64,000 nucleotides of DNA from Octopus vulgaris (lineage: Eukaryota), in assembly GCA_951406725.2 (NCBI GenBank), contig OX597817.1, positions 61,628,001 through 61,692,000 of the forward strand, read 5' to 3'. The position numbers and the translations under genes are program-made. Position 1 is the first letter of the stretch, and each line of letters opens with the position of its first letter. Shown piece by piece: positions 1 through 64,000 of the stretch. The notes below the pieces were generated by a model. That model was not told where the DNA came from. It ran no database searches and saw only the letters and a program-made list of their open reading frames with translations.

Positions 1-184
1 ACACTTTCTCCCTCTGCCTCTCTCTTTCTTTCCTTCTGTTTGCAGAAGAAAAAAAAAAACCTGACATATAAAATAAACATTGGGTCATGCAAGTCTTCAT
101 TTTCATCCTTTGTAACATTACTGAAGAAGTTATAATCATCTGGTGACTCTTATTTTACTAGCCCATCTTTTCTCTCTGGTTTTT

Positions 185-213
185 GTATGTGTGTGTGTGT
201 GTGTGTGTACACA

Positions 214-265
<52 letters not shown>

Positions 266-277
266 TCTATATCTATC

Positions 278-319
<42 letters not shown>

Positions 320-333
320 TCTATATCTATCTA

Positions 334-373
<40 letters not shown>

Positions 374-1138
374 TCTATATCTATCTATATATATATATAT
401 ACATCTATATCTATCTATATGTATATACATCTATATATATCTATCTATATGTATATACATCTATATCTATCTATCTATATGTATATACATCTATATCTAT
501 CTATCTATATATACATCTATATCTATCTTTCTATATATATATATATATATATATATACATACACATATATATACATACATCTATACATATATACATACAT
601 CTATATATATATATATATATATACATACACATATATATATATATATATCTATCTATCTATCTATCTATCTATATATATACATATATCTATCTATCTATCT
701 ATATATATATACATCTATCTATCTATCTATCTATATATATATATTTATACATACATCTATCTATCTATATATATATATATATACATACATCTATCTATCT
801 ATATATATATACATACATCTATCTATCTATCTATCTATATATATATATATACATACATCTATCTATCTATATATATATACATACATCTATCTATCTATAT
901 ATATACATACATCTATCTATCTATCTATATATATATACATACATCTATCTATCTATCTATATATATATACATACATCTATCTATCTATCTATATATATAT
1001 ATATATATATATATACATACATATCTATCTATCTATATATATATACATACATCTATCTATATATATATATATATACATACATCTATCTATCTATCTATCT
1101 ATCTATATATATATATATACATCTATCTATCTATTTAT
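185..1138. repeat. Compound microsatellite (GT)n/(CT)n/(AT)n/(ATCT)n/(ATAC)n
   Basis: Directly visible; produces the spurious YI-rich ORFs 143..1192, 183..1142 and 187..1167. Confidence 0.98.
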
Positions 1139-1158
1139 CTAAGGAAGGGAAGACGGAG

Positions 1159-1640
1159 GGCAAGTGAAATCGAAATTGAACCAATCCTATGACTGGCACC
1201 CGGCAGTTGCCAGGACCGCTGGCAGGTGGCAAGTAAAGAAACACCATTTCGACCCTGTGCTTGAGGAGATCCATTGAGTCAAGTACACCGACATCAAAAT
1301 CAATGGAAATTGCAGTTGTGATCCCTGAGCCGGTGGCACGTAAACAGCACCATCTGAAGGTGGCTGATGCCAGCGCCGCCTCGACTGGCTTCTGTGCCAG
1401 CAGCACGTAAAATGCACCAATCCGATTGTGGCCGTTGCCAGCCTCGCCTGGCACCTGTGCAGGTGGCACGTAAAAAGCACCCACTACACTCACGGAGTGG
1501 TTGGCGTTAGGAAGGGCATCCAGCTGTAGAAACACTGCCAGATCAGACTGGAGCCTGGTGCAGCCTTCTGGCTTCCCAGATCCCCGGTCGAACCGTATAA
1601 CCCATGCTAGCATGGAGAACGGACGTTAAATGATGATGAT
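1159..1640 (+). mobile_element. RTE LINE 3' UTR copy (5'-truncated) with (TGA)n tail
   Basis: Matches the sequence downstream of the RTE ORF at 42129-42652 (GGCATCCAGCTGTAGAAACACTGCCAGATC...CCATGCTAGCATGG...GGACGTTAAATGATGATGAT). Confidence 0.9.
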
Positions 1641-1654
1641 ATATATATATATAA

Positions 1655-2145
1655 GATCGTCTCAATGCAACATATCAGCTACTGGGAAAGACTGAAAGTA
1701 TTAAAACTTCTCTCTGGAGCGAAAGCAGTGATATACATCTGGAAGATCCTGGAGGGCCTTGTCCCGAATTTTAGCATTGAAAGTTATCCCAACAGCAGAA
1801 TCGGGCGTCACTGCATGATGCCAAATATCCCAACATCACCATTAAAATACAGGACCAGATACTGCAACAGCTTGGGTTTCAGAGGACCACAGCTCTTCAA
1901 TATCCTTCCTAAATGCCTGAGAGACCTGCATAGTGTGGATGTGGGTTTCTTTAAAACTGAACTGGATCTCTTCTTGTCAGGAGTTCCAGATGAACCTACC
2001 TCTCAGCAGGAAACACAGATGCGGGCAGCGGCATCGAACTCTCTTGTTGATCAAGTGCCATATATCAGAGGTGGTTTCGCATACTAGTGTAGCACATTCA
2101 ACGGTGGTGCCCAAGCATGGCCGCAGCTTTCGGGCTGAAACATTT
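1655..2145 (+). mobile_element. CR1/Jockey-group LINE 3' fragment (C-terminus of ORF2 plus 3' UTR)
   Basis: ORF 1665..2087 has SYWERLKVLKLLS, IYIWKILEGLVPN, RGPQLFNILP and FKTELDLFLSGVPDEP, typical of the post-RT C-terminus of CR1-group LINEs; small internal deletion. Confidence 0.8.
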
Positions 2146-2202
2146 TTAAGGATACATCTATATATATATCTATCTATCTATCTATCTATCTATATATATA
2201 TA

Positions 2203-2569
2203 CTCTCTTTACTCTTTTACTTGTTTCAGTCATTTGACTGCGGCCATGCTGGAGCACCACCTTTTAGTACTTATTCTATCGGTCTCTTTTTGCCGAACCG
2301 CTAAGTGTCGGGGACGTAAACATACCAGCATCGGTTGTCAAGCAATGCTAGGGGGACAAACACAGACACACAAACACACACACATATACATATATATACA
2401 TATATACGACAGGCTTCTTTCAGTTTCCGTCTACCAAATCCACTCACAAGGCATTGGTCGGCCCGGGGCTATAGCAGAAGACACTTGCCCAAGATGCCAT
2501 GCAGTGGGACTGAACCCGCAACCGTGTGGTTGGTTAGCAAGCTACTTACCACACAGCCACTCCTGCGCC
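2203..2569 (-). mobile_element. tRNA-derived SINE, head type 1 with CR1-like tail (young copy)
   Basis: Minus strand starts GGCGCAGGAGTGGCTGTGTGG (A box), has GGTTCAGTCCC (B box) and an internal (TA/TG)n, and ends CCAGCATGGCCGCAGTCAAATGACTGAAACAAGTAAAAGAG; very similar to 44121-44502. Confidence 0.92.
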
Positions 2570-2603
2570 TATGTTTATATATATATATATATATATACAC
2601 ACA

Positions 2604-3013
2604 AATAGTAGTTGTGATACCTGTGCCAGTGGCACATAAAAAGCACCATCTGAACGTGGCCGATGCCAGCGCCGCCTCGACTGGCTTCTGTGCCAGTGGC
2701 ACATAAAAAGCACCGTCCGAACGTGGCCGATGCCAGCGCCGCCTTGACTGGCTTCCGTGCCGGTGGCACTTTAAAAGCACCAACCGATCGTGGCTGATGC
2801 CAGACTCCTCTGGCACCTGTGCCGGTGGCACATAAAAAGCACCCACTACACTCGCGGAGTGGTTGCCATTAGGAAGGGTATCCAGCTGTAGAAACACTGC
2901 CAGATCAGACTGGAGCCTGGTGCAGCCTCCTGGCTTCCCAGACCCCAGTCGAACCGTCCAACCCGTGCTAGCGTGGAAAACGGGCGTTAAACGATGATGA
3001 TGATGATAATGAT
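2604..3013 (+). mobile_element. RTE LINE 3' UTR copy with four internal repeat units
   Basis: Same family as 1159-1640 and 42129-42652; (TGA)n tail; flanked by (TA)n/(CA)n. Confidence 0.9.
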
Positions 3014-3017
3014 ATAT

Positions 3018-3087
<70 letters not shown>

Positions 3088-3167
3088 ATGTATGTATTTA
3101 CCCTCCTGCTTTCTAGAGACACAGAAGATTGTGTGCCATATACCTTTGAAACATTTTGAATATATTT

Positions 3168-3470
3168 CACTTGCTTCAGAGTCATTGGACTACAGCTACG
3201 CTGGGGGACCCCCTTGATTGGTTGGAGTTGGACAAATTGACCCCTGTACTATTGCTTTTTTTTTTTCTTCCTTAATGTCTGATACTTATTTTAGCAGACT
3301 CTATTGCCAAAATGCTAAGTTGTGGAAATGTGAACAAATTAACATTAGTTGTCAAGCAGTGGGCAGCGAGGAATAAACACACACACACACACACACGTTT
3401 CGTGTAGTTTCCATCTACCAAATTGGCTCACAAGATATTGGAGCTGTTGTAGAAGTCATTCACCCAAAGT
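3168..3470 (-). mobile_element. Degenerate head-1 SINE with CR1-like tail
   Basis: Diverged match to the tail and body of 2203-2569. Confidence 0.65.
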
Positions 3471-3877
3471 GAAAATGTCTTCTACATGGCACCAACTCCA
3501 ACAGGGTCACCAGGTAACTTGCAAAACAAGACAATCTCTTCAACTGGCAGAGTAGCATTGAGGGAGGTTGCTTTGTGCCAGTTGTTGGTTTAGGCAAAAT
3601 TCATTTAAGCCCCTCCACCACATATATCCTGGGTTACAACTTGGGAGCATTTTTTGGTAGTTCTATCGTACATTAATCAAGCCTGTAAACTTGAACTCAG
3701 AACTGCAATTTGCCAAGCAACCCTACTCTGTTGGTTGCATTTCAATAATTTGTTTTCATTTGTAGGTTTTGAGTTTTAACTTTCTGCCACCAACTTTTCT
3801 TTTTACCATCTTCCTGAGTGGGAGATTGATGGAATAAGCACCAATACATACACACACACACATATATATGTATATAA

Positions 3878-4237
3878 AGAAGTCCTGATCACTTAAAGTG
3901 GATGGAAGTTGTAGAAAAAGGATACCCAGGAAGACATGCGAATATGGAAGGCCAATCTGAAAACGCTGAACCTTATGAAGGAAATGATAGGACTGTGATA
4001 TGTGGTGCATTGCTACACTCAAATACCCACCCACCACAACAGAACTGATATCCTAAAACCAAGGTGCCATGTAAAAAACACCCAGTACACTCCTTAAAAT
4101 GGTTGGTGTTAGGAAGGGCAAACAACCATAGAAACCAAAGCAAAACTCTGGGACCTTGTGCAGGCCCTGGCCTCGCCAGTTCCTGTCCAACTCATGTCAG
4201 TATGGAAAATAGATGTTAAATGTTGATGATGATGATA
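3878..4237 (+). mobile_element. Old RTE LINE 3' end
   Basis: CCCAGGAAGACA (PRKT-like ORF end) followed by the RTE-type 3' UTR and (TGA)n tail. Confidence 0.65.
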
Positions 4238-4904
4238 TATCTATATATCTCATTTAATGTCCCTTTTCCATGCTAGCTTAGGTTAAACAGTCTGACAGGA
4301 TCTAGCAAGCCACAGGACTGCATTGAGGACCGGTGTTAGCTTTGACATAGTTTCTAAGGCTAGATGCCCTTCTTAATACCGACTACCTTATAGTGTGTAC
4401 TGGGTGCACCAAGTAACTTGCAAGACATGAAAAATGCCCTGCAACTAATTGGCAGGGAGTATATGAGAGGGGTAGGTGAATTTGTGCAAGGTGTTCAGAG
4501 GCTAAAATATAATAGCAGGACAAGCACAGGTGTCTTCCTATAGAGGAGGATACATGGCTACCTTACTATGTAAGGGTGGGTGGGAGTAAGTTGCAGGGAA
4601 GAAGATAAAGATGGTAGTAATGGGGTGCCATCCGAAACATTATCCCTCAGAATTTAAGAGAATACTTCACCTCTGGTAGAGTAGCAAAGTATCAGGGCCT
4701 TCAATAAAGATAGCAGCTGTACATTTCAACTTGAATGAGGCTGAAATTTTATCCTACTCGTATGGTCTGGAAGTAAAGTCTGTAAATATGGCCTTTCTCT
4801 GTGTTAGAAGGACTTTTTGAATTTAAGCTTCTTCCATTGCTTATCAACTCCTGAATTGGATTTGGGATTGTCTTTAGCTCAACAACTGCCCTTGGTAATT
4901 GACT

Positions 4905-5275
4905 TCTGTTTGTGTAAACGTTTGCTTCCCAACCGCTTGGTTTTAGGTTCAGTCCCATCGTGTGGCACCTTGGACAAGTGTCTTCTACTATAGCCCTGGG
5001 TTTTCCACAGCCTTGTGAGTGGATTTGGTAGAGTCTGAAAGAAGCCTGCTATGTGTATCCTTTGCCTTGACATCATGTGATAGTTGTAAACAAGTATTGT
5101 CATCATGCAAGTGGTGTCTTCCATGAAAAACAGGTCTGGCCATAGGAAAATATTACCATGGTTACAGGTGAGGGTTAGTGTCAGGAAGAGCACCCGGTTG
5201 TAGAAAACCTTCAACAAATTCTATCTGACCTGTGCAAGCTCGGAAAAGTGGACATAAACATGATGATAATGATTT
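4905..5275 (+). mobile_element. Head-1 SINE with RTE-type tail
   Basis: GGTTCAGTCCC B box and CCTTGTGAGTGGATTTGGTAGA body, then a tail ending GGAAAAGTGGACATAAACATGATGATAATGAT like the RTE 3' end. Confidence 0.8.
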
Positions 5276-5750
5276 AAATCTATCCTAAATAGCAAAACTA
5301 TAAAAGCCCTTATTTTAGGTTTCCTAATAATCTGGGTGGATTGGGTGACTATGGCCTTGCTCTCAAAGTAATGTGACTGGATTTTCAATTTTATTTTATT
5401 TTATTTTATAACTGTGGGTCTTCACAATTGGGACCACCCAACTCTCAAGGGATCTATTGTAAATGTTAAAATTATCAAATTAGCCCCAAACCTATTGCAA
5501 ACACAAGAAAACTCATTTAGCTTCCTCTGTGACATTACAAACTGCTGTATTTTGACTGAACATTGCTAGCATTCCTCTGAAGCACTCCCTTACGAAAAAA
5601 ATGAAAAATGCACAATTCTGCTGGGGACAGTAATTTAACTTCACTTAAACCAAAGCTAAATGTGTCTCTATGAAGTCATTATCATAAAGCTCTGTTTTAA
5701 AGTAAGACTAAATTATTGATGTATAATTGATAGCAATTATTTTCATATAA

Positions 5751-6991
5751 TATTGGGCCATCCCATAAATAATGTGTTTTTTTTCAATTGCAAGAACTAA
5801 AAAAGTCAGAGGGGGATGGGATAAACTACCTGTATCAACTTGCTATCAAAGCAGGTAGTAATATTACCTTGTACTTATTCTTAGTGCAAGTTTTGAAGAA
5901 TGCAGTTCGATTTTAAGAGTTATTCTTTCAAAACTATAATGGAAGTGACAAAGGAGCATATTCAGCATATTTTGCTTTCAGAGTTCAATAAAGGCAACAA
6001 TGCAACGGAAAGTGTGAGGAATATTAATGCAGTATACGGAGATCGGACATCCAAGCTGGAAACTACAGCCTAGATGATGGGCCTTGTCTTGGAAGATCTG
6101 TAGAGCTTGACGAGGATGTCCTGCAAAATCTGGAACAAAATCCTGTCGTAACTGTTAAGGAACTAGTAGAGAAACTTGATCATTCAACCATCCATCGACA
6201 CCTGCGTAGCATCAGGAAAGTTAGCAAATTGGTTCGATAGGTTCCTCATAAACTTTCTGAGTCTAATCATGTGCAGAGGGTAAAAGTGTGCTCTTCTTTG
6301 CTCTCACATCTCATGAATGAACCTTTTTTGAACTGAATAGTGACTGGTTATGAGAAATGGGTTCCCCATAAAAATATCAAGCGCTGAAGACAGTGGTTAG
6401 GGAAAGGAAAAACACTGGCACCCCAGGCTAAAGAAGGTCTTCACCCAGGTAAGGTGTTGTTATCTGTTTGGTGTGATATGAATGGTTTAGTTCTCTTTGA
6501 ACTTCTAAACCCAAACCAAATGATAACAAAGATCTACTGCAAGCAACTTGAGTGGCTTAAGTCAGCACTAGAAAAAAAAAAATGACCATTTTTGGTTTCA
6601 AGACAAAAGGTTTACTTCCACCAGGATAATGCTCGACCACATACAACGAGGATGACATTCCAGAGGCTGAAGCAGTTTTAATGGGAAAGGATGCTCTACC
6701 CACCATATTTGCTGGACATTGCCCCATCTGATTATCATTTATTTTGCAGTCTTCAAAATCATTTGGACAGAAAAAATATGAATTCTGTAGATGAGGTCAG
6801 AAGAGTACTGGAGGAGTATTTTCTTTCACAAACAAGTGAAATTTGGAAGAGGGGCCTTGCAAGTCTACCAGATAGATGGAAGAACATTGTAGAAAATGGA
6901 GAGTATATTTTAGATCAAAAAAGAACTTTATATTAATTTTGAAAAATAAAAGAAGTATGAAAAACCACATTATTTATGAGATGACTGCATA
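5751..6991 (+). mobile_element. Mariner (Tc1/mariner, DD34D-type) DNA transposon, near full length, defective
   Basis: TIRs TATTGGGCCATCCCATAAATAATGTGTTTTT (5751-) and AAAAACCACATTATTTATGAGATGACTGCATA (-6991), TA at both ends, about 1.24 kb, transposase inside. Confidence 0.93.
5939..6936 (+). pseudogene. Mariner transposase pseudogene
   Basis: MEVTKEHIQHILL start, *VPHKL (WVPHxL with stop), IVTGYEKW (catalytic D mutated), FHQDNARPH and PPYLLDIAPSDYHLF; several stops and frameshifts. Confidence 0.92.
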
Positions 6992-7349
6992 GTATTTAAA
7001 AAGGAAAAAAAAAACAATGGAACTTACAACCATATGGATATGAGTGTTCGGAAAATAAAGTCATACTTTTTGGTTTATTCATAAATATTTTATCAAAATC
7101 ATCACTGACCACAGCCTTTAATTAAACTTATGACAAAGCATTCTACAAAAACAGATTTAAAAAAAAAAAATCTTTGATTAGCAAGTGTGAAATGAACACA
7201 CAAAGACAAGGGAGACCATTCATTTCTGTCTGCCAAAAAGTTATATGAAAGATTATAACAAGTAAATAAGTTATTTTAAACAAAACTATTACGACTTTTG
7301 GCAGCCAAGTGTTTTATTAGAGGACTTTGTGTGTGTGTGTGTATACATA

Positions 7350-7700
7350 CTCTTTTATTCTTTTACTTGTTTCAGTCCTTAGTCTGTAGCCATGCTGGGG
7401 CAATGCCTTGAAATGTTTGGTTGAACAAATCAACCCTATTACTTATTTCATCTGACGCGTTTTGCTGAACCACTGAGCTACAAGGACATCAACAAACCAA
7501 CACTAGTTGTCAAGTGTTGGTGGTGGGGTACAGACAGGCATGCACACACACAGATATATATATATGACAGTCTTCTTTCAGTTTCCATCCACCAAATCCT
7601 CTCACAAGGCTTTGCTCGGCCCAGTAGAAGATACTTGCCCAAGGTGCCATGCAGAGGGACTGAACTCAGAACTATGTGGTTGGGAAGTAAACTTCTTAAC
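7350..7700 (-). mobile_element. Head-1 SINE with CR1-like tail
   Basis: Tail TTTTACTTGTTTCAGTC...GCCATGCTGGGGCA and head GGGACTGAAC...TGTGGTTGGGAAG as seen on +. Confidence 0.8.
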
Positions 7701-8892
7701 ATCAAGGTTATTATTTTAAAGCGAATTTGAGAATACCAATGGAACATTTACTGATGGGGGTGACCCAATATTGAGAATTGAGTCAATATGAACATAAACA
7801 TAAATAACAGTGGCACCCATCTCCTGTAGGATGTGGGATCCAATTCATTCCATGGCAGCATGGAAAAACGAACATAATAGTAATACATATACACAAGCAC
7901 ACATGCATTTCCAATAGTTTTAACCAAATTAGGACAGAAAATATCATTCAAATTTCACTCAATTGATCAAGATTGACAAACTCATCATTTAATGTCCACT
8001 TTTCTTCCATGCTTGAATGGGTCAAATGGGGTTCATTTGAGACATATTTTACAGCTGGATGCATAGCCTGTTGCCAACACTCACCGTCTCCCAGCAAGGT
8101 AATATTTCCTCCACAGAATATTGGAAATGAATGACAACACTGCCTGCATGACAGTGACACTCATTTACAACTATCATGTGATGTCAACACAAGGACACAC
8201 GGGCACACTTGACTGTGGTTGTAAATTAATGTAAGCCATTTTCAAGAACACACAACTGCAGCATGCTCTCCATATGACACATGGACAAGTAACATTTGAC
8301 TTCTTCTCAAGTATTGGTGGATAAATTGATTAAGCATTAACGATAAGTTGATTATTAAAGTGTTATCTTGGGAAGGTAGATTTCATTCTTTCCTAGCTCT
8401 CTTATATATATTTTTTTATATGTATTTCCAACATCTGTTTTCAGGTTGGGAACAATTCCATTACTGCTTAATCTAAACCTGCTAATAGTTACCATGTAAT
8501 CCAGTGCAACCTGCTCGTTGTGACTAAAGCAGCCTACCTACCAGGCTTACTCAGTGATGGATTTAAAGAAACAAAAATACCTGTCAATGGCAAATGAGCT
8601 CGTTGAGGGCCAAAGGTGGAAGAGATGGGTGCCCCTAAGATTAGCAAACCAAACAAAATAGAAGCTACACCAACACTGAATTTTGCACCTGAACAACTGT
8701 CAAGTCTCAGGTTCATGAAGAAAACGTAAAACCAAGAGGGACAATGTCTCAATAATAGAAATGATATGGGAACAACTGGACTTGACTAGTGTTTGCGGTG
8801 AAATTTAGTTTTAAAATATATTCTTTGATTAGACATACCTTAAAATTTACAAAGACCAAAAATAAAAAAAAAAACTCTGTTTACATAAACAC

Positions 8893-9230
8893 AGGCCTGG
8901 ATGTGTGGTTAAGAAGCTCACTTTGCAACTGTGTGATATTAAGTTCAGTCCCAATGTACAAGACCTTGGACAAATGTCTTCCACTATGACCCGGGGAACC
9001 ACAAGCTTGTGAGTAAATTTAGGAGAGGAAAACTGCGTGAAGCCCTTTGTATGTATACACACACATTTGTGTCTGTGTTTATTCCCACCGCTTGACAACT
9101 GCTATTCATTTCTGTTTTCATACAGAGCAGTTTAGCAAAAAGGGACGAATAGAATATATACCAAACTTTAAAAAAAGGCAGTGCCCCAGCATGGCCACAG
9201 TCCAATGACTGAAACAAGTGAAATATAAAA
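8893..9230 (+). mobile_element. Head-1 SINE with CR1-like tail
   Basis: GGATGTGTGGTTAAGAAGC...GTTCAGTCCC...GCCCCAGCATGGCCACAGTCCAATGACTGAAACAAG. Confidence 0.82.
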
Positions 9231-9584
9231 AATTTAAAGACGAGACTCCAGGCCTTAATTATAAGGAAAATTGATTGAAGATATTTGACCCCTCATTCAC
9301 AAAATATTTGTGTTTTGTCTAATTGAAAAATGTCTTACCCACCCCCTTAACCCTATCTTTAAAGGTCATTCCAACATTTTGTTGTTAGAGGTTACCAGTC
9401 ACTCTTATTAGGAATGTGGCCCAGTTTTCAGTGATGCAACTAAACGTGCTAACGTAGGTTTTGAATTTTGTTTGGCAGAAGGATGTCACAAATTTGTTGG
9501 GAAGACTACGTCTATTGATACAACTTTCAGAGTATCTACCCTAATACATGTCTGGTACATAGTTTATCAACCACAATAATAATA

Positions 9585-9914
9585 GGCACAAGTGTGGCTG
9601 TGTGGTAAGAAGTCTACTTCTCAACCGCATGGCTTTTGGGTTCAGTCCCACTGTGTGATACCTCGGTCAAGTGTCTTTTACTATAGGCCTTGGCCAACCA
9701 ATGCTTTGTGAGTTGATTTCATTGATGGAAACTGTGTGTTTAACTGTCTCCTTGCTTTGGCACCTTGTGGTAGTTGTGTGGAAAAACATCTTACTTGGAA
9801 GCAGATGAGGGTTGACTACAACAAGAGCCTCCAGCTGTCAAGAATTCACTTCAAGAAACTCCATCTGATCCATGGGAGCATGAAAAAATGAATGTTAAAT
9901 GATGATGATGATGA
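9585..9914 (+). mobile_element. Head-1 SINE with RTE-type tail
   Basis: GTGGCTGTGTGGTAAGAAG...GGTTCAGTCCCACTG head; ends AATGTTAAATGATGATGATG. Confidence 0.8.
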
Positions 9915-9917
9915 ATA

Positions 9918-10352
9918 TCATCATCATCATCATCGTTTAACGTCCGTTTTCCATGCTAGCATGGCTTGGACGGTTCAACTGGGGTCTGGGAAGCCAGAAG
10001 GCTGCGCCAGGCCCTGTCTGATCTAGCAGTGATTCTACAGCTGGATGCGCTTCCTAACGCCAACCACTCTGTGAGTGTAGTGGGTGCTTTTTACGTGCCA
10101 CCTGCACAGGTGCCAGGGGAGGCTGGTAAACGGCCACGATTGGATGGTACTTTTTACGTGCCACCGGCACAGGGGCCAGACAAGGCTGGCAACGGCCACA
10201 ATAGGATGGTGCTTTTTACATGCCACCGGCACAGAGGCCAGTCGGGGCGGTGCTGGCAACGGCCACGTTTGGATGGTTCTCTTACGTGCCACCGGCACTG
10301 GTATCACAGCTACAATTTCCATTGATGTTGATCGATTTCGATTTTGATTTTG
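9918..10352 (-). mobile_element. RTE LINE 3' UTR copy
   Basis: Reverse complement of the 42230-42652 segment; (ATC)n at the left end, tail-to-tail with the preceding SINE. Confidence 0.9.
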
Positions 10353-10729
10353 ATAATGTGAAGAAAATGCTTTCACTTAGAACATGACCAGCATTTGAAC
10401 TACAAACGTAGACGAAACAAACTTAGGTATCCTACCAGTCCACCCATAATGTTGATGATGATATTAATTGCAATAATAAAAACAATGATTGTTCTAATCC
10501 CGGCATAGTGTAATATTGTGATTCTTTTACAAGATGAAGAAAACAAAGAACTAAAACAAAAACATGGAGGGTGAATATCTTTATAAACAGGTTCATGTAC
10601 TGGTTCCAGCCATTTGGCTCTGGTCATACTGGAGCACCTGCATTATGCTTACTGATGATTTCTAAAACAAGCACATTACCATACATTTTGAGGAGATTGT
10701 AGGTGATTACATCATCAAACAACTTTATC

Positions 10730-11090
10730 TTTTTTCTTGTTTCTGTCATTGTGGCCATGCTGGAGGCATTTCCTTGAAGGGTTTTACTCAAACAAATCAA
10801 ACTCAGGACTTAATGTTTTTTTTTTCAAGTCTGGTACTTATTTGTTGATCTCTCTTTTCTAACTGCTAAGTTATTGGGGGATGTAAAAAATAAAATCAAA
10901 ACCAGTGGTGGGGAGGGTGCTGCTCATACACAAAACAGGCTTTCACGCAGTTTCTCTCTACAAAATTCACCCATCAGGCACTGGGTGTCCTGGTGCTACA
11001 GTGGAAGACGTTTGCCCAAGCTGTTATCCAATGGGACTGCACCTGAAACCATGTGGTTTCAAAGCAAACTTCTTAACCTTGCAGGCATAT
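10730..11090 (-). mobile_element. Degenerate head-1 SINE with CR1-like tail
   Basis: GTGGCCATGCTGGAGGCA tail and TTGCCCAAG...GGGACTG...ACCATGTGG head remnants. Confidence 0.7.
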
Positions 11091-11999
11091 CTGTGCCTAG
11101 ACTTGACGACTACATTTTTTTATCAATGTTCAAAAGAATGAGAACCAGCTGAAAACCTCAGCAGGATTTGAACCCAGAACTTAAAAATACCCAGCTAAAA
11201 TAATACAAGGCATTTTATGTCACCTCTTTTGGTCCTTTCACATTCTTGCATGGGGTTATATTAGATACACACAAGCCTGTCAGGCCTGGGGACCCAGATA
11301 GGTACTCCATTGGACCCAAGAGCAATCTTTTAACCTTGTAGATCTATGTTGTTTAACCCCAGCTCAGCTCACATCAAGCAGATCTATGATCAGACATGCT
11401 AATCATGACCACCCTATCGTTATAACTATCATTATCAAGTATAGCATATTGTAGAACTTTATTATGCAATGTTGTTCCATATTTTAAGATGTTAAGGTGT
11501 GATGTGAGGATGATTTGGTTGCTATTTTTAGTTTGTTGTGTGGGTATTGTCAGGCTTCCTCATTAGTTCAGGTTTTATTGATATAGGTGCAGACACACAT
11601 CATTCCTTTTTAAGAATTCCAGGGAAGAAATTCTATGAACAACCAACACTTAGTCAGTATCAGTGCCACTCCTCACACTTAGCCGTAATATATATCTATA
11701 GAAGAAGCCTTACAAATCTTTCAGACTTTCTCTGGAATTGCAGTCTGTCATTAGAATATACGCTGTTCCTGCTGGAATCATTCTTTACCAATACCAGCAA
11801 TACAAACTTTATTGATTATTAAGATATAGTTAAAGATGCATTTCGTAAAACGGAGCATAACACCCACTACCGAAACCACCACCACCACCAAGAAGCAATG
11901 GTTTGACTTTACCATTCCATGTTGCCTTTGGTGAGATGAATTTTCCAAATTTGTGTTTTTTTAATTGTTGAAACAGTGTTTTCCTGTAATCTTTTTTTT

Positions 12000-12370
12000 T
12001 TAAACTCTTTAGCAATTAACCCTTTCATTACCAACCCGGCTGAAACCGGCTCTGAGTACAAATGTCTTGTTTTTTTATAAGTTTTGAATTAAAATCTTCC
12101 ACCAAACCTTAGTCACAATTTATGTTCCTAACACTAACTTAATGTTAACTAAGTTATTTTACTATATTCTTTGTTATATTCAAAGAAACACAGAACATCT
12201 CAAAATAAATACGGTAACGAAAGGATTAAACCTGCCATTATCTGGGTCCCAAATATTCTGCCTGTTTTATGTTCAAACCATCCAGATCTGACCTTTCACA
12301 CTCACCCTACAATGTCATTCAAAAAATAAACAATCACAGCATTGAAATCACCAAGCCATGAGAATGCATG
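12000..12370 (+). mobile_element. piggyBac-type MITE interrupted by a second MITE
   Basis: TTAAACTCTTTAGCA start, resuming at 12230; the reverse complement matches 38350-38509, which ends AAAGGGTTAA. Confidence 0.65.
12020..12225. mobile_element. piggyBac-type MITE (inner, nested)
   Basis: TTAA TSD at 12016-12019 and 12226-12229; TIRs CCCTTTCATTACC and GGTAACGAAAGGA. Confidence 0.85.
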
Positions 12371-13077
12371 CTTATTTCTGTTTTAATTCATAAATTTATA
12401 AATCGTTAAAAGATTTTCATTATGTTAAAGATTTTAATTTGTCTTTGGTTTCATTCCATAGTAAAGGTTGCTTAAGGCATAACTTCAAATTTCTTTGTAT
12501 TAAAAGATTTCTGTTACACTTTTAACACTTGAACGCATTATGAGACCCAGAACAATTGCATAGATTTTTATAATAATGACTTGTTTTGCTGGCTGCAAGA
12601 CCCCAATAATGATAATAATGTTTTATGCTAACACATTTTAATGAACAGAAAAGGAAATTAATAGTCTCGACTTTAGCCTCACCCAGTTTTACCGTTTCTG
12701 TAAATAATGATTCCTTTCAGAGAGAGAGAGTGAGTGTGTGTTTTACTCACTTAATGAAATAATGCACTGCCTTTGTTTAGTTTGTTCCTAGAATGCATTA
12801 GCACAATTGATTTTTAAGCTTTTAATGTTTTATATTAAACATTTCCACAGATCTCCCTCTATTCAAACACACACACACATAGATGCATAATGTTTTACAT
12901 ACATACATACTCACTCACATACATCTTAATGATTTTACAAATCTTTTGGGTGGGATTTATTTATAATGTGTGTGTCTCCCTTTATAGTGTAAGCAAATAT
13001 TTGTTATATTTGGTTTTATATATATATATACGGTTTAAGTAATTGAGATTCAAGTGAATTCTAATGAATTCACATGA

Positions 13078-13264
13078 ATGTGGCACGTAAAAAGCACCCA
13101 CTACACTCACGGAGTGGTTGGCGTTAGGAAGGGCATCCAGCTGTAGAAACACTGCCAGATCTGACTGGGCCTGATGAAGCCTTCCAGCTTCACAGACCCC
13201 AGTTGAACCGTCCAACCCATGCTAGCATGGAAAACGGACACTAAATGATGATGATGATGATGAT
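13078..13264 (+). mobile_element. RTE LINE 3' terminal fragment
   Basis: TGGCACGTAAAAAGCACCCACTACACTC through the (TGA)n tail. Confidence 0.88.
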
Positions 13265-13331
13265 GGTCCTTAACTAGGATGCACCGGAAATCTATATGGT
13301 GTTAACCATACGACAAGTGGGGTGATTACAA

Positions 13332-13613
13332 ATAGGAAAAAAAGCAACAAGAATGGATTAAAATATCGGTACAATTGTTTCGTATGAGGACATCTTTAAT
13401 AAGCTACAAAAAATGCAGTAAATAACTTTCTTCAATGCAGTTAAACTCACACCCTCATTTGTATCCACCCCTTTTGATGTTTGGGAATCTCTGATGTTTT
13501 TTCGGCTGACAAGTACGAGCCATCTATATTTACTGCATTTTTTGTAGCTTATTAAAGATGTCCTTGTACGAAACAATTGTACCGATATTTTAATCCATTC
13601 TTGTTGCTTTTTT

Positions 13614-13618
<5 letters not shown>
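13332..13618. mobile_element. Foldback element with about 92-bp inverted arms (probably Penelope-LTR derived)
   Basis: 13332-13424 is nearly the exact reverse complement of 13527-13618; arms contain CGAAACAATTGTA; followed by (TA)n. Confidence 0.75.
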
Positions 13619-13651
<33 letters not shown>

Positions 13652-14850
13652 CAAGAAAGAACAAATTTCAAAGATCAGTGTTCGTATCCACTCAATATAT
13701 TTCAAAGCATTGGAATACTTCACACGCATATATATATGTGACAGGCTTCTTTCAGTTTCCATCTATCAAATCCACTCACAAGGCTTTGGTCGGCCCAAGG
13801 CTATAGTAGAAGAGTGAGTGTGTGTTTTACTCACTTAATGGTGCCACACAATGGGACTGAACCCAGAACCATGTGGTTGGGAAGCAAGCTTCTTGATACT
13901 CAGCCATACCTGCGCTTTATATCTCCATGGGTTTTTATGCCTAAGTTTGTCACCCCCCACTGCTTGATTACTTGTATTGGTTTGTTTACATCCCTGTAAC
14001 TTAGAGGTTTCACTATACCAGACTAAAAAAAACAAAAACAAAAAAAAAAACAGGTTGATTTGCTCCAGCACCATCTGGAAAGGTTCTGGTCAAACAGATG
14101 GCTTTTATGGGGAGCTGGCACATAGCATAGGGGAACGGATAGGTGAACACTGGTGGGAGCTCAAAGAGGAGAAAGGCTTGTCAGTGCTCTACCAACATGC
14201 TTTATAATAGAGGCTCAGTTAATAACTAGATGCTAAAGGGTTATCAATGCATAGAACAGACACAACGCTTAGGTTACAGAGGACACACACACACACACAA
14301 TAACAGACAGACCAAGCCTCTAAAGAAAACATGAATGGGACGATGAACCCTCCCTCCATCACCATCACACTGTGCAATGTGGCGACTAAAACCAGAATGA
14401 GATGGAAAATAAGACAGATACAAACAGTAGAATACAGAAACCCATATATATATATATATATATACAGAAAAAAGACATACCTAAGACAAAATGGGTGTGT
14501 GGGGATAGAGATGATTAAATAAATGAAAAAATAAAGGGCACACATACAAACAGTATAGTAAGGGAACTTATATACACACACATACAAGATAGAGACGTGC
14601 ACACACAAATATGGACGCAAAAGCAAGAACGAATAAGGATACACACAGACAGAATAGAGTAAACTGAAGAGGAGGAGACATGTGGGATGGTGAGTCACTG
14701 AAGAGGTCACAGGATGTGTGATGAAAGTTTTGTCGACAAAGTACATAAAATAAGAACAATACAAAGAATCTGAAGTGAAGAACGAATGTATACAAGTGCG
14801 TGTGTTTATTTGGTAAGAAAAATCAGTGACTATACCGAAATATAACAAAA

Positions 14851-14888
<38 letters not shown>

Positions 14889-14893
<5 letters not shown>

Positions 14894-15250
14894 CAAAATA
14901 AAAACATGATGCAAAGGATTTAGTGGTACATATGTTTCGGGCCTTTATTAGACAGTTTATAACAATGCATAATTGATGTAAATGTGTGTCTATAGCCTTC
15001 TTCAGCCGCGTACAATTACTACTTCAAGGACATGTATTACATTATAAGTTTTACGTTGGAGATGCAAATCCTCATAGTCGTGTACGACAGAGCGAGGCAC
15101 CAAAACAAAATCAAAGCGTCCATCCCTTTTTTCACTCGATGTAGAAGTAGTAATTGTACGTGGCTGAAGAAGGCTATAGACAATTATGCATTGTTATAAA
15201 GGCCCGAAACATATGTACCGCTAAATCCTTTGCATCATGTTTTTATTTTG

Positions 15251-15255
<5 letters not shown>
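14889..15255. mobile_element. Foldback element with inverted arms, each carrying a hammerhead-like motif, inserted in (TA)n
   Basis: 14889-15025 is the reverse complement of 15144-15255 apart from two deletions and a few substitutions; (TA)n on both sides. Confidence 0.82.
15160..15221 (+). ncRNA. Minimal type I hammerhead ribozyme-like motif (mirror copy on - at 14923-15009)
   Basis: GTGG-CTGAAGA-A-GGC..GCC-C-GAAA-C-ATAT-G-TA-CCGC: core CUGANGA/GAAA, stem I GUGG/CCGC, palindromic ACAUAUGU stem III, GUA cleavage triplet. Confidence 0.55.
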
Positions 15256-15281
<26 letters not shown>

Positions 15282-15879
15282 AGTATGCTTTTGACTGATT
15301 TGTTGGTGTCTGTGCAACTCAATACACAAGCATTTCATATTTGTGTGTTTCAGTAACTCGTGTATTTCTTCTTTTGAATAGTTTTTTTTTTGTGTGTGAT
15401 TTTATAGAATTAGCTTTCTAGATTGTTTTCTGCAAAGCTGGACGGTTGGGTGACATCTGTAGACTCAGTTGGACATGCTTTGGAATCCTAATGATTATTT
15501 CTGAGAGGAGTTTATGGAGGAGGCACTCGAAGACTCCTCCACTGCCCCATTTCAGGAATCGTGGATCGCAAAAATGGATAGATTGAGGGTTTACATAGTT
15601 CTCTTTATCTTTCTTTCTTTTTTATTAAACTGTCAGCCTTATCTTCACATTTCTTGATTTCAATACTCATTTAAAAAAAAAAAAAAGACCTCTTCCCAGA
15701 AAAAGTTTTTTTTGTTTTTTCTGAAGTCCAGTACAGAAAAATGGTTAAAAATATAGGTAACTGGAACTGCAAAGATGTAATGTGAAATATAAAAATAATA
15801 ACGATGATGATAATCCTACTAATCCCAGGATTTTTAAGTTTGGTTCCGGGCAGTGACCATAATAATAATAATAATATTA

Positions 15880-15990
15880 GGAATAAGAAGTTTCCCCAAG
15901 ACACCTGATGAGGGCTGGAGGGTGTATCAGCTGGGTCAGTTGGCGACAAGCAAGATGAGGCCAAGTGTCCGTCAAATGTAAATAATGTAC
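15880..15990 (+). repeat. Penelope-LTR-like short repeat with a broken hammerhead motif
   Basis: CACCTGATGAGGGCTG...CAGCT retains CUGAUGA and stem II but lacks GAAA. Confidence 0.4.
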
Positions 15991-16164
15991 TTATTTTTGA
16001 ATTCTAATTGAATTACACTTTTTATTTCAGTACTTTCTGAAATTTTACTGGGTGTGTGTCTCTCACATTGTTTCAGACGAAATGCTGGTGCAAGTTTGCC
16101 TTGCATCCTTTCAACCCTCAAAAGACAAAATTGCCCTAGTGTGCTAACCACTCTGCCATCTTAT

Positions 16165-16380
16165 AATAATAATCCTTTCTATTAAAGGTGCAAGGCCTAA
16201 AATTTTAGGGAGAGGACTAGTCAATTAGAGTGACCCCAGTTTTTCACTGATACTTAATTTATTGACCTCGAAATGATGAAAAGCAAAGTTGACCATTGCA
16301 GAATTTGAACTCAGAATATAGCGACAAGCGAAATACCGCTAAGCATTTTGTTCAGCTTGCTAATGATTCTGCCAGCTCGC
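16165..16380 (-). mobile_element. Head-2 SINE with (ATT)n tail
   Basis: Minus strand GCGAGCTGGCAGAATC...GAGTTCAAATTC (B box)...TTTGCTTTTCATC...AAATTAAGTA, ending AGGCCTTG...AGAAAGGATTATTATT. Confidence 0.8.
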
Positions 16381-16821
16381 AGAAGGACAATTAAGTGCAA
16401 AATATTTGGTCGTGGTAACATTTGATGAAATTTTGGTGTGTGTAAACAGTGGTGTGCAGTGAAAGCTGCTTACTGTGGTCATTTTGGAATGAGAATTTCT
16501 TGATAACATTAAACAGTGGATGTAACAATATCTGGACCTCTGATATTAATTAAGATGATCATTTTGGTAACATTATCCAAAGCTATGAAAAGCAGTTTCT
16601 ACTCTGTGTGTGTGTGTGTGTGTGTGAACAAATACAAATTGGAAACAACATAGTTATATACTCATACACATGCTTACAGCTGTGCATACGTAATACAGCA
16701 ATTTATACACACATACATACATCTGTGCATACATATTACAGTTATCTATACACATCAAATATATTCCATTTGCACACGTGTGTGTAATATATCCAAAAAT
16801 AATGAAATTATACATCATGAT

Positions 16822-17041
16822 AATTAACCTTTCTACTATAGGGCACAAGGCTTGAAGTTTTGAGAGTGGGGGCTACTCAATTACATCGGTCCCAGTGCAG
16901 AACTGGTATTTATTTCATTGACCCCTGAAAGGATAAAAGGCAAAGTTGACCTCAGCAGAATTTGAACTCATAACAAAGAGAGCGCAAAGAAATACTTCTC
17001 GGCATTTTGTCCGACATGCTAACAATTCTGCCAGCTTGCCA
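16822..17041 (-). mobile_element. Head-2 SINE with (ATT)n-type tail
   Basis: Same family as 16165-16380. Confidence 0.8.
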
Positions 17042-17610
17042 TGTTGATGATGAGTATGATGATGATGATAATAGATTAAATAAAAGGATAAAAATATTAA
17101 ACAAATAGGTATTTAAAGTAAATATTTTACCAGTAAAATTTTCTCTTCTTAAGAAATACCATCATTCTTTCATCCCTGGTGCTCTATGGCAGATTCTAGG
17201 TTATTCTGTTGGTAGTAGTTGTGATTCTGGTATCATATGTCTTACATATTTATTCACAGGCATGGTCCTCTCTCTCACACACACACGCTTCTCAACTCTC
17301 TGTATATTGTGTTCTGTGTCTTCTCTCTCTCTCTCTCTTACTTTCTTTGGTGCCATTTAGTGTCTGTCTCAAATCGTCTTCCGTGCTTTGATATTCAATT
17401 TCTTCAGTCGCACCAGCTGCGTATAATAATAAAAAGAAACCCCACTCTCTCTCTCGCTCTTTCTTTTCTCCACCCAGATGCACACTTAACTCTGTGTGTG
17501 TTTGTGAGAGAGATTTTAAATATAATCTCTTACATGTGTTCATAAATAGTAACATAAACCAATACTTCATTCTCTGTGTGTGTGTCTCTCGCGCCTCATC
17601 TATGTGTATA

Positions 17611-17657
<47 letters not shown>

Positions 17658-17864
17658 GTGTATGTGTTTGTTTTTGCTGGTTTCAGTGAAAGGCTGTGGC
17701 CTTTCTGGGGATGTCTGTATATATATGTGAATATATACATATAAGAGGGATGACCACTATGTGGACATCCATTATGCTAGAAGTAGATCCGCTATGGTCT
17801 TACCACTAAGAAAGGAATGTTCTCAAGAACATTTATATGTGAATATATGTATATGCCTGAGATT

Positions 17865-18200
17865 ATGTTGTAAGAAACTTGCTTCCCAACCATGTGTTTC
17901 CAGGTTCAGTCCTATTGTGTGGCACCTTAGGCAAGAGTCTTCTACTATAGCCTTGAGCTGACCAAAGCTTTGTCAGTGGATGTGGTAAATGGAAACTGAA
18001 AGAAGCCTGTTGTTTGTCCCCACCCCACTGCTTGACAACTGGTGTTGGTGCATTTGCATCCCTGTAACTTAGCAGTTCAGCAAAAGAGTCTGATAGAATA
18101 AGTACCAGACTTTAAAAAATGGTAAAATGTAGCGAGGTTGATTCATTCGGTTAAAATTCTTCAAAGTAGTGCTCCAGCATGGCCGCAGTCTAATGACAAA
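17865..18200 (+). mobile_element. Head-1 SINE with CR1-like tail
   Basis: GGTTCAGTCC head; tail GTGCTCCAGCATGGCCGCAGTCTAATGAC. Confidence 0.82.
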
Positions 18201-18336
18201 CAATATATAAACGGCTTGCACACAAATTGAAAACTGGCCTAAATACTTCTACACATAATTTAGTTATGGGACTATTCTTGTTGTTTGTCTCATTGTAGGT
18301 GTGTGTGTTTTGAGTGGAAAACCAGACAAACACATT

Positions 18337-18376
<40 letters not shown>

Positions 18377-18854
18377 GCGAGCTTAGTCAACTCCAGCTTT
18401 ACTATCAATCCGTTTCCTCTTTCTCTCCCCAACCATACTCTACTCTTTTGACACACCAAATCTTTCTTTCCATTGTCTTCTACTTTCCCAAGAATCCAAA
18501 CTACTTGCAAGGGTCCTTATTTTACTCCAAAGACAGTGATTGGAACAATAGAAAACAAGACACATAGGAATGTGTTTATTTTTTTGCCCTCTCAACATTC
18601 TGCATCAATCCTATCTGAGTCTTTTTTTGCTATTCTTTCCTCAGTAATCAAGAAAACAAAATGGTCTTGGATTGGATCCACTTTATGCACCACCAACACC
18701 AGCACCTTAGAATTTCTCATGGTTTTATGCCAATCTGAGGAATTATTATTACTCCAGGGTTTAGAATATCTGGAGAAAAGAGCCTTTGTGAACAATTGTT
18801 CTCTGTAACATTACACACCAGGCATCCTATAATTAAGGCAGAATTTCATATAGG

Positions 18855-19236
18855 CATAGTGGCAAGAAGTTTGCTTTCCGATCTCATGGTCTCAGGTTCA
18901 GTCCCTCTGCATGCCACTTTGCTCAAGTGGCTTTCATAATCTCAGGCCAACTTAATGTCTTGTGAGTGGATTTAATAAACAAGCTGAAAGAAGCCTGTCA
19001 TATGAGAGCACACACACGTGAGTGTGTTACTGTCTTCCTTGCCTTCACTGCATATTTTGATAGTCGTAAACAAGTACCCCCGTTATGTAAGCAGTGTCTT
19101 TAGTTTCCAATGTTCTGTGAAAACATCTGGTGAGAGTTGGCAACAGGAAGCACATACAACTGGAGAAAATCAACCTCAATAAATCCCATCCAATCCATGA
19201 CAGCATGGAAAAGAGGATGTTAAAACAATGATGATG
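18855..19236 (+). mobile_element. Head-1 SINE with RTE-type tail
   Basis: GGTTCAGTCCC head; tail CAGCATGGAAAAGAGGATGTTAAAACAATGATGATG. Confidence 0.75.
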
Positions 19237-19459
19237 AGTTTAGAAAATACTGTCTTCTTTACTGGACAGCCAATGTGTGTGTGTGCTGTGTACATCTAGA
19301 TGCCTGTTTCTAAGAGACACACAATTCCATTTCACATATGCATCTCATCTTTTCTCTCTCGTTCATACAAATTTGCTCTTCTGCCCCTTCCTTATCCACT
19401 CATACTTTTGGAATATATCCTGTTTCTTTGGAAATGGTATCTTCATTCCATACACAATA

Positions 19460-19845
19460 TGGCTGTGTGGTTAAGAAACTTGTTTTGTAACCATGTGGCT
19501 CTGGGTTCAGTCCCACTGTAGAGCACCTTGGGCAAGTAGCTGCTGCTCCAATAGAACTAGGCTGACCAATTCCTTTGAGTGGATTTGCCAGGTGGAAACT
19601 TTATGGAAACCTGTTGTGTGTGTGTGTGTGAATGTATTTGAGTTTGTATCCCACACTCCTCTGCTTGACAACCAGTGCTGGTTTGTTTATGTCCCTGTAA
19701 TATAGCTGATCAAGAAAAAGGGATTTATAGAATAAGTAATAGACTTAAAAAAATAAGTCCTGGGGTCGATTTGTTTGACTGACCCCTTCAAAATGATGTC
19801 TTAGCATAGCTAGAGTTCAGTGACTGAAACAAGAAGATAAAAAGG
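19460..19845 (+). mobile_element. Head-1 SINE with CR1-like tail
   Basis: GGCTGTGTGGTTAAGAA...GGGTTCAGTCCCACTG head; tail GTGACTGAAACAAG. Confidence 0.78.
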
Positions 19846-21179
19846 CTAAAAATGAAGATAGACAATCTAGAAGGCATTAATTTTCTAGAATATCTAGTTG
19901 CTCAGTTCTCAGGACAAATCCTGCTGTCAATGGTTGTCTGTCGATGGTGTTTATGCATTAAGTATGATACCTAGATGGCCATTTTGATACAATACTGCCT
20001 CAATTGTGTATACTGGACTTTTGACTCAGCTGGTTGGCTATTTGCAACATTTTACTGTTTCATCAATTGGAAGTGACAAATTCTTATCCAAGGATGTGGC
20101 TGACTGTAAGTAAGCGCTATTAAAAAGTCCAAAATGCATCTGGCGCTGAGACTGGGATCAACTATTGTCACCTTTATGTTTCTACACAGCATGTCTGTAA
20201 AAGATGTTATCTCAGGACAAATTCCCTAGTAACTAGCCTATCAATGGTGTACATAATTATTGAATATGATACATGGATAACTATGTTCCTATTGATTTTT
20301 GTGTATATATGCACAAGTATGTTTGTAATCATAAAATTAATGTACCTGATACTTATTTAAATTCTTTACTTTTATTTTATTTTATTTTATTTATTTTATT
20401 TTTTTTTTTAGTTTCAGCTCAAAAGTTTATCATTAAATAAATACTTCAATTCTACCATTCTGCTGCCATTAGTAAACTTGGAGCCACTCCGCTTGAGACT
20501 AAGCTACTTGTTGGTGAAAGGCAACTGACATGAGAATGAGTGATGAAAGGACTTTGTGCTAAAATACTGTCTCAGTCACTGTTATTGCTTCATCTACACT
20601 CCGCTCCCAACGTTTCCTCGAGGGTTCCTTATTTTTGCATTCATTGAGATTTCAGTTGATGTCGTTCAACGTCATTTTAGGTTTGCATAAATTATCTCCC
20701 TTTGATTTAATATTCCACACTAGATTTGATAATTAAAAAATAATAAAAACCGAGTAGAAGTTATCATTTAATTGCTATTTAGTGGTGTTTGTGCAATTTT
20801 AAGTAATTGTACCGTGTTTCATGATTTAAACTACCAATTTACATTTTAGCTGATTATTGCAGTAATACTTTCAATAGGTTATTGCAAAACTGGCAAGAAA
20901 TAATATAGTATATTGAACTTATTGTATACACTGTTCCTAAACTATTTCGTGTGTGTGTCTGTCTGTCTGTATTTTCCAGAAGTGAAAATACCAGAGTTCT
21001 TAGATTCCATGTTCAAATCCACTGCCAGTGTTTTGCTGTATTTTGGACAGTTGTGCACTGAATTCCGTATATTTCCTCCAGCAAAGTTATCAAGACCAAC
21101 TCTTAGAATTTCTGCAAATATTATTGGATAGAAAATAATCTTCTGATGCATTTTATATTTCGTGTGCAATAAGTAGAAT

Positions 21180-21690
21180 CGTGGCTGTTGTAGTTGATCA
21201 GCTTACTTCCCAACTGCATGGTCTTCGGTTCAGTCTTACTGTATGGCATCTTTGGGCGTCTTCTACTACAGTCCAGGTTGACCAAAGCCTTGTGAGTGGA
21301 TTTTGTAGAGAGAAACTGAGAGAAGCCCATCATATAATATATATGTGGGCTGTTCTTACATATATTATGTGAGAGAGAGAGAGTCCAACTCGTGCCTGCA
21401 TGGAAAAAAAAAAACAGGACAGTAAATGATCATTTCACACACAGAGACACACACACACATGTGCGTTTGTTTGTACTTTTATCTTGATGTCACATCATGG
21501 TTGCAGACAAGCATCATCATCATCATCATACAAACAAGCTTGTTCATTTCCAGTTTTCTGTGGCAAACCTGTTTGGCCTTGCAGACATATTTTACTTGGC
21601 AAGAGTATCTGGCCATAGAAAGAAATCTGCCTGAACGTATCCCCTCTGATTCTCGTAAGCATGGTAAAATAGATGTTAAATGATAATGAT
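21180..21690 (+). mobile_element. Head-1 SINE fragments with RTE-type tails
   Basis: GGTTCAGTC head at about 21228; tails GCATGGAAAA (about 21400) and GCATGGTAAAATAGATGTTAAATGATAATGATG (about 21660-21690). Confidence 0.65.
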
Positions 21691-24600
21691 GCTACACACC
21701 ATGAAACTGGAAACTCTTGGAGTGTTTCAACACTTCAAATTTATGGAATTTTTTTTTTTTTTTTTGTTATTGTTGGTTTTTATCCCAAGCTAAGCACACT
21801 CCTGTAGATCTCGCATCAGACATTGCAACCATAGCATCTCATCTTTATTATTTTTTTCTCCAAGACTCTGTATCTAATGTGTCATATCTAATGGACATTA
21901 GATATGAAGTGGGATTTGAGGAAAAAAATTTCAGTATTATTTGTAGACTGAAAGAAAAAGTACAAAAAAAAAAGGAAAAGCATGAATGCTGGGGTTGACT
22001 TGTTTGATTTAAAACCCTTCACGGTAGTGCTCCAGCATGGCTGCTGTTTAATATCTGAAACAAGTAAAAGATAAAAGATAACTATCTTTCTTTATTCAAT
22101 AATTACTTTAAATCTCTTCTTTTCCTTTTTGCCTTTTATCTTCTGTTTGTGTGTGTGTGGGGGGGGGGGGAGAAAGAAACAGCTAAGACATGGACAAAAA
22201 TGTGCCTAGATATGTTGAGATTGCTGATATGAGAGATAGCAGTTGTGTAAGTGAATCCTAGAAGCAACCACATGGGCAGCATTCTAGAAATGTTCTTACT
22301 TATCACTTTTGGCCACTCATTTCAACATCTAAGTGGGAAAACAGATGCATACACACACACACATGCATATTTTTTGTAGTTAGATGTATCTGCATATTTA
22401 CACGTACATATACCAAAAATATATACTCAAAATGCATAGACACAAGAATATATCAGAGCAAGTAAAGTTTAGCACACACACACTCATAGAGAAAGGAAAT
22501 CTTAGGCTGAAGAATTTATTGAAAAATGCATGGGCATGTATGTTTGAGAATGAGCAATTGTAAGTGTGTGTGTGTTTATGATGTCAAACAGCATTTAATT
22601 CAGTTTCTTTAATAGTAGTAATAAAATCATCAAACTCTGTTGTATTCTAATCACACAATCAATTTTCCTTTCTAGAACCAGTTTTTTTTTTTTTTATCAT
22701 ACAACCAAAAACATCCTACTCTGCCGCTCTAGTTTATTTAGCTGTCCTTAGGGGCCTTATCCTTTTTATTTCTCTTTCTCCAAGTTGATGTAGGGGGAGA
22801 CTTTTTTTCCTTTCTTTTTTAATTCCATTTTATTTCTTCAAATGATAATCTGCTGCCAAACCCTGTTCTCTGTTTTCTATTAACTATTTATAGCTTATGG
22901 TACTCACTACTCTCTTACAGCTGGCATTGGTGGCAGGGATGTTAGCTAGATCACTAACACATCTTCTTCGCTATGCTTTTTCCTTCTTGCTCTTCTCGTC
23001 CTTTCCTCCCACTTTCCAAATATCTGTAGATTCATTGCACCCTAGTCTAGAAGATTCTTTACACTTCTGTCTATCTCATATCCTCTCTCACTCATTCACT
23101 CATACATCACACACTCACTTTCTCTCTTCAACAGCCCAATATTTTTCTTAGCACAGACAAACTCGTCTGTAAATGCTTCTTCTCTCTACATAGGCATTTG
23201 GCACTTAGGTGTAGCAGCCATCTTGTGAACCTAGGCTACTTTAGTGCTGCTACCATTTCGAAACGGGGGTAAAACTGCTGGGCATTCATTTCGTTATTTC
23301 TTTCAAAGTATAACTAATCTAATAACAAATTCTTTAATGAAAATCATCAAAAGATTTTTTCTAATGTTTTTTACTTTTATAAATTTATAAAATTTATTAT
23401 TTATAATTGAGGATTTAGATATTCACATGTGTGAATACTATCATCATCTCCTCTAACATACCAATAATTTTGAGAGAAATTAGATGAACAAACACCCTCC
23501 TTTTTTTCTTTAAATTTTGGAACTGGAAAGAGAACACAAGTTAAAGGGTAGTAACAACAACAATAACACAAGAGAAAAAAAAAAAGGGCTGAAATAAAAC
23601 CCCTTTCAAGTAAAGAGAAAAAGATAAATGGAGACAAAATACCATCATAGTGGAAACATGGAAGGAAAAAATTGCCAAAGCTGCTACATGTGACAAAGTC
23701 TAAGACTGAGTATTTAGAGTGGATGACGCTGCATTCTTTAATTGTTCGTTTGCCAACTGTCTCTTCAGAGTGAAGAAGACTGAGTGTCTTGAACTAAAGA
23801 TTCCCATTTCTATGTGTCTCATTTTGTTAAACCAACCCTGTTTCCCCTGTTATCACTTGTGATTGGATAATTCTACTCCCCAACAAGGTGTGTCTTCTGC
23901 CAATTGCTGACTGGGTTTCTATTGGTTTAGCAGTGAAGACAACAGCAATAGCAAAGGAAAAAAAACAAAACAAAAACAGACAGAAAAAAAAAAGGCAAAT
24001 ATACGCGTGTGTATATGATGACAACAAAGATGACACTTTCTATTGGCTGGATGTTTATATCTTTTGGGATTTACTCTTATGGACTTATTTGATAAACCAT
24101 ATTTTGATATTTGGTTTAAATTTTCTCCGTTGTTTCTATCTCTCTCGTACTTTCTCTTTTACTTAAGTATACCCACCTCTCTCTCTCTCTCTCTCTCTGC
24201 CATACACAAATACACACATAAAACCAAGAAAAAAGTAAAATAAGAAAGAAAAAAAAAACGAGATTTATTTTCATGCATGCTTACACACACACACACACAC
24301 ACTCATTTCAAAGTTTCAGTAGATCTGCTAGAGTTCCAAAGTATGGTCCTTTCGTAACAAAAACAGAATAGAAACCCATCAACCCATCATTTATGCAAAC
24401 AGACAAATGTAGAAAGGGAGGAGACTGCATGCATCAGCCAAACCTCAAAATTCCGTTGCATGCTTCATTGAACAGGAAACCATAATTATTTCTTCTGTTC
24501 CTTATTAACTTCTCCATTACCTTCCTCACTCTTTTTCTCTCCATATATATATTTATGTGTGTATGATAATCCATTCCATCCTGCTCTTCTGCTTCCTCTA

Positions 24601-26413
24601 AACCTGTTGAGTCTATTCTCTGCTTTTACTTTTTTCGTCTTACTTTTTTTCCTCATTGAATATTGATCAGATCTGGACCAAGTTTGATTTTGTCGTTTAA
24701 CATTTTATTTTCATTTCTCTGTTGCTCTTTTTGCAGCTTTTCTATCTGTCCAACTATCTATCTACTTGTCTGTCTCTCTCTCTTTCACTCTCTCATGGCT
24801 CCACCATCTTTGTTTTAGTTCATCAAAGGCTAACATATCCTCACTGCTTTGAGAGAGATTTGATTACTATTTCTGACAGATAGTAACCACATACACTCAT
24901 TCATTGGCATGTAGTTAATGTGGTCTGGTATATATATATATATATACGTAGTGTAAGCGTAAAACAAGGTGCAGTGCAGTCTATTCTATAATTTGGAAAG
25001 GTTCCAATATTGCTCCAAGTGGATGTTTGTTGACTTATATTTCAACTTAGCACCTTAAAGAAATATCCCATCTATTGTTATTTTCATTTACAATACTAAA
25101 ATACTGTTGTTTATTTCATAAAATTCCAGTCCTTCCATCTGGTATTGAATTGTGATGGTCATAATGGTATTGTTGATTTGAACTGTTGCATTTACTTCTA
25201 ACAATGCACAGGAAATGTGTCAGTTTTCTTTCCCACTCAACTTAGCCAACAGTTATAATCCAGTATTAAAAATAAAACTATTACTGAAGGGCTATTATTG
25301 ACTGAAATTAGTAATATTAGTCAAGTTTTTTTAATCATTTTTCTTTTTCCTCTGTTGATACTACTAATAGTAACTTGTATTTCGAGTTTTGATCAAAAAG
25401 GAAACAATCACCTGATTTTGAGTTTTATACACACACACATACACTAGTCAATTCTTGACAACCTGAGTCCACAATCTAGTTTCATGTTTCCTCAATAACC
25501 TATTCATTACTTCTTTGTAGAAATTATTATTGGTGACAATCTAGTTTTAGTGTTTCATTTTCTGAATCCAAAACCACAATTCATTTTCTATTATTTCACT
25601 TCTGTGTTGAGGCATAAAAGTGCAGAAGAAAATAAAGACAAAAACAAAAGAAATTCACAACATTTACAACAACAAGACAAAACCTACTAAAATCTTCTTC
25701 CTGCCAGCTCTATTGTTAATTAACATTTTCTGATCTTACAATCAATCCCCACCCACATTCACTTCCTCTTATTATTATTTTTTTCACAGTTTTTTGTTGA
25801 TTTATTATGAACACCACACCACATCTGAGCAGTTTATTCCCACTCTTTTAGCTTATACTCATTATACTTATTATTATCATTATTATTATTATCATCCTCT
25901 TGTCCTTTCAGGATCAATAAAATAGCAGTTAAGCACTGGGAGTCAATGTAATCAACTAAGACCCTCCCCCAGAATTTCAGGCCTTGTGTGCCTATCTTAG
26001 AAACTACTACTACTGCTGCTGCTACGTTTTTGGGCAAGGCTTGTTCAAGTGGACACTGTAGAGCTGGTCAGTTGGAGATATATTTCTCTCCATATAGTTC
26101 AGTGCCTGAGTGTTTCGTGTTCAAATACTGCCAAGGGCGCTTAAATATTTATCTTTAATCTTTCCTAGGAGTTTGGACCAGTAAGATAAAATACTAATGT
26201 AGTCTTTGCATCCCTGTATCTAGCAGAATCTCATTGAGTTGATGAGAAACTCTTTTTAAAAATAAACTTTTGAGTCCATTTTTTTTTTCTTCACTGCCTT
26301 TTGTCTCAACCTAGAACGTCTCAACTGCAAAAAACATTTAAAAGTTCAGCTGTGTGTTTCAAGACTTCTCTGTAACAAAATACAGTTGGCCTCATTATAC
26401 TCTCAAACATACA

Positions 26414-26455
<42 letters not shown>

Positions 26456-28131
26456 ACACATGTTTCCATGGGGATATTCTCTCTTTGAAATTTTCAGGTA
26501 ACTGCCGTCCATTTGAGTGTTTTGGAGATAAACACTGAGATTATTGTATCCATACTAACCCATACAATATAGCTAGATATCCTCATCTGGAGTGCTTTAC
26601 ACTGGGTTCCACTTGATTCTTTGAATCCAGTTCTATATATATATATATATATAGTCTGTAGATCTGAAAAGTGGGGGGGAAAAACATCCCTTATTTGCAA
26701 AAAAGATAAAGGTGAACAACAAGAAGGGGCATCCAACAGAAACTATACCTCATTAATGTGCTCGTCCACCCCATGCTAGCCTGGAAAATCATTTGTATGA
26801 TAAATTAATTAACACAAACTCAAACTGATGTTAATTCAACTTGAAATTTCGACTTGTTTCATCTGGTGATTTCATTCACTTCTGTTTAATTAGTTTGATT
26901 TCTGTGTTTGTAAAATTTTACTCTTCTCTCTCTCTTCTGTTGGTTTTTTGTTTTTCGGTTTTTGGTAATAAAAATAGAAAGAGAAGTAAACTGGTCAAAC
27001 TTGAAGTCAACTCGTCTTTAAACCATTCCTAGTGAAAGTTCACCTTTTAAAATCTCTCTCTCCTTGATTTTCTTTCTCTTTTTTTTTCCTCTCCTTTCTT
27101 CTATAACATCACCCCAGTTTTTTTCTCTTTGATGTTAGTCATTTAGTCCGTCTGGCCTTGGAGCCACACACATTCACACATTTCTGGACATACACTGAAT
27201 AAGAAGTACTTCTGTCTTAAAGAAGAAAAAAAAAAAAGCAACCTTTTCTCCCACTCAGACACAGCATTTATGACTCTTATGCTTTCTCACACGAACACAC
27301 CCATATATATATATATATATATATAGACATTATATTTTACGCAATAAATATACACAAAGATAGAAAGCTTCTGTGAAATATTTTCTCTGGTTTGTTTTAT
27401 CATTTTACTTTTATCTGTCTCCAAATAGTAAACGGATTGTTAAGAAACTCTTATATATACACACATACACATAGGTATATTTTTTTTTCTTTCCATCTGT
27501 GACTAACTTTTATCCCTCCCCCTTCTTTCTCATTCTGCCCTAATATTTATCCGCTATACACTCAAAACTCTCTTTGTCTTTCTCACTATATATATATATA
27601 TATAGGCACTCCTCTACTTTGTTTTTTCTCTTGAATTATTTTGCAATTGGTTATTTTTTTTTTTTTTGATCAAAGACAAACCAATTTAAATTCTGTTGTA
27701 CATAACTATCCTTCTACTCTTCTTCCTCCTCCTCCTACTACTACTACTACTACTACAACACACACACACTGGTGTCTGTTAACCTTTTAAGACAAGTAGA
27801 TTCTCAAAATTTTGTTAATTCTTTTTGTACTTTTCATTTATACACACACACACACTCTCTCTTATTCACACTCAGTTGTTTTATTTGTTTAATACTTTTA
27901 CAAATATTATTTCCCCTCTTCTTCCCACTCACCCTGCCACCTACTTCACTGCATTTTTTTTTATTCATAGCACTTTAACACAACCTCATGCTTTTCTGAG
28001 AAATTTTTCAAAGCTTAACAACAAAAAAAGGGAGGGAAAAAGTGTGAGGAGATAGAGAGAAAAAAACAATTTTTTTTTTTATTATTTAAACTATACTGTC
28101 ATTTTGATTTCTTCATATTTTGACTGTGAAA

Positions 28132-28690
28132 ATGTTTTGTTGTACTGGTTGTAGGAAATCTAAATCGAAGAAGATTTTGCAAGTAACACCAGACAACAAG
28201 AATTCTGAAAATCCAATTTACAAGTCAGGAAACGGAGTTGAGCCACCAATTGTTGAGAAAGTAGAACTTGACCTTCAAACAAAACGAGCCAGCGTAGAAA
28301 CAACAGACATCAAAAAAGAGACTGCACCTGATCCAGTTGCATCTTCTAAAGAAAATACTTCTACCTCAGAAGCAAAGGCTAAAGAATTTAAACAGGACAT
28401 TGTGAAAAAGCCCAGCAGTGAACAACCAGTTTCCTCTCTACCGTTTGCAAGTGAACTTATTAAAGCATCACAAAAAAGAGAAAAACGTATTGCCAGTGAG
28501 CTATCCAACGCTCTTGCTATTGCTGCTGAAGAAAGAGCTCGACTCAATTCTGGCGAAATGTCAGCTGAGCAAATGATAAAATCAATTGAGCGTCTTGAGA
28601 CGGCGGTGGTGAGCCTGGAACGGGTATCCACACGGCTTGAGACTATTGCCAACACTTCCGGAAAGTTAGTTAATGCAGGCAACTCTGAAG
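28132..28690 (+). CDS. CAP: Putative first coding exon of adenylyl cyclase-associated protein (CAP/Srv2 family), with a long N-terminal extension; partial gene
   Basis: Non-repetitive ORF starting AAAATG (MFCCTGCRKSKSKK); internal ATG 28558 begins MSAEQMIKSIERLETAVVSLERVSTRLETIA, resembling the CAP N-terminal RLE coiled coil (human CAP1 LVERLERAVGRLEAVS); strong donor GAAG|GTAAGA, phase 1. Downstream CAP exons not found in the window. Confidence 0.68.
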
Positions 28691-30150
28691 GTAAGAAATT
28701 AAATTTCTCTTTTTATCCCCCCACCTCCTTTCTTTATTATTAGGAAAAGATCAAGTGCTTCCAGTTGACCTCAAAGAACTTTTCCCAGCTAAGATTCACT
28801 GAAGTTCCCACATCTCTTTCTAACAGCTAAGTAAACTTAAGTATTACAGAAATAAGTTTTCGGTCCAAATATTCAACAGAACACCTGCAAGACATAAAAA
28901 CTTGTAGATTTATGCCTTATCAGTTCAGCTATTTCACTTCTATATATGGTTGCACTCCAACTTCTAACAGGGCCTCTGCCGTGGTTTCAACACCTTAGGT
29001 CAGCCCTGCAGTGTGTGCCTCCTTTTCTTTTGGCCCTCCACTATGCAACCCCTTCTCTCATCCATACAATGTACACCCACTTCCCTCAATCCTACAGTAT
29101 GCTCCCTCTTCTCCCTGACCCATAGTGTGTGCCCCTTCTCTAATTATTCCCTACAACTTCCCCCAACCATTACCCTCTATCACACTAGCTGAAAACGGCA
29201 CCTGGATATTCTGATTAAACATGAGGTCTATAGTTTTATGCTCATTTTGTGTATCACCAAGTAAATTTCTTATCTGGCATAATTTGAAGCGTTTCATGCC
29301 GTGACTGGACATAACCCCATAAAAGCCTATTATCTACTACAATCTACTAACCCAGTCGTATGTCTTGTTGAGTTTCATGCTTTAGGTTAAATTAAGAAAT
29401 TTTATGTTCAGTTGCTGCATACTCTATTCAGGATTAAAAGTATCTAAACTATTAATTTGTTGGAATAGTGGAATTGTCTTACCATTTTCTAAGTCGTGCA
29501 ATCCTGCTGTAAAACAGCCAGTGTGGCTTATTACTGATCAGGGGCAAATCAAATCTAAAATGGCTATATAGTGCTAGATAATTGGTCTCCGGTTCAAATC
29601 CATTGTTGGCACTGTAATAATGTCATTAGACAGGACACTTAATTTTGGCCACTTCAACCAAGTGATTGTTATCACTCAGTAGAAGTTATTTTTTTATATT
29701 ACCAGGGATGGTCTGGCATCCCTTTCCAAAAGAGATTTTTGCCCAATGCCCTGATATTTTAGCTATCCCTTATGTTAGTTTCCGTAGATGTGATTGATAG
29801 CTCCTTTTAGCAAGGTGACCTAATTAGCAGTGGAGGAGAGTGTTTCAAAGTATAGTAGTCGGAATACGAATCGAAGGGTGGAGTTTAGAAAGCTCTTGAC
29901 TCTATTAGCAACAAAAAAGAAACTCTGTCTCCAATTGAAGTTTGATACTGCATGGGACCAAAATATTAGTATTGAATGCAAAGGATGTACAAAAATTGGA
30001 AATGGATGACGCACGCATGTTTTGCTAGGCATGTAATTTGTGTGTGCATGATTGACAGATGACAAATGAATCGAGAGAAAAACAAGGTGTGAGAGGAAAG
30101 TTCTTAGATGGAGATCGTGTGTTTGAAAGGTGACAGACATGTAAAGAAGT

Positions 30151-30470
30151 CATCATCATCATTTAACATCCACTTTCGATGCTAGCATGGGTTGGACGAT
30201 TTGACTGAGGTCTGGCGAACCAGACTCCAATCTGATCTAGCAGAGTTTCTACAGCTGGATGCCCTTCCTAACGCCAACCACTCTGAGAGTGTAGTGGGTG
30301 CTTTTATGTGCCACTGGCACGAGGGCCAGTTTGGTGATACTGGAAACGGCCACGCCCAAATGGTGCTTTTTACGTGCCACCTGCACAGGAGCCAGTCCAG
30401 CTGCACTGGCAATGACCTCGCTCAAATATTTCACATGCCACGAGTACAAGTGCTAGTAAGGCAATGCAGT
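30151..30470 (-). mobile_element. RTE LINE 3' UTR copy (diverged subfamily)
   Basis: CATCATCATCATTTAACATCC...CTACAGCTGGATGCCCTTCCTAACGCCAACCAC...GGTGCTTTTTACGTGCCAC. Confidence 0.85.
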
Positions 30471-31454
30471 AAAGTGCTAGTAAGGCAACGCCCCAACCAA
30501 TTCAGGGCAAAGACCAAAAAATATGTTGTAAGTTGATGGTACACCATGACACATTTTCACCACGATCTTTCTCTTCCAAGTGGGGTGACCATGCATCTCA
30601 CCCACAGCATCATACCCATTCCTGTCATACTTTAACTTCTGATTATCTGGCATAAAACCACCTCCCTCAATACTGCTCTCCCACCTCAGTTGAGAGATTT
30701 TGTCTTGTGAATTACTTGTTGACTTCACTAGTGCCAGATAAAAAGGACCCAGTACACCCTGTAAAGTGGTTGGTGTTTGGAAGGGAATCCAGCCAGTGAA
30801 AACCTGCTATGGCAGACATTGGAAATTGATGTAGTTCTCTGGCTTGCCAATTCCTGTTGAACTGTCCAACCCATGCCAGCATGGAGAATGGATTCTACAT
30901 GATGGTGATGATGAGGTAATAAAGGGCGATATCAAGAAGCATTCCGGCTGGATTCCCAAAATATCACTGACTCAGACTATGGATATTATCCAAGTAACTT
31001 ATTCTACCCTTAGATCTCCTGCCAGTTGGCTTGTCTTGAATCTGTTTTCTGATTCTTTCCTCTGACAGTCTAACCACATGGCCATAGCTGTGATCTCTTA
31101 TGTAATTCAATATTTCCAAAGGTGTTTACTAAAAACTAAGATTTTCTGTACATCTTTGAATTTTTTTTTTTTTAATTTCCAATCATTATAACAACCATGA
31201 AAAAGAAATTGCATTCTTATGTAACGATGGACCCATTTCATTTCATTCCTTAGGCAACTGTTTCTGTTTGTTTATTTCCATTATAAATGTAGCTTTTCCA
31301 ATGTATTGAATAGAAAGGAATTAACAACCAAATTATTTATTTAAAAAAGCAAAATTTCAAAGACTATCTTTTTCTCATAAACATACTGATTAAAAATAAA
31401 TTGCATGATCATCAACCCATGTGAGTGTAGAGAATGGATATGATGAAGTGGTCA

Positions 31455-31850
31455 TCATCATTGTTTTAATGTCCTCTTCTCCATGCTTGCATGGCTGAGA
31501 TGGAGTTTGTTGAGGCAGATTTTCTACTGGTGGATGCTCTTCCTGTCATCAACCCGTGCCTGTTTCCGAGGAAGGTAATATTTTCCCCCCGTGACCAGAC
31601 ATATTTTCACAGGACATTGGAAATGAATGACACTGCTTGTATAACAAGGATAATCCTTTACAACTGTTACACCATGCCAAATCAAGGACACACACACACA
31701 CATATGATGGATTTTTTTTTTTAGTTTCCATCAACGAAAAATCCATTCTGAAGGCCTTAGTTGGTATGGGACTACTGTAGACACATGTTCTAGGTGCCAA
31801 GCAGTGGGACTGAACTTGGAATCATGTGGTTGGGAACCACACACCTGTGC
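31455..31850 (-). mobile_element. Head-1 SINE with RTE-type tail
   Basis: Reverse-complement match to 35622-36063; GTGGGACTGAAC head at about 31804. Confidence 0.78.
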
Positions 31851-34799
31851 CTGCCACTATCTGGGTGGTAAAACACTGCCTCAAAAAATAAACAGATAAA
31901 AAAACATGCAACTCATACCAGCATGGAAAAGCAAACTAAAAATGATGATGATGATCTCCAGCTCCAGAAGTTTCTTTACTATCAGAGCAGACATTCAAGT
32001 AATCAGTGAAGTAAAGAAACTGGATAAAAACAGTGTTTTCGGTTTTCTGTTTTGATTGTTGAATGTGTTGAGTTGGGGGAAATAATGGTTGGGACGATGG
32101 AGTGTAAAAACGGTCTGTGTCGTCACAGAAACCCTTCTGACATTTGTTGTTTACTATCTTCCATCACCTACAAATATTATGCCTTGGTTCTAGAGAATTC
32201 CATCCTTCAAAAACAAACAAAAAAAAAACAGTGGGGTAAAAAAATAAAGCAAAGAAAAAATATGAAACCTCACACACCTACCAAAACCACTGCTATGTTG
32301 ACAACTTTGCTGGATTCCAATTCTCTGTTGAGTTGCTGACCAATTGCAGTTAATTGAAGAATTGGACATTGGTAGAAGCTAGTCCTGTCCATTATGTCTG
32401 TGTATTGTCCAGCCATCATTACAAATTATATGGGTATAAAGTAGTTCCAGTGCTGAAGACAAAACACACCAGTTGGTGCCAGACTCTGTGCTGCTTCTTT
32501 GAAAAAGTGTTAATGTCTCTTAATTTGCTAAGAGCTTCAAAAGTCAGTACTTAACTGTGCATTTGTGGAACTAGGTAGATAAACATTGCTCACTCTCTGT
32601 TGTCACTATTCCCAGTTCTCTCCCTCACACATTATCACCATCAGCGTCTTTCTTTTCCAACTGGGTTAACTATGTCTCTCCCTGACGGCAAGACACCTGT
32701 TCTTGTCTCTCTATCACACTTTAGCCTCACATCACCTGGCTAAAACCTCCCACTTTCTTCTATGCTACTCCCTCCCCCTTGGTTTTGTCTTGTTACTAAG
32801 CGACTTTACTTGTGCCAGTGCTTTGTAAAAAAGTACACTCTGTGGAAGTGGTTAGTATTAAAAAGGGCACCCAGCTATAGAAACCATGTTAAAGGAGACA
32901 CTGGAATATGGTGCAGTCCTCTGGCTTTCCAGTTCTTGTCAGATTGTCCAATCCACACCAACATGGAAAAAAAATGTTAAACGATGATTATGATTGCTAA
33001 CCTGTTTGCTAAATGGATTGAGACAAAATATACTTGCCAACAATGCCTGCAGGGAGTTTGAACTTAGTTCGGTCAGTGCCATATCTTAGATTATTTTGTT
33101 TTATTTATGTCAACAACACCACCATACCATTCAACAATATCCTTTCTTTATTTGCCATCAACTCTCCTTTATAATGCATAGTGGAAAATGGCTGCTCATA
33201 GAATGTGTAGTCTTAATCTTTAGCCCCATGGAGAAGGAGCACGGAATCTTAGTGCTCCACTGATATTGGTTAGAGAAAAGGGAACATGGTAGGAAACAGA
33301 AAACAGGGTCTTAACATTTACTTAACTGCAATGGAACTTGGAGTTTCTAGAAAATTTGTAAAGATTTTATATTTGTATAGTTTGAAGAGCAAAAGTGATA
33401 GTAATGATTTCAGACTCTCTCCAACTGGAAGCTGAATATCACAGATATGGCTACAGTACTAAAGGTAGTAAAAAAAAGTTGGTATGAGGAAAATTTGGCT
33501 ACTGTTGATAATAATTATTTACTCAGTAAATTTTCTGATGTCAACCATTTCAAAATAACTGTTCCAAAGTTTCTACATTGCTCTTAGAGTTTATAGAATG
33601 TCTTGATTGTGGAACCTGATTTGCAAGTTAGTAATCCATTTGCAAACTGCCTCAGATATGGCCAAGTGAATTGTTTTTATGACCTGACTTTATTTAGCTT
33701 CTGCTCAAAGGATACTACATCAAAAATAGGATAGTTTGTGAGTATAACGATATATACAAATGGAAGTATTAAGTGCTGTTATAATTACAAGAACTTGTAA
33801 TTATTGACGTAATTAATAATTTCTGTGTAATACCTTATATGGTATTTGTGTATTCATGGGTGTATATATATATATGAATTTATACAGACACTCATTGTCA
33901 TTTTCCATCCTGTTTTTTTCCATGCTAGCATAAACACACACACACACCAATCAACAATACATGTAACATACATCACAAACACAGATTCCTACAATCTTGT
34001 TTGTTTCTTTTATAACAAAACAATGGGGAAATACTCTCTACAGGTGAACTTTGACTCACCCTCCCTCTCTCCCTCCATCACAATATATCCTTAATATTCC
34101 AATGGTAGAAATGAAAGGGTGTTTCGGTTTTCAATCCTATCCTATAGGTTCTAATTACAGTTAAATGAAAACACGGTTTGTCCATCTTGATAGAGTTTTG
34201 AGTCATATTGGTACACTTAATCCAGAGACTCATACTTCAGTAACACTTGAGTGCTAACGAAAAAAATAGTTCTATATATGTATATATCATCATCATCATA
34301 ATGTCCACTGTTTTCATGCTGGCATGGATTGGATGGTTCAACCAGAACCTGCGGGCCAGAGTTCTGCACCAAGCTCCATTTGTCAGCTTTAGCATGGTTC
34401 CTGCAACTGGATGACCTTCCCAATGCTGACCACTTTACAGAGTGAACTGAATGCTTTTTAAAGGGCTTTAGCTCTAGTGAGGTCCAGCAACTTGTATGAC
34501 AAAACCCTTCTGGTGAGTGGAGGGAATGGTATTGAGGGGAGAGGCTTTATAGCAGGTAATGGGAGTGGTGTCGAAACGGGTGGATTTCTGTGGAGGCGGT
34601 ACATGGTTACCCCAGTTGGAAAAGAAAGAGGATGGTGTTGAAGATGGGTCAAGGCATCCCCTCAAGTTACAGGAAGATCTATTTTCCTGTAAAACAATAT
34701 CAACCTCATAAGGATGAATGGCAGAATTAACCTGATGATGATTTCAAGTCACAACACTAAGAGTTGACAAATAACAAAGCATTTTCTCAAATTCTACCA

Positions 34800-35090
34800 A
34801 TCATCATCATCATTGAACATCCGTTGTCCATGCTGGCACAGGTTGGGCAGGTTGGGCAGCTGGTAAGCTGGAAGGCTGCACCAGACTCCAGTCTGATTTG
34901 GCATGGTTCTCTATGACTGGATGCCAGTATCTGCCATGACTGCGATTTTGCTTGGCTTGATGGGTCTTCTTCTCAAGCATGACATAATACCAAATGGTCT
35001 CAGTCACTTTCTCTCTGTGAGGTCCAGCGCTCGAAAGGAACTCACTCACTTTCCCTCTGTGAGGTCCAACGCTCGAAAGGTGCTCTTTAC
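34800..35090 (-). mobile_element. Internally deleted RTE 3' fragment with a 42-bp tandem duplication
   Basis: (ATC)n tail and CACCAGACTCCAGTCTGATTTGGC; duplicated CTCA(G/C)TCACTTT..CTCTGTGAGGTCCA(G/A)CGCTCGAAAGG at about 34999-35080. Confidence 0.7.
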
Positions 35091-35621
35091 ATGCTCATCA
35101 TTGTTTAATGTCTTCCTTCCATGTTGGCATGGGTTGGAGGGTTTGACAGGAGCCTGCACCAGACTTCTGTGTTTGTTTTTCACAGCTAGATGCTCTTCCT
35201 AACACCAGCCACTCCACAGAGTGCCACTGCCTCAAAATATATTTAATCATGAGAGTCTCTATTATATTTTGTAGCAGATGAATAAAAGCATACTTAATGC
35301 ACGGAGCAGTTGAACATTGAAGTGAAATGTATAATGTGTTGAGGAAAAAGTCTTCTCAGCCCAGGACATCTGTTTACCAGTATTTATGGGTGACAACTCC
35401 AGACATGTTTTTGGATGTTTGAAATTTAGCAAAAGTATGACCTTACTGCAGCTTGATAAACTGATAGCAAACAAATTAATAAGTGAGTGGACAGAAGTAA
35501 AGTTTGAAGGTATTAAAACTAAATTTGTTTAGAAATTATATAGTTTGAGATGACATCTTCTTGATGAACAATAGGTAAGTGCGTTAAAATGTTGAAGTAA
35601 GCTAAAATAATGTAGTGAGAA

Positions 35622-35767
35622 AAATGGTGAAGAAGCTTACTTCCCAAATTCTTGGTTTTGAGTTCAGTGCCACTGTGTGGCACTTTGGGCAAGTATCTTC
35701 TACTCTTGCCCTAGATTGCTCAAAGTTGTGTAAATGGACTTGGTTAGTGGAAACAGTAAGAAGCTCA

Positions 35768-35808
<41 letters not shown>

Positions 35809-36063
35809 TGTGTTCATATGTGTATGAATGTATCTCTTGATATCATGGTTGTAAATGAGTATTGCTGCTTTACAAGCAATGTTATTCATTTCTGCTATTC
35901 TGCTGCACACGTCTGGCCATGGGGAAATATTACTTTGCTGGGAAATAGGTGAGGGTGGGTGACAGGAAGTGCATCCAGCCATAGAAAATCTGCTTTGATA
36001 AATTGTGCCTAATCCATGCAAGCATTTAAAAGTAGACATTAAAACAAGAATGATGATGATGAT
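35622..36063 (+). mobile_element. Head-1 SINE with RTE-type tail
   Basis: GAGTTCAGTGCC head, internal (CA)n, GACAGGAAGTGCATCCAGCCATAGAAAATC...(TGA)n tail. Confidence 0.82.
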
Positions 36064-36835
36064 TTCTGAATTTCTTTCAAACTCATATTTTACAAAGGAA
36101 ATTTTAAGTCCAGTTTCATCAACTAAATTCAGATTTTAACTTGAATGTGTGCATGTGTGCATTCATATATTTTACCAACCCCATAACTTTGCATTTCGGT
36201 TGGAATAAGTAATTAATACTCCATAATTAATGCTGTTGTTGTTGTCGTCGTCCTAGGCACAAACGTAACTGCAGTAAAATCCAAACTCTAAGGAAAATGC
36301 TGATAGTCTACATTGATATTAGAATGGTTTTCTTTTATAACAACAGTTAATGCATCCAGCAGCTGTGAGAGTTTATAGATCCTTCTCTCGTTAGATCAAT
36401 TATATGTAATAGTAGCATACTTTTATGAGAGAGTTTCCAACCAGCTGTGGCTTAGAGACTATTTACTCATTCACTAAGCAAAGAGTTTACAGGCAAAAGA
36501 GGTATTCTGTTATAAATTCCATGATGTGTGTTGAACACGATTATGATGGGTCAATAGGAAACTGGATTAGCAGCCAAGAGACTTGACATTCATAGTTTGT
36601 TGTTGTAAGCACTGGGTATCTTCTTGACGAAGATACTTCACCAAGAATTTATATTTTACGGTATTTGATATACTTGTATTTATCTATTTGGTCCAAATAC
36701 ATGCCACTGGCCACTCTGACTTTTTTCTCTGAACTCTTTTTTGTGCAAATTGTACAAATTACAAATTACCTGGGGCATAAATGTGTCTATTCCTTTTTTT
36801 GTATAAGTCTAAAGTCCATTGGCTGCTTAAGGTAG

Positions 36836-36880
36836 GTTGTGCTGATGACGCCTATTGAGGCAGAAACTTATGTCCACAAC
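36836..36880 (+). ncRNA. Minimal type I hammerhead ribozyme motif
   Basis: GTTGTG-CTGATGA-C-GCCT-ATTG-AGGC-A-GAAA-C-TTAT-G-TC-CACAAC: perfect 6-bp stem I, intact CUGAUGA/GAAA core, 4-bp stem II, minimal stem III, GUC cleavage triplet at 36872-36874; C/A mismatch at the base of stem II. Confidence 0.72.
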
Positions 36881-37929
36881 TGTCCTCTTATCTGCAGACA
36901 GTAAGCCAATTCTTTCTTTTCCTTAATGGTCTATCAGTTTCAGAAAATCTTTGATACTTGAGGTTATCTCCTCATGTGAAGCTGGTTTTAATTGCCATTT
37001 GGTAATTGATACATCCTCTGGTGGAGATAAATTTAATAAATCAATAATTTTGTATGGTATTTGATATACTTGTATTTGTTCTCGTTGTCTCTAGTTCAAA
37101 GCCATAAGCAATGGCAGCAGCAGCATTGGTTTGTTGGCATACAGTGCTAAGTTGAAGACTTCTTCCTGTAGTAAAACTTCACTTTCAACTGAGCATCAAG
37201 TAGATTCGTTTCTCATCCAGAAAATCAATCAAAAAGTTTGTCTTTAAGCAACTCAGTACTATGGGAACCAGAGATAATCTCCAATTTCATGGATCTGGAA
37301 GGTTTGCAAAAGGATTAACTTTATCATAAAAAGGTGTCCTTGCTAGGATTAACTTCATTGCATCCCATTCAGGGAGGGTGTTGTGACTTTTGTCATTTAA
37401 ATGCCATGGAAACTGGGTAACCAGTCCTATGAGTCCTTGAACTTAAGACAATAACACCCTGGGGTGATGAGGAAACTACATAGAAGCTTCTCGATGGGTT
37501 CCCTGTTCCCATTTGCTGTCATGTTAAAGCAAAAGGTTTACAGCCACAAAAAGTGGAGCAGTGTTGAATTAAAAAAGAAGGAAAAAATTGCAGCATTTAA
37601 TATTCTCTTTCTGTATTTGGTGTTCAGCCATGCATGGGTTGACCAGGGTCAATAAAATCAATACCAAAGGTTTTGTTGATGAAATCAATCAATAAGCATG
37701 AACAGTGGAAGTCATTTTATTATTTATTGGGAGGTTGACATTCAACAATCGATCACAGTTGGATTTGCAATCTGAACTCAGATCAATACAGTTCAATATT
37801 GTAAGGAATTGAGTCCAATTCTCTAAAAAAGAATAAATTGTGTCAAGTGTGGGTATGAAAAACTTGCATGTGGAGAATCCTATCAGTCTTGGAACAAAGA
37901 AAATGGTAAATATTTTGTTTGCCTCTTCA

Positions 37930-38265
37930 ATAGTTGTGTTTCAGTCCTGTGACTGCAGCCATGCTGGAGACAACCTTGATGGATTTAGTTGAACAAACCA
38001 GCCCCAGTACTTATTGTATTGATCTCTTTTGTAGAACTGCTAAGTTACAACAATGTAAACAAATCAATTCAAATGTTGCTGGTGGTGATGAAAGACAATG
38101 ACATCGCACACACACACACAGCAGGTTCCTCAGAGTTTCTCCCTACCAAATTCACTCAGAAGGCATTTGTTGGCCTAGGGCTAATCACAGACACTTGCCC
38201 AAGGTGTCTCATACTGGGACTGAACCCGAAACTCTGTGGTTACAGAACAAGCTTCTTAACCACTG
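37930..38265 (-). mobile_element. Head-1 SINE with CR1-like tail
   Basis: GTTTCAGTC...GACTGCAGCCATGCTGGAG tail; ACACTTGCCCAAGG...GGGACTGAACCC head. Confidence 0.78.
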
Positions 38266-38349
38266 CAGTCAACTCACACATGAAACATTTTCAGGACTTG
38301 AACATGGAACTATCAAGTGGAATAATTACATATTCACATTGCTTTGAGT

Positions 38350-38509
38350 TCAATCCTGCATTATCTCATGGCTTGGAGATTTCAATGATGTGAGTATTTA
38401 TTTCTGGACTAACATTGTAAGGTATGTACAAGAAGTTGGATCTGGCCAGTTTCAACATTAAACTGATAGACTATTTGGGTCAGATATTGCCAGTTTACTA
38501 AAGGGTTAA
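38350..38509 (-). mobile_element. piggyBac-type MITE fragment (same family as the outer element at 12000-12370)
   Basis: Ends AAAGGGTTAA; reverse complement aligns with 12230-12370 and lacks the nested insertion. Confidence 0.65.
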
Positions 38510-38907
38510 AATATCTACTTTCCCCAGGGGTTCAGTGTCATCTTTCATCACTGATAATAATCTCTCAGATTGGTACAACACGTTCAGTCCCACCACACAG
38601 TCTGAGTTCCTCCCATGCAATTGGCCGCTACATTGAGCAGCAAGTTTTGAACATAGTTGCCTGCATCATCTCAGGTGATGATACTAAATTATTTCAGATC
38701 TTCTTTGAAGGTGGGGCACCATGTTTTCTTGGCACTTCTATAAAATACCAGCAGCATTATCTCGCTAAGAGATGTGCCATAGTTTACTTAAAGAAAATGG
38801 TTTCTATTAGCATTACCGTTATTGTACAATGTGTGCAGATGTATGTAAATATGTTTATTACATAATATAGACATAAATAAACATGTTTATCATGCAATAC
38901 ATTTATA

Positions 38908-39410
38908 TCATCATCATCATCCATTGTCCATGCTGGCATGGGTTGGACGGTTTGACCAGAGGTAGAAAACTGGGGAGTTGCACCAGACTCTAGTCTGTTG
39001 TGGCATGGTTTCTACAGCTGGATGCCCTTCCTGATGCCAAAGGCTTCACAGTGTTGTGCACTGAGTGCTTTTATGTGGCACTGCACAAGCTCTTTTGCAT
39101 GGCACCACCATGAATGCTTTACACAACCAGAGGGACTGATGTTAATGCTTCTGCTGTGGAATAACCGGCCTTCTTGAGAAAAAAGCGAGGTGCCAGTCCT
39201 TGTCTGAAAGGTTCAGCATCCTGAGTTCATCCTTCAGTACTTCATCCCATCTCTTCTTCGGTCTTCCACTTCCATATGTTCCATCTAATTTTGACAAATC
39301 AGCTCTTCTTTATGGAGCTGTCGGCATCCATCTACATCACATGACCAAACCAGTGCAGTCTTCTCTCTTGCACACAACAAGTAATTCTTCTTATACCTAA
39401 TTTCTCTCTC
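38908..39410 (-). mobile_element. Old RTE LINE 3' end
   Basis: Minus strand encodes VQERRLHWFGHV and KKRWDEV (RTE ORF end), followed by the RTE-type 3' UTR and tail. Confidence 0.75.
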
Positions 39411-39434
39411 TCTTCCTCTCATATATATATATAT

Positions 39435-39840
39435 CATCATCATCTTCATTTAACGTCCGCTTTCCATGCTAGCATGGGTTGGACGGTTCAACTGGGGTCT
39501 GGGAAGCCAGAAGACTGCACCAAGCCCAGTCTGATCTGGCAATGCTTCTACAGCTGGATGCCCTTCCTAACGCCAACCACTCCGTGAGTGTAGTGGGTGC
39601 TTTTTACGTGCCAGATGGGGCTGGCAAACGGCCACGGTCGGGTGGTGCTTTTTATGTGCCACTGGCACGGGGGCCAGGCGAGGCTGGCAACGGCCAAGAT
39701 CGGATGGTGCTTTTTACGTGCCACCAGCACAGAGGCCCGTCAGGGCGGCGCTGGCAACGGCCACATTCGGATGGTTCACTTACATGCCACCGGCACTGGT
39801 ATCACAGCTACAATTTCCATTGATGTTGATCGATTTCGAT
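39435..39840 (-). mobile_element. RTE LINE 3' UTR copy, inverted relative to the adjacent long copy
   Basis: Reverse complement of about 42245-42652. Confidence 0.9.
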
Positions 39841-39859
39841 TTATATATATATATATATA

Positions 39860-42128
39860 TCAGGGCCAAATGGCTGCCCAGAAGAAGACCAGCTCGGAAG
39901 AGAAGGGTCTGGAAACTTAAAGATCCTGCAAATGGACGGAGATTTAGAGACGTCCTACTCGAAGCTTTCGACGAAATAGAAGGGGATATAGCATCACATA
40001 ATGTGGAAGCCAACTGGAGGTTTCTACGGGACAATCTGCTGAGAGCCACTGACCAGATCTATGGATGGAGCAAAGTCCCATCTCGACCCAGGGTAACGTG
40101 GTGGTGGAACAATGTTGTAGACAGGGCTATTAGAGACAAGAGACAGGCTTGAAAGGATTGGAAGAATGGCGGTAGTAGGGAATTGTATCAGACTGTGAAA
40201 AGGGAAGCTAGGAGACAGGTTTACTTAGCCAGAGGGGAAGCTGATAAGAAAAAATTTGCCAATGTTCTGCGCCGTGAAGACCTAAGACTTGAAGTATTTC
40301 GTGCTGCAAGACAGTGTGTGAGGGAGAATCGTGATGTGGTAGGAGAGAAATGTGTTCGCATGGATGATGGTTCACTTGCGCTAAATGAGGATGCAGAGAG
40401 AGGTTTGGAGATGCCACTATGAAAGGTTGCTCAACAAAAAAAATGAATGGGAGAAAGAGAGTCTGCCGAATGTCGACCCAACTGAGGGACCAGCTATCCG
40501 AGTTGGTAGTTAAGGCAATTAGAAGCATGAAGACAGGGAAAGCCCCAGGCCCATCAGGAATTACTGCAGAGATGCTCAAAATATCTGGCAGTATAGTCTA
40601 GTCACCCGTATAGTTAACCAGGTGATACATGAAGGAGTCATACCCAATGACTGGTGTAGTAGCATAATAGTCAACTGCTACAATGGTAAAGGTGACGCCC
40701 TAGATACAAGTAATTACAGAGGTATCAAGCTGTTGGATCAGGTAATGAAGGTTACGGAAAGGGTCATAGCCCAACTGATTAGGGAGAGAGTCAACCTGGA
40801 CGAGATGCAGTTCGGTTTCATGCCAGGGAAAATCACCACCGATGCCATATTTCTGGTGAGACAGCTGCAGGAGAAATACCTAGCCAAAGATAAACCTCTG
40901 TACCTGGCTTTCGTTGATTGGAGAAAGCCTTTGACAGGGTCACCTGATCCCTTATCTGGTGGTCAATGAGGAAACTAGGGATAGATGAATGGTTAGTGAG
41001 AGCTGTGCGAGCCATGTACAGGGACGCTGTTAGTAAGGTGAGGGTTGGCAACGAGTACAGTGAAGAATTCCAGGTAGAGGTTGGGGTCCACCAAGGCTCA
41101 GTCCTCAGCCCCCTCCTATTTATCATAGTCCTCCAAGCAATAACGGAGGAATTCAAGACAGGATGCCCCTGGGAGCTCCTCTATGCTGATGACCTTGCTC
41201 TAATTACTGAGTCACTATCAGAACTGGAGGAGAAGTTTCTGACATGGAAGCAAGGATTAGAATCGAAGGGCCTTAGAGCTAAAACCAAAGTCCTAATAAG
41301 CAGGAAGGTAGACAAATCACAAACGCCTTCAGGTAGATGGCCCTGCTCGATCTGTAGAAAAGGCGTAGGTAGGAACTCTATAAGATGCACCAAGTGTAAG
41401 CTATGGACACATAAGAGGTGCAGCAATGTAAAAGGAAGGCTAACTAGGAAGATAGTTTTTGTATGTGGCAGATGCTCTGGTGCAATAAACACTGAAAATG
41501 TGCAGAGACCATCTTCCTCCACATTCCAGGGAGAAAAACTAGAAATAGTTGATAGTTTCCGTTACCTAGGTGATCAAGTCAGTAGCAGGGGTGGGTGTGC
41601 TGAAAGTGTAACTGCTAGAGTACGAACAGCCTGGGCAAAGCTCAGAGAGCTCTTACCTTTGCTGGTTACAAAAGGCCTCTCGCTCAGAGTAAAAGGCAGA
41701 CTGTATGACACATGTATACGAACAGCCATGCTACGTGGCAGTGAAACATGGGCCGTGACTGCTGAGGATATGCGTAAGCTTGCAAGAAATGAAGCCAGTA
41801 TGCTCCAATGGATGTGTAATGTCAGTGTTCATACCCGACAGAATGTAAGTGCCTTGAGAGAAAAGTTGGACCTAGAAGCATCAGATGTGGTGTGCAAGAG
41901 AGACGTCTACGCTGGTATGGACACGTGGTAAGAATGGATGAAGATAGTTGTGTGAAAAAGTGCCACACCCTAGCGGTTGAGGGAACCTGTGGAAGAGGCA
42001 GACCCAGGAAAACCTGGGACGAGGTGGTGAAGCACAACCATCGCTCTTTAGATCTCACCGAGGAAATGACCAGAGACCGAGACCTTTGGAAGTATGCTGT
42101 GCGTGAGGAGACCCGGCAGGACAAGTGA
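39860..42128 (+). pseudogene. RTE reverse transcriptase ORF, frameshifted, with a C4HC3 zinc finger after the RT
   Basis: Pieces in ORFs 39718..40152, 40183..40422, 40419..40601, 40622..40969, 40966..41931 and 41892..42128; YADD at 41182-41193. Confidence 0.92.
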
Positions 42129-42652
42129 GGCCATAACCCATGGTCTCTACCTGGGACGTAGTCAATCCACCTGTGCATACCTTCCTTCTTGGGACACATA
42201 ACTCTACTTGTGAAGACCTGTTGAGGCAAGTGAAAATCAAAATTAACATCGATCAACATCAATGGAATTTGTAGTAGTGATACCAGTGCCGGTGGCATGT
42301 AAGAGAACCATCCGTAGCCAGCACCGCATTGACTGGCCTCCATGCCGGTGGCATGTAACAAACACCATCCAATCATGGTCGTTGCCAGCCTCGCCTGGCC
42401 TCCGTTCCGGTGGCACATAAAAAGCACCATCCGATCGTGGCCGTTTGCCAGCCACCCCTGGCACCTGTGCAGGTGGCACGTAAAAAGCACCCACTACACT
42501 CATGGAGTGGTTGGTATTAGGAAGGGCATCCAGTTGTAGAAACACTGCCAGATCTGACTGGCCTGGTGCAGCCTTCGGGCTTCCCAGACCCCAGTTGAAC
42601 TGTCCAACCCATGCTAGCATGGAAACTGGACGTTAAACGATGATGATGATGA
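39860..42652 (+). mobile_element. RTE-clade LINE, 5'-truncated, about 2.8 kb
   Basis: RT motifs GKAPGPSGITAEML, NYRGIKLL, QFGFMPG, GVHQGSVLSPLLF, LLYADDL and FRYLG; C-terminal RRLRWYGHV and GRPRKTW; 3' UTR with (TGA)n tail; begins right after (TA)n. Confidence 0.95.
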
Positions 42653-42699
42653 TATCAAAATTAACAGAATGAGATAAAAATCCAAGGCTGTGAAAGATT

Positions 42700-42775
42700 T
42701 CAGAACATTTACAAAGAGAAGGTTTAGTTGCTTCCGGGATATTTTATATATCCCTTCATCAGAGACGGTGCGAGA
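42700..42775 (-). repeat. Penelope-LTR-like hammerhead remnant
   Basis: Minus strand CTGATGA-A-GGGATAT-ATAAA-ATATCCC-G-GAAG; perfect stem II, but GAAA is mutated and stem I is not evident. Confidence 0.45.
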
Positions 42776-43129
42776 AGATATGAAATAGAGAGTGAAGTGG
42801 AGGAATGAAAACAGATGTGATATATGCAGGGATATTGTATCTGCAGTTCCATTATTTAAGCAGAATGGTATACATAGAAGTTTCCTGTACTTCGTGTGTA
42901 AGTTCCAATAGTATTTAAAATTGGTCATTTTAAGCATAGAGTTTGTAAACCATGTTATTGGAGTACAGCATGTCGTTTCCAAATTTCTGGCACAGTGAAT
43001 TATGTCATGGTGCTGTTTTTCTCACAAACAGTGCCCAACTGACCCTACGAGTCAAACAATGCGCATATATGAAACTTGAAATATAAAATGGCAACAGTTT
43101 ACTCATTGCACCCTGTGTGTATGTGTATG

Positions 43130-43170
<41 letters not shown>

Positions 43171-43174
<4 letters not shown>

Positions 43175-43356
43175 GGAGAATTCACGAAAAAAACAAAAGA
43201 TGAAGACAGGTGGTGTAGAAAACAAACAGATGTATTAGTATAATGCTCAGGAATTGAAAAAACTCTTTTATTTTTCGAGCCTACGCTCTTCCACAGAAAG
43301 GAACACAGAAAGAAATAAGGAGAGAAAAAAATGTGTGTAGTGGCTACTGATCTATC
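43171..43356 (-). repeat. Short interspersed repeat between (TA)n tracts, Penelope-LTR-like
   Basis: Minus strand CTGTGGA-A-GAGC-GTAG-GCTC-GAAA hairpin motif; (TA)n on both sides. Confidence 0.45.
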
Positions 43357-43361
43357 ATATA

Positions 43362-43400
<39 letters not shown>

Positions 43401-43560
43401 TTAATGGTTATTGACAATTTTTTGTTTCGGCGTATCTGGCATTAGAATTTCTCTTCTGCCCTTATCTTGTAAATTATGTATAAATTTGACCTTTAAAGGC
43501 ATTTTTTTATATGCTGGCCATTGATAAAATTTTTTTCCCGAAAAAAATTTTATCCTATAT

Positions 43561-43615
<55 letters not shown>

Positions 43616-44120
43616 CACACACACATACTCTTAACTCATTCCATCCCACAACTGGAAAGTGATGTACATTTAGTTAGTATGAAATTACTGTTGATGTTCA
43701 TGGTGGTGGTGGTGGTGTAGCATAGACATTGCACCTGTAATTGTTGGTGTCTATGGAGTGTCTTGAGTGCAGCCTGTGTTATTTTATCTGTTGTAAAATT
43801 AGTGCTGTGGCAGCAAGCATGAAATTAAGGGTGTCGGGGATGGAGTTAGGGGTGGAATGTCTCAGATTTATTTATTTTAGGTCATTTGAAATTCTATTTC
43901 ACCAAAGTTTTATGTATTTTCTCCACTTTCGCTTGACTCTCTCTCATTGAAGCATTTTTATGAAACAAATGGCCCTCAGTGTTATACCTGGTGCTTATTT
44001 TGTTGGTCTCTTTTGCCAAACCGTTAAGTTACAGGAAAGTAAACAAACTAAAACCAGTTAAGTAATGGGGGACAAAGACACTCACTCATATATACATATA
44101 TGTATTACGTCATCTATCTA

Positions 44121-44502
44121 TTTTACTCTTTTACTTGTTTCAGTCATTTGACTGCAGCCATGCTGGAGCACCGCCTTAGTCGAACAAATCGACCCCGGGA
44201 CTTATTCTTTGTAAGCCCAGTACTTATTCTATCGGTCTCTTTTGCCGAACTGCTAAGTGACGGGGACGTAAACACACCAGCATCAGTTGTCAAGCAATGC
44301 TAGGGGGACAAACACACACACATACATACATATATATATATATATACATATATACGACAGGCTTCTTTCAGTTTCCGTCTACCAAATCCACTCACAAGGC
44401 ATTGGTCGGCCCGGGGCTATAGCAGAAGACACTTGCCGAAGATGCCACGCAGTGGGACTGAACCCGGAACCATGTGGTTGGTTAGCAAGCTACTTACCAC
44501 AC
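44121..44502 (-). mobile_element. Head-1 SINE with CR1-like tail (young copy, extreme 5' end missing)
   Basis: Very similar to 2203-2569; head stops at CTTACCACAC, next to an RTE tail. Confidence 0.92.
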
Positions 44503-44507
44503 ATATA

Positions 44508-45430
44508 TCATCATCATTGTTTAATGTCTGTTTTCCATGCTGGCATGGGTTGGATGGTTTGACCGGGGTCTGGGAAGCCAGGAGGCTGCACCAGGCTCCA
44601 GTCTGATCTGGCAGTGTTTCTACAGCTGGATGCCCTTCCTAATGCCAACCACTCCGTGAATGTAGTGGGTGCTTTTTACGTGCCACCAGCACAGGTGCCA
44701 GGGGAGGCTGGCAGCGGCCACAATTGGTTGGTGCTTTTTATGTGCCACTGGCACAGGTATCACAACTACAATTTCCATTTAATTTTTATTTTGATGTTGA
44801 TGTACTTGACTCAATAGGTCTCCTCAAGCACAGCGGGTTGCCCTACGATCCAAGGTAAGCACAGCAGGCCGTCCTGCGAGCCATGAACTCATTTAATTTG
44901 TCGGGTCTTTGCAGTCACAGCATATCTCCAGAGGTCTCAGTCTTTCGTCATTGCCTCTGTGAGGCCCAATGTTCGAAGGTCATGTTTGACCACCTCATCC
45001 CATGTCTTCCTGGGTCTACTTCTACCCCGGATTCTTTCAACTGTTTGGGAGTGGCACTTCTTCACACATCTCTCCTCATCCATCCATAGTGCATGACCAT
45101 ACCAATGCAGCGTCTCTCCTGCATGCCACATCCGATGCTTTTTATGTCCAACAGTTCTCTCAGGACGCTTACACTCTGTTGTGCATGGACACTGATATTA
45201 CACATCCAGCGGATCATGCTAGCTTCATTTCTTTTGAGCCTACGCATGTCCTCCACAGTCTCGGCCCATGTTTCACTGCCATGAAGCATGGCAGTTCGCA
45301 CACATGCGTCATACAATCTACCTTTCACTGTGAGCGAGAGACCTTTTGTCACCAGTAGGGGTAGAAGCTTTCTAAACTTTGCCTAGGCTATTCTTATTCT
45401 AGTGGTAACACTATCTGAGCATCCACTGCC
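44508..45430 (-). mobile_element. RTE LINE 3' fragment (second subfamily)
   Basis: ORFs 45062..45352 (KGRLYDACVRTAMLHGSETWA) and 44937..45131 (WYGH, RPRKTWDEVV), plus 3' UTR and (ATC)n. Confidence 0.92.
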
Positions 45431-46448
45431 ACATTACGAAAAAAATTTTTTATATACACACACTGATATACGACCTAAATTGGACCCCTTATTCACTGAA
45501 CCTAGAACCATGTTATTGGTAAGCAAACTACTTACTACAAAGCCATACCTGGGAATAAAATCACATGGGAATGGAATCACAACATAATGTGACTATATAA
45601 TAATGACAAAAAAAATGTTAAAAGCAAAAACAAAAAAAAATGTTAATATTTTTATAGTGGTTACGATTGGAAATATTGAATTTTCTGTATATTATTATAT
45701 AATTATATGTTTTTTGTAATTTACGATTAGTGTATGATTTGAGCAGGGATGATTTGGTTGCTATATCTAGTATGTTAAGCTACCATGTAAAGGCTTGTGC
45801 TTTGCTAGTTTGCAGATCTGGAACCAAATCCAGACTTGTAGACTTAACAGTGTCCATGGAGAATCTTCTCTTTTGCCCCATGTCTTTTTCTTTGATTCAT
45901 TCTGACGTTTATCCTTCATATCTCTGAATATGAACAGATTGGTAGCTTTAATCTTTGTGAACCCTGAGGTGACTTAGTTGAATATATGGTAACTTGAAAC
46001 TGAAGAAATTTCCAGTTATGTCCCAATGTCCCCCTGTGATGTGAGTTAAAACAACAACAAAAAGATTAAGAAAAAGTTTATCAGATTTTTAGAACACAGA
46101 TTGCTGTGAAATCAGTTTCCAGCAGTTGTTGGGGGTGAGGGCCACAGTGAAGAGGATGAAACTAAAGTAAATGGAAGTACAACTGTTTTGCATTAAATGT
46201 TAATAGAGATTAGATTAAATGTTACAGGTGTGAGGTGGGTAGTTGTGGTGGGGTGGGGGACCACTTATGATGTAGGATTACCAGAACACCAACCAGACAG
46301 CCAACCAACAAACCAGCCAGCCAGCCAGCCAATTTGTCATAATCTGATGGGTGGTGCCTCTTGTATCTTCTAATTCAAGTTAATCAATTTGTTTATCATA
46401 GCTGTGTTACAATGACACCATCGCACTGATGTCAGTCTCCCTGTGACT

Positions 46449-46455
46449 TATAAAA
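46449..46455 (+). promoter_or_regulatory. Possible TATA box upstream of the Tyr-rich exon candidate
   Basis: TATAAAA in unique sequence, Inr-like TCACATT about 27 bp downstream and CRE-like TGATGTCA at 46427-46434; such motifs are common by chance in AT-rich DNA. Confidence 0.25.
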
Positions 46456-46897
46456 TACCCATACACCTTCGCTCCTCACATTATCTTGCTTAATCATTTT
46501 TATTCAGGTTTTTTTTTGCCTGCTTTAATTTTTTTTGTTTCTTTCCTCCTTTCTTTTATTTATTTCACAAATTATTCTGTTGAAGTCATTTGACCCGTTT
46601 TGTCTGTGATCTATCATTCAGACTCACTGAAGTTTAGATTTCATTTCATCTTGTTTCTTAAAGTAGGAAATTTATTTTTATAATAGCAGTTATGTAATTA
46701 CAGACCAGCAAGTTTTAATTATCCACCTTACTTAATTGTGTTGCAAATTTTCTGCCCAATTACACTCTTCGTATCCATCACATTTATTTCTATATAGTAG
46801 TGTTTGGTGCCAAATAAAGCTCCACAACACACGCATACACTTACACAACAATCTGAATAGTATTTTTGTTTTTGTTTTTATACATCAACCTATAAGC

Positions 46898-46994
46898 ATG
46901 TATCTAAATAACCCTAACATGAATTATTACTATACCCCATACAATTATTCCTATCCGTATTACCAATCGCCAGTATATTATCAACCTGCCACAG
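46898..46994 (+). CDS. Candidate alternative first coding exon, Tyr/Asn/Pro-rich 32 aa
   Basis: AGCATG start, MYLNNPNMNYYYTPYNYSYPYYQSPVYYQPAT, consensus donor CAG|GTGAGT in phase 1; non-repetitive DNA. Confidence 0.5.
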
Positions 46995-47164
46995 GTGAGT
47001 TATCAATTATTCTGTTTTTTTTCTCTCTCTTACTGTCTTATTCTGTTTCAAAGAGTGGTGAGGTGGGGTTCAGTCAAATTTATTCACTGTCTGTGTAACA
47101 CAATATATTTAAGTAATACAGCGTATGCAGGTACATGCTGCACTATATGTATGTAATACAATAT

Positions 47165-47394
47165 GGCAGCGAGCTGGCAGAAACGTTGGCATGCCGGGCG
47201 AAATGCGTAGCCGTATTTCGTCTGTCGTTACGTTCCGAGTTCAAATTCTGCCAAGGTCGACTTTGCCTTTCATCCTTCCGGGGTCGATAAATTAAGTACC
47301 AGTTACGCACTGGGGTTGATGTAATCGACTTAATCCCTTTGTCTGTCCTTGTTTGTCCCCTCTGTGTTTAGCCCCTTGTGGGTAGTAAAGAAAT
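47165..47394 (+). mobile_element. Head-2 tRNA-derived SINE (Meta-like central domain) with Tx1-like tail, young full-length copy
   Basis: GGCAGCGAGCTGGCAGAAACG head, GAGTTCAAATTC B box, TTTGCCTTTCATCCTTCCGGGGTCGATAAATTAAGTACC central block; TATGTATGTAATACAATATG occurs on both sides, possibly a TSD. Confidence 0.9.
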
Positions 47395-47689
47395 ATATAT
47401 GTATGTAATACAATATGTGCTGGTATATATGATGCAATTTATGTAATACAATGTATGACTCCTGTAATGTAATTGCTTGGTTTTCATGCCCTCCACCACC
47501 ATCACATTCTGCAAGCACCTCCCCATCCTGACAAGATGCTTGCACTGTGGTGTGTGTGTGTGTTGCTCAGCAGTTGTTAGCATACAATCCAAGAAGAAAA
47601 TGGTTTGCTTGACATGACACAAAGGTTCTGATTTATGATATCCAAGTTCAAATCCAGCTGAACAGTTTCAATATTGAATGCAATCACGA

Positions 47690-47880
47690 CTCTTCCCGAA
47701 CGTATGGTTTCAGGTTCAGACCCCTTGTGTGGCACCTTGGGCAAGTGTTTTCTATGGCCACCTTGAGCCAACCAAAACCTTGTGAGTAGATTTGGTAGAT
47801 GGAAACACAAAGAAGCCTGCTGTGTGTGTGTGGGGGGGGGGAGGTTCTGTCTCCTTGTCACAACATAGTGTGATTGCTGC
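47690..47880 (+). mobile_element. Head-1 SINE 5' part
   Basis: GGTTCAGACCCC...GGCACCTTGGGCAAGTG...CCTTGTGAGTAGATTTGGTAGATGGAAAC. Confidence 0.75.
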
Positions 47881-47893
47881 AAGATGAGTATTA

Positions 47894-48085
47894 GCATTTT
47901 TTTTCACCTGACAATTATAAATCACCTTTCACACCTGAATTATTCCATCTCTTTCTGTCTCTTTCTACTTCCTAGTCATGCACCCCCTCCTTCCCATAAC
48001 AGTCAACGAAATAGAATGACAGACAGAAATGGAATAATTCAGGTGTGAAATGTAATTTATAATTGTCAAGTGAAGTAAAAATGGC
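47894..48085. mobile_element. MITE-like element with about 60-bp terminal inverted repeats
   Basis: TTCACCTGACAATTATAAATCACCTTTCACACCTGAATTATTCCAT (47903-) mirrors ATGGAATAATTCAGGTGTGAAATGTAATTTATAATTGTCAAGTGAA (-48074). Confidence 0.7.
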
Positions 48086-49360
48086 ATCTTCACAAATAAA
48101 TACATTTGTTGCTTATAATGGTGATGGTCATGGTAAGTGGTGGTGGTGTAGTAGAAGCACTAGTAGATTTGGTAGTGACTTGTAACTTGTGCACTTTCTC
48201 TGCCAGTCACAGGGAAGAAGGTACAAGCTTGGCTGTGTGGTTAAGAAGTTTGCTTGCCAACCACAAGGTTTCAGGTTCAATTTCATTGCATCACATATAG
48301 GATAAGTAGTTTCTAGTAAAGCCTGGGATTGACCACTCTGGATTTACCTGTGAAGTTTGCTACACAGAAACTGTACTGAAACCTCTGTGTGTGTTTATCT
48401 TCACATTGACCCTGCTTGGGCAGCAGTGACAGGCTTATGACATCCCCCCACACACACACCATGACCATCACCACACAAATAAACAATAGTTTTGCTAGTT
48501 TGATGGTTCAATGGCAAGAAGACATGGAATAAAGTACCTTGCCCCCATCCATCTCTAGCTACCCCCCCCCTTATAACCCCCCCAGCTGTGCCATAAACAA
48601 GGGGGAGAAGACATTATTCATTCACACATCTCTACACACCAACTTCTGCTTTTCCTGGTATTTAGTATCTTTTTTGGGGAAAGCTTTAGTGGTTGTCACA
48701 TTTGGCTGGAGGTGGTGCTGGTGTTCTTGGTGACAATAACACACTGACAGGTTGTCTGTATGGTGGCAGTGGTGAGAGGGTGGGGAAGGCTGAGAAAAGG
48801 AATTATGTTGTTGTGGTGGTGGTGGTGGTGGTAATAAGTAATAATGGTGTTGATGATGATGATGGTAGGTGGTTGCTGTCTGCTGTTGTTGGGAATGGTG
48901 AGTGATCTGTTGTTGATTGAATGGAGATGGGGACAGCGGTGGGGAAAGTGTTTTCCTTTCTTTCTTTTTGGTAATATACCCCACACCCCCACACCACTTC
49001 TGGGTGTCTCCTTGTTAGTGTTGTTGTTGGTGTTGAGGGGTCCTAGCAATTTAAATAATGCTGGTTGGAGTAATGGAAGAGGTTGATTGAAGGTGCAGTT
49101 GCCCTAAAGGTAATGATTATGTTCCCAAACTCATTTACTACACAAGTGGGGCTGGAGTGGGGCTGGTCTAGAAAAAAACAGTAGGATTATCAGTCTATAG
49201 CTGCAACAACACTAGTTTGTTTGTGTGTGTGTGTGTGTTGCTTGAGTATCACACAAACCAACTAATCAGGAGCTTAGTGTACTGGACTGTGATGTAAGGG
49301 GCCAGAGAAGTTTGGTGATACTTTTGGTAGAGTTTGAGTTTGTTTTCATGTCACATATAC

Positions 49361-49745
49361 ATGGGTGCCTGTGTTAGTCACAGTCACAAAAAGCCGTTGG
49401 TGGCTGTGACACAGGACGGTGGTGGTGGTGGTGGTGGTGAGTGTGGTCCTGATGGCAGTAGAGTTATTACAGGGAAAAGTCCTGCTGTTTGTGTATCAGA
49501 TTGCAACGACAGCACTGGGACTATTTACTATGAGACTATCAACAACTACCAGGAAAGCCCCCACTACGTAAACAATTACCCCAACTATGATAATATCAAG
49601 GACCACTCCAACGATGACCCCTACTATGACAATAGCAAGAACAGGACTTCTGTCAGTCACGAGTATGACCTCTCCACTGATAAAATCTCGCAACAAAATG
49701 CGGGAACAGAAAACGAGGAGGAGGACAGCGATTATGCAGAAGTAG
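49361..49745 (+). CDS. Candidate alternative first coding exon: N-myristoylation/palmitoylation motif plus acidic Tyr-motif region, 128 aa
   Basis: ATG GGT GCC TGT GTT AGT (MGACVS), complex non-repetitive ORF with raised GC, 10 Tyr in acidic context; donor TAG|GTAGGT at 49745/49746 is phase 1 (an alternative GT at 49742 would be phase 0). Confidence 0.6.
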
Positions 49746-50005
49746 GTAGGTGTTACACTATCTCCCATCACCAACTTAACATCATGGCCTTCATCATCTG
49801 CTCCATAAATTCTACTTTCATGTAAATTTTGCCTTCTTTGCAAGATTCACAATTTATGGTGTTGTCCAATTCTGTCTGTGTGTGTGTGTGTGTGGTTAAC
49901 TGCATATGTATGTATGGAAGTGTCGAGAAGAATAATGTGTGTGTGTATGTGCAAGTATGTAGGGATATCTATGTTTGTGTTAATGATAGAGGTGTTTGTA
50001 AAAAA

Positions 50006-50151
50006 GGCGGCGAGCTGGCAGAACCGTTAGCACACTGGGCGAAATGCTTAGTGGTATTTCGTCTGCCGTTACGTTCTGAGTTCAAATTCTGCCAAGGTCG
50101 ACTTTGCTTTCATCCTTTCGGGGTCGATAAATTAAGTACCAGTTACGCACT
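50006..50151 (+). mobile_element. Head-2 SINE, 3'-truncated
   Basis: Matches 47165-47311, then switches abruptly to antisense RTE sequence. Confidence 0.88.
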
Positions 50152-50784
50152 CTTATACAATTCCCTGCTACCTCCGTTCTTCCAGTCCCTCCAAGCCTGT
50201 TTCTTTTGTCTAATAGCCCTGTCAACCACATCGTTCCACCACCACGTTACCTTGGGTCGAGATGGGACTTTGCTCCATCCACAGCTCTTGTCAGTGGCTG
50301 TCAGCAGATTGTCCCGTAGAAACCTCCAGTCTTCATCCACATTATGTGATGCTATATCCCCTTCTATTTCGTCGAAAGCTTCGAGTAGGACGTCTCTAAA
50401 TCTCTGTCCATTTGCAGGATCTTTAAGCTTCCAGACCCTTCTCCTCCAAGCTGGTCTTCTTCTGGGCAACCATTTAGCCCTGATCCTGAAGTCGCTAACT
50501 ACTAATCTATGTTGAGGAGTACATTCTTCGCCTGGGAAGGTTTTGGCATTTATAAGCAGCCCTCTTTCCCTCTTTCTGGCGAGGATGTAGTCAATCTGGC
50601 TAATGTGTCTGCCAGAACGGTCGGTGACTAGGTGAGAGGTGGGTTTCCTGAAGTTGGTATTGCAAACCATAAGGTCATTTGCATCGCAGAACTCCTGCAG
50701 CCTGGTTCCCTCCTCATTGCGAGAACCAAAACCGTAGCCTCCATGTACGCCATGGAAGCCCCCGACATACCGTCCAACATGTCC
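50152..50784 (-). mobile_element. RTE LINE internal fragment (AP-endonuclease C-terminal part and linker)
   Basis: GGYGFGSRNEEG, FCDANDLMVCNTNFRK, SQIDYIL and QHRLVVSD (endonuclease motifs); its downstream part matches 39860-40190. Confidence 0.92.
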
Positions 50785-51068
50785 ATATATATATATATAT
50801 ATAATGTATGTGTATATATATAATGTATGTGTATATATATAATGTATGTGTATATATATATAATGTTTGTGTATATATATAATGTATGTGTATATATATA
50901 TAATGTTTGTATATATATATACATATAATGTATGTGTGTGTATATATATATAATGTATGTATATATATATGTATATAATGTATGTGTGTGTATATATATA
51001 TATATATATATAATGTATGTATGTGTATATATATATATATATATATATAATGTATGTATGTATATATG
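50785..51068. repeat. TA-rich minisatellite, unit about TAATGTATGTGTATATATA
   Basis: Directly visible higher-order repeat. Confidence 0.95.
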
Positions 51069-51402
51069 TTTTTGAGATTTCCTTCTCCTAGGTACATTAC
51101 CAACCAAAGTTAAAGAGCTTCTACCTGCCCATGAGATAGGCTAAGCCCGTGCCAGACACCAGACTACTCTGCCTATCTATCTGTGAATGTCTCTCTATGT
51201 CGTGTATGCCATAAGGTCTGCAAATCTAAGACATTTTAAGAGCCATAAAGACCAGAACCTAAATGCAGTTCTTGGTGGTCCAAAGCAGATATGCAGTTTA
51301 TGTTGGGCTCTTTTCAAAACATTTGTGGGGTTTAAAAAGCCTCATCTGACGTCATGATAGATCTAAAGTGGTCAGACTCTGCATAAGGGGTAGACAACCA
51401 CC

Positions 51403-51417
51403 ATGTATACGTGTGTG

Positions 51418-51448
<31 letters not shown>

Positions 51449-52130
51449 GTGTATATATATGTATGTATATATATCTATATGTGTATATATGTATGTATAT
51501 ATATATGTATATATGTGTATATGTATGTATATATATCTATATGTGTATATATGTATGTATATATATCTATATGTGTATATATGTATGTATATATATCTAT
51601 ATGTGTATATATGTATGTATATATATATGTATGTATATATATATACCTATATATATGTATGTATGTATATGTATGCATATATAGCTGTATACTTATATGT
51701 ATACTTATATGTACATATATATATGTATGTGTACATATATGTATGTATATGTATGCATACATATATGTATGCAAATATATCTGTATACATATGTTTGTAT
51801 ATATATATATATGTGTATACATATATGTATATGTATATATGTATATATATATATATATATGTATGTATATCTATGTATGTATATATACATACATATCTAT
51901 TTATATATGTGTATGCATATACATAGACGTATATGTATGTATATACATATGTATATGCATATGTATATATGTGTGTGCGTGTATATATGTTCAGTATGTT
52001 CAAGGTGATGCCCCAGCATCGCCATAGTATAATGCATGAAACTAGTAAAAGATACCGTGTGTGTGTGTGTATATATGTATATATATACACATGCATGTAT
52101 CTAGTAGTTGTATGTATGTGTGTGTGTGTT
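51403..52130. repeat. (TA)n/(TG)n/(TATG)n compound microsatellite
   Basis: Directly visible; contains an isolated CR1-like SINE tail at about 52002-52052. Confidence 0.95.
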
Positions 52131-53259
52131 CATCTCTTCGTTTCTATTCTGAAGCCTTTTCCTTCTGACACCATACCTGTTGTCTTTCAACAACCTGTAC
52201 CTCTAGAGTCTGAATCTTTGTTCACTAGACATTCCTGAAATACTAATCCTCCATTCTGCATGACTCATACCAACTAAAACCAGCTTCGCCTCTGCTGTAG
52301 TTGCAGCTATTTAGCTCTTTAGAAAACCCGGAGGTAATTTAGTCATGATTCAATCACACAACACTATTTAGAAAAATAACTTCTGCTTTTATACTTTCTA
52401 ACCTATACTCAGTTGCCTTACTCTCTCATGCCAGTATACTTCTTCCCTCTTTCCTCCCAGTATTCTCTCTCTCTCTCTCTCTCTCCCCTTGTCAAAGACA
52501 CACATGTAATATGTACATTCTACCACAAACAGTGATACGAGCAATGTATTATATAATTGGTTACTTTACTCAACATAACAGCCTGAATTTCCTAAAACAA
52601 ATAACCATTATCTTTAAGAGGCCACTAGTTCTCCAACCTTTAATCGTAACATAGCTTGTCTCATAAATAAAATGGGGACCAAAAATAAAATCGGTTAAAC
52701 TTTCCACAAAAAGAAAATTCTGACGAAGCATCCTGTACTGCAGCACCAAACTGAATCTCACCCAATCTCCTTTTCTTTCTTTTTTACATTTCTGATTATT
52801 AGTACAATTGTCAAAGTCCCTTAGAAACCTATTACTATTTTTAAATTAGGGATATTGTTTTAAATGCCTAAACAATTACAGTATGCTCCACCATAAAGTC
52901 AAAATGATGATGATCATCATCATCACTATCTTAATGCCCATTTTTCCATACTTGCACGTGTCAGAGTTTATTGAGGAAAGTTCTCTATGGCTTGATGCCC
53001 TTCTTGTTGCCAACCTTCACCCGTTACCAAACAAGATAATATTTCCCCATGGCCAGTTGTGTGTGTGGCTGAGTGACTTGTCTTAACATCACAAGATTTT
53101 GGTATTTTGGTAAATGAATGCCATTCATTTCCAGTATTCTGTGAAAGAGATTATTCCCCAGTTATGCTGTTGGTTACACTGTATAACAAATTGACCATAT
53201 TATCACAACCCCTGGACTGTCAGGGCTGTTTATATATTATTTCTGCATCATCTTTTTCA

Positions 53260-53600
53260 CTGCTTGGTGTCTTGGGCAAGTGTCTTCTGCTGTAGCCCCA
53301 AGCCAACCAAATCTGTGTGAGTGGATTTGATAGATTGAAGCTAAAAGAACCCTATCGTGTGTGTGTGTGTGTTGCCTTCACTCCACATGATAGCTGTAGA
53401 TGAGTGTCACCATCATACAAGCAAGGCTGTTCATTTCCAATCTTCCAAGAATACATGTCTGATCATGGTGAAATATTACCTTTTTTGGAAACTGATGAGA
53501 TTTAAAAGGCAGGGCAACTGGCCAGAGAAAATCTTTCTCAATAAATTCTGTCTGACCCATGCAAACATGGAAAATTGGATGATATAAAGATGATGATGTT
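53260..53600 (+). mobile_element. Head-1 SINE with RTE-type tail (5' part missing)
   Basis: CTTGGGCAAGTGTCTTCTGC...GACCCATGCAAACATGGAAAA...GATGATGATG. Confidence 0.75.
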
Positions 53601-54499
53601 TGCAATAGAATTTAATCAGTGGGTATGATTCCGGCTGGTCCTCCCTCATATCGTAACTTCAATCCTTTGAAATCAACAACCTGTTGCTGAACAAATATTG
53701 ATATCGCTGCTATTTTGTTGTTTTGTGTTTGTTTTGGACGAAAGGTAATAAGCTTGCGGTCGTTAAAAGATGTCTTAAATGCTGCAATTTTAATTGCTTC
53801 ACTTTTTGCCAAATTCCCCAAGATAGTTTTGAATCTTATCCAACATTTTCTATTTGTATTACTACATTTATTAGGTTATAAGTTCCCAAATGCCCAAGAG
53901 TACACATGCACACATGCACGTGCGCACACACACACACACACACACACTATATTTATATCTACATCTTTTAATCTCCAATCATCATAATAGTAAGATGAGA
54001 AGAAAATTGTTCCCTAATTGGTGAATGGCATCTTGAAATCACAATTGTTCTGACTGGGTCTTAAACTGAATGAATGAAGCTCCTGTTTTTATTTGGTTAT
54101 GAAAGTCAACTGGTAAATGATTATGTATTATCACATTGTCTTATTTTAGGATATGAATATAATTATAGACTAGGTTTGAACCAGGAAACTTTGTTTCTAA
54201 ACTAAGGATACTACAGTGTACCTAATCACTGGGCCACTATTTTATGTATTTACGTCAATGGAATAAGATATCAGCAAACAATTGAAGATTTAACCAATTG
54301 ATATATTTCATGTAAATATCAGTATTTCATCAGGTTAGCAATCTGCAAATTGGTCATCTTGGAAACACTCATCTCTGACATCTTGTGCATATATGGTAGA
54401 ATTTTACATGTGTGTGTCTGTGTGTATATACACACAAACACACACATATTATCACAGTCAGAATTACTTTTACCTAAAGTAAAATTATCATTGATTTAA

Positions 54500-54790
54500 T
54501 TCCACAATTCACACTATTGGTTCTACTTGTGTTTACAGATGTTGTGTTGCGATATTGCCTAATTCTACTTTCGTTATGTGCTGCTACAATTTCAGCCAAA
54601 TTTCTGGTGGTTGAATATGAAAATTTTACCTTATGGTGATGAAATAATTTTCCATACTTGTTTGAAGATGGGAAGTATTTATATAGTGCAGCAAAGATTT
54701 TCTGAAGAATATTAGTAGCTATGGAATATGTGAATGATTTATTATACCCGATAATGTTCTTTGATTTAGTCTTTCTATTATTTATATATA
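54500..54790 (-). mobile_element. Penelope-like element remnant (post-RT linker)
   Basis: KNIIGYNKSFTYSIATNILQKIFAALYKYFPSSNKYGKLFHHHKVKFSYSTTRNLAEIVAAHN resembles the Penelope pattern IIWFNPP...TNIG..F..L...HFP....K.F....K.SYS...N....I..HN. Confidence 0.75.
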
Positions 54791-55359
54791 TTTTTTTTTT
54801 CTTAGTCTTAACACCATTAATATAAACTTTTCCTGCAGTGTGAGTGCGTACTTGTACACACACACACACACATCATATATAGCATTGTCATTTGATGTCT
54901 GCTTTTTCATGTTTGCATGGGTGAGATGGAATTTGTTGAGGCAGATCTTCTACTGCTGGAATGCCCTTCCTGTCACCAACCCCCACTGTTTCCATGCAAG
55001 ACAATATTTCCTCATGCTCAAGCATGTTTTCCATGAGAGATTGGAAACAAATAACATTACATGTCATCAAGACAAGGCTACACAATTACTTGTAGGATTC
55101 ATTCGAATCGAGGTTAGTTGCTTCACCTGACTCTTTAGTTAGAACCCCAAATGAAGAAGTGGACCAAATGGGCTTCATGACAGCCATCAACACTAGAATG
55201 TTTACACAAACATAAAAATGGACTCCTTTACGTACCTTCATTTATTTGTGGGTCCAGTCTTTTATCATTTGCCTTTGTTTCAGTCAATGGACTGTGGCCA
55301 TGCTACGCTGCCATAGTATGGCCACAGTACATTTTTTAAGCTTGGTATTTATTCGATCA

Positions 55360-55690
55360 CTCAGTTCCACTGTAGAGCACCTTGGGCAAGTATCTTCTGT
55401 AGTCATGGGCTGACCAATACCTGTAAGTGAATTTGGTAGATGGATACTGTGTGGAAGCCTATCATGCACACATGCACAAGTATGTGTGTTTGACCCTCAC
55501 CCACTACTACTTGACAACCATTGTTGGTTTGTTTACATCCTCGTAACTCAGTGGTTGAGCAAAAGAAATTGGCAGCACAAATACTACCCTTTAAAATAAA
55601 TTACTGTTGCTGATTTGTGTGACTAAAACCTTCAAGGCAGTGCCCTGACATGGATACAATCCAATGACTGAAACAAGTTAAAGAGAAAAG
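55360..55690 (+). mobile_element. Head-1 SINE with CR1-like tail
   Basis: CACCTTGGGCAAGTATCTTCT...CCTTCAAGGCAGTGCCCTGACATGG...ATGACTGAAACAAG. Confidence 0.75.
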
Positions 55691-55891
55691 GTAAACAATA
55701 TATATAAATTTAAATTTAAATGTTTTATAAGTTTGTATTCCTTGGTGGGGGGTGGAGCAAGTCTTCTTTCAAGGAGCAAGAAAAGTTTTACTTCATACTT
55801 AGTCTAAGGGAACACAAAAAGTGTGTACACCTTCATAAATACACATTTCTATCCTCACACATCCAGGTTTGAGATTGGTCATTGTCTAAAG

Positions 55892-56062
55892 CAATGGTTC
55901 TCAGCCCTTTTAATATTAGGGCCAGATCTCAAACCTGGATTTTTTTAGGGGGCTGCACCAAAAACAGTAAAACACCCCTGGATTAAAGAAAAGTTTCTAT
56001 TTATAGAGGGAAGGCCATTGAGGGCTGCATGAGACCCTGAGAGCTGCGGTGAAGAATTGCTG
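55892..56062. mobile_element. hAT-type MITE (degenerate)
   Basis: TIR-like CAATGGTTCTCAGCC and GGTGAAGAATTGCTG; similar 8-bp flanks GTCTAAAG and GTTTAAAT. Confidence 0.55.
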
Positions 56063-56539
56063 GTTTAAATCCTGAGTTTTCCTAATTATGTCATTTGCTA
56101 TTACAGCCAATCAGCTTTCTGTTCTCTTCATTTTGGAACCTGATCCTGTTACTAAGGTACTGCCAGATGTATAAACCCAGATGTCAAACTGACCTTGTTA
56201 AATACTAAAGTTACATAAGTTATTTCGAATCCTCACACCATTCCAGCCTTTCTTGTTATTTTTCTTAGTACCTTTTATTTTTATTCATTTACTTCTATTA
56301 ACAATATTTCTCACATCTGTTTTCAGGTATAGTTACAATGCAAAAGTATCTCCTAGCAAAAAACAATTAAGGAAAAAAAAGGATGGGGTGTTTTTTTTTT
56401 CCACCTTTACACGTCTCCTCCCTTATTTTACTTGTCAAAACTAAGATTAGAAACTTGCTGAAAATTTGGAGTGGTGAATCTTCTCAAATCACTCCCTCCA
56501 TGTTATTTGTGTATGTGTGTGTGTGTACATATGTGTGTG

Positions 56540-56576
<37 letters not shown>

Positions 56577-57137
56577 TGGTGTATTAAATGTGTTCCCTAA
56601 GACAGCAGTTAAACGTTAGCAAACCTGACATACTTATGGGACATATGAAATGTAAACATATACATGCTCTCTCTCTCTCACCCACCCACCCCCTCTCTCT
56701 CCAATCTTGTGTTGGTTTTCTGCACCAATCACAGGTATTGCTGTGAAAAAACAGGGGCTGGTAGATGTAATGGCATGCGTCATTGAAACTGAATTACCAG
56801 AAGACTCTTGAAGGTGGAGAAGAAATCTCAGTTGTGGTTGGGGAGGAGCATTCTTAACTGAGGAACCAGAGAAGATAATGGTAAAAAGATTCTTCTGTGT
56901 AGCAGCAGAGGTGGTGGTGGGGGGTGCAGTGCTGCTATTTTTTGCCATCTGTTCCCCTATCATTCCTTTATTTCCCAACTCCAGATGGAAAACTGCTTCA
57001 CAAGGTGCTGCTGCTGTAACCTGAAGTGATAAGTTTAGTTCTAGGGTCCCAAGTCAGCCCCGATCTGGGCAGAGTTCTTTTCTGATCAAAAACTGAAACC
57101 CTTTTGCTGATCATTCCATATATGATAGGGCACATCA

Positions 57138-57485
57138 TGGCTGTTGTGGTTTAGAAGCTCACTTTGCAACCCTGTGGTTTTTGGGTCTGTCCCACTGGGC
57201 AAATGTCTTCTACAGATATCTCAGGCCAACATTTGAGTGAATTTACTTAGACAGAAACTGAAAGAAGCCCACTTTGTGTGTGTGTATGTGTGTGTGTGTG
57301 TGTGTTCTCACCTACTCACTGCTTCACAACAAGTTTTTGTTTGTTTACGTTCCTGTAACTTAGCAATTTGGACCAATAGAATAAGTACCAGGCTTTAGAA
57401 GTACTAAGGTTAATTTGTTTGACTAAAACCAGTGAATGTTGTGCCCCAGCATGGCCACAGTCCAGTGACTGAAATAAGTAAAAGA
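57138..57485 (+). mobile_element. Head-1 SINE with CR1-like tail
   Basis: TGGCTGTTGTGGTTTAGAAGC head; GTGCCCCAGCATGGCCACAGTCCAGTGACTGAAATAAGTAAAAGA tail. Confidence 0.8.
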
Positions 57486-57594
57486 ATCAGACAAAATATA
57501 TTTAATATTCTCTTCTCTTAATCTGTAGTAGTGTATCATTTTAACTCACTGCCCAGTGGATCCCTTGCTGAGGCTTCTTTCTTGGCTGATTCTA

Positions 57595-57770
57595 ATTTTG
57601 ACATAAGGCCTACAATTTTTAGGGGTGTCAGTTAGTTGATTTCTTTGGCTCCGTTACTTCACAGGTCCTTTGTTTTATCTGATCAACTCCAGTACTTCAC
57701 TGCTATGATATTTTATTGACCCCAAAAGAATGTAAGGCAAAGTTGGCCTCCATGGGACTTGAACTCAGTG
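57595..57770 (-). mobile_element. Degenerate head-2 SINE
   Basis: TTTTATTGACCCCAAAAGAATGTAAGGCAAAGTTG...TTGAACTCAG. Confidence 0.65.
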
Positions 57771-58719
57771 TGTAATCTTTGGTACCAGGTACCAAGGCCA
57801 CTCACTGTTCCATTCTATAAAAACTTACAAGATAAATCTGAAGACACAGGAATCAGAAGCACTAAAGCCATCTCTGACTTTGAGACAGCCAAGATCTACA
57901 CCCTAAAAAAGCAAAGGACCCCCAAATAGAGCCAAGCCCAGATGACAGAGATTACAATTGCAATGTCAGCCACTGAATTTGCAAATCCTGGATAAGTTTG
58001 AATTCCCACGAGACATGATCAAACACTGAACTAAGAGCACTATGCACTTGTGTCTTGTTGATCCCTCTTTCATGGATGTGACAAGAGAATCCAATATAAT
58101 AGGTGACCTTATAAGCAATTTCTTTACAATATTTCATACATATACAAATCGATCAGCCTATTGTCTAGAATATTTTACAATGTAGATCAGGTCAGGTATT
58201 GGGAATCCATCTTTTGTCAGCAATTCCCTACTATTCCTGGTGGATGATGTGGCTGCACCACTCAGGTAACAACCCTCTGACCTATGGATCTGCCTGGGTA
58301 GTTGTTGCTGGTTGTGGTTTTCTCAACCTCTTTAATCACCTTTGATGACATGTAGAGGAAATGTCAAATCTATTGTTTGGCATGCCATTCAGTACATTAC
58401 AAAATGTAGTAGTATTGAATATAATGTAATCCTCAACTTTTCAACCTAGCTCTTGTTTTTGTTTTTATACTCATTTTCACCCTGATGGTTCGTATTAAAC
58501 TTCTCACATTCACACAAGTAGAAATGATATTGTTTATCCAGATTTCCTCATTAGTAATTATTCTGTGAAGCTATGAAGATGACAAGGATGTCAAAAATCT
58601 GTTTGATGTCATCACCCTGAATGGAAAATAATGGAAAATATTAGTCATTGTTTAATATGATATTTTTCTAGTTTAGTTCATTAATTCTTTATACATTAAT
58701 CACCACACTCTTATTTATC

Positions 58720-59085
58720 TAGGTGGGTAGTTAAGAATCTTGCTTCCCAGCCATGTGGTCTCCAGTTCAGTCCTACTACTAGGCACCTTGGGCAAGTATC
58801 TACAGCTCTGGGCTAATCAATGCGTCTGTGAGTAGATTTGGGAGATAAAAACTGAAAGAAGTCTGTCGCATGTGTGTGTGTGCGCGTCTACCCTTGTCTT
58901 GTGTTGAGTATTCATTTTTTTCCCCGTCTTCCATGAAAACCATGTCTGGTTATGAGAAAATATCCCCTTGCTTGAAAAAAGTTATGGTTTGGTGACAGGA
59001 AGGGCATCCAGCTGTAGGAAATCTGTCATAACAAATTCCATCAGAGCCATTAAAACATTGAAAAGTAGATGTAAATGCAATGACG
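58720..59085 (+). mobile_element. Head-1 SINE with RTE-type tail
   Basis: GTTCAGTCC head; GACAGGAAGGGCATCCAGCTGTAGGAAATCTG tail. Confidence 0.78.
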
Positions 59086-59271
59086 AGAGTGGTGAGGATA
59101 TTTATGGTTTAAATTTTTAATACTCTTACAAACTGATGATGTTAACTCCTTCTTATGTGTGATATTTTGTAGTTGTTTTTTTTTCTTGTTTTTTTTGCCT
59201 TCAGGAAAGAACTTGAAAGAACAAACTTCTCACTTCAAGTTGCACTGTCACAACTTAAAATGCCTTGTGTA

Positions 59272-59306
<35 letters not shown>

Positions 59307-59512
59307 ATGTATTGAAAGGATTATGGAAATAGTGAGATTAGCATGGAATTAATACAGTGTGCAAGTGTAAGATTTACTCCAAGCTGGACCACTGCTGGCT
59401 ATATTTTACATTTGTTTATCTAATCTTATTTCACTGATACGACTAACAAGAATTGCTGTTAATTACTGCTTGACTATGATTCTAGCTAGTAATTAATCAT
59501 CCTTTTGACACA

Positions 59513-59920
59513 ATTATTATTATTATTATTATTATTTGTTGTTGTTTTACTTCTCAGAATGTTTGGTCTTGTTTGCTCTGGCCAATTTTGTGAGAACAGA
59601 CAGCAGCCTGCTGTCAGAGGTCTCACAGGGTCTCCTTCTGCACATTATAAGCTTTGATAATTGGTTGTTAATTAATGTGGCAGACATTCAACATCCAAGT
59701 ACCAATCTCAAAATCCTAGCTGTCCCCAGCAGAGCAGTTTTTTAGGCTTGCACTGCTCTCATGTCAATTCCGAATTCTCTGATATATTTCTTGAACTTGG
59801 TTGTTTGTACTTTTCTCTGACATATTTCTCAAATTTGGTTGTCAGTGCTATTATTATTATTATTAGTTTTTCGTCGTCTTTCAATTTTGTTTCCATTTCT
59901 GGCCATGTCTTCCCGACACC
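59513..59920 (-). mobile_element. R4/Dong-like (restriction-like endonuclease) LINE 3' end with (TAA)n tail
   Basis: Minus strand encodes TTKFEKY...GIDMRAVQA*KTALLGTARILRLVLGC*, the characteristic C-terminus of R4/Dong-group ORFs; ends in (AAT)n. Confidence 0.78.
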
Positions 59921-60214
59921 TAGGGCAATAAAGCTCACTGTATACATTGATTGGCCATTAAAAGTAACTCACCAAATAAATTCATTTACAAATCAAATGG
60001 TGTTCAGTAGAAAAACAAACAAACAATTATTTACATTGACGTTTATCATTTTCACAGCAACAATGCTCGTTTCAATATGTGTGACATACTTGTGAAAACA
60101 ATCTTTTGCACTTCTTGCTGGGATGGTAAGCCAGGAATCATTCTTGGTTAATTTTCAGTTTTGATCATTCCTTCAGCTCCTGCAATCACTTGGGATTTTA
60201 ACCACCTTGAGACG

Positions 60215-61712
60215 TATTATTGTTGTTGTTGGATACCCCAGGAGTGGAGACGGTCAGCACCATTCTAAAGGAATACAAGTTGGTTGCAATACCAACAAGT
60301 CAGCTGGCTTGCAGTTGGGCACCTGGAGAGGAAGGTCGATGCTATTGGACTGCATCATGGGACGTTGAACTGACAAACCAGTTAAACTGCTTGGGGTCTG
60401 GTTTGGTCCCAACCTCCAAGTGGATAAGAACTGGGATGAGGTGACAAGCAAGGTGGCTAGTCTTACCAGAAACAGGCTGAGAAGAAGCTGTTTCTGAAAG
60501 GTCAGCCATCATCATTTATTGCCTGGCCATTGTGTCCTGCTCCAGGTACTGCTTGACCAAGATGGAGTGTATCTTATTTAATTTCTTGTGGAAGGGACAC
60601 ATTCCAATGGTCAGTCTGCTACCAGTACCCTCTCAGTGGCAGCTTCTTATGCAGAGGCATGCACTCCGGTTGCACCCACTAACAATTTTTGAACAATGGG
60701 CATGTCTAAGTACCATTCGTGAGGCTTGTCTTTCTGCAGCTTGTCTCCTTGACAGAGCTGCAGTCCTGGGTGAAGAAAAGACTGAGATTGGGCACCTGGC
60801 ACCTAGAATGTCATTGGTGCATGTTCCACTTTAGCAAGATGTGGAGGATTAGTGGAGGAGAAGTGTGATGATTTTCTCAGGGAGACTGTGGCTGTTGATG
60901 AAAACAAACTGGTTAGTTTGTTGTGGAGGACTTTTTTGGACAGGGACTACCATGGATAATTTCCAGATGTCCTTGGCTTGGCAGTGCCTCTGAGGGGCAT
61001 TACCAGTTCAAGATAAACTCAACAGGCATGGATGTGCTGTCAGACAGGATTGTCTGAGATGTGTACATGCACTCTTTCAGTGTCCGTGCATTGATGACCC
61101 GTGGGGGTTATGCTGAACAACTGCTGTTGTATGTGGGCACAGATCCATCTGTCTGCTGAGTCCATAGTGAGTATTGCTTTAATCAGGCAGATAAGGTAGT
61201 TTTCCTTTGCTTGATGGCAATGGCAAGAGATTATCTGCTGGATGAGGCTGAAAAGCATGAGGACAGAGTCTTTCCTCTTTGATAGGGTCCTCACTAACCT
61301 TTTCAAGTTTTCACTTGAAAAGGCAAGGGTGGAGAGGGAGGTGCTGTCCTTGTGAATTTATTGAAAGTTGTGAAAATGGGAAGAGTGGATGACACTGCTC
61401 TAAGTATAGACCTGTGAGTTGGAGAGAGCACTTGTCCTCTGTGTTTAGGGAGATCTTAGATGGTAGGGCTCCTCGATTATTCCTAGAGGTCCTCCTGTGC
61501 CAGGACATCACCACTATCATCCCCACTTTTTTTTCTCTTACTGTTTTTTATGCTTCTCTTTGTTTGATTGTATACTGTGTATACTATTCTCTATATATTT
61601 CTTTTTGTGTCATTTCATTTCATGTACACCCCCACCCCCCCAACACCTTATATCTGTCTTTGTCTTGGCCCCTTCATCCTTTGCCCTTGTGGAAAATAAA
61701 TCATCATCATTA
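60215..61712 (+). mobile_element. Tx1/L1-clade LINE 3' portion, heavily degenerate
   Basis: Fragments PVKLLGVWFGPNLQVDKNWDEVTSKV, KKLFLKG, ILFNFLWKG and SLAWQCL*GALPV match the post-RT region of Tx1/L1 ORF2; pyrimidine-rich 3' UTR ending AATAAA plus (TCA)n. Confidence 0.75.
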
Positions 61713-62194
61713 TTAATTGCAGTTTTGGCTGATGTCAGAAGAATTGGTGATAAAGCAAATGGAAATGAATGTAGTCCATGGCATCCTTTGGGTGATTGTT
61801 GGGTCTTTGTCTTTGATGTGTGTCAGTGTGTCATGCTGGCATAGTGTCATATGATGGGATGTACTTTTGTGTCTAATTATTTTGAACCTATTAAGAAAGT
61901 TCCAGTCCCATCTGTGATTTTCTTACGACATTGTAGAAACCAATTTGAGACGATAAGATTGTGACCCCTTATGAATTGTGGCAGTAGATGAGAGAGTTGA
62001 GTTACATATATTTTTCTAAAGCTTAGCATCCCATTGAAAGTCTTTAAAAGGAAACGGTCCTGAAATTCCAGATGATAATGATGCTGATGATGATGATGAT
62101 CCTGAAGTACCCGCAAAATATGTTGCTTTTATGATTTGGTCCTTTTCTTTTTCTCTCTGTTTACATAAATGTGGGCACGACTCTGCTTGCTTTG

Positions 62195-62480
62195 TAACCA
62201 TCCAGTTTTGGGTTCAGTCCCACTGCACAACACCTTGGGCAAGTGTCTTCTGCTATCAATCAATGCTTTGTGAGTTAATAAGGTTGACAGAAACTGTGTG
62301 GAATCCTAGCCTATGTGTGTCTTTGTTGTGTCTCCCCTACCCCTGCCTGACAACTAGCTTTGGTTTGTTTGTATCCCTTGTAACTTAGTGGTTTGGCAAG
62401 AGTAACTGATAGAATAAGTATCAGACTTATTGATCCTCGTAAACCCTTCAAGGCAGTGCTCCAGCATGGCTGAAGTCCAC
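62195..62480 (+). mobile_element. Head-1 SINE with CR1-like tail
   Basis: GGGTTCAGTCCCACTGC...CCTTCAAGGCAGTGCTCCAGCATGGC. Confidence 0.78.
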
Positions 62481-63254
62481 TGCTATAACTGGGATTATTT
62501 TTGTTGGAGAAGCTGTTTTTCCCCCCAAAAATGAAATTTCGAGTCTTGAACCCATCAGTTTGTCTGCCTCGTGGTGTTCCAACTTAATATCCTGCTGTGA
62601 CGTTGCTCTTTGCATTCCTATAGCAACGGCATCAGTATTGGTCTCTGCTTTCTTCTTAAACAACAGGGATGCTGTGAAGAAGGACAACCTGCATCCATGG
62701 CCAATGGCTGGGCTTCCATGAAATCCTTGTCTGGGATTGGTTTCAGGCCCATGGTTCCATGAGACATACACAGCACCCTTTCCTCAGATGTTTCTATAGC
62801 TAAATGTTGTTCATAGTCTTAAGTATACCCAGCCATGAAATATGGAGTGTCAGGATGATCATAACAAGTAGAGTTGCATCTTCTGGGCCTGGACTTCAAC
62901 AGTGTCTGTAATAGAGTTTCAAGTGGTTCCACTTCTAAATGTTTCTCTTCTTGTATTGTTTTACCTCTTACAATGGTTTTTCCAAAAGTTTCAATCAATA
63001 CTCTTCTCTTCTGATTAATCCTTAGATTAATCAATCAATCTGTTAAGTTTGACCAAGTCCTTTCGTTGCAGACCCGGAGAAGAGGAGGAGGAAGACATGT
63101 CATTGATGAAGTCAGAAATTGCAATGAAAGCACTTTCACACGTCTCACTGATCTTCTTTTATTTTATTTGTCCATTACATTGTTACACTTGTGATTTCTT
63201 TGTCAGATTCATAGAAAATAATGATGATTGTTAGCATTGGTCCAGGGTCACAGT

Positions 63255-63450
63255 ATTTCTTTTTGGCACGGGGCGAATAGTAGCCAGTTACATTGACTGC
63301 CCGCCCCCCCCAATTCATAGCTGGTACTTGATTTTATTGATTCTGAGAGGGTGACAAGTAAGATCAACCTTGACAGAATTAGAACTCTAAATGTAAAAGA
63401 AAGCAACTGAAGAAAATACCACAGAGTATTTTCTCCACCACACTTCTGAT
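63255..63450 (-). mobile_element. Degenerate head-2 SINE
   Basis: CTGGTACTTGATTTTATTGA...CAGAATTAGAACTC matches the reverse complement of the head-2 core. Confidence 0.55.
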
Positions 63451-64000
63451 TCTTTCAGTAATAATGATAATAATAATTTCTTTAATAAGGGCTTAAAAAC
63501 AGATCAAGGATTGTACAAGATGATACAATAGGATATGGCATGTGGCTCTACGAAGCCCTATTAACAGTAAAATAACAAAAACAAAGAAACAAAAATTCAA
63601 ACCAGAAAATTCCTCAAAAAGTGGGAGACCTCTAAGGGCTGCCTGTGAAAGCTGTACAAATCCCATTTACTCTGACCACTAAGGCAAGTACCCTCTCCCT
63701 CATCACCCTCTCTCAATCTATAGGCACACATACTCAGAGCAGGCCCATTTGTCTGGACCATTCTTGCTACTGTCACCCATCTCTCAACAAGTTTATTAGA
63801 AGGCACTATTTTCCTTTCTATCTTCCTTTTCCACTTCAAGTCGAAGCTGTCCTCCTTCAGCCCTTTCTATATTAATAATAATTTTTGTTTTTCCTTTTTT
63901 ATTGCAGAAGTACTTTCACCGTTTGTAGTGGCTTACGATGACATTATCAAGGGACCTGTGGCAACATTTATTGCCCTCTCTTCCAAGATTAATGGCAATG

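What the first reader, a model, noticed from the sequence alone, without database searches (positions are those of the whole stretch)
28132..49745. Candidate cassette of three phase-matched alternative first exons giving swappable N-termini
Seen: the three most convincing non-TE coding segments are all on +, each starts with its own ATG, and each can end at a good donor in phase 1: GAAG|GTAAGA (28690), ACAG|GTGAGT (46994) and GTAG|GTAGGT (49745). I found no internal CAP exon between or after them. Inference: three promoters feed one downstream acceptor. The resulting isoforms would carry (1) a palmitoylation motif plus the RLE oligomerisation helix, (2) a Tyr-rich low-complexity peptide, or (3) a myristoylated phosphotyrosine-adaptor-like head, the last two lacking RLE. 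This would be an unusual way to retarget an actin-turnover factor. It is the best candidate for a new system here, but the linkage is unproven, and two further exons matching the first one's phase has a 1 in 9 chance.
Basis: partly seen in the sequence, partly recalled or inferred. Interest (0 to 1): 0.75.

Follow-up and report, generated by a model that had tools for sequence, protein, structure and literature searches.

The report
Octopus CAP gene with swappable heads
The one actin-recycling CAP gene found in this octopus-like genome has several alternative first exons; a rare one, seen in RNA assemblies and likely spliced onto the shared gene body, would replace the usual clustering helix with a head predicted to anchor to membranes and take tyrosine phosphorylation, a CAP form our literature searches did not find described.

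Summary
Largely real, with corrections. The three segments sit in the first intron region of the only CAP (cyclase-associated protein) gene found in this genome. The shared phase-1 acceptor is inside the window (63908), not beyond it.

Exon A (28132-28690; Cys-rich head plus RLE helix) joins it in a named Argonauta model and a cuttlefish-like protein.

Exon C (49361-49745) is covered in 3 of 4 RNA-like runs from separate studies. Each contig stops at 49745 with a 28-letter overhang, which fits the exon-2 contig that begins at that acceptor in the same runs; the overhang letters were not printed. C has a 70%-identical relative that keeps MGxCVS and all 10 tyrosines.

Exon B has the intron's best donor score and a TATA box, but its donor was not seen used: unproven.

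Alternative heads at the same junction are annotated in oysters and insects, and a likely palmitoylated CAP isoform is published for Toxoplasma. New variant of a known kind; lipidation, phosphorylation and function are predictions.

The parts
27749..28131 (+). Likely 5' UTR of exon A (start inferred)
   Evidence: The X3 contig has 940 letters before exon 2. If colinear with A these begin at 27749, inside a CTA repeat.
28132..28690 (+). Exon A coding part: MFCCTGCRKSKSKK head (3 Cys plus basic patch, predicted palmitoylated), charged linker, RLE oligomerisation helix; phase-1 donor
   Evidence: The first 13 residues are identical in Argonauta P0006 and cuttlefish-like P0126, both joined to the HFD exon.
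28152..28155 (+). Acceptor inside exon A (tag|G, phase 2) that would cut off the MFCCTGC head
   Evidence: Models P0004, P0005, P0007 and Logan proteins P0008, P0010, P0131 switch sequence at this point. Not tested with RNA of this species.
28558..28690 (+). Internal ATG (MSAEQM...) giving the canonical short RLE-bearing head; first ATG after the inner acceptor
   Evidence: Matches the start of short mollusc CAPs, e.g. Mercenaria P0023 MSAEQMQQAVSRLE and cuttlefish-like P0009. Use in this species is inferred.
46449..46455 (+). TATAAAA, candidate promoter for exon B
   Evidence: 19 such motifs occur in the window, so this is weak alone.
46898..46994 (+). Exon B coding part (32 codons, 11 Tyr, no RLE); candidate first exon, unproven
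   Evidence: Donor ranks 1 of 2356 GT sites in the intron. Low-depth contigs lie upstream and over its 5' part (X2 46605-46759; X1 bins 46725-46954). No contig reaches the donor. Single copy in the genome search.
49303..49360 (+). 5' UTR of exon C, at least from 49303; in-frame TAG at 49328-49330
   Evidence: X2 contig colinear 49303-49745.
49361..49745 (+). Exon C coding part (128 codons): MGACVS (predicted myristoyl-Gly2, palmitoyl-Cys4), 10 Tyr including YETI, YVNN, YDNI, YDNS, YDLS and acidic DYAEV; no RLE; phase-1 donor used
   Evidence: Contigs of X1, X2 and X8 end at 49745 with 28 further letters and give no cover of the intron beyond. Relative P0179 is 70% identical. Single copy in the genome search.
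63908..64000 (+). Shared exon 2 (start of the helical folded domain, EVLSPFVVAY...), phase-1 acceptor; runs to window-equivalent 64011
   Evidence: Contigs of X1, X2 and X8 begin at 63906 (AG plus exon 2); the X3 contig runs through. The remaining CAP exons follow beyond the window to about window-equivalent 106634.

Best explanation
This is the 5' end of the only CAP (cyclase-associated protein) gene found in the genome, and it likely uses several promoters whose first exons splice onto one phase-1 acceptor at 63908, so that promoter choice would swap the protein's N-terminal head while the actin-working body (HFD, poly-Pro, WH2, CARP) stays the same. Exon A is likely the main form: a Cys-rich, predicted palmitoylated head, a linker and the RLE oligomerisation helix. 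An acceptor inside A would let an upstream exon supply a fourth head (MFSCFSFGKVFR), or give the canonical short cytosolic form from the ATG at 28558. Exon C is a minor, conserved first exon. Its product would lack the RLE helix, would be held at a membrane by predicted myristate and palmitate, and would carry an unfolded tail of tyrosine motifs that, once phosphorylated, would dock SH2 proteins. It would be a CARP-linked dimer with weaker pointed-end depolymerisation but intact ADP-to-ATP recharging, placed at kinase-signalling membrane sites. Exon B is likely (about 0.55) a further tissue-restricted RLE-less head. Shown: the frames, the acceptor, use of C's donor, conservation. Inferred: the identity of C's overhang letters, all lipid and phospho modifications, activity and location.
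For: All PF08603 and PF21938 matches in the genome lie at this locus (3 matches each; 10 and 8 candidates scored). A joins exon 2 directly in P0006 (Argonauta model) and P0126 (Logan). C is covered in 3 of 4 runs from 4 studies. Each contig stops at 49745 with exactly 28 more letters, and in those same 3 runs the exon-2 contig starts at AG+63908, the overlap expected for 31-letter words. X3 has neither C cover nor the break. In X8 one contig of 1693 letters starts at exon 2, long enough for the whole remaining CDS, so exon 2 is likely its only merge point. No phase-1/phase-1 internal exon candidate was found between C and 63908. Relative P0179 (3 Logan members) keeps MG-CVS and 10 of 10 Tyr at 70% identity, with 4 indels that keep the frame. 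The AlphaFold2 model of C has mean pLDDT 37 and no helix (4-row alignment, weak). The fourth head is at G000:C4:61609869-61609903 with a phase-2 donor that reads in frame into the inner acceptor. Oyster isoforms switch head at the same split codon (P0158 A|YVVT against P0056 A|DVVT). Loss of the oligomerisation domain leaves dimers and lowers depolymerisation (PMC7543520 section 15; PMC6876575 passages). Cys-dependent targeting of a long CAP isoform: PMC6785269 passages.
Against: The 28 overhang letters were not printed, so the C-to-63908 joint is inferred from lengths. The break at exon 2 could also come from retained intron (that end was masked as a repeat). C contig depth is only about 1-3% of the exon-2 contig (contig depth is a poor measure). 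B's donor was not reached in 4 of 4 runs, and no relative of B was found among stored CAP proteins. No full-length protein with the C head was found (weak evidence). The P0179 contigs read through the donor, and the first 11 residues past it are also 9 of 11 identical, so part of the similarity may be plain relatedness; 10 of 10 Tyr at 73% identity is only p about 0.04. The runs are 'RNA?' by guess, though their contigs join CAP exons at GT..AG. There is no proteomic, lipid or localisation data.
Confidence: 0.66

Rival explanations
1. C is a real but functionally idle minor first exon: low-level transcription from an intronic promoter gets spliced to the nearest strong acceptor, and its motifs carry no function.
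For: Depth is about 1-3% of exon 2. There is an out-of-frame ATG at 49348 and T at -3 of the ATG. No relative was found outside one cluster of 3 Logan proteins. Sequence just past the donor is similarly conserved.
Against: The frame is open over 128 codons in two species despite 30% change and 4 indels. MG-CVS and all 10 Tyr are kept. It is seen in 3 separate studies and 2 organism labels.
Confidence: 0.17
2. The cassette is real but B is not part of it: B is an intronic chance ORF, and the working heads are A, the upstream head or short form, and C. This rival concerns B only and is compatible with the rest.
For: No contig reaches donor 46994 in 4 of 4 runs. No relative was found. Chance ATG-to-donor frames are as common on the control strand.
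Against: It has the best donor score of 2356 GT sites, unusual non-repetitive Tyr content and a TATA box at 46449. Low-depth contigs lie over 46605-46954 in 2 of 4 runs. All four runs were chosen for holding A, so a tissue-specific B could be missed.
Confidence: 0.45
3. C belongs to a separate transcript: either a single-exon 154-codon gene read through the donor, or an exon spliced to something other than CAP exon 2.
For: P0179, P0183 and P0184 come from contigs that read through the donor to a stop. The overhang letters were not shown.
Against: In 3 of 3 runs with cover the contigs stop exactly at 49745 and nothing covers 49746-49800. The overhang length fits the exon-2 contig start in the same runs. 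The frame continues into the HFD.
Confidence: 0.07
4. A, B and C are internal exons joined in series in one long CAP.
For: All three donors share phase 1.
Against: A joins exon 2 directly in P0004, P0005, P0006 and P0126. The X2 contig is colinear from 49303, across an in-frame stop at 49328-49330. No joint between B and C was listed. The TAG before C would be a phase-0 acceptor.
Confidence: 0.03

Closest known systems
CAP/Srv2 family (Pfam PF21938 CAP_N/HFD, PF08603 CAP_C/CARP; vertebrate CAP1 and CAP2)
   Same: Same body: HFD, poly-Pro, WH2-like stretch and CARP exons downstream; RLE helix in exon A.
   Different: One gene makes several heads instead of two paralogues. C and B lack the oligomerisation domain that PMC7543520 (section 15) calls necessary for CAP function. 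The octopod RLE helix has a 7-residue insertion.
Toxoplasma gondii longCAP and shortCAP (PMC6785269, passages read)
   Same: One CAP gene with a long isoform whose Cys-containing N-terminal extension sets localisation, and a short cytosolic isoform from an internal Met; this parallels A and the ATG at 28558.
   Different: There it is alternative translation starts and two forms; here alternative first exons, up to five forms, one with a predicted myristoyl and tyrosine-motif head.
Annotated multi-head CAP isoforms of other molluscs and arthropods (database models)
   Same: Cys-rich long heads in 25 of 189 HFD-bearing proteins examined (gastropods, bivalves, cephalopods, dipterans and unnamed Logan proteins; redundant set). 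RLE-less heads at the same junction in Crassostrea virginica X4 and Ostrea edulis X6/X7. Aedes aegypti X2 starts within the HFD exon. MGxxxS heads in 7 of 189 (Anopheles, sandflies, Artemia X2).
   Different: None resembles C or B in sequence, and none that I inspected has a long tyrosine-motif head. They are automatic annotations, not studied proteins.
Lipid-anchored phosphotyrosine adaptors and Src-family/G-alpha N-termini (FRS2, LAT/PAG; recalled, no call)
   Same: MGxCxS dual-acylation-type start; unfolded tail with YxN, YxxI/V and acidic-Tyr motifs.
   Different: No PTB, SH2 or transmembrane part and no sequence homology shown; the head is fused to an actin depolymerase. It works like one at most and is not a member.

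Membership tests
CAP/Srv2 | Helical folded domain (PF21938) | tested here: met
   Three exon matches over cut-off just past the window; the domain starts at 63908.
CAP/Srv2 | C-terminal CARP domain (PF08603) | tested here: met
   Three exon matches over cut-off.
CAP/Srv2 | Poly-proline P1 and WH2 region between HFD and CARP | tested here: met
   tblastn of P0006 finds the PPPPP exon and the LKKV exon at window-equivalent 91987 and 98175. The WH2 label for LKKV is recalled.
CAP/Srv2 | N-terminal RLE oligomerisation helix, isoform A | tested here: met
   RLE...RLE columns are invariant with other molluscs. It is the best hit of a profile built from 64 non-cephalopod short heads, though weak (E 0.02). 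Pfam itself gave no hit on exon A.
CAP/Srv2 | N-terminal RLE oligomerisation helix, isoforms B and C | tested here: not met
   No RLE in the sequences and no hit with the profile at E <= 10. They are isoforms of a CAP gene lacking this domain.
CAP/Srv2 | Cofilin-dependent pointed-end depolymerisation and nucleotide exchange | not testable with these tools
   Needs biochemistry.
Alternative first exons sharing one acceptor | Each donor is spliced to the same acceptor: A | tested here: met
   P0006, P0126 and P0004 are from other species; the X3 contig length fits.
Alternative first exons sharing one acceptor | Each donor is spliced to the same acceptor: C | tested here: met
   Donor used in 3 of 4 runs. 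The acceptor is inferred from the 28-letter overhang and the exon-2 contig start; the letters were not printed.
Alternative first exons sharing one acceptor | Each donor is spliced to the same acceptor: B | tested here: inconclusive
   Only 5' cover in 2 of 4 runs; the donor was not reached.
Alternative first exons sharing one acceptor | Own promoter and transcription start for each exon | not testable with these tools
   Contigs cannot show starts; needs CAGE or capped long reads.
Lipid-anchored phosphotyrosine adaptor (FRS2/LAT-like) | N-myristoylation and palmitoylation | tested here: inconclusive
   Only the motif (Gly2, Cys4, Ser6; consensus recalled) and its conservation in P0179.
Lipid-anchored phosphotyrosine adaptor (FRS2/LAT-like) | Sequence homology or a PTB/SH2/transmembrane domain | tested here: not met
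   No Pfam hit. One true relative among 4 hits in 1.84 billion proteins.
Lipid-anchored phosphotyrosine adaptor (FRS2/LAT-like) | Tyrosine phosphorylation and SH2 binding | not testable with these tools
   Needs phosphoproteomics or pull-downs.

The most novel reading that the evidence does not exclude
Octopods have built a membrane-anchored, tyrosine-kinase-switched CAP: a lineage-specific first exon swaps the oligomerisation helix for a myristoylated, SH2-docking head, so that clustering at activated signalling sites on the membrane replaces self-oligomerisation as the source of avidity for actin-filament depolymerisation. With A, B, the upstream head and the short form, one gene yields a five-way set of differently targeted actin recyclers, part of an overlooked lipid-head system in protostome CAPs.
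Probability: 0.3. Interest if true: 0.72.

Novelty: new variant of a known kind. Interest (0 to 1): 0.5.

Why it matters
CAP is thought to need its N-terminal oligomerisation domain for efficient actin turnover (PMC7543520 section 15; PMC6876575). A natural, conserved, spliced isoform without it, carrying a predicted lipid anchor and tyrosine motifs instead, gives a ready test of whether membrane clustering can replace oligomerisation and of how CAP could be coupled to tyrosine kinases. The comparison also shows that Cys-rich, probably palmitoylated long CAP heads are widespread in mollusc and dipteran gene models. The 2020 review has no occurrence of 'palmitoyl', 'myristoyl' or 'splic' in its main text, so targeting of animal CAPs by alternative heads looks under-studied. 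Alternative first exons are themselves ordinary, and C appears minor, which limits the surprise.

Tried and rejected
Pfam on A, B and C alone: no family at E <= 1. Search for longer proteins with the C head: 73 candidates, none significant; weak evidence. The run search listed no holder on record as RNA; 14 of 20 rows were 'RNA?' guesses. I laid 4 of the 20 runs (X1, X2, X3, X8), all chosen for holding exon A. Lack of cover on B's donor, and on C in X3, is not taken as proof of absence. Runs X19 and X20 hold 0.71 of exon A's words, close to the 0.69 expected if the inner acceptor were used, but I did not lay them, so this is no evidence. No single laid stretch spanned C and exon 2, so that joint could not appear in a joints table; the loose-end table was crowded by repeats (54 rows not shown). 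The ESM Atlas gave no result for C or its relative. The N-terminus of P0004 was not in the window and was then found upstream; its first Met is GTG here, so I take the later ATG (MFSCFSF) as the start. Another phase-1 candidate, 35855-35948 (score 5.9), has no support and was not tested with RNA. My RLE profile is weak and mislabels several long dipteran heads as RLE-less, so I do not use its RLE counts for them. The phase-match argument (1 in 9) was rejected as uninformative. Literature searches (top listings only) showed no paper on cephalopod CAP isoforms or a myristoylated CAP. Most subscription papers are not searched, a 2013 review was not held, and no supplements were read. A long N-terminally extended C. 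elegans CAS-1B isoform is recalled, but the search found no paper. Earlier findings of this scan: none. No complex prediction was run, since RLE oligomerisation is textbook.


Full report
Setting. The window is G000:C4:61628001-61692000, + strand, in a 2.8-Gb genome. It is AT-rich and full of microsatellites and retroelement pieces. The closest named protein is an Argonauta hians CAP, so the organism is taken to be an octopod. All matches to CAP_C (PF08603) and CAP_N/HFD (PF21938) in the genome lie just downstream of the window on + (3 matches each). This is the only CAP gene the searches found.

Checking the observation. A (28132-28690), B (46898-46994) and C (49361-49745) are open ATG-to-GT frames of 559, 97 and 385 nt, all phase 1, with the donors quoted. 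The first helical-folded-domain exon begins inside the window, ttgcag|AAGTAC at 63907|63908, in phase 1, and all three heads read in frame into EVLSPFVVAY. The rest of the gene follows to about window-equivalent 106634. Phase match alone is uninformative: a donor scan (matrix recalled, score >= 4, >= 20 codons) gave 7 phase-1 frames on + and 5 on the reverse strand as control.

Exon A. The head MFCCTGCRKSKSK is identical in Argonauta P0006 and in Logan protein P0126, which clusters next to a named Sepia protein. Both join the HFD exon directly. Cys-rich heads are common in other long CAP models: 25 of 189 HFD-bearing proteins examined, a redundant set with gastropods, bivalves, cephalopods and dipterans. 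The RLE columns are invariant across five mollusc exon-A proteins, and octopods have a 7-residue insertion in the helix.

Exon C. I laid 4 of 20 listed runs, one from each of four studies. They are 'RNA?' by guess, but their contigs join the CAP exons at GT..AG. In X1, X2 and X8 a contig covers C (49350-, 49303- and 49449-49745), stops at 49745 and has exactly 28 more letters; nothing covers 49746-49800. In these same runs the exon-2 contig begins at 63906, the shared AG plus exon 2. A 30-letter overlap with that contig leaves exactly 28 letters beyond C. X3 shows neither C cover nor the break. In X8 the contig that starts at exon 2 is 1693 letters, long enough for the remaining coding sequence. 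No phase-1/phase-1 exon candidate was found between C and 63908. I put the C-to-63908 joint at about 0.9. The letters were not printed, and the break at exon 2 alone could come from retained intron. Depth is about 1-3% of the exon-2 contig, a rough hint of a minor form. A search of 1.84 billion proteins gave 4 hits, of which one is a true relative, P0179 (3 Logan members). It is 70% identical, keeps MG-CVS and 10 of 10 tyrosines, and has four indels with the frame intact. Against this, those contigs read through the donor and 9 of the 11 residues beyond it also match, so some similarity is relatedness; the tyrosine conservation alone is p about 0.04. C has no Pfam match, is single-copy in the genome search and gives no confident fold (pLDDT 37, 4-row alignment).

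Exon B. Its donor ranks first of 2356 GT sites in the intron, and it has 11 Tyr in 32 codons without being a microsatellite. A TATAAAA lies at 46449 (19 such in the window), and the region is single-copy. Low-depth contigs lie over 46605-46759 (X2) and the bins 46725-46954 (X1), but none reaches the donor in 4 of 4 runs. No relative was found among the stored CAP proteins. The runs were selected for holding A. B is plausible (about 0.55) and unproven.

Models P0004, P0005 and P0007 and Logan proteins P0008, P0010 and P0131 change sequence just before RKSKSK, at a tag|G acceptor inside A (28154|28155). The upstream part of P0004 maps 18 kb before the window. There ATG G000:C4:61609869 opens MFSCFSFGKVF and ends at a phase-2 donor at 61609903 that reads in frame into that acceptor. 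The first ATG after the inner acceptor is 28558, MSAEQM, the same start as short mollusc CAPs. Up to five heads are therefore possible. The last two rest on other species' models and were not tested with RNA here.

Mechanism. Shown: one gene body, one shared acceptor, use of C's donor, conserved heads. Inferred: separate promoters choose the head. A would be palmitoylated and oligomeric, and the short form cytosolic and oligomeric. C would be myristoylated and palmitoylated (MGxCxS consensus, recalled) and lack the RLE helix. Its YxN, YxxI/V and acidic DYAEV motifs resemble SH2-docking sites (recalled). CAP without its oligomerisation domain only dimerises and turns over actin less well (PMC7543520, section 15 read). 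Monomeric HFD needs more than 20-fold higher concentration, while an artificial dimer is much more active (PMC6876575, passages read). Activity rises with oligomer size (PMC6888645, abstract read). C-CAP would thus be a weaker depolymerase in solution whose avidity could be restored by membrane clustering at kinase-active sites. This last step is a hypothesis.

Comparison with what is known. The gene is a CAP by HFD, poly-Pro and CARP; B and C fail the RLE feature and are isoforms lacking that domain. Toxoplasma CAP has a long isoform whose two N-terminal cysteines are needed for apical localisation and a short cytosolic one, made by alternative translation starts (PMC6785269, passages read). 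Database models show RLE-less heads at the same junction in Crassostrea and Ostrea, including a change of the split codon (P0148, P0158, P0160). HFD-start isoforms occur in Aedes and other arthropods, and MGxxxS heads in 7 of 189 proteins (dipterans, Artemia). So alternative lipid-type heads on CAP recur. A long tyrosine-motif head like C was not seen among them. Six literature searches (listings only) found no description of cephalopod CAP isoforms or of a myristoylated CAP. Subscription papers and supplements were not seen and may bear on this.

Verdict. New variant of a known kind. Interest 0.5. The boldest reading, a kinase-switched membrane CAP in which clustering replaces oligomerisation, has probability about 0.3.

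Noticed in passing
G000:C4:61609869-61609903 (L016:1570-1604), about 18 kb upstream of the window: Fourth candidate first exon, MFSCFSFGKVF with a phase-2 donor AG|GTTGGT, in frame with the acceptor inside exon A; its head resembles mosquito MFSCCRC heads.
   Followed up: partly
window 28588-28641: The octopod RLE helix has one extra heptad (RLETAVVSLERVSTRLE) compared with cuttlefish-like and other mollusc CAPs; it might change the oligomer state.
   Followed up: partly
window 39800-42130 (+) and about 50140-50630 (-): Broken non-LTR retroelement copies in the CAP first intron; 40948-41928 matches RVT_1 and a PHD-like finger. Further pieces near 45060-45380 (-).
   Followed up: partly
window 1611-2087 and 60481-60834: ORFs that look like LINE fragments by eye (recalled resemblance); no Pfam hit at E <= 0.01.
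   Followed up: partly
window 47155-47400 and 49995-50150: Two copies of a very abundant SINE-like repeat next to exons B and C; summed contig depth above 10^5 in X1 and X2.
   Followed up: no
window 35855-35948: Another phase-1 ATG-to-donor frame (31 codons, hydrophobic, donor score 5.9); probably chance, not tested with RNA.
   Followed up: no
window 49410-49440: The GGT repeat in exon C (poly-Gly) differs by 3 letters in the X2 contig and is not a Gly run in relative P0179; a second GT donor consensus lies at 49436.
   Followed up: no
Proteins P0004 and P0005: These CAP models lack the poly-proline exon that is present in this genome at window-equivalent 91987-92175 and in Argonauta; probably model errors or gaps.
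   Followed up: no
Proteins P0012-P0045, P0057, P0081, P0105, P0188, P0191, P0206: Cys-rich N-termini (MFCC, MLCC, MFSCC) recur on long CAP isoforms across molluscs and dipterans, suggesting an old or convergent palmitoylation head.
   Followed up: partly
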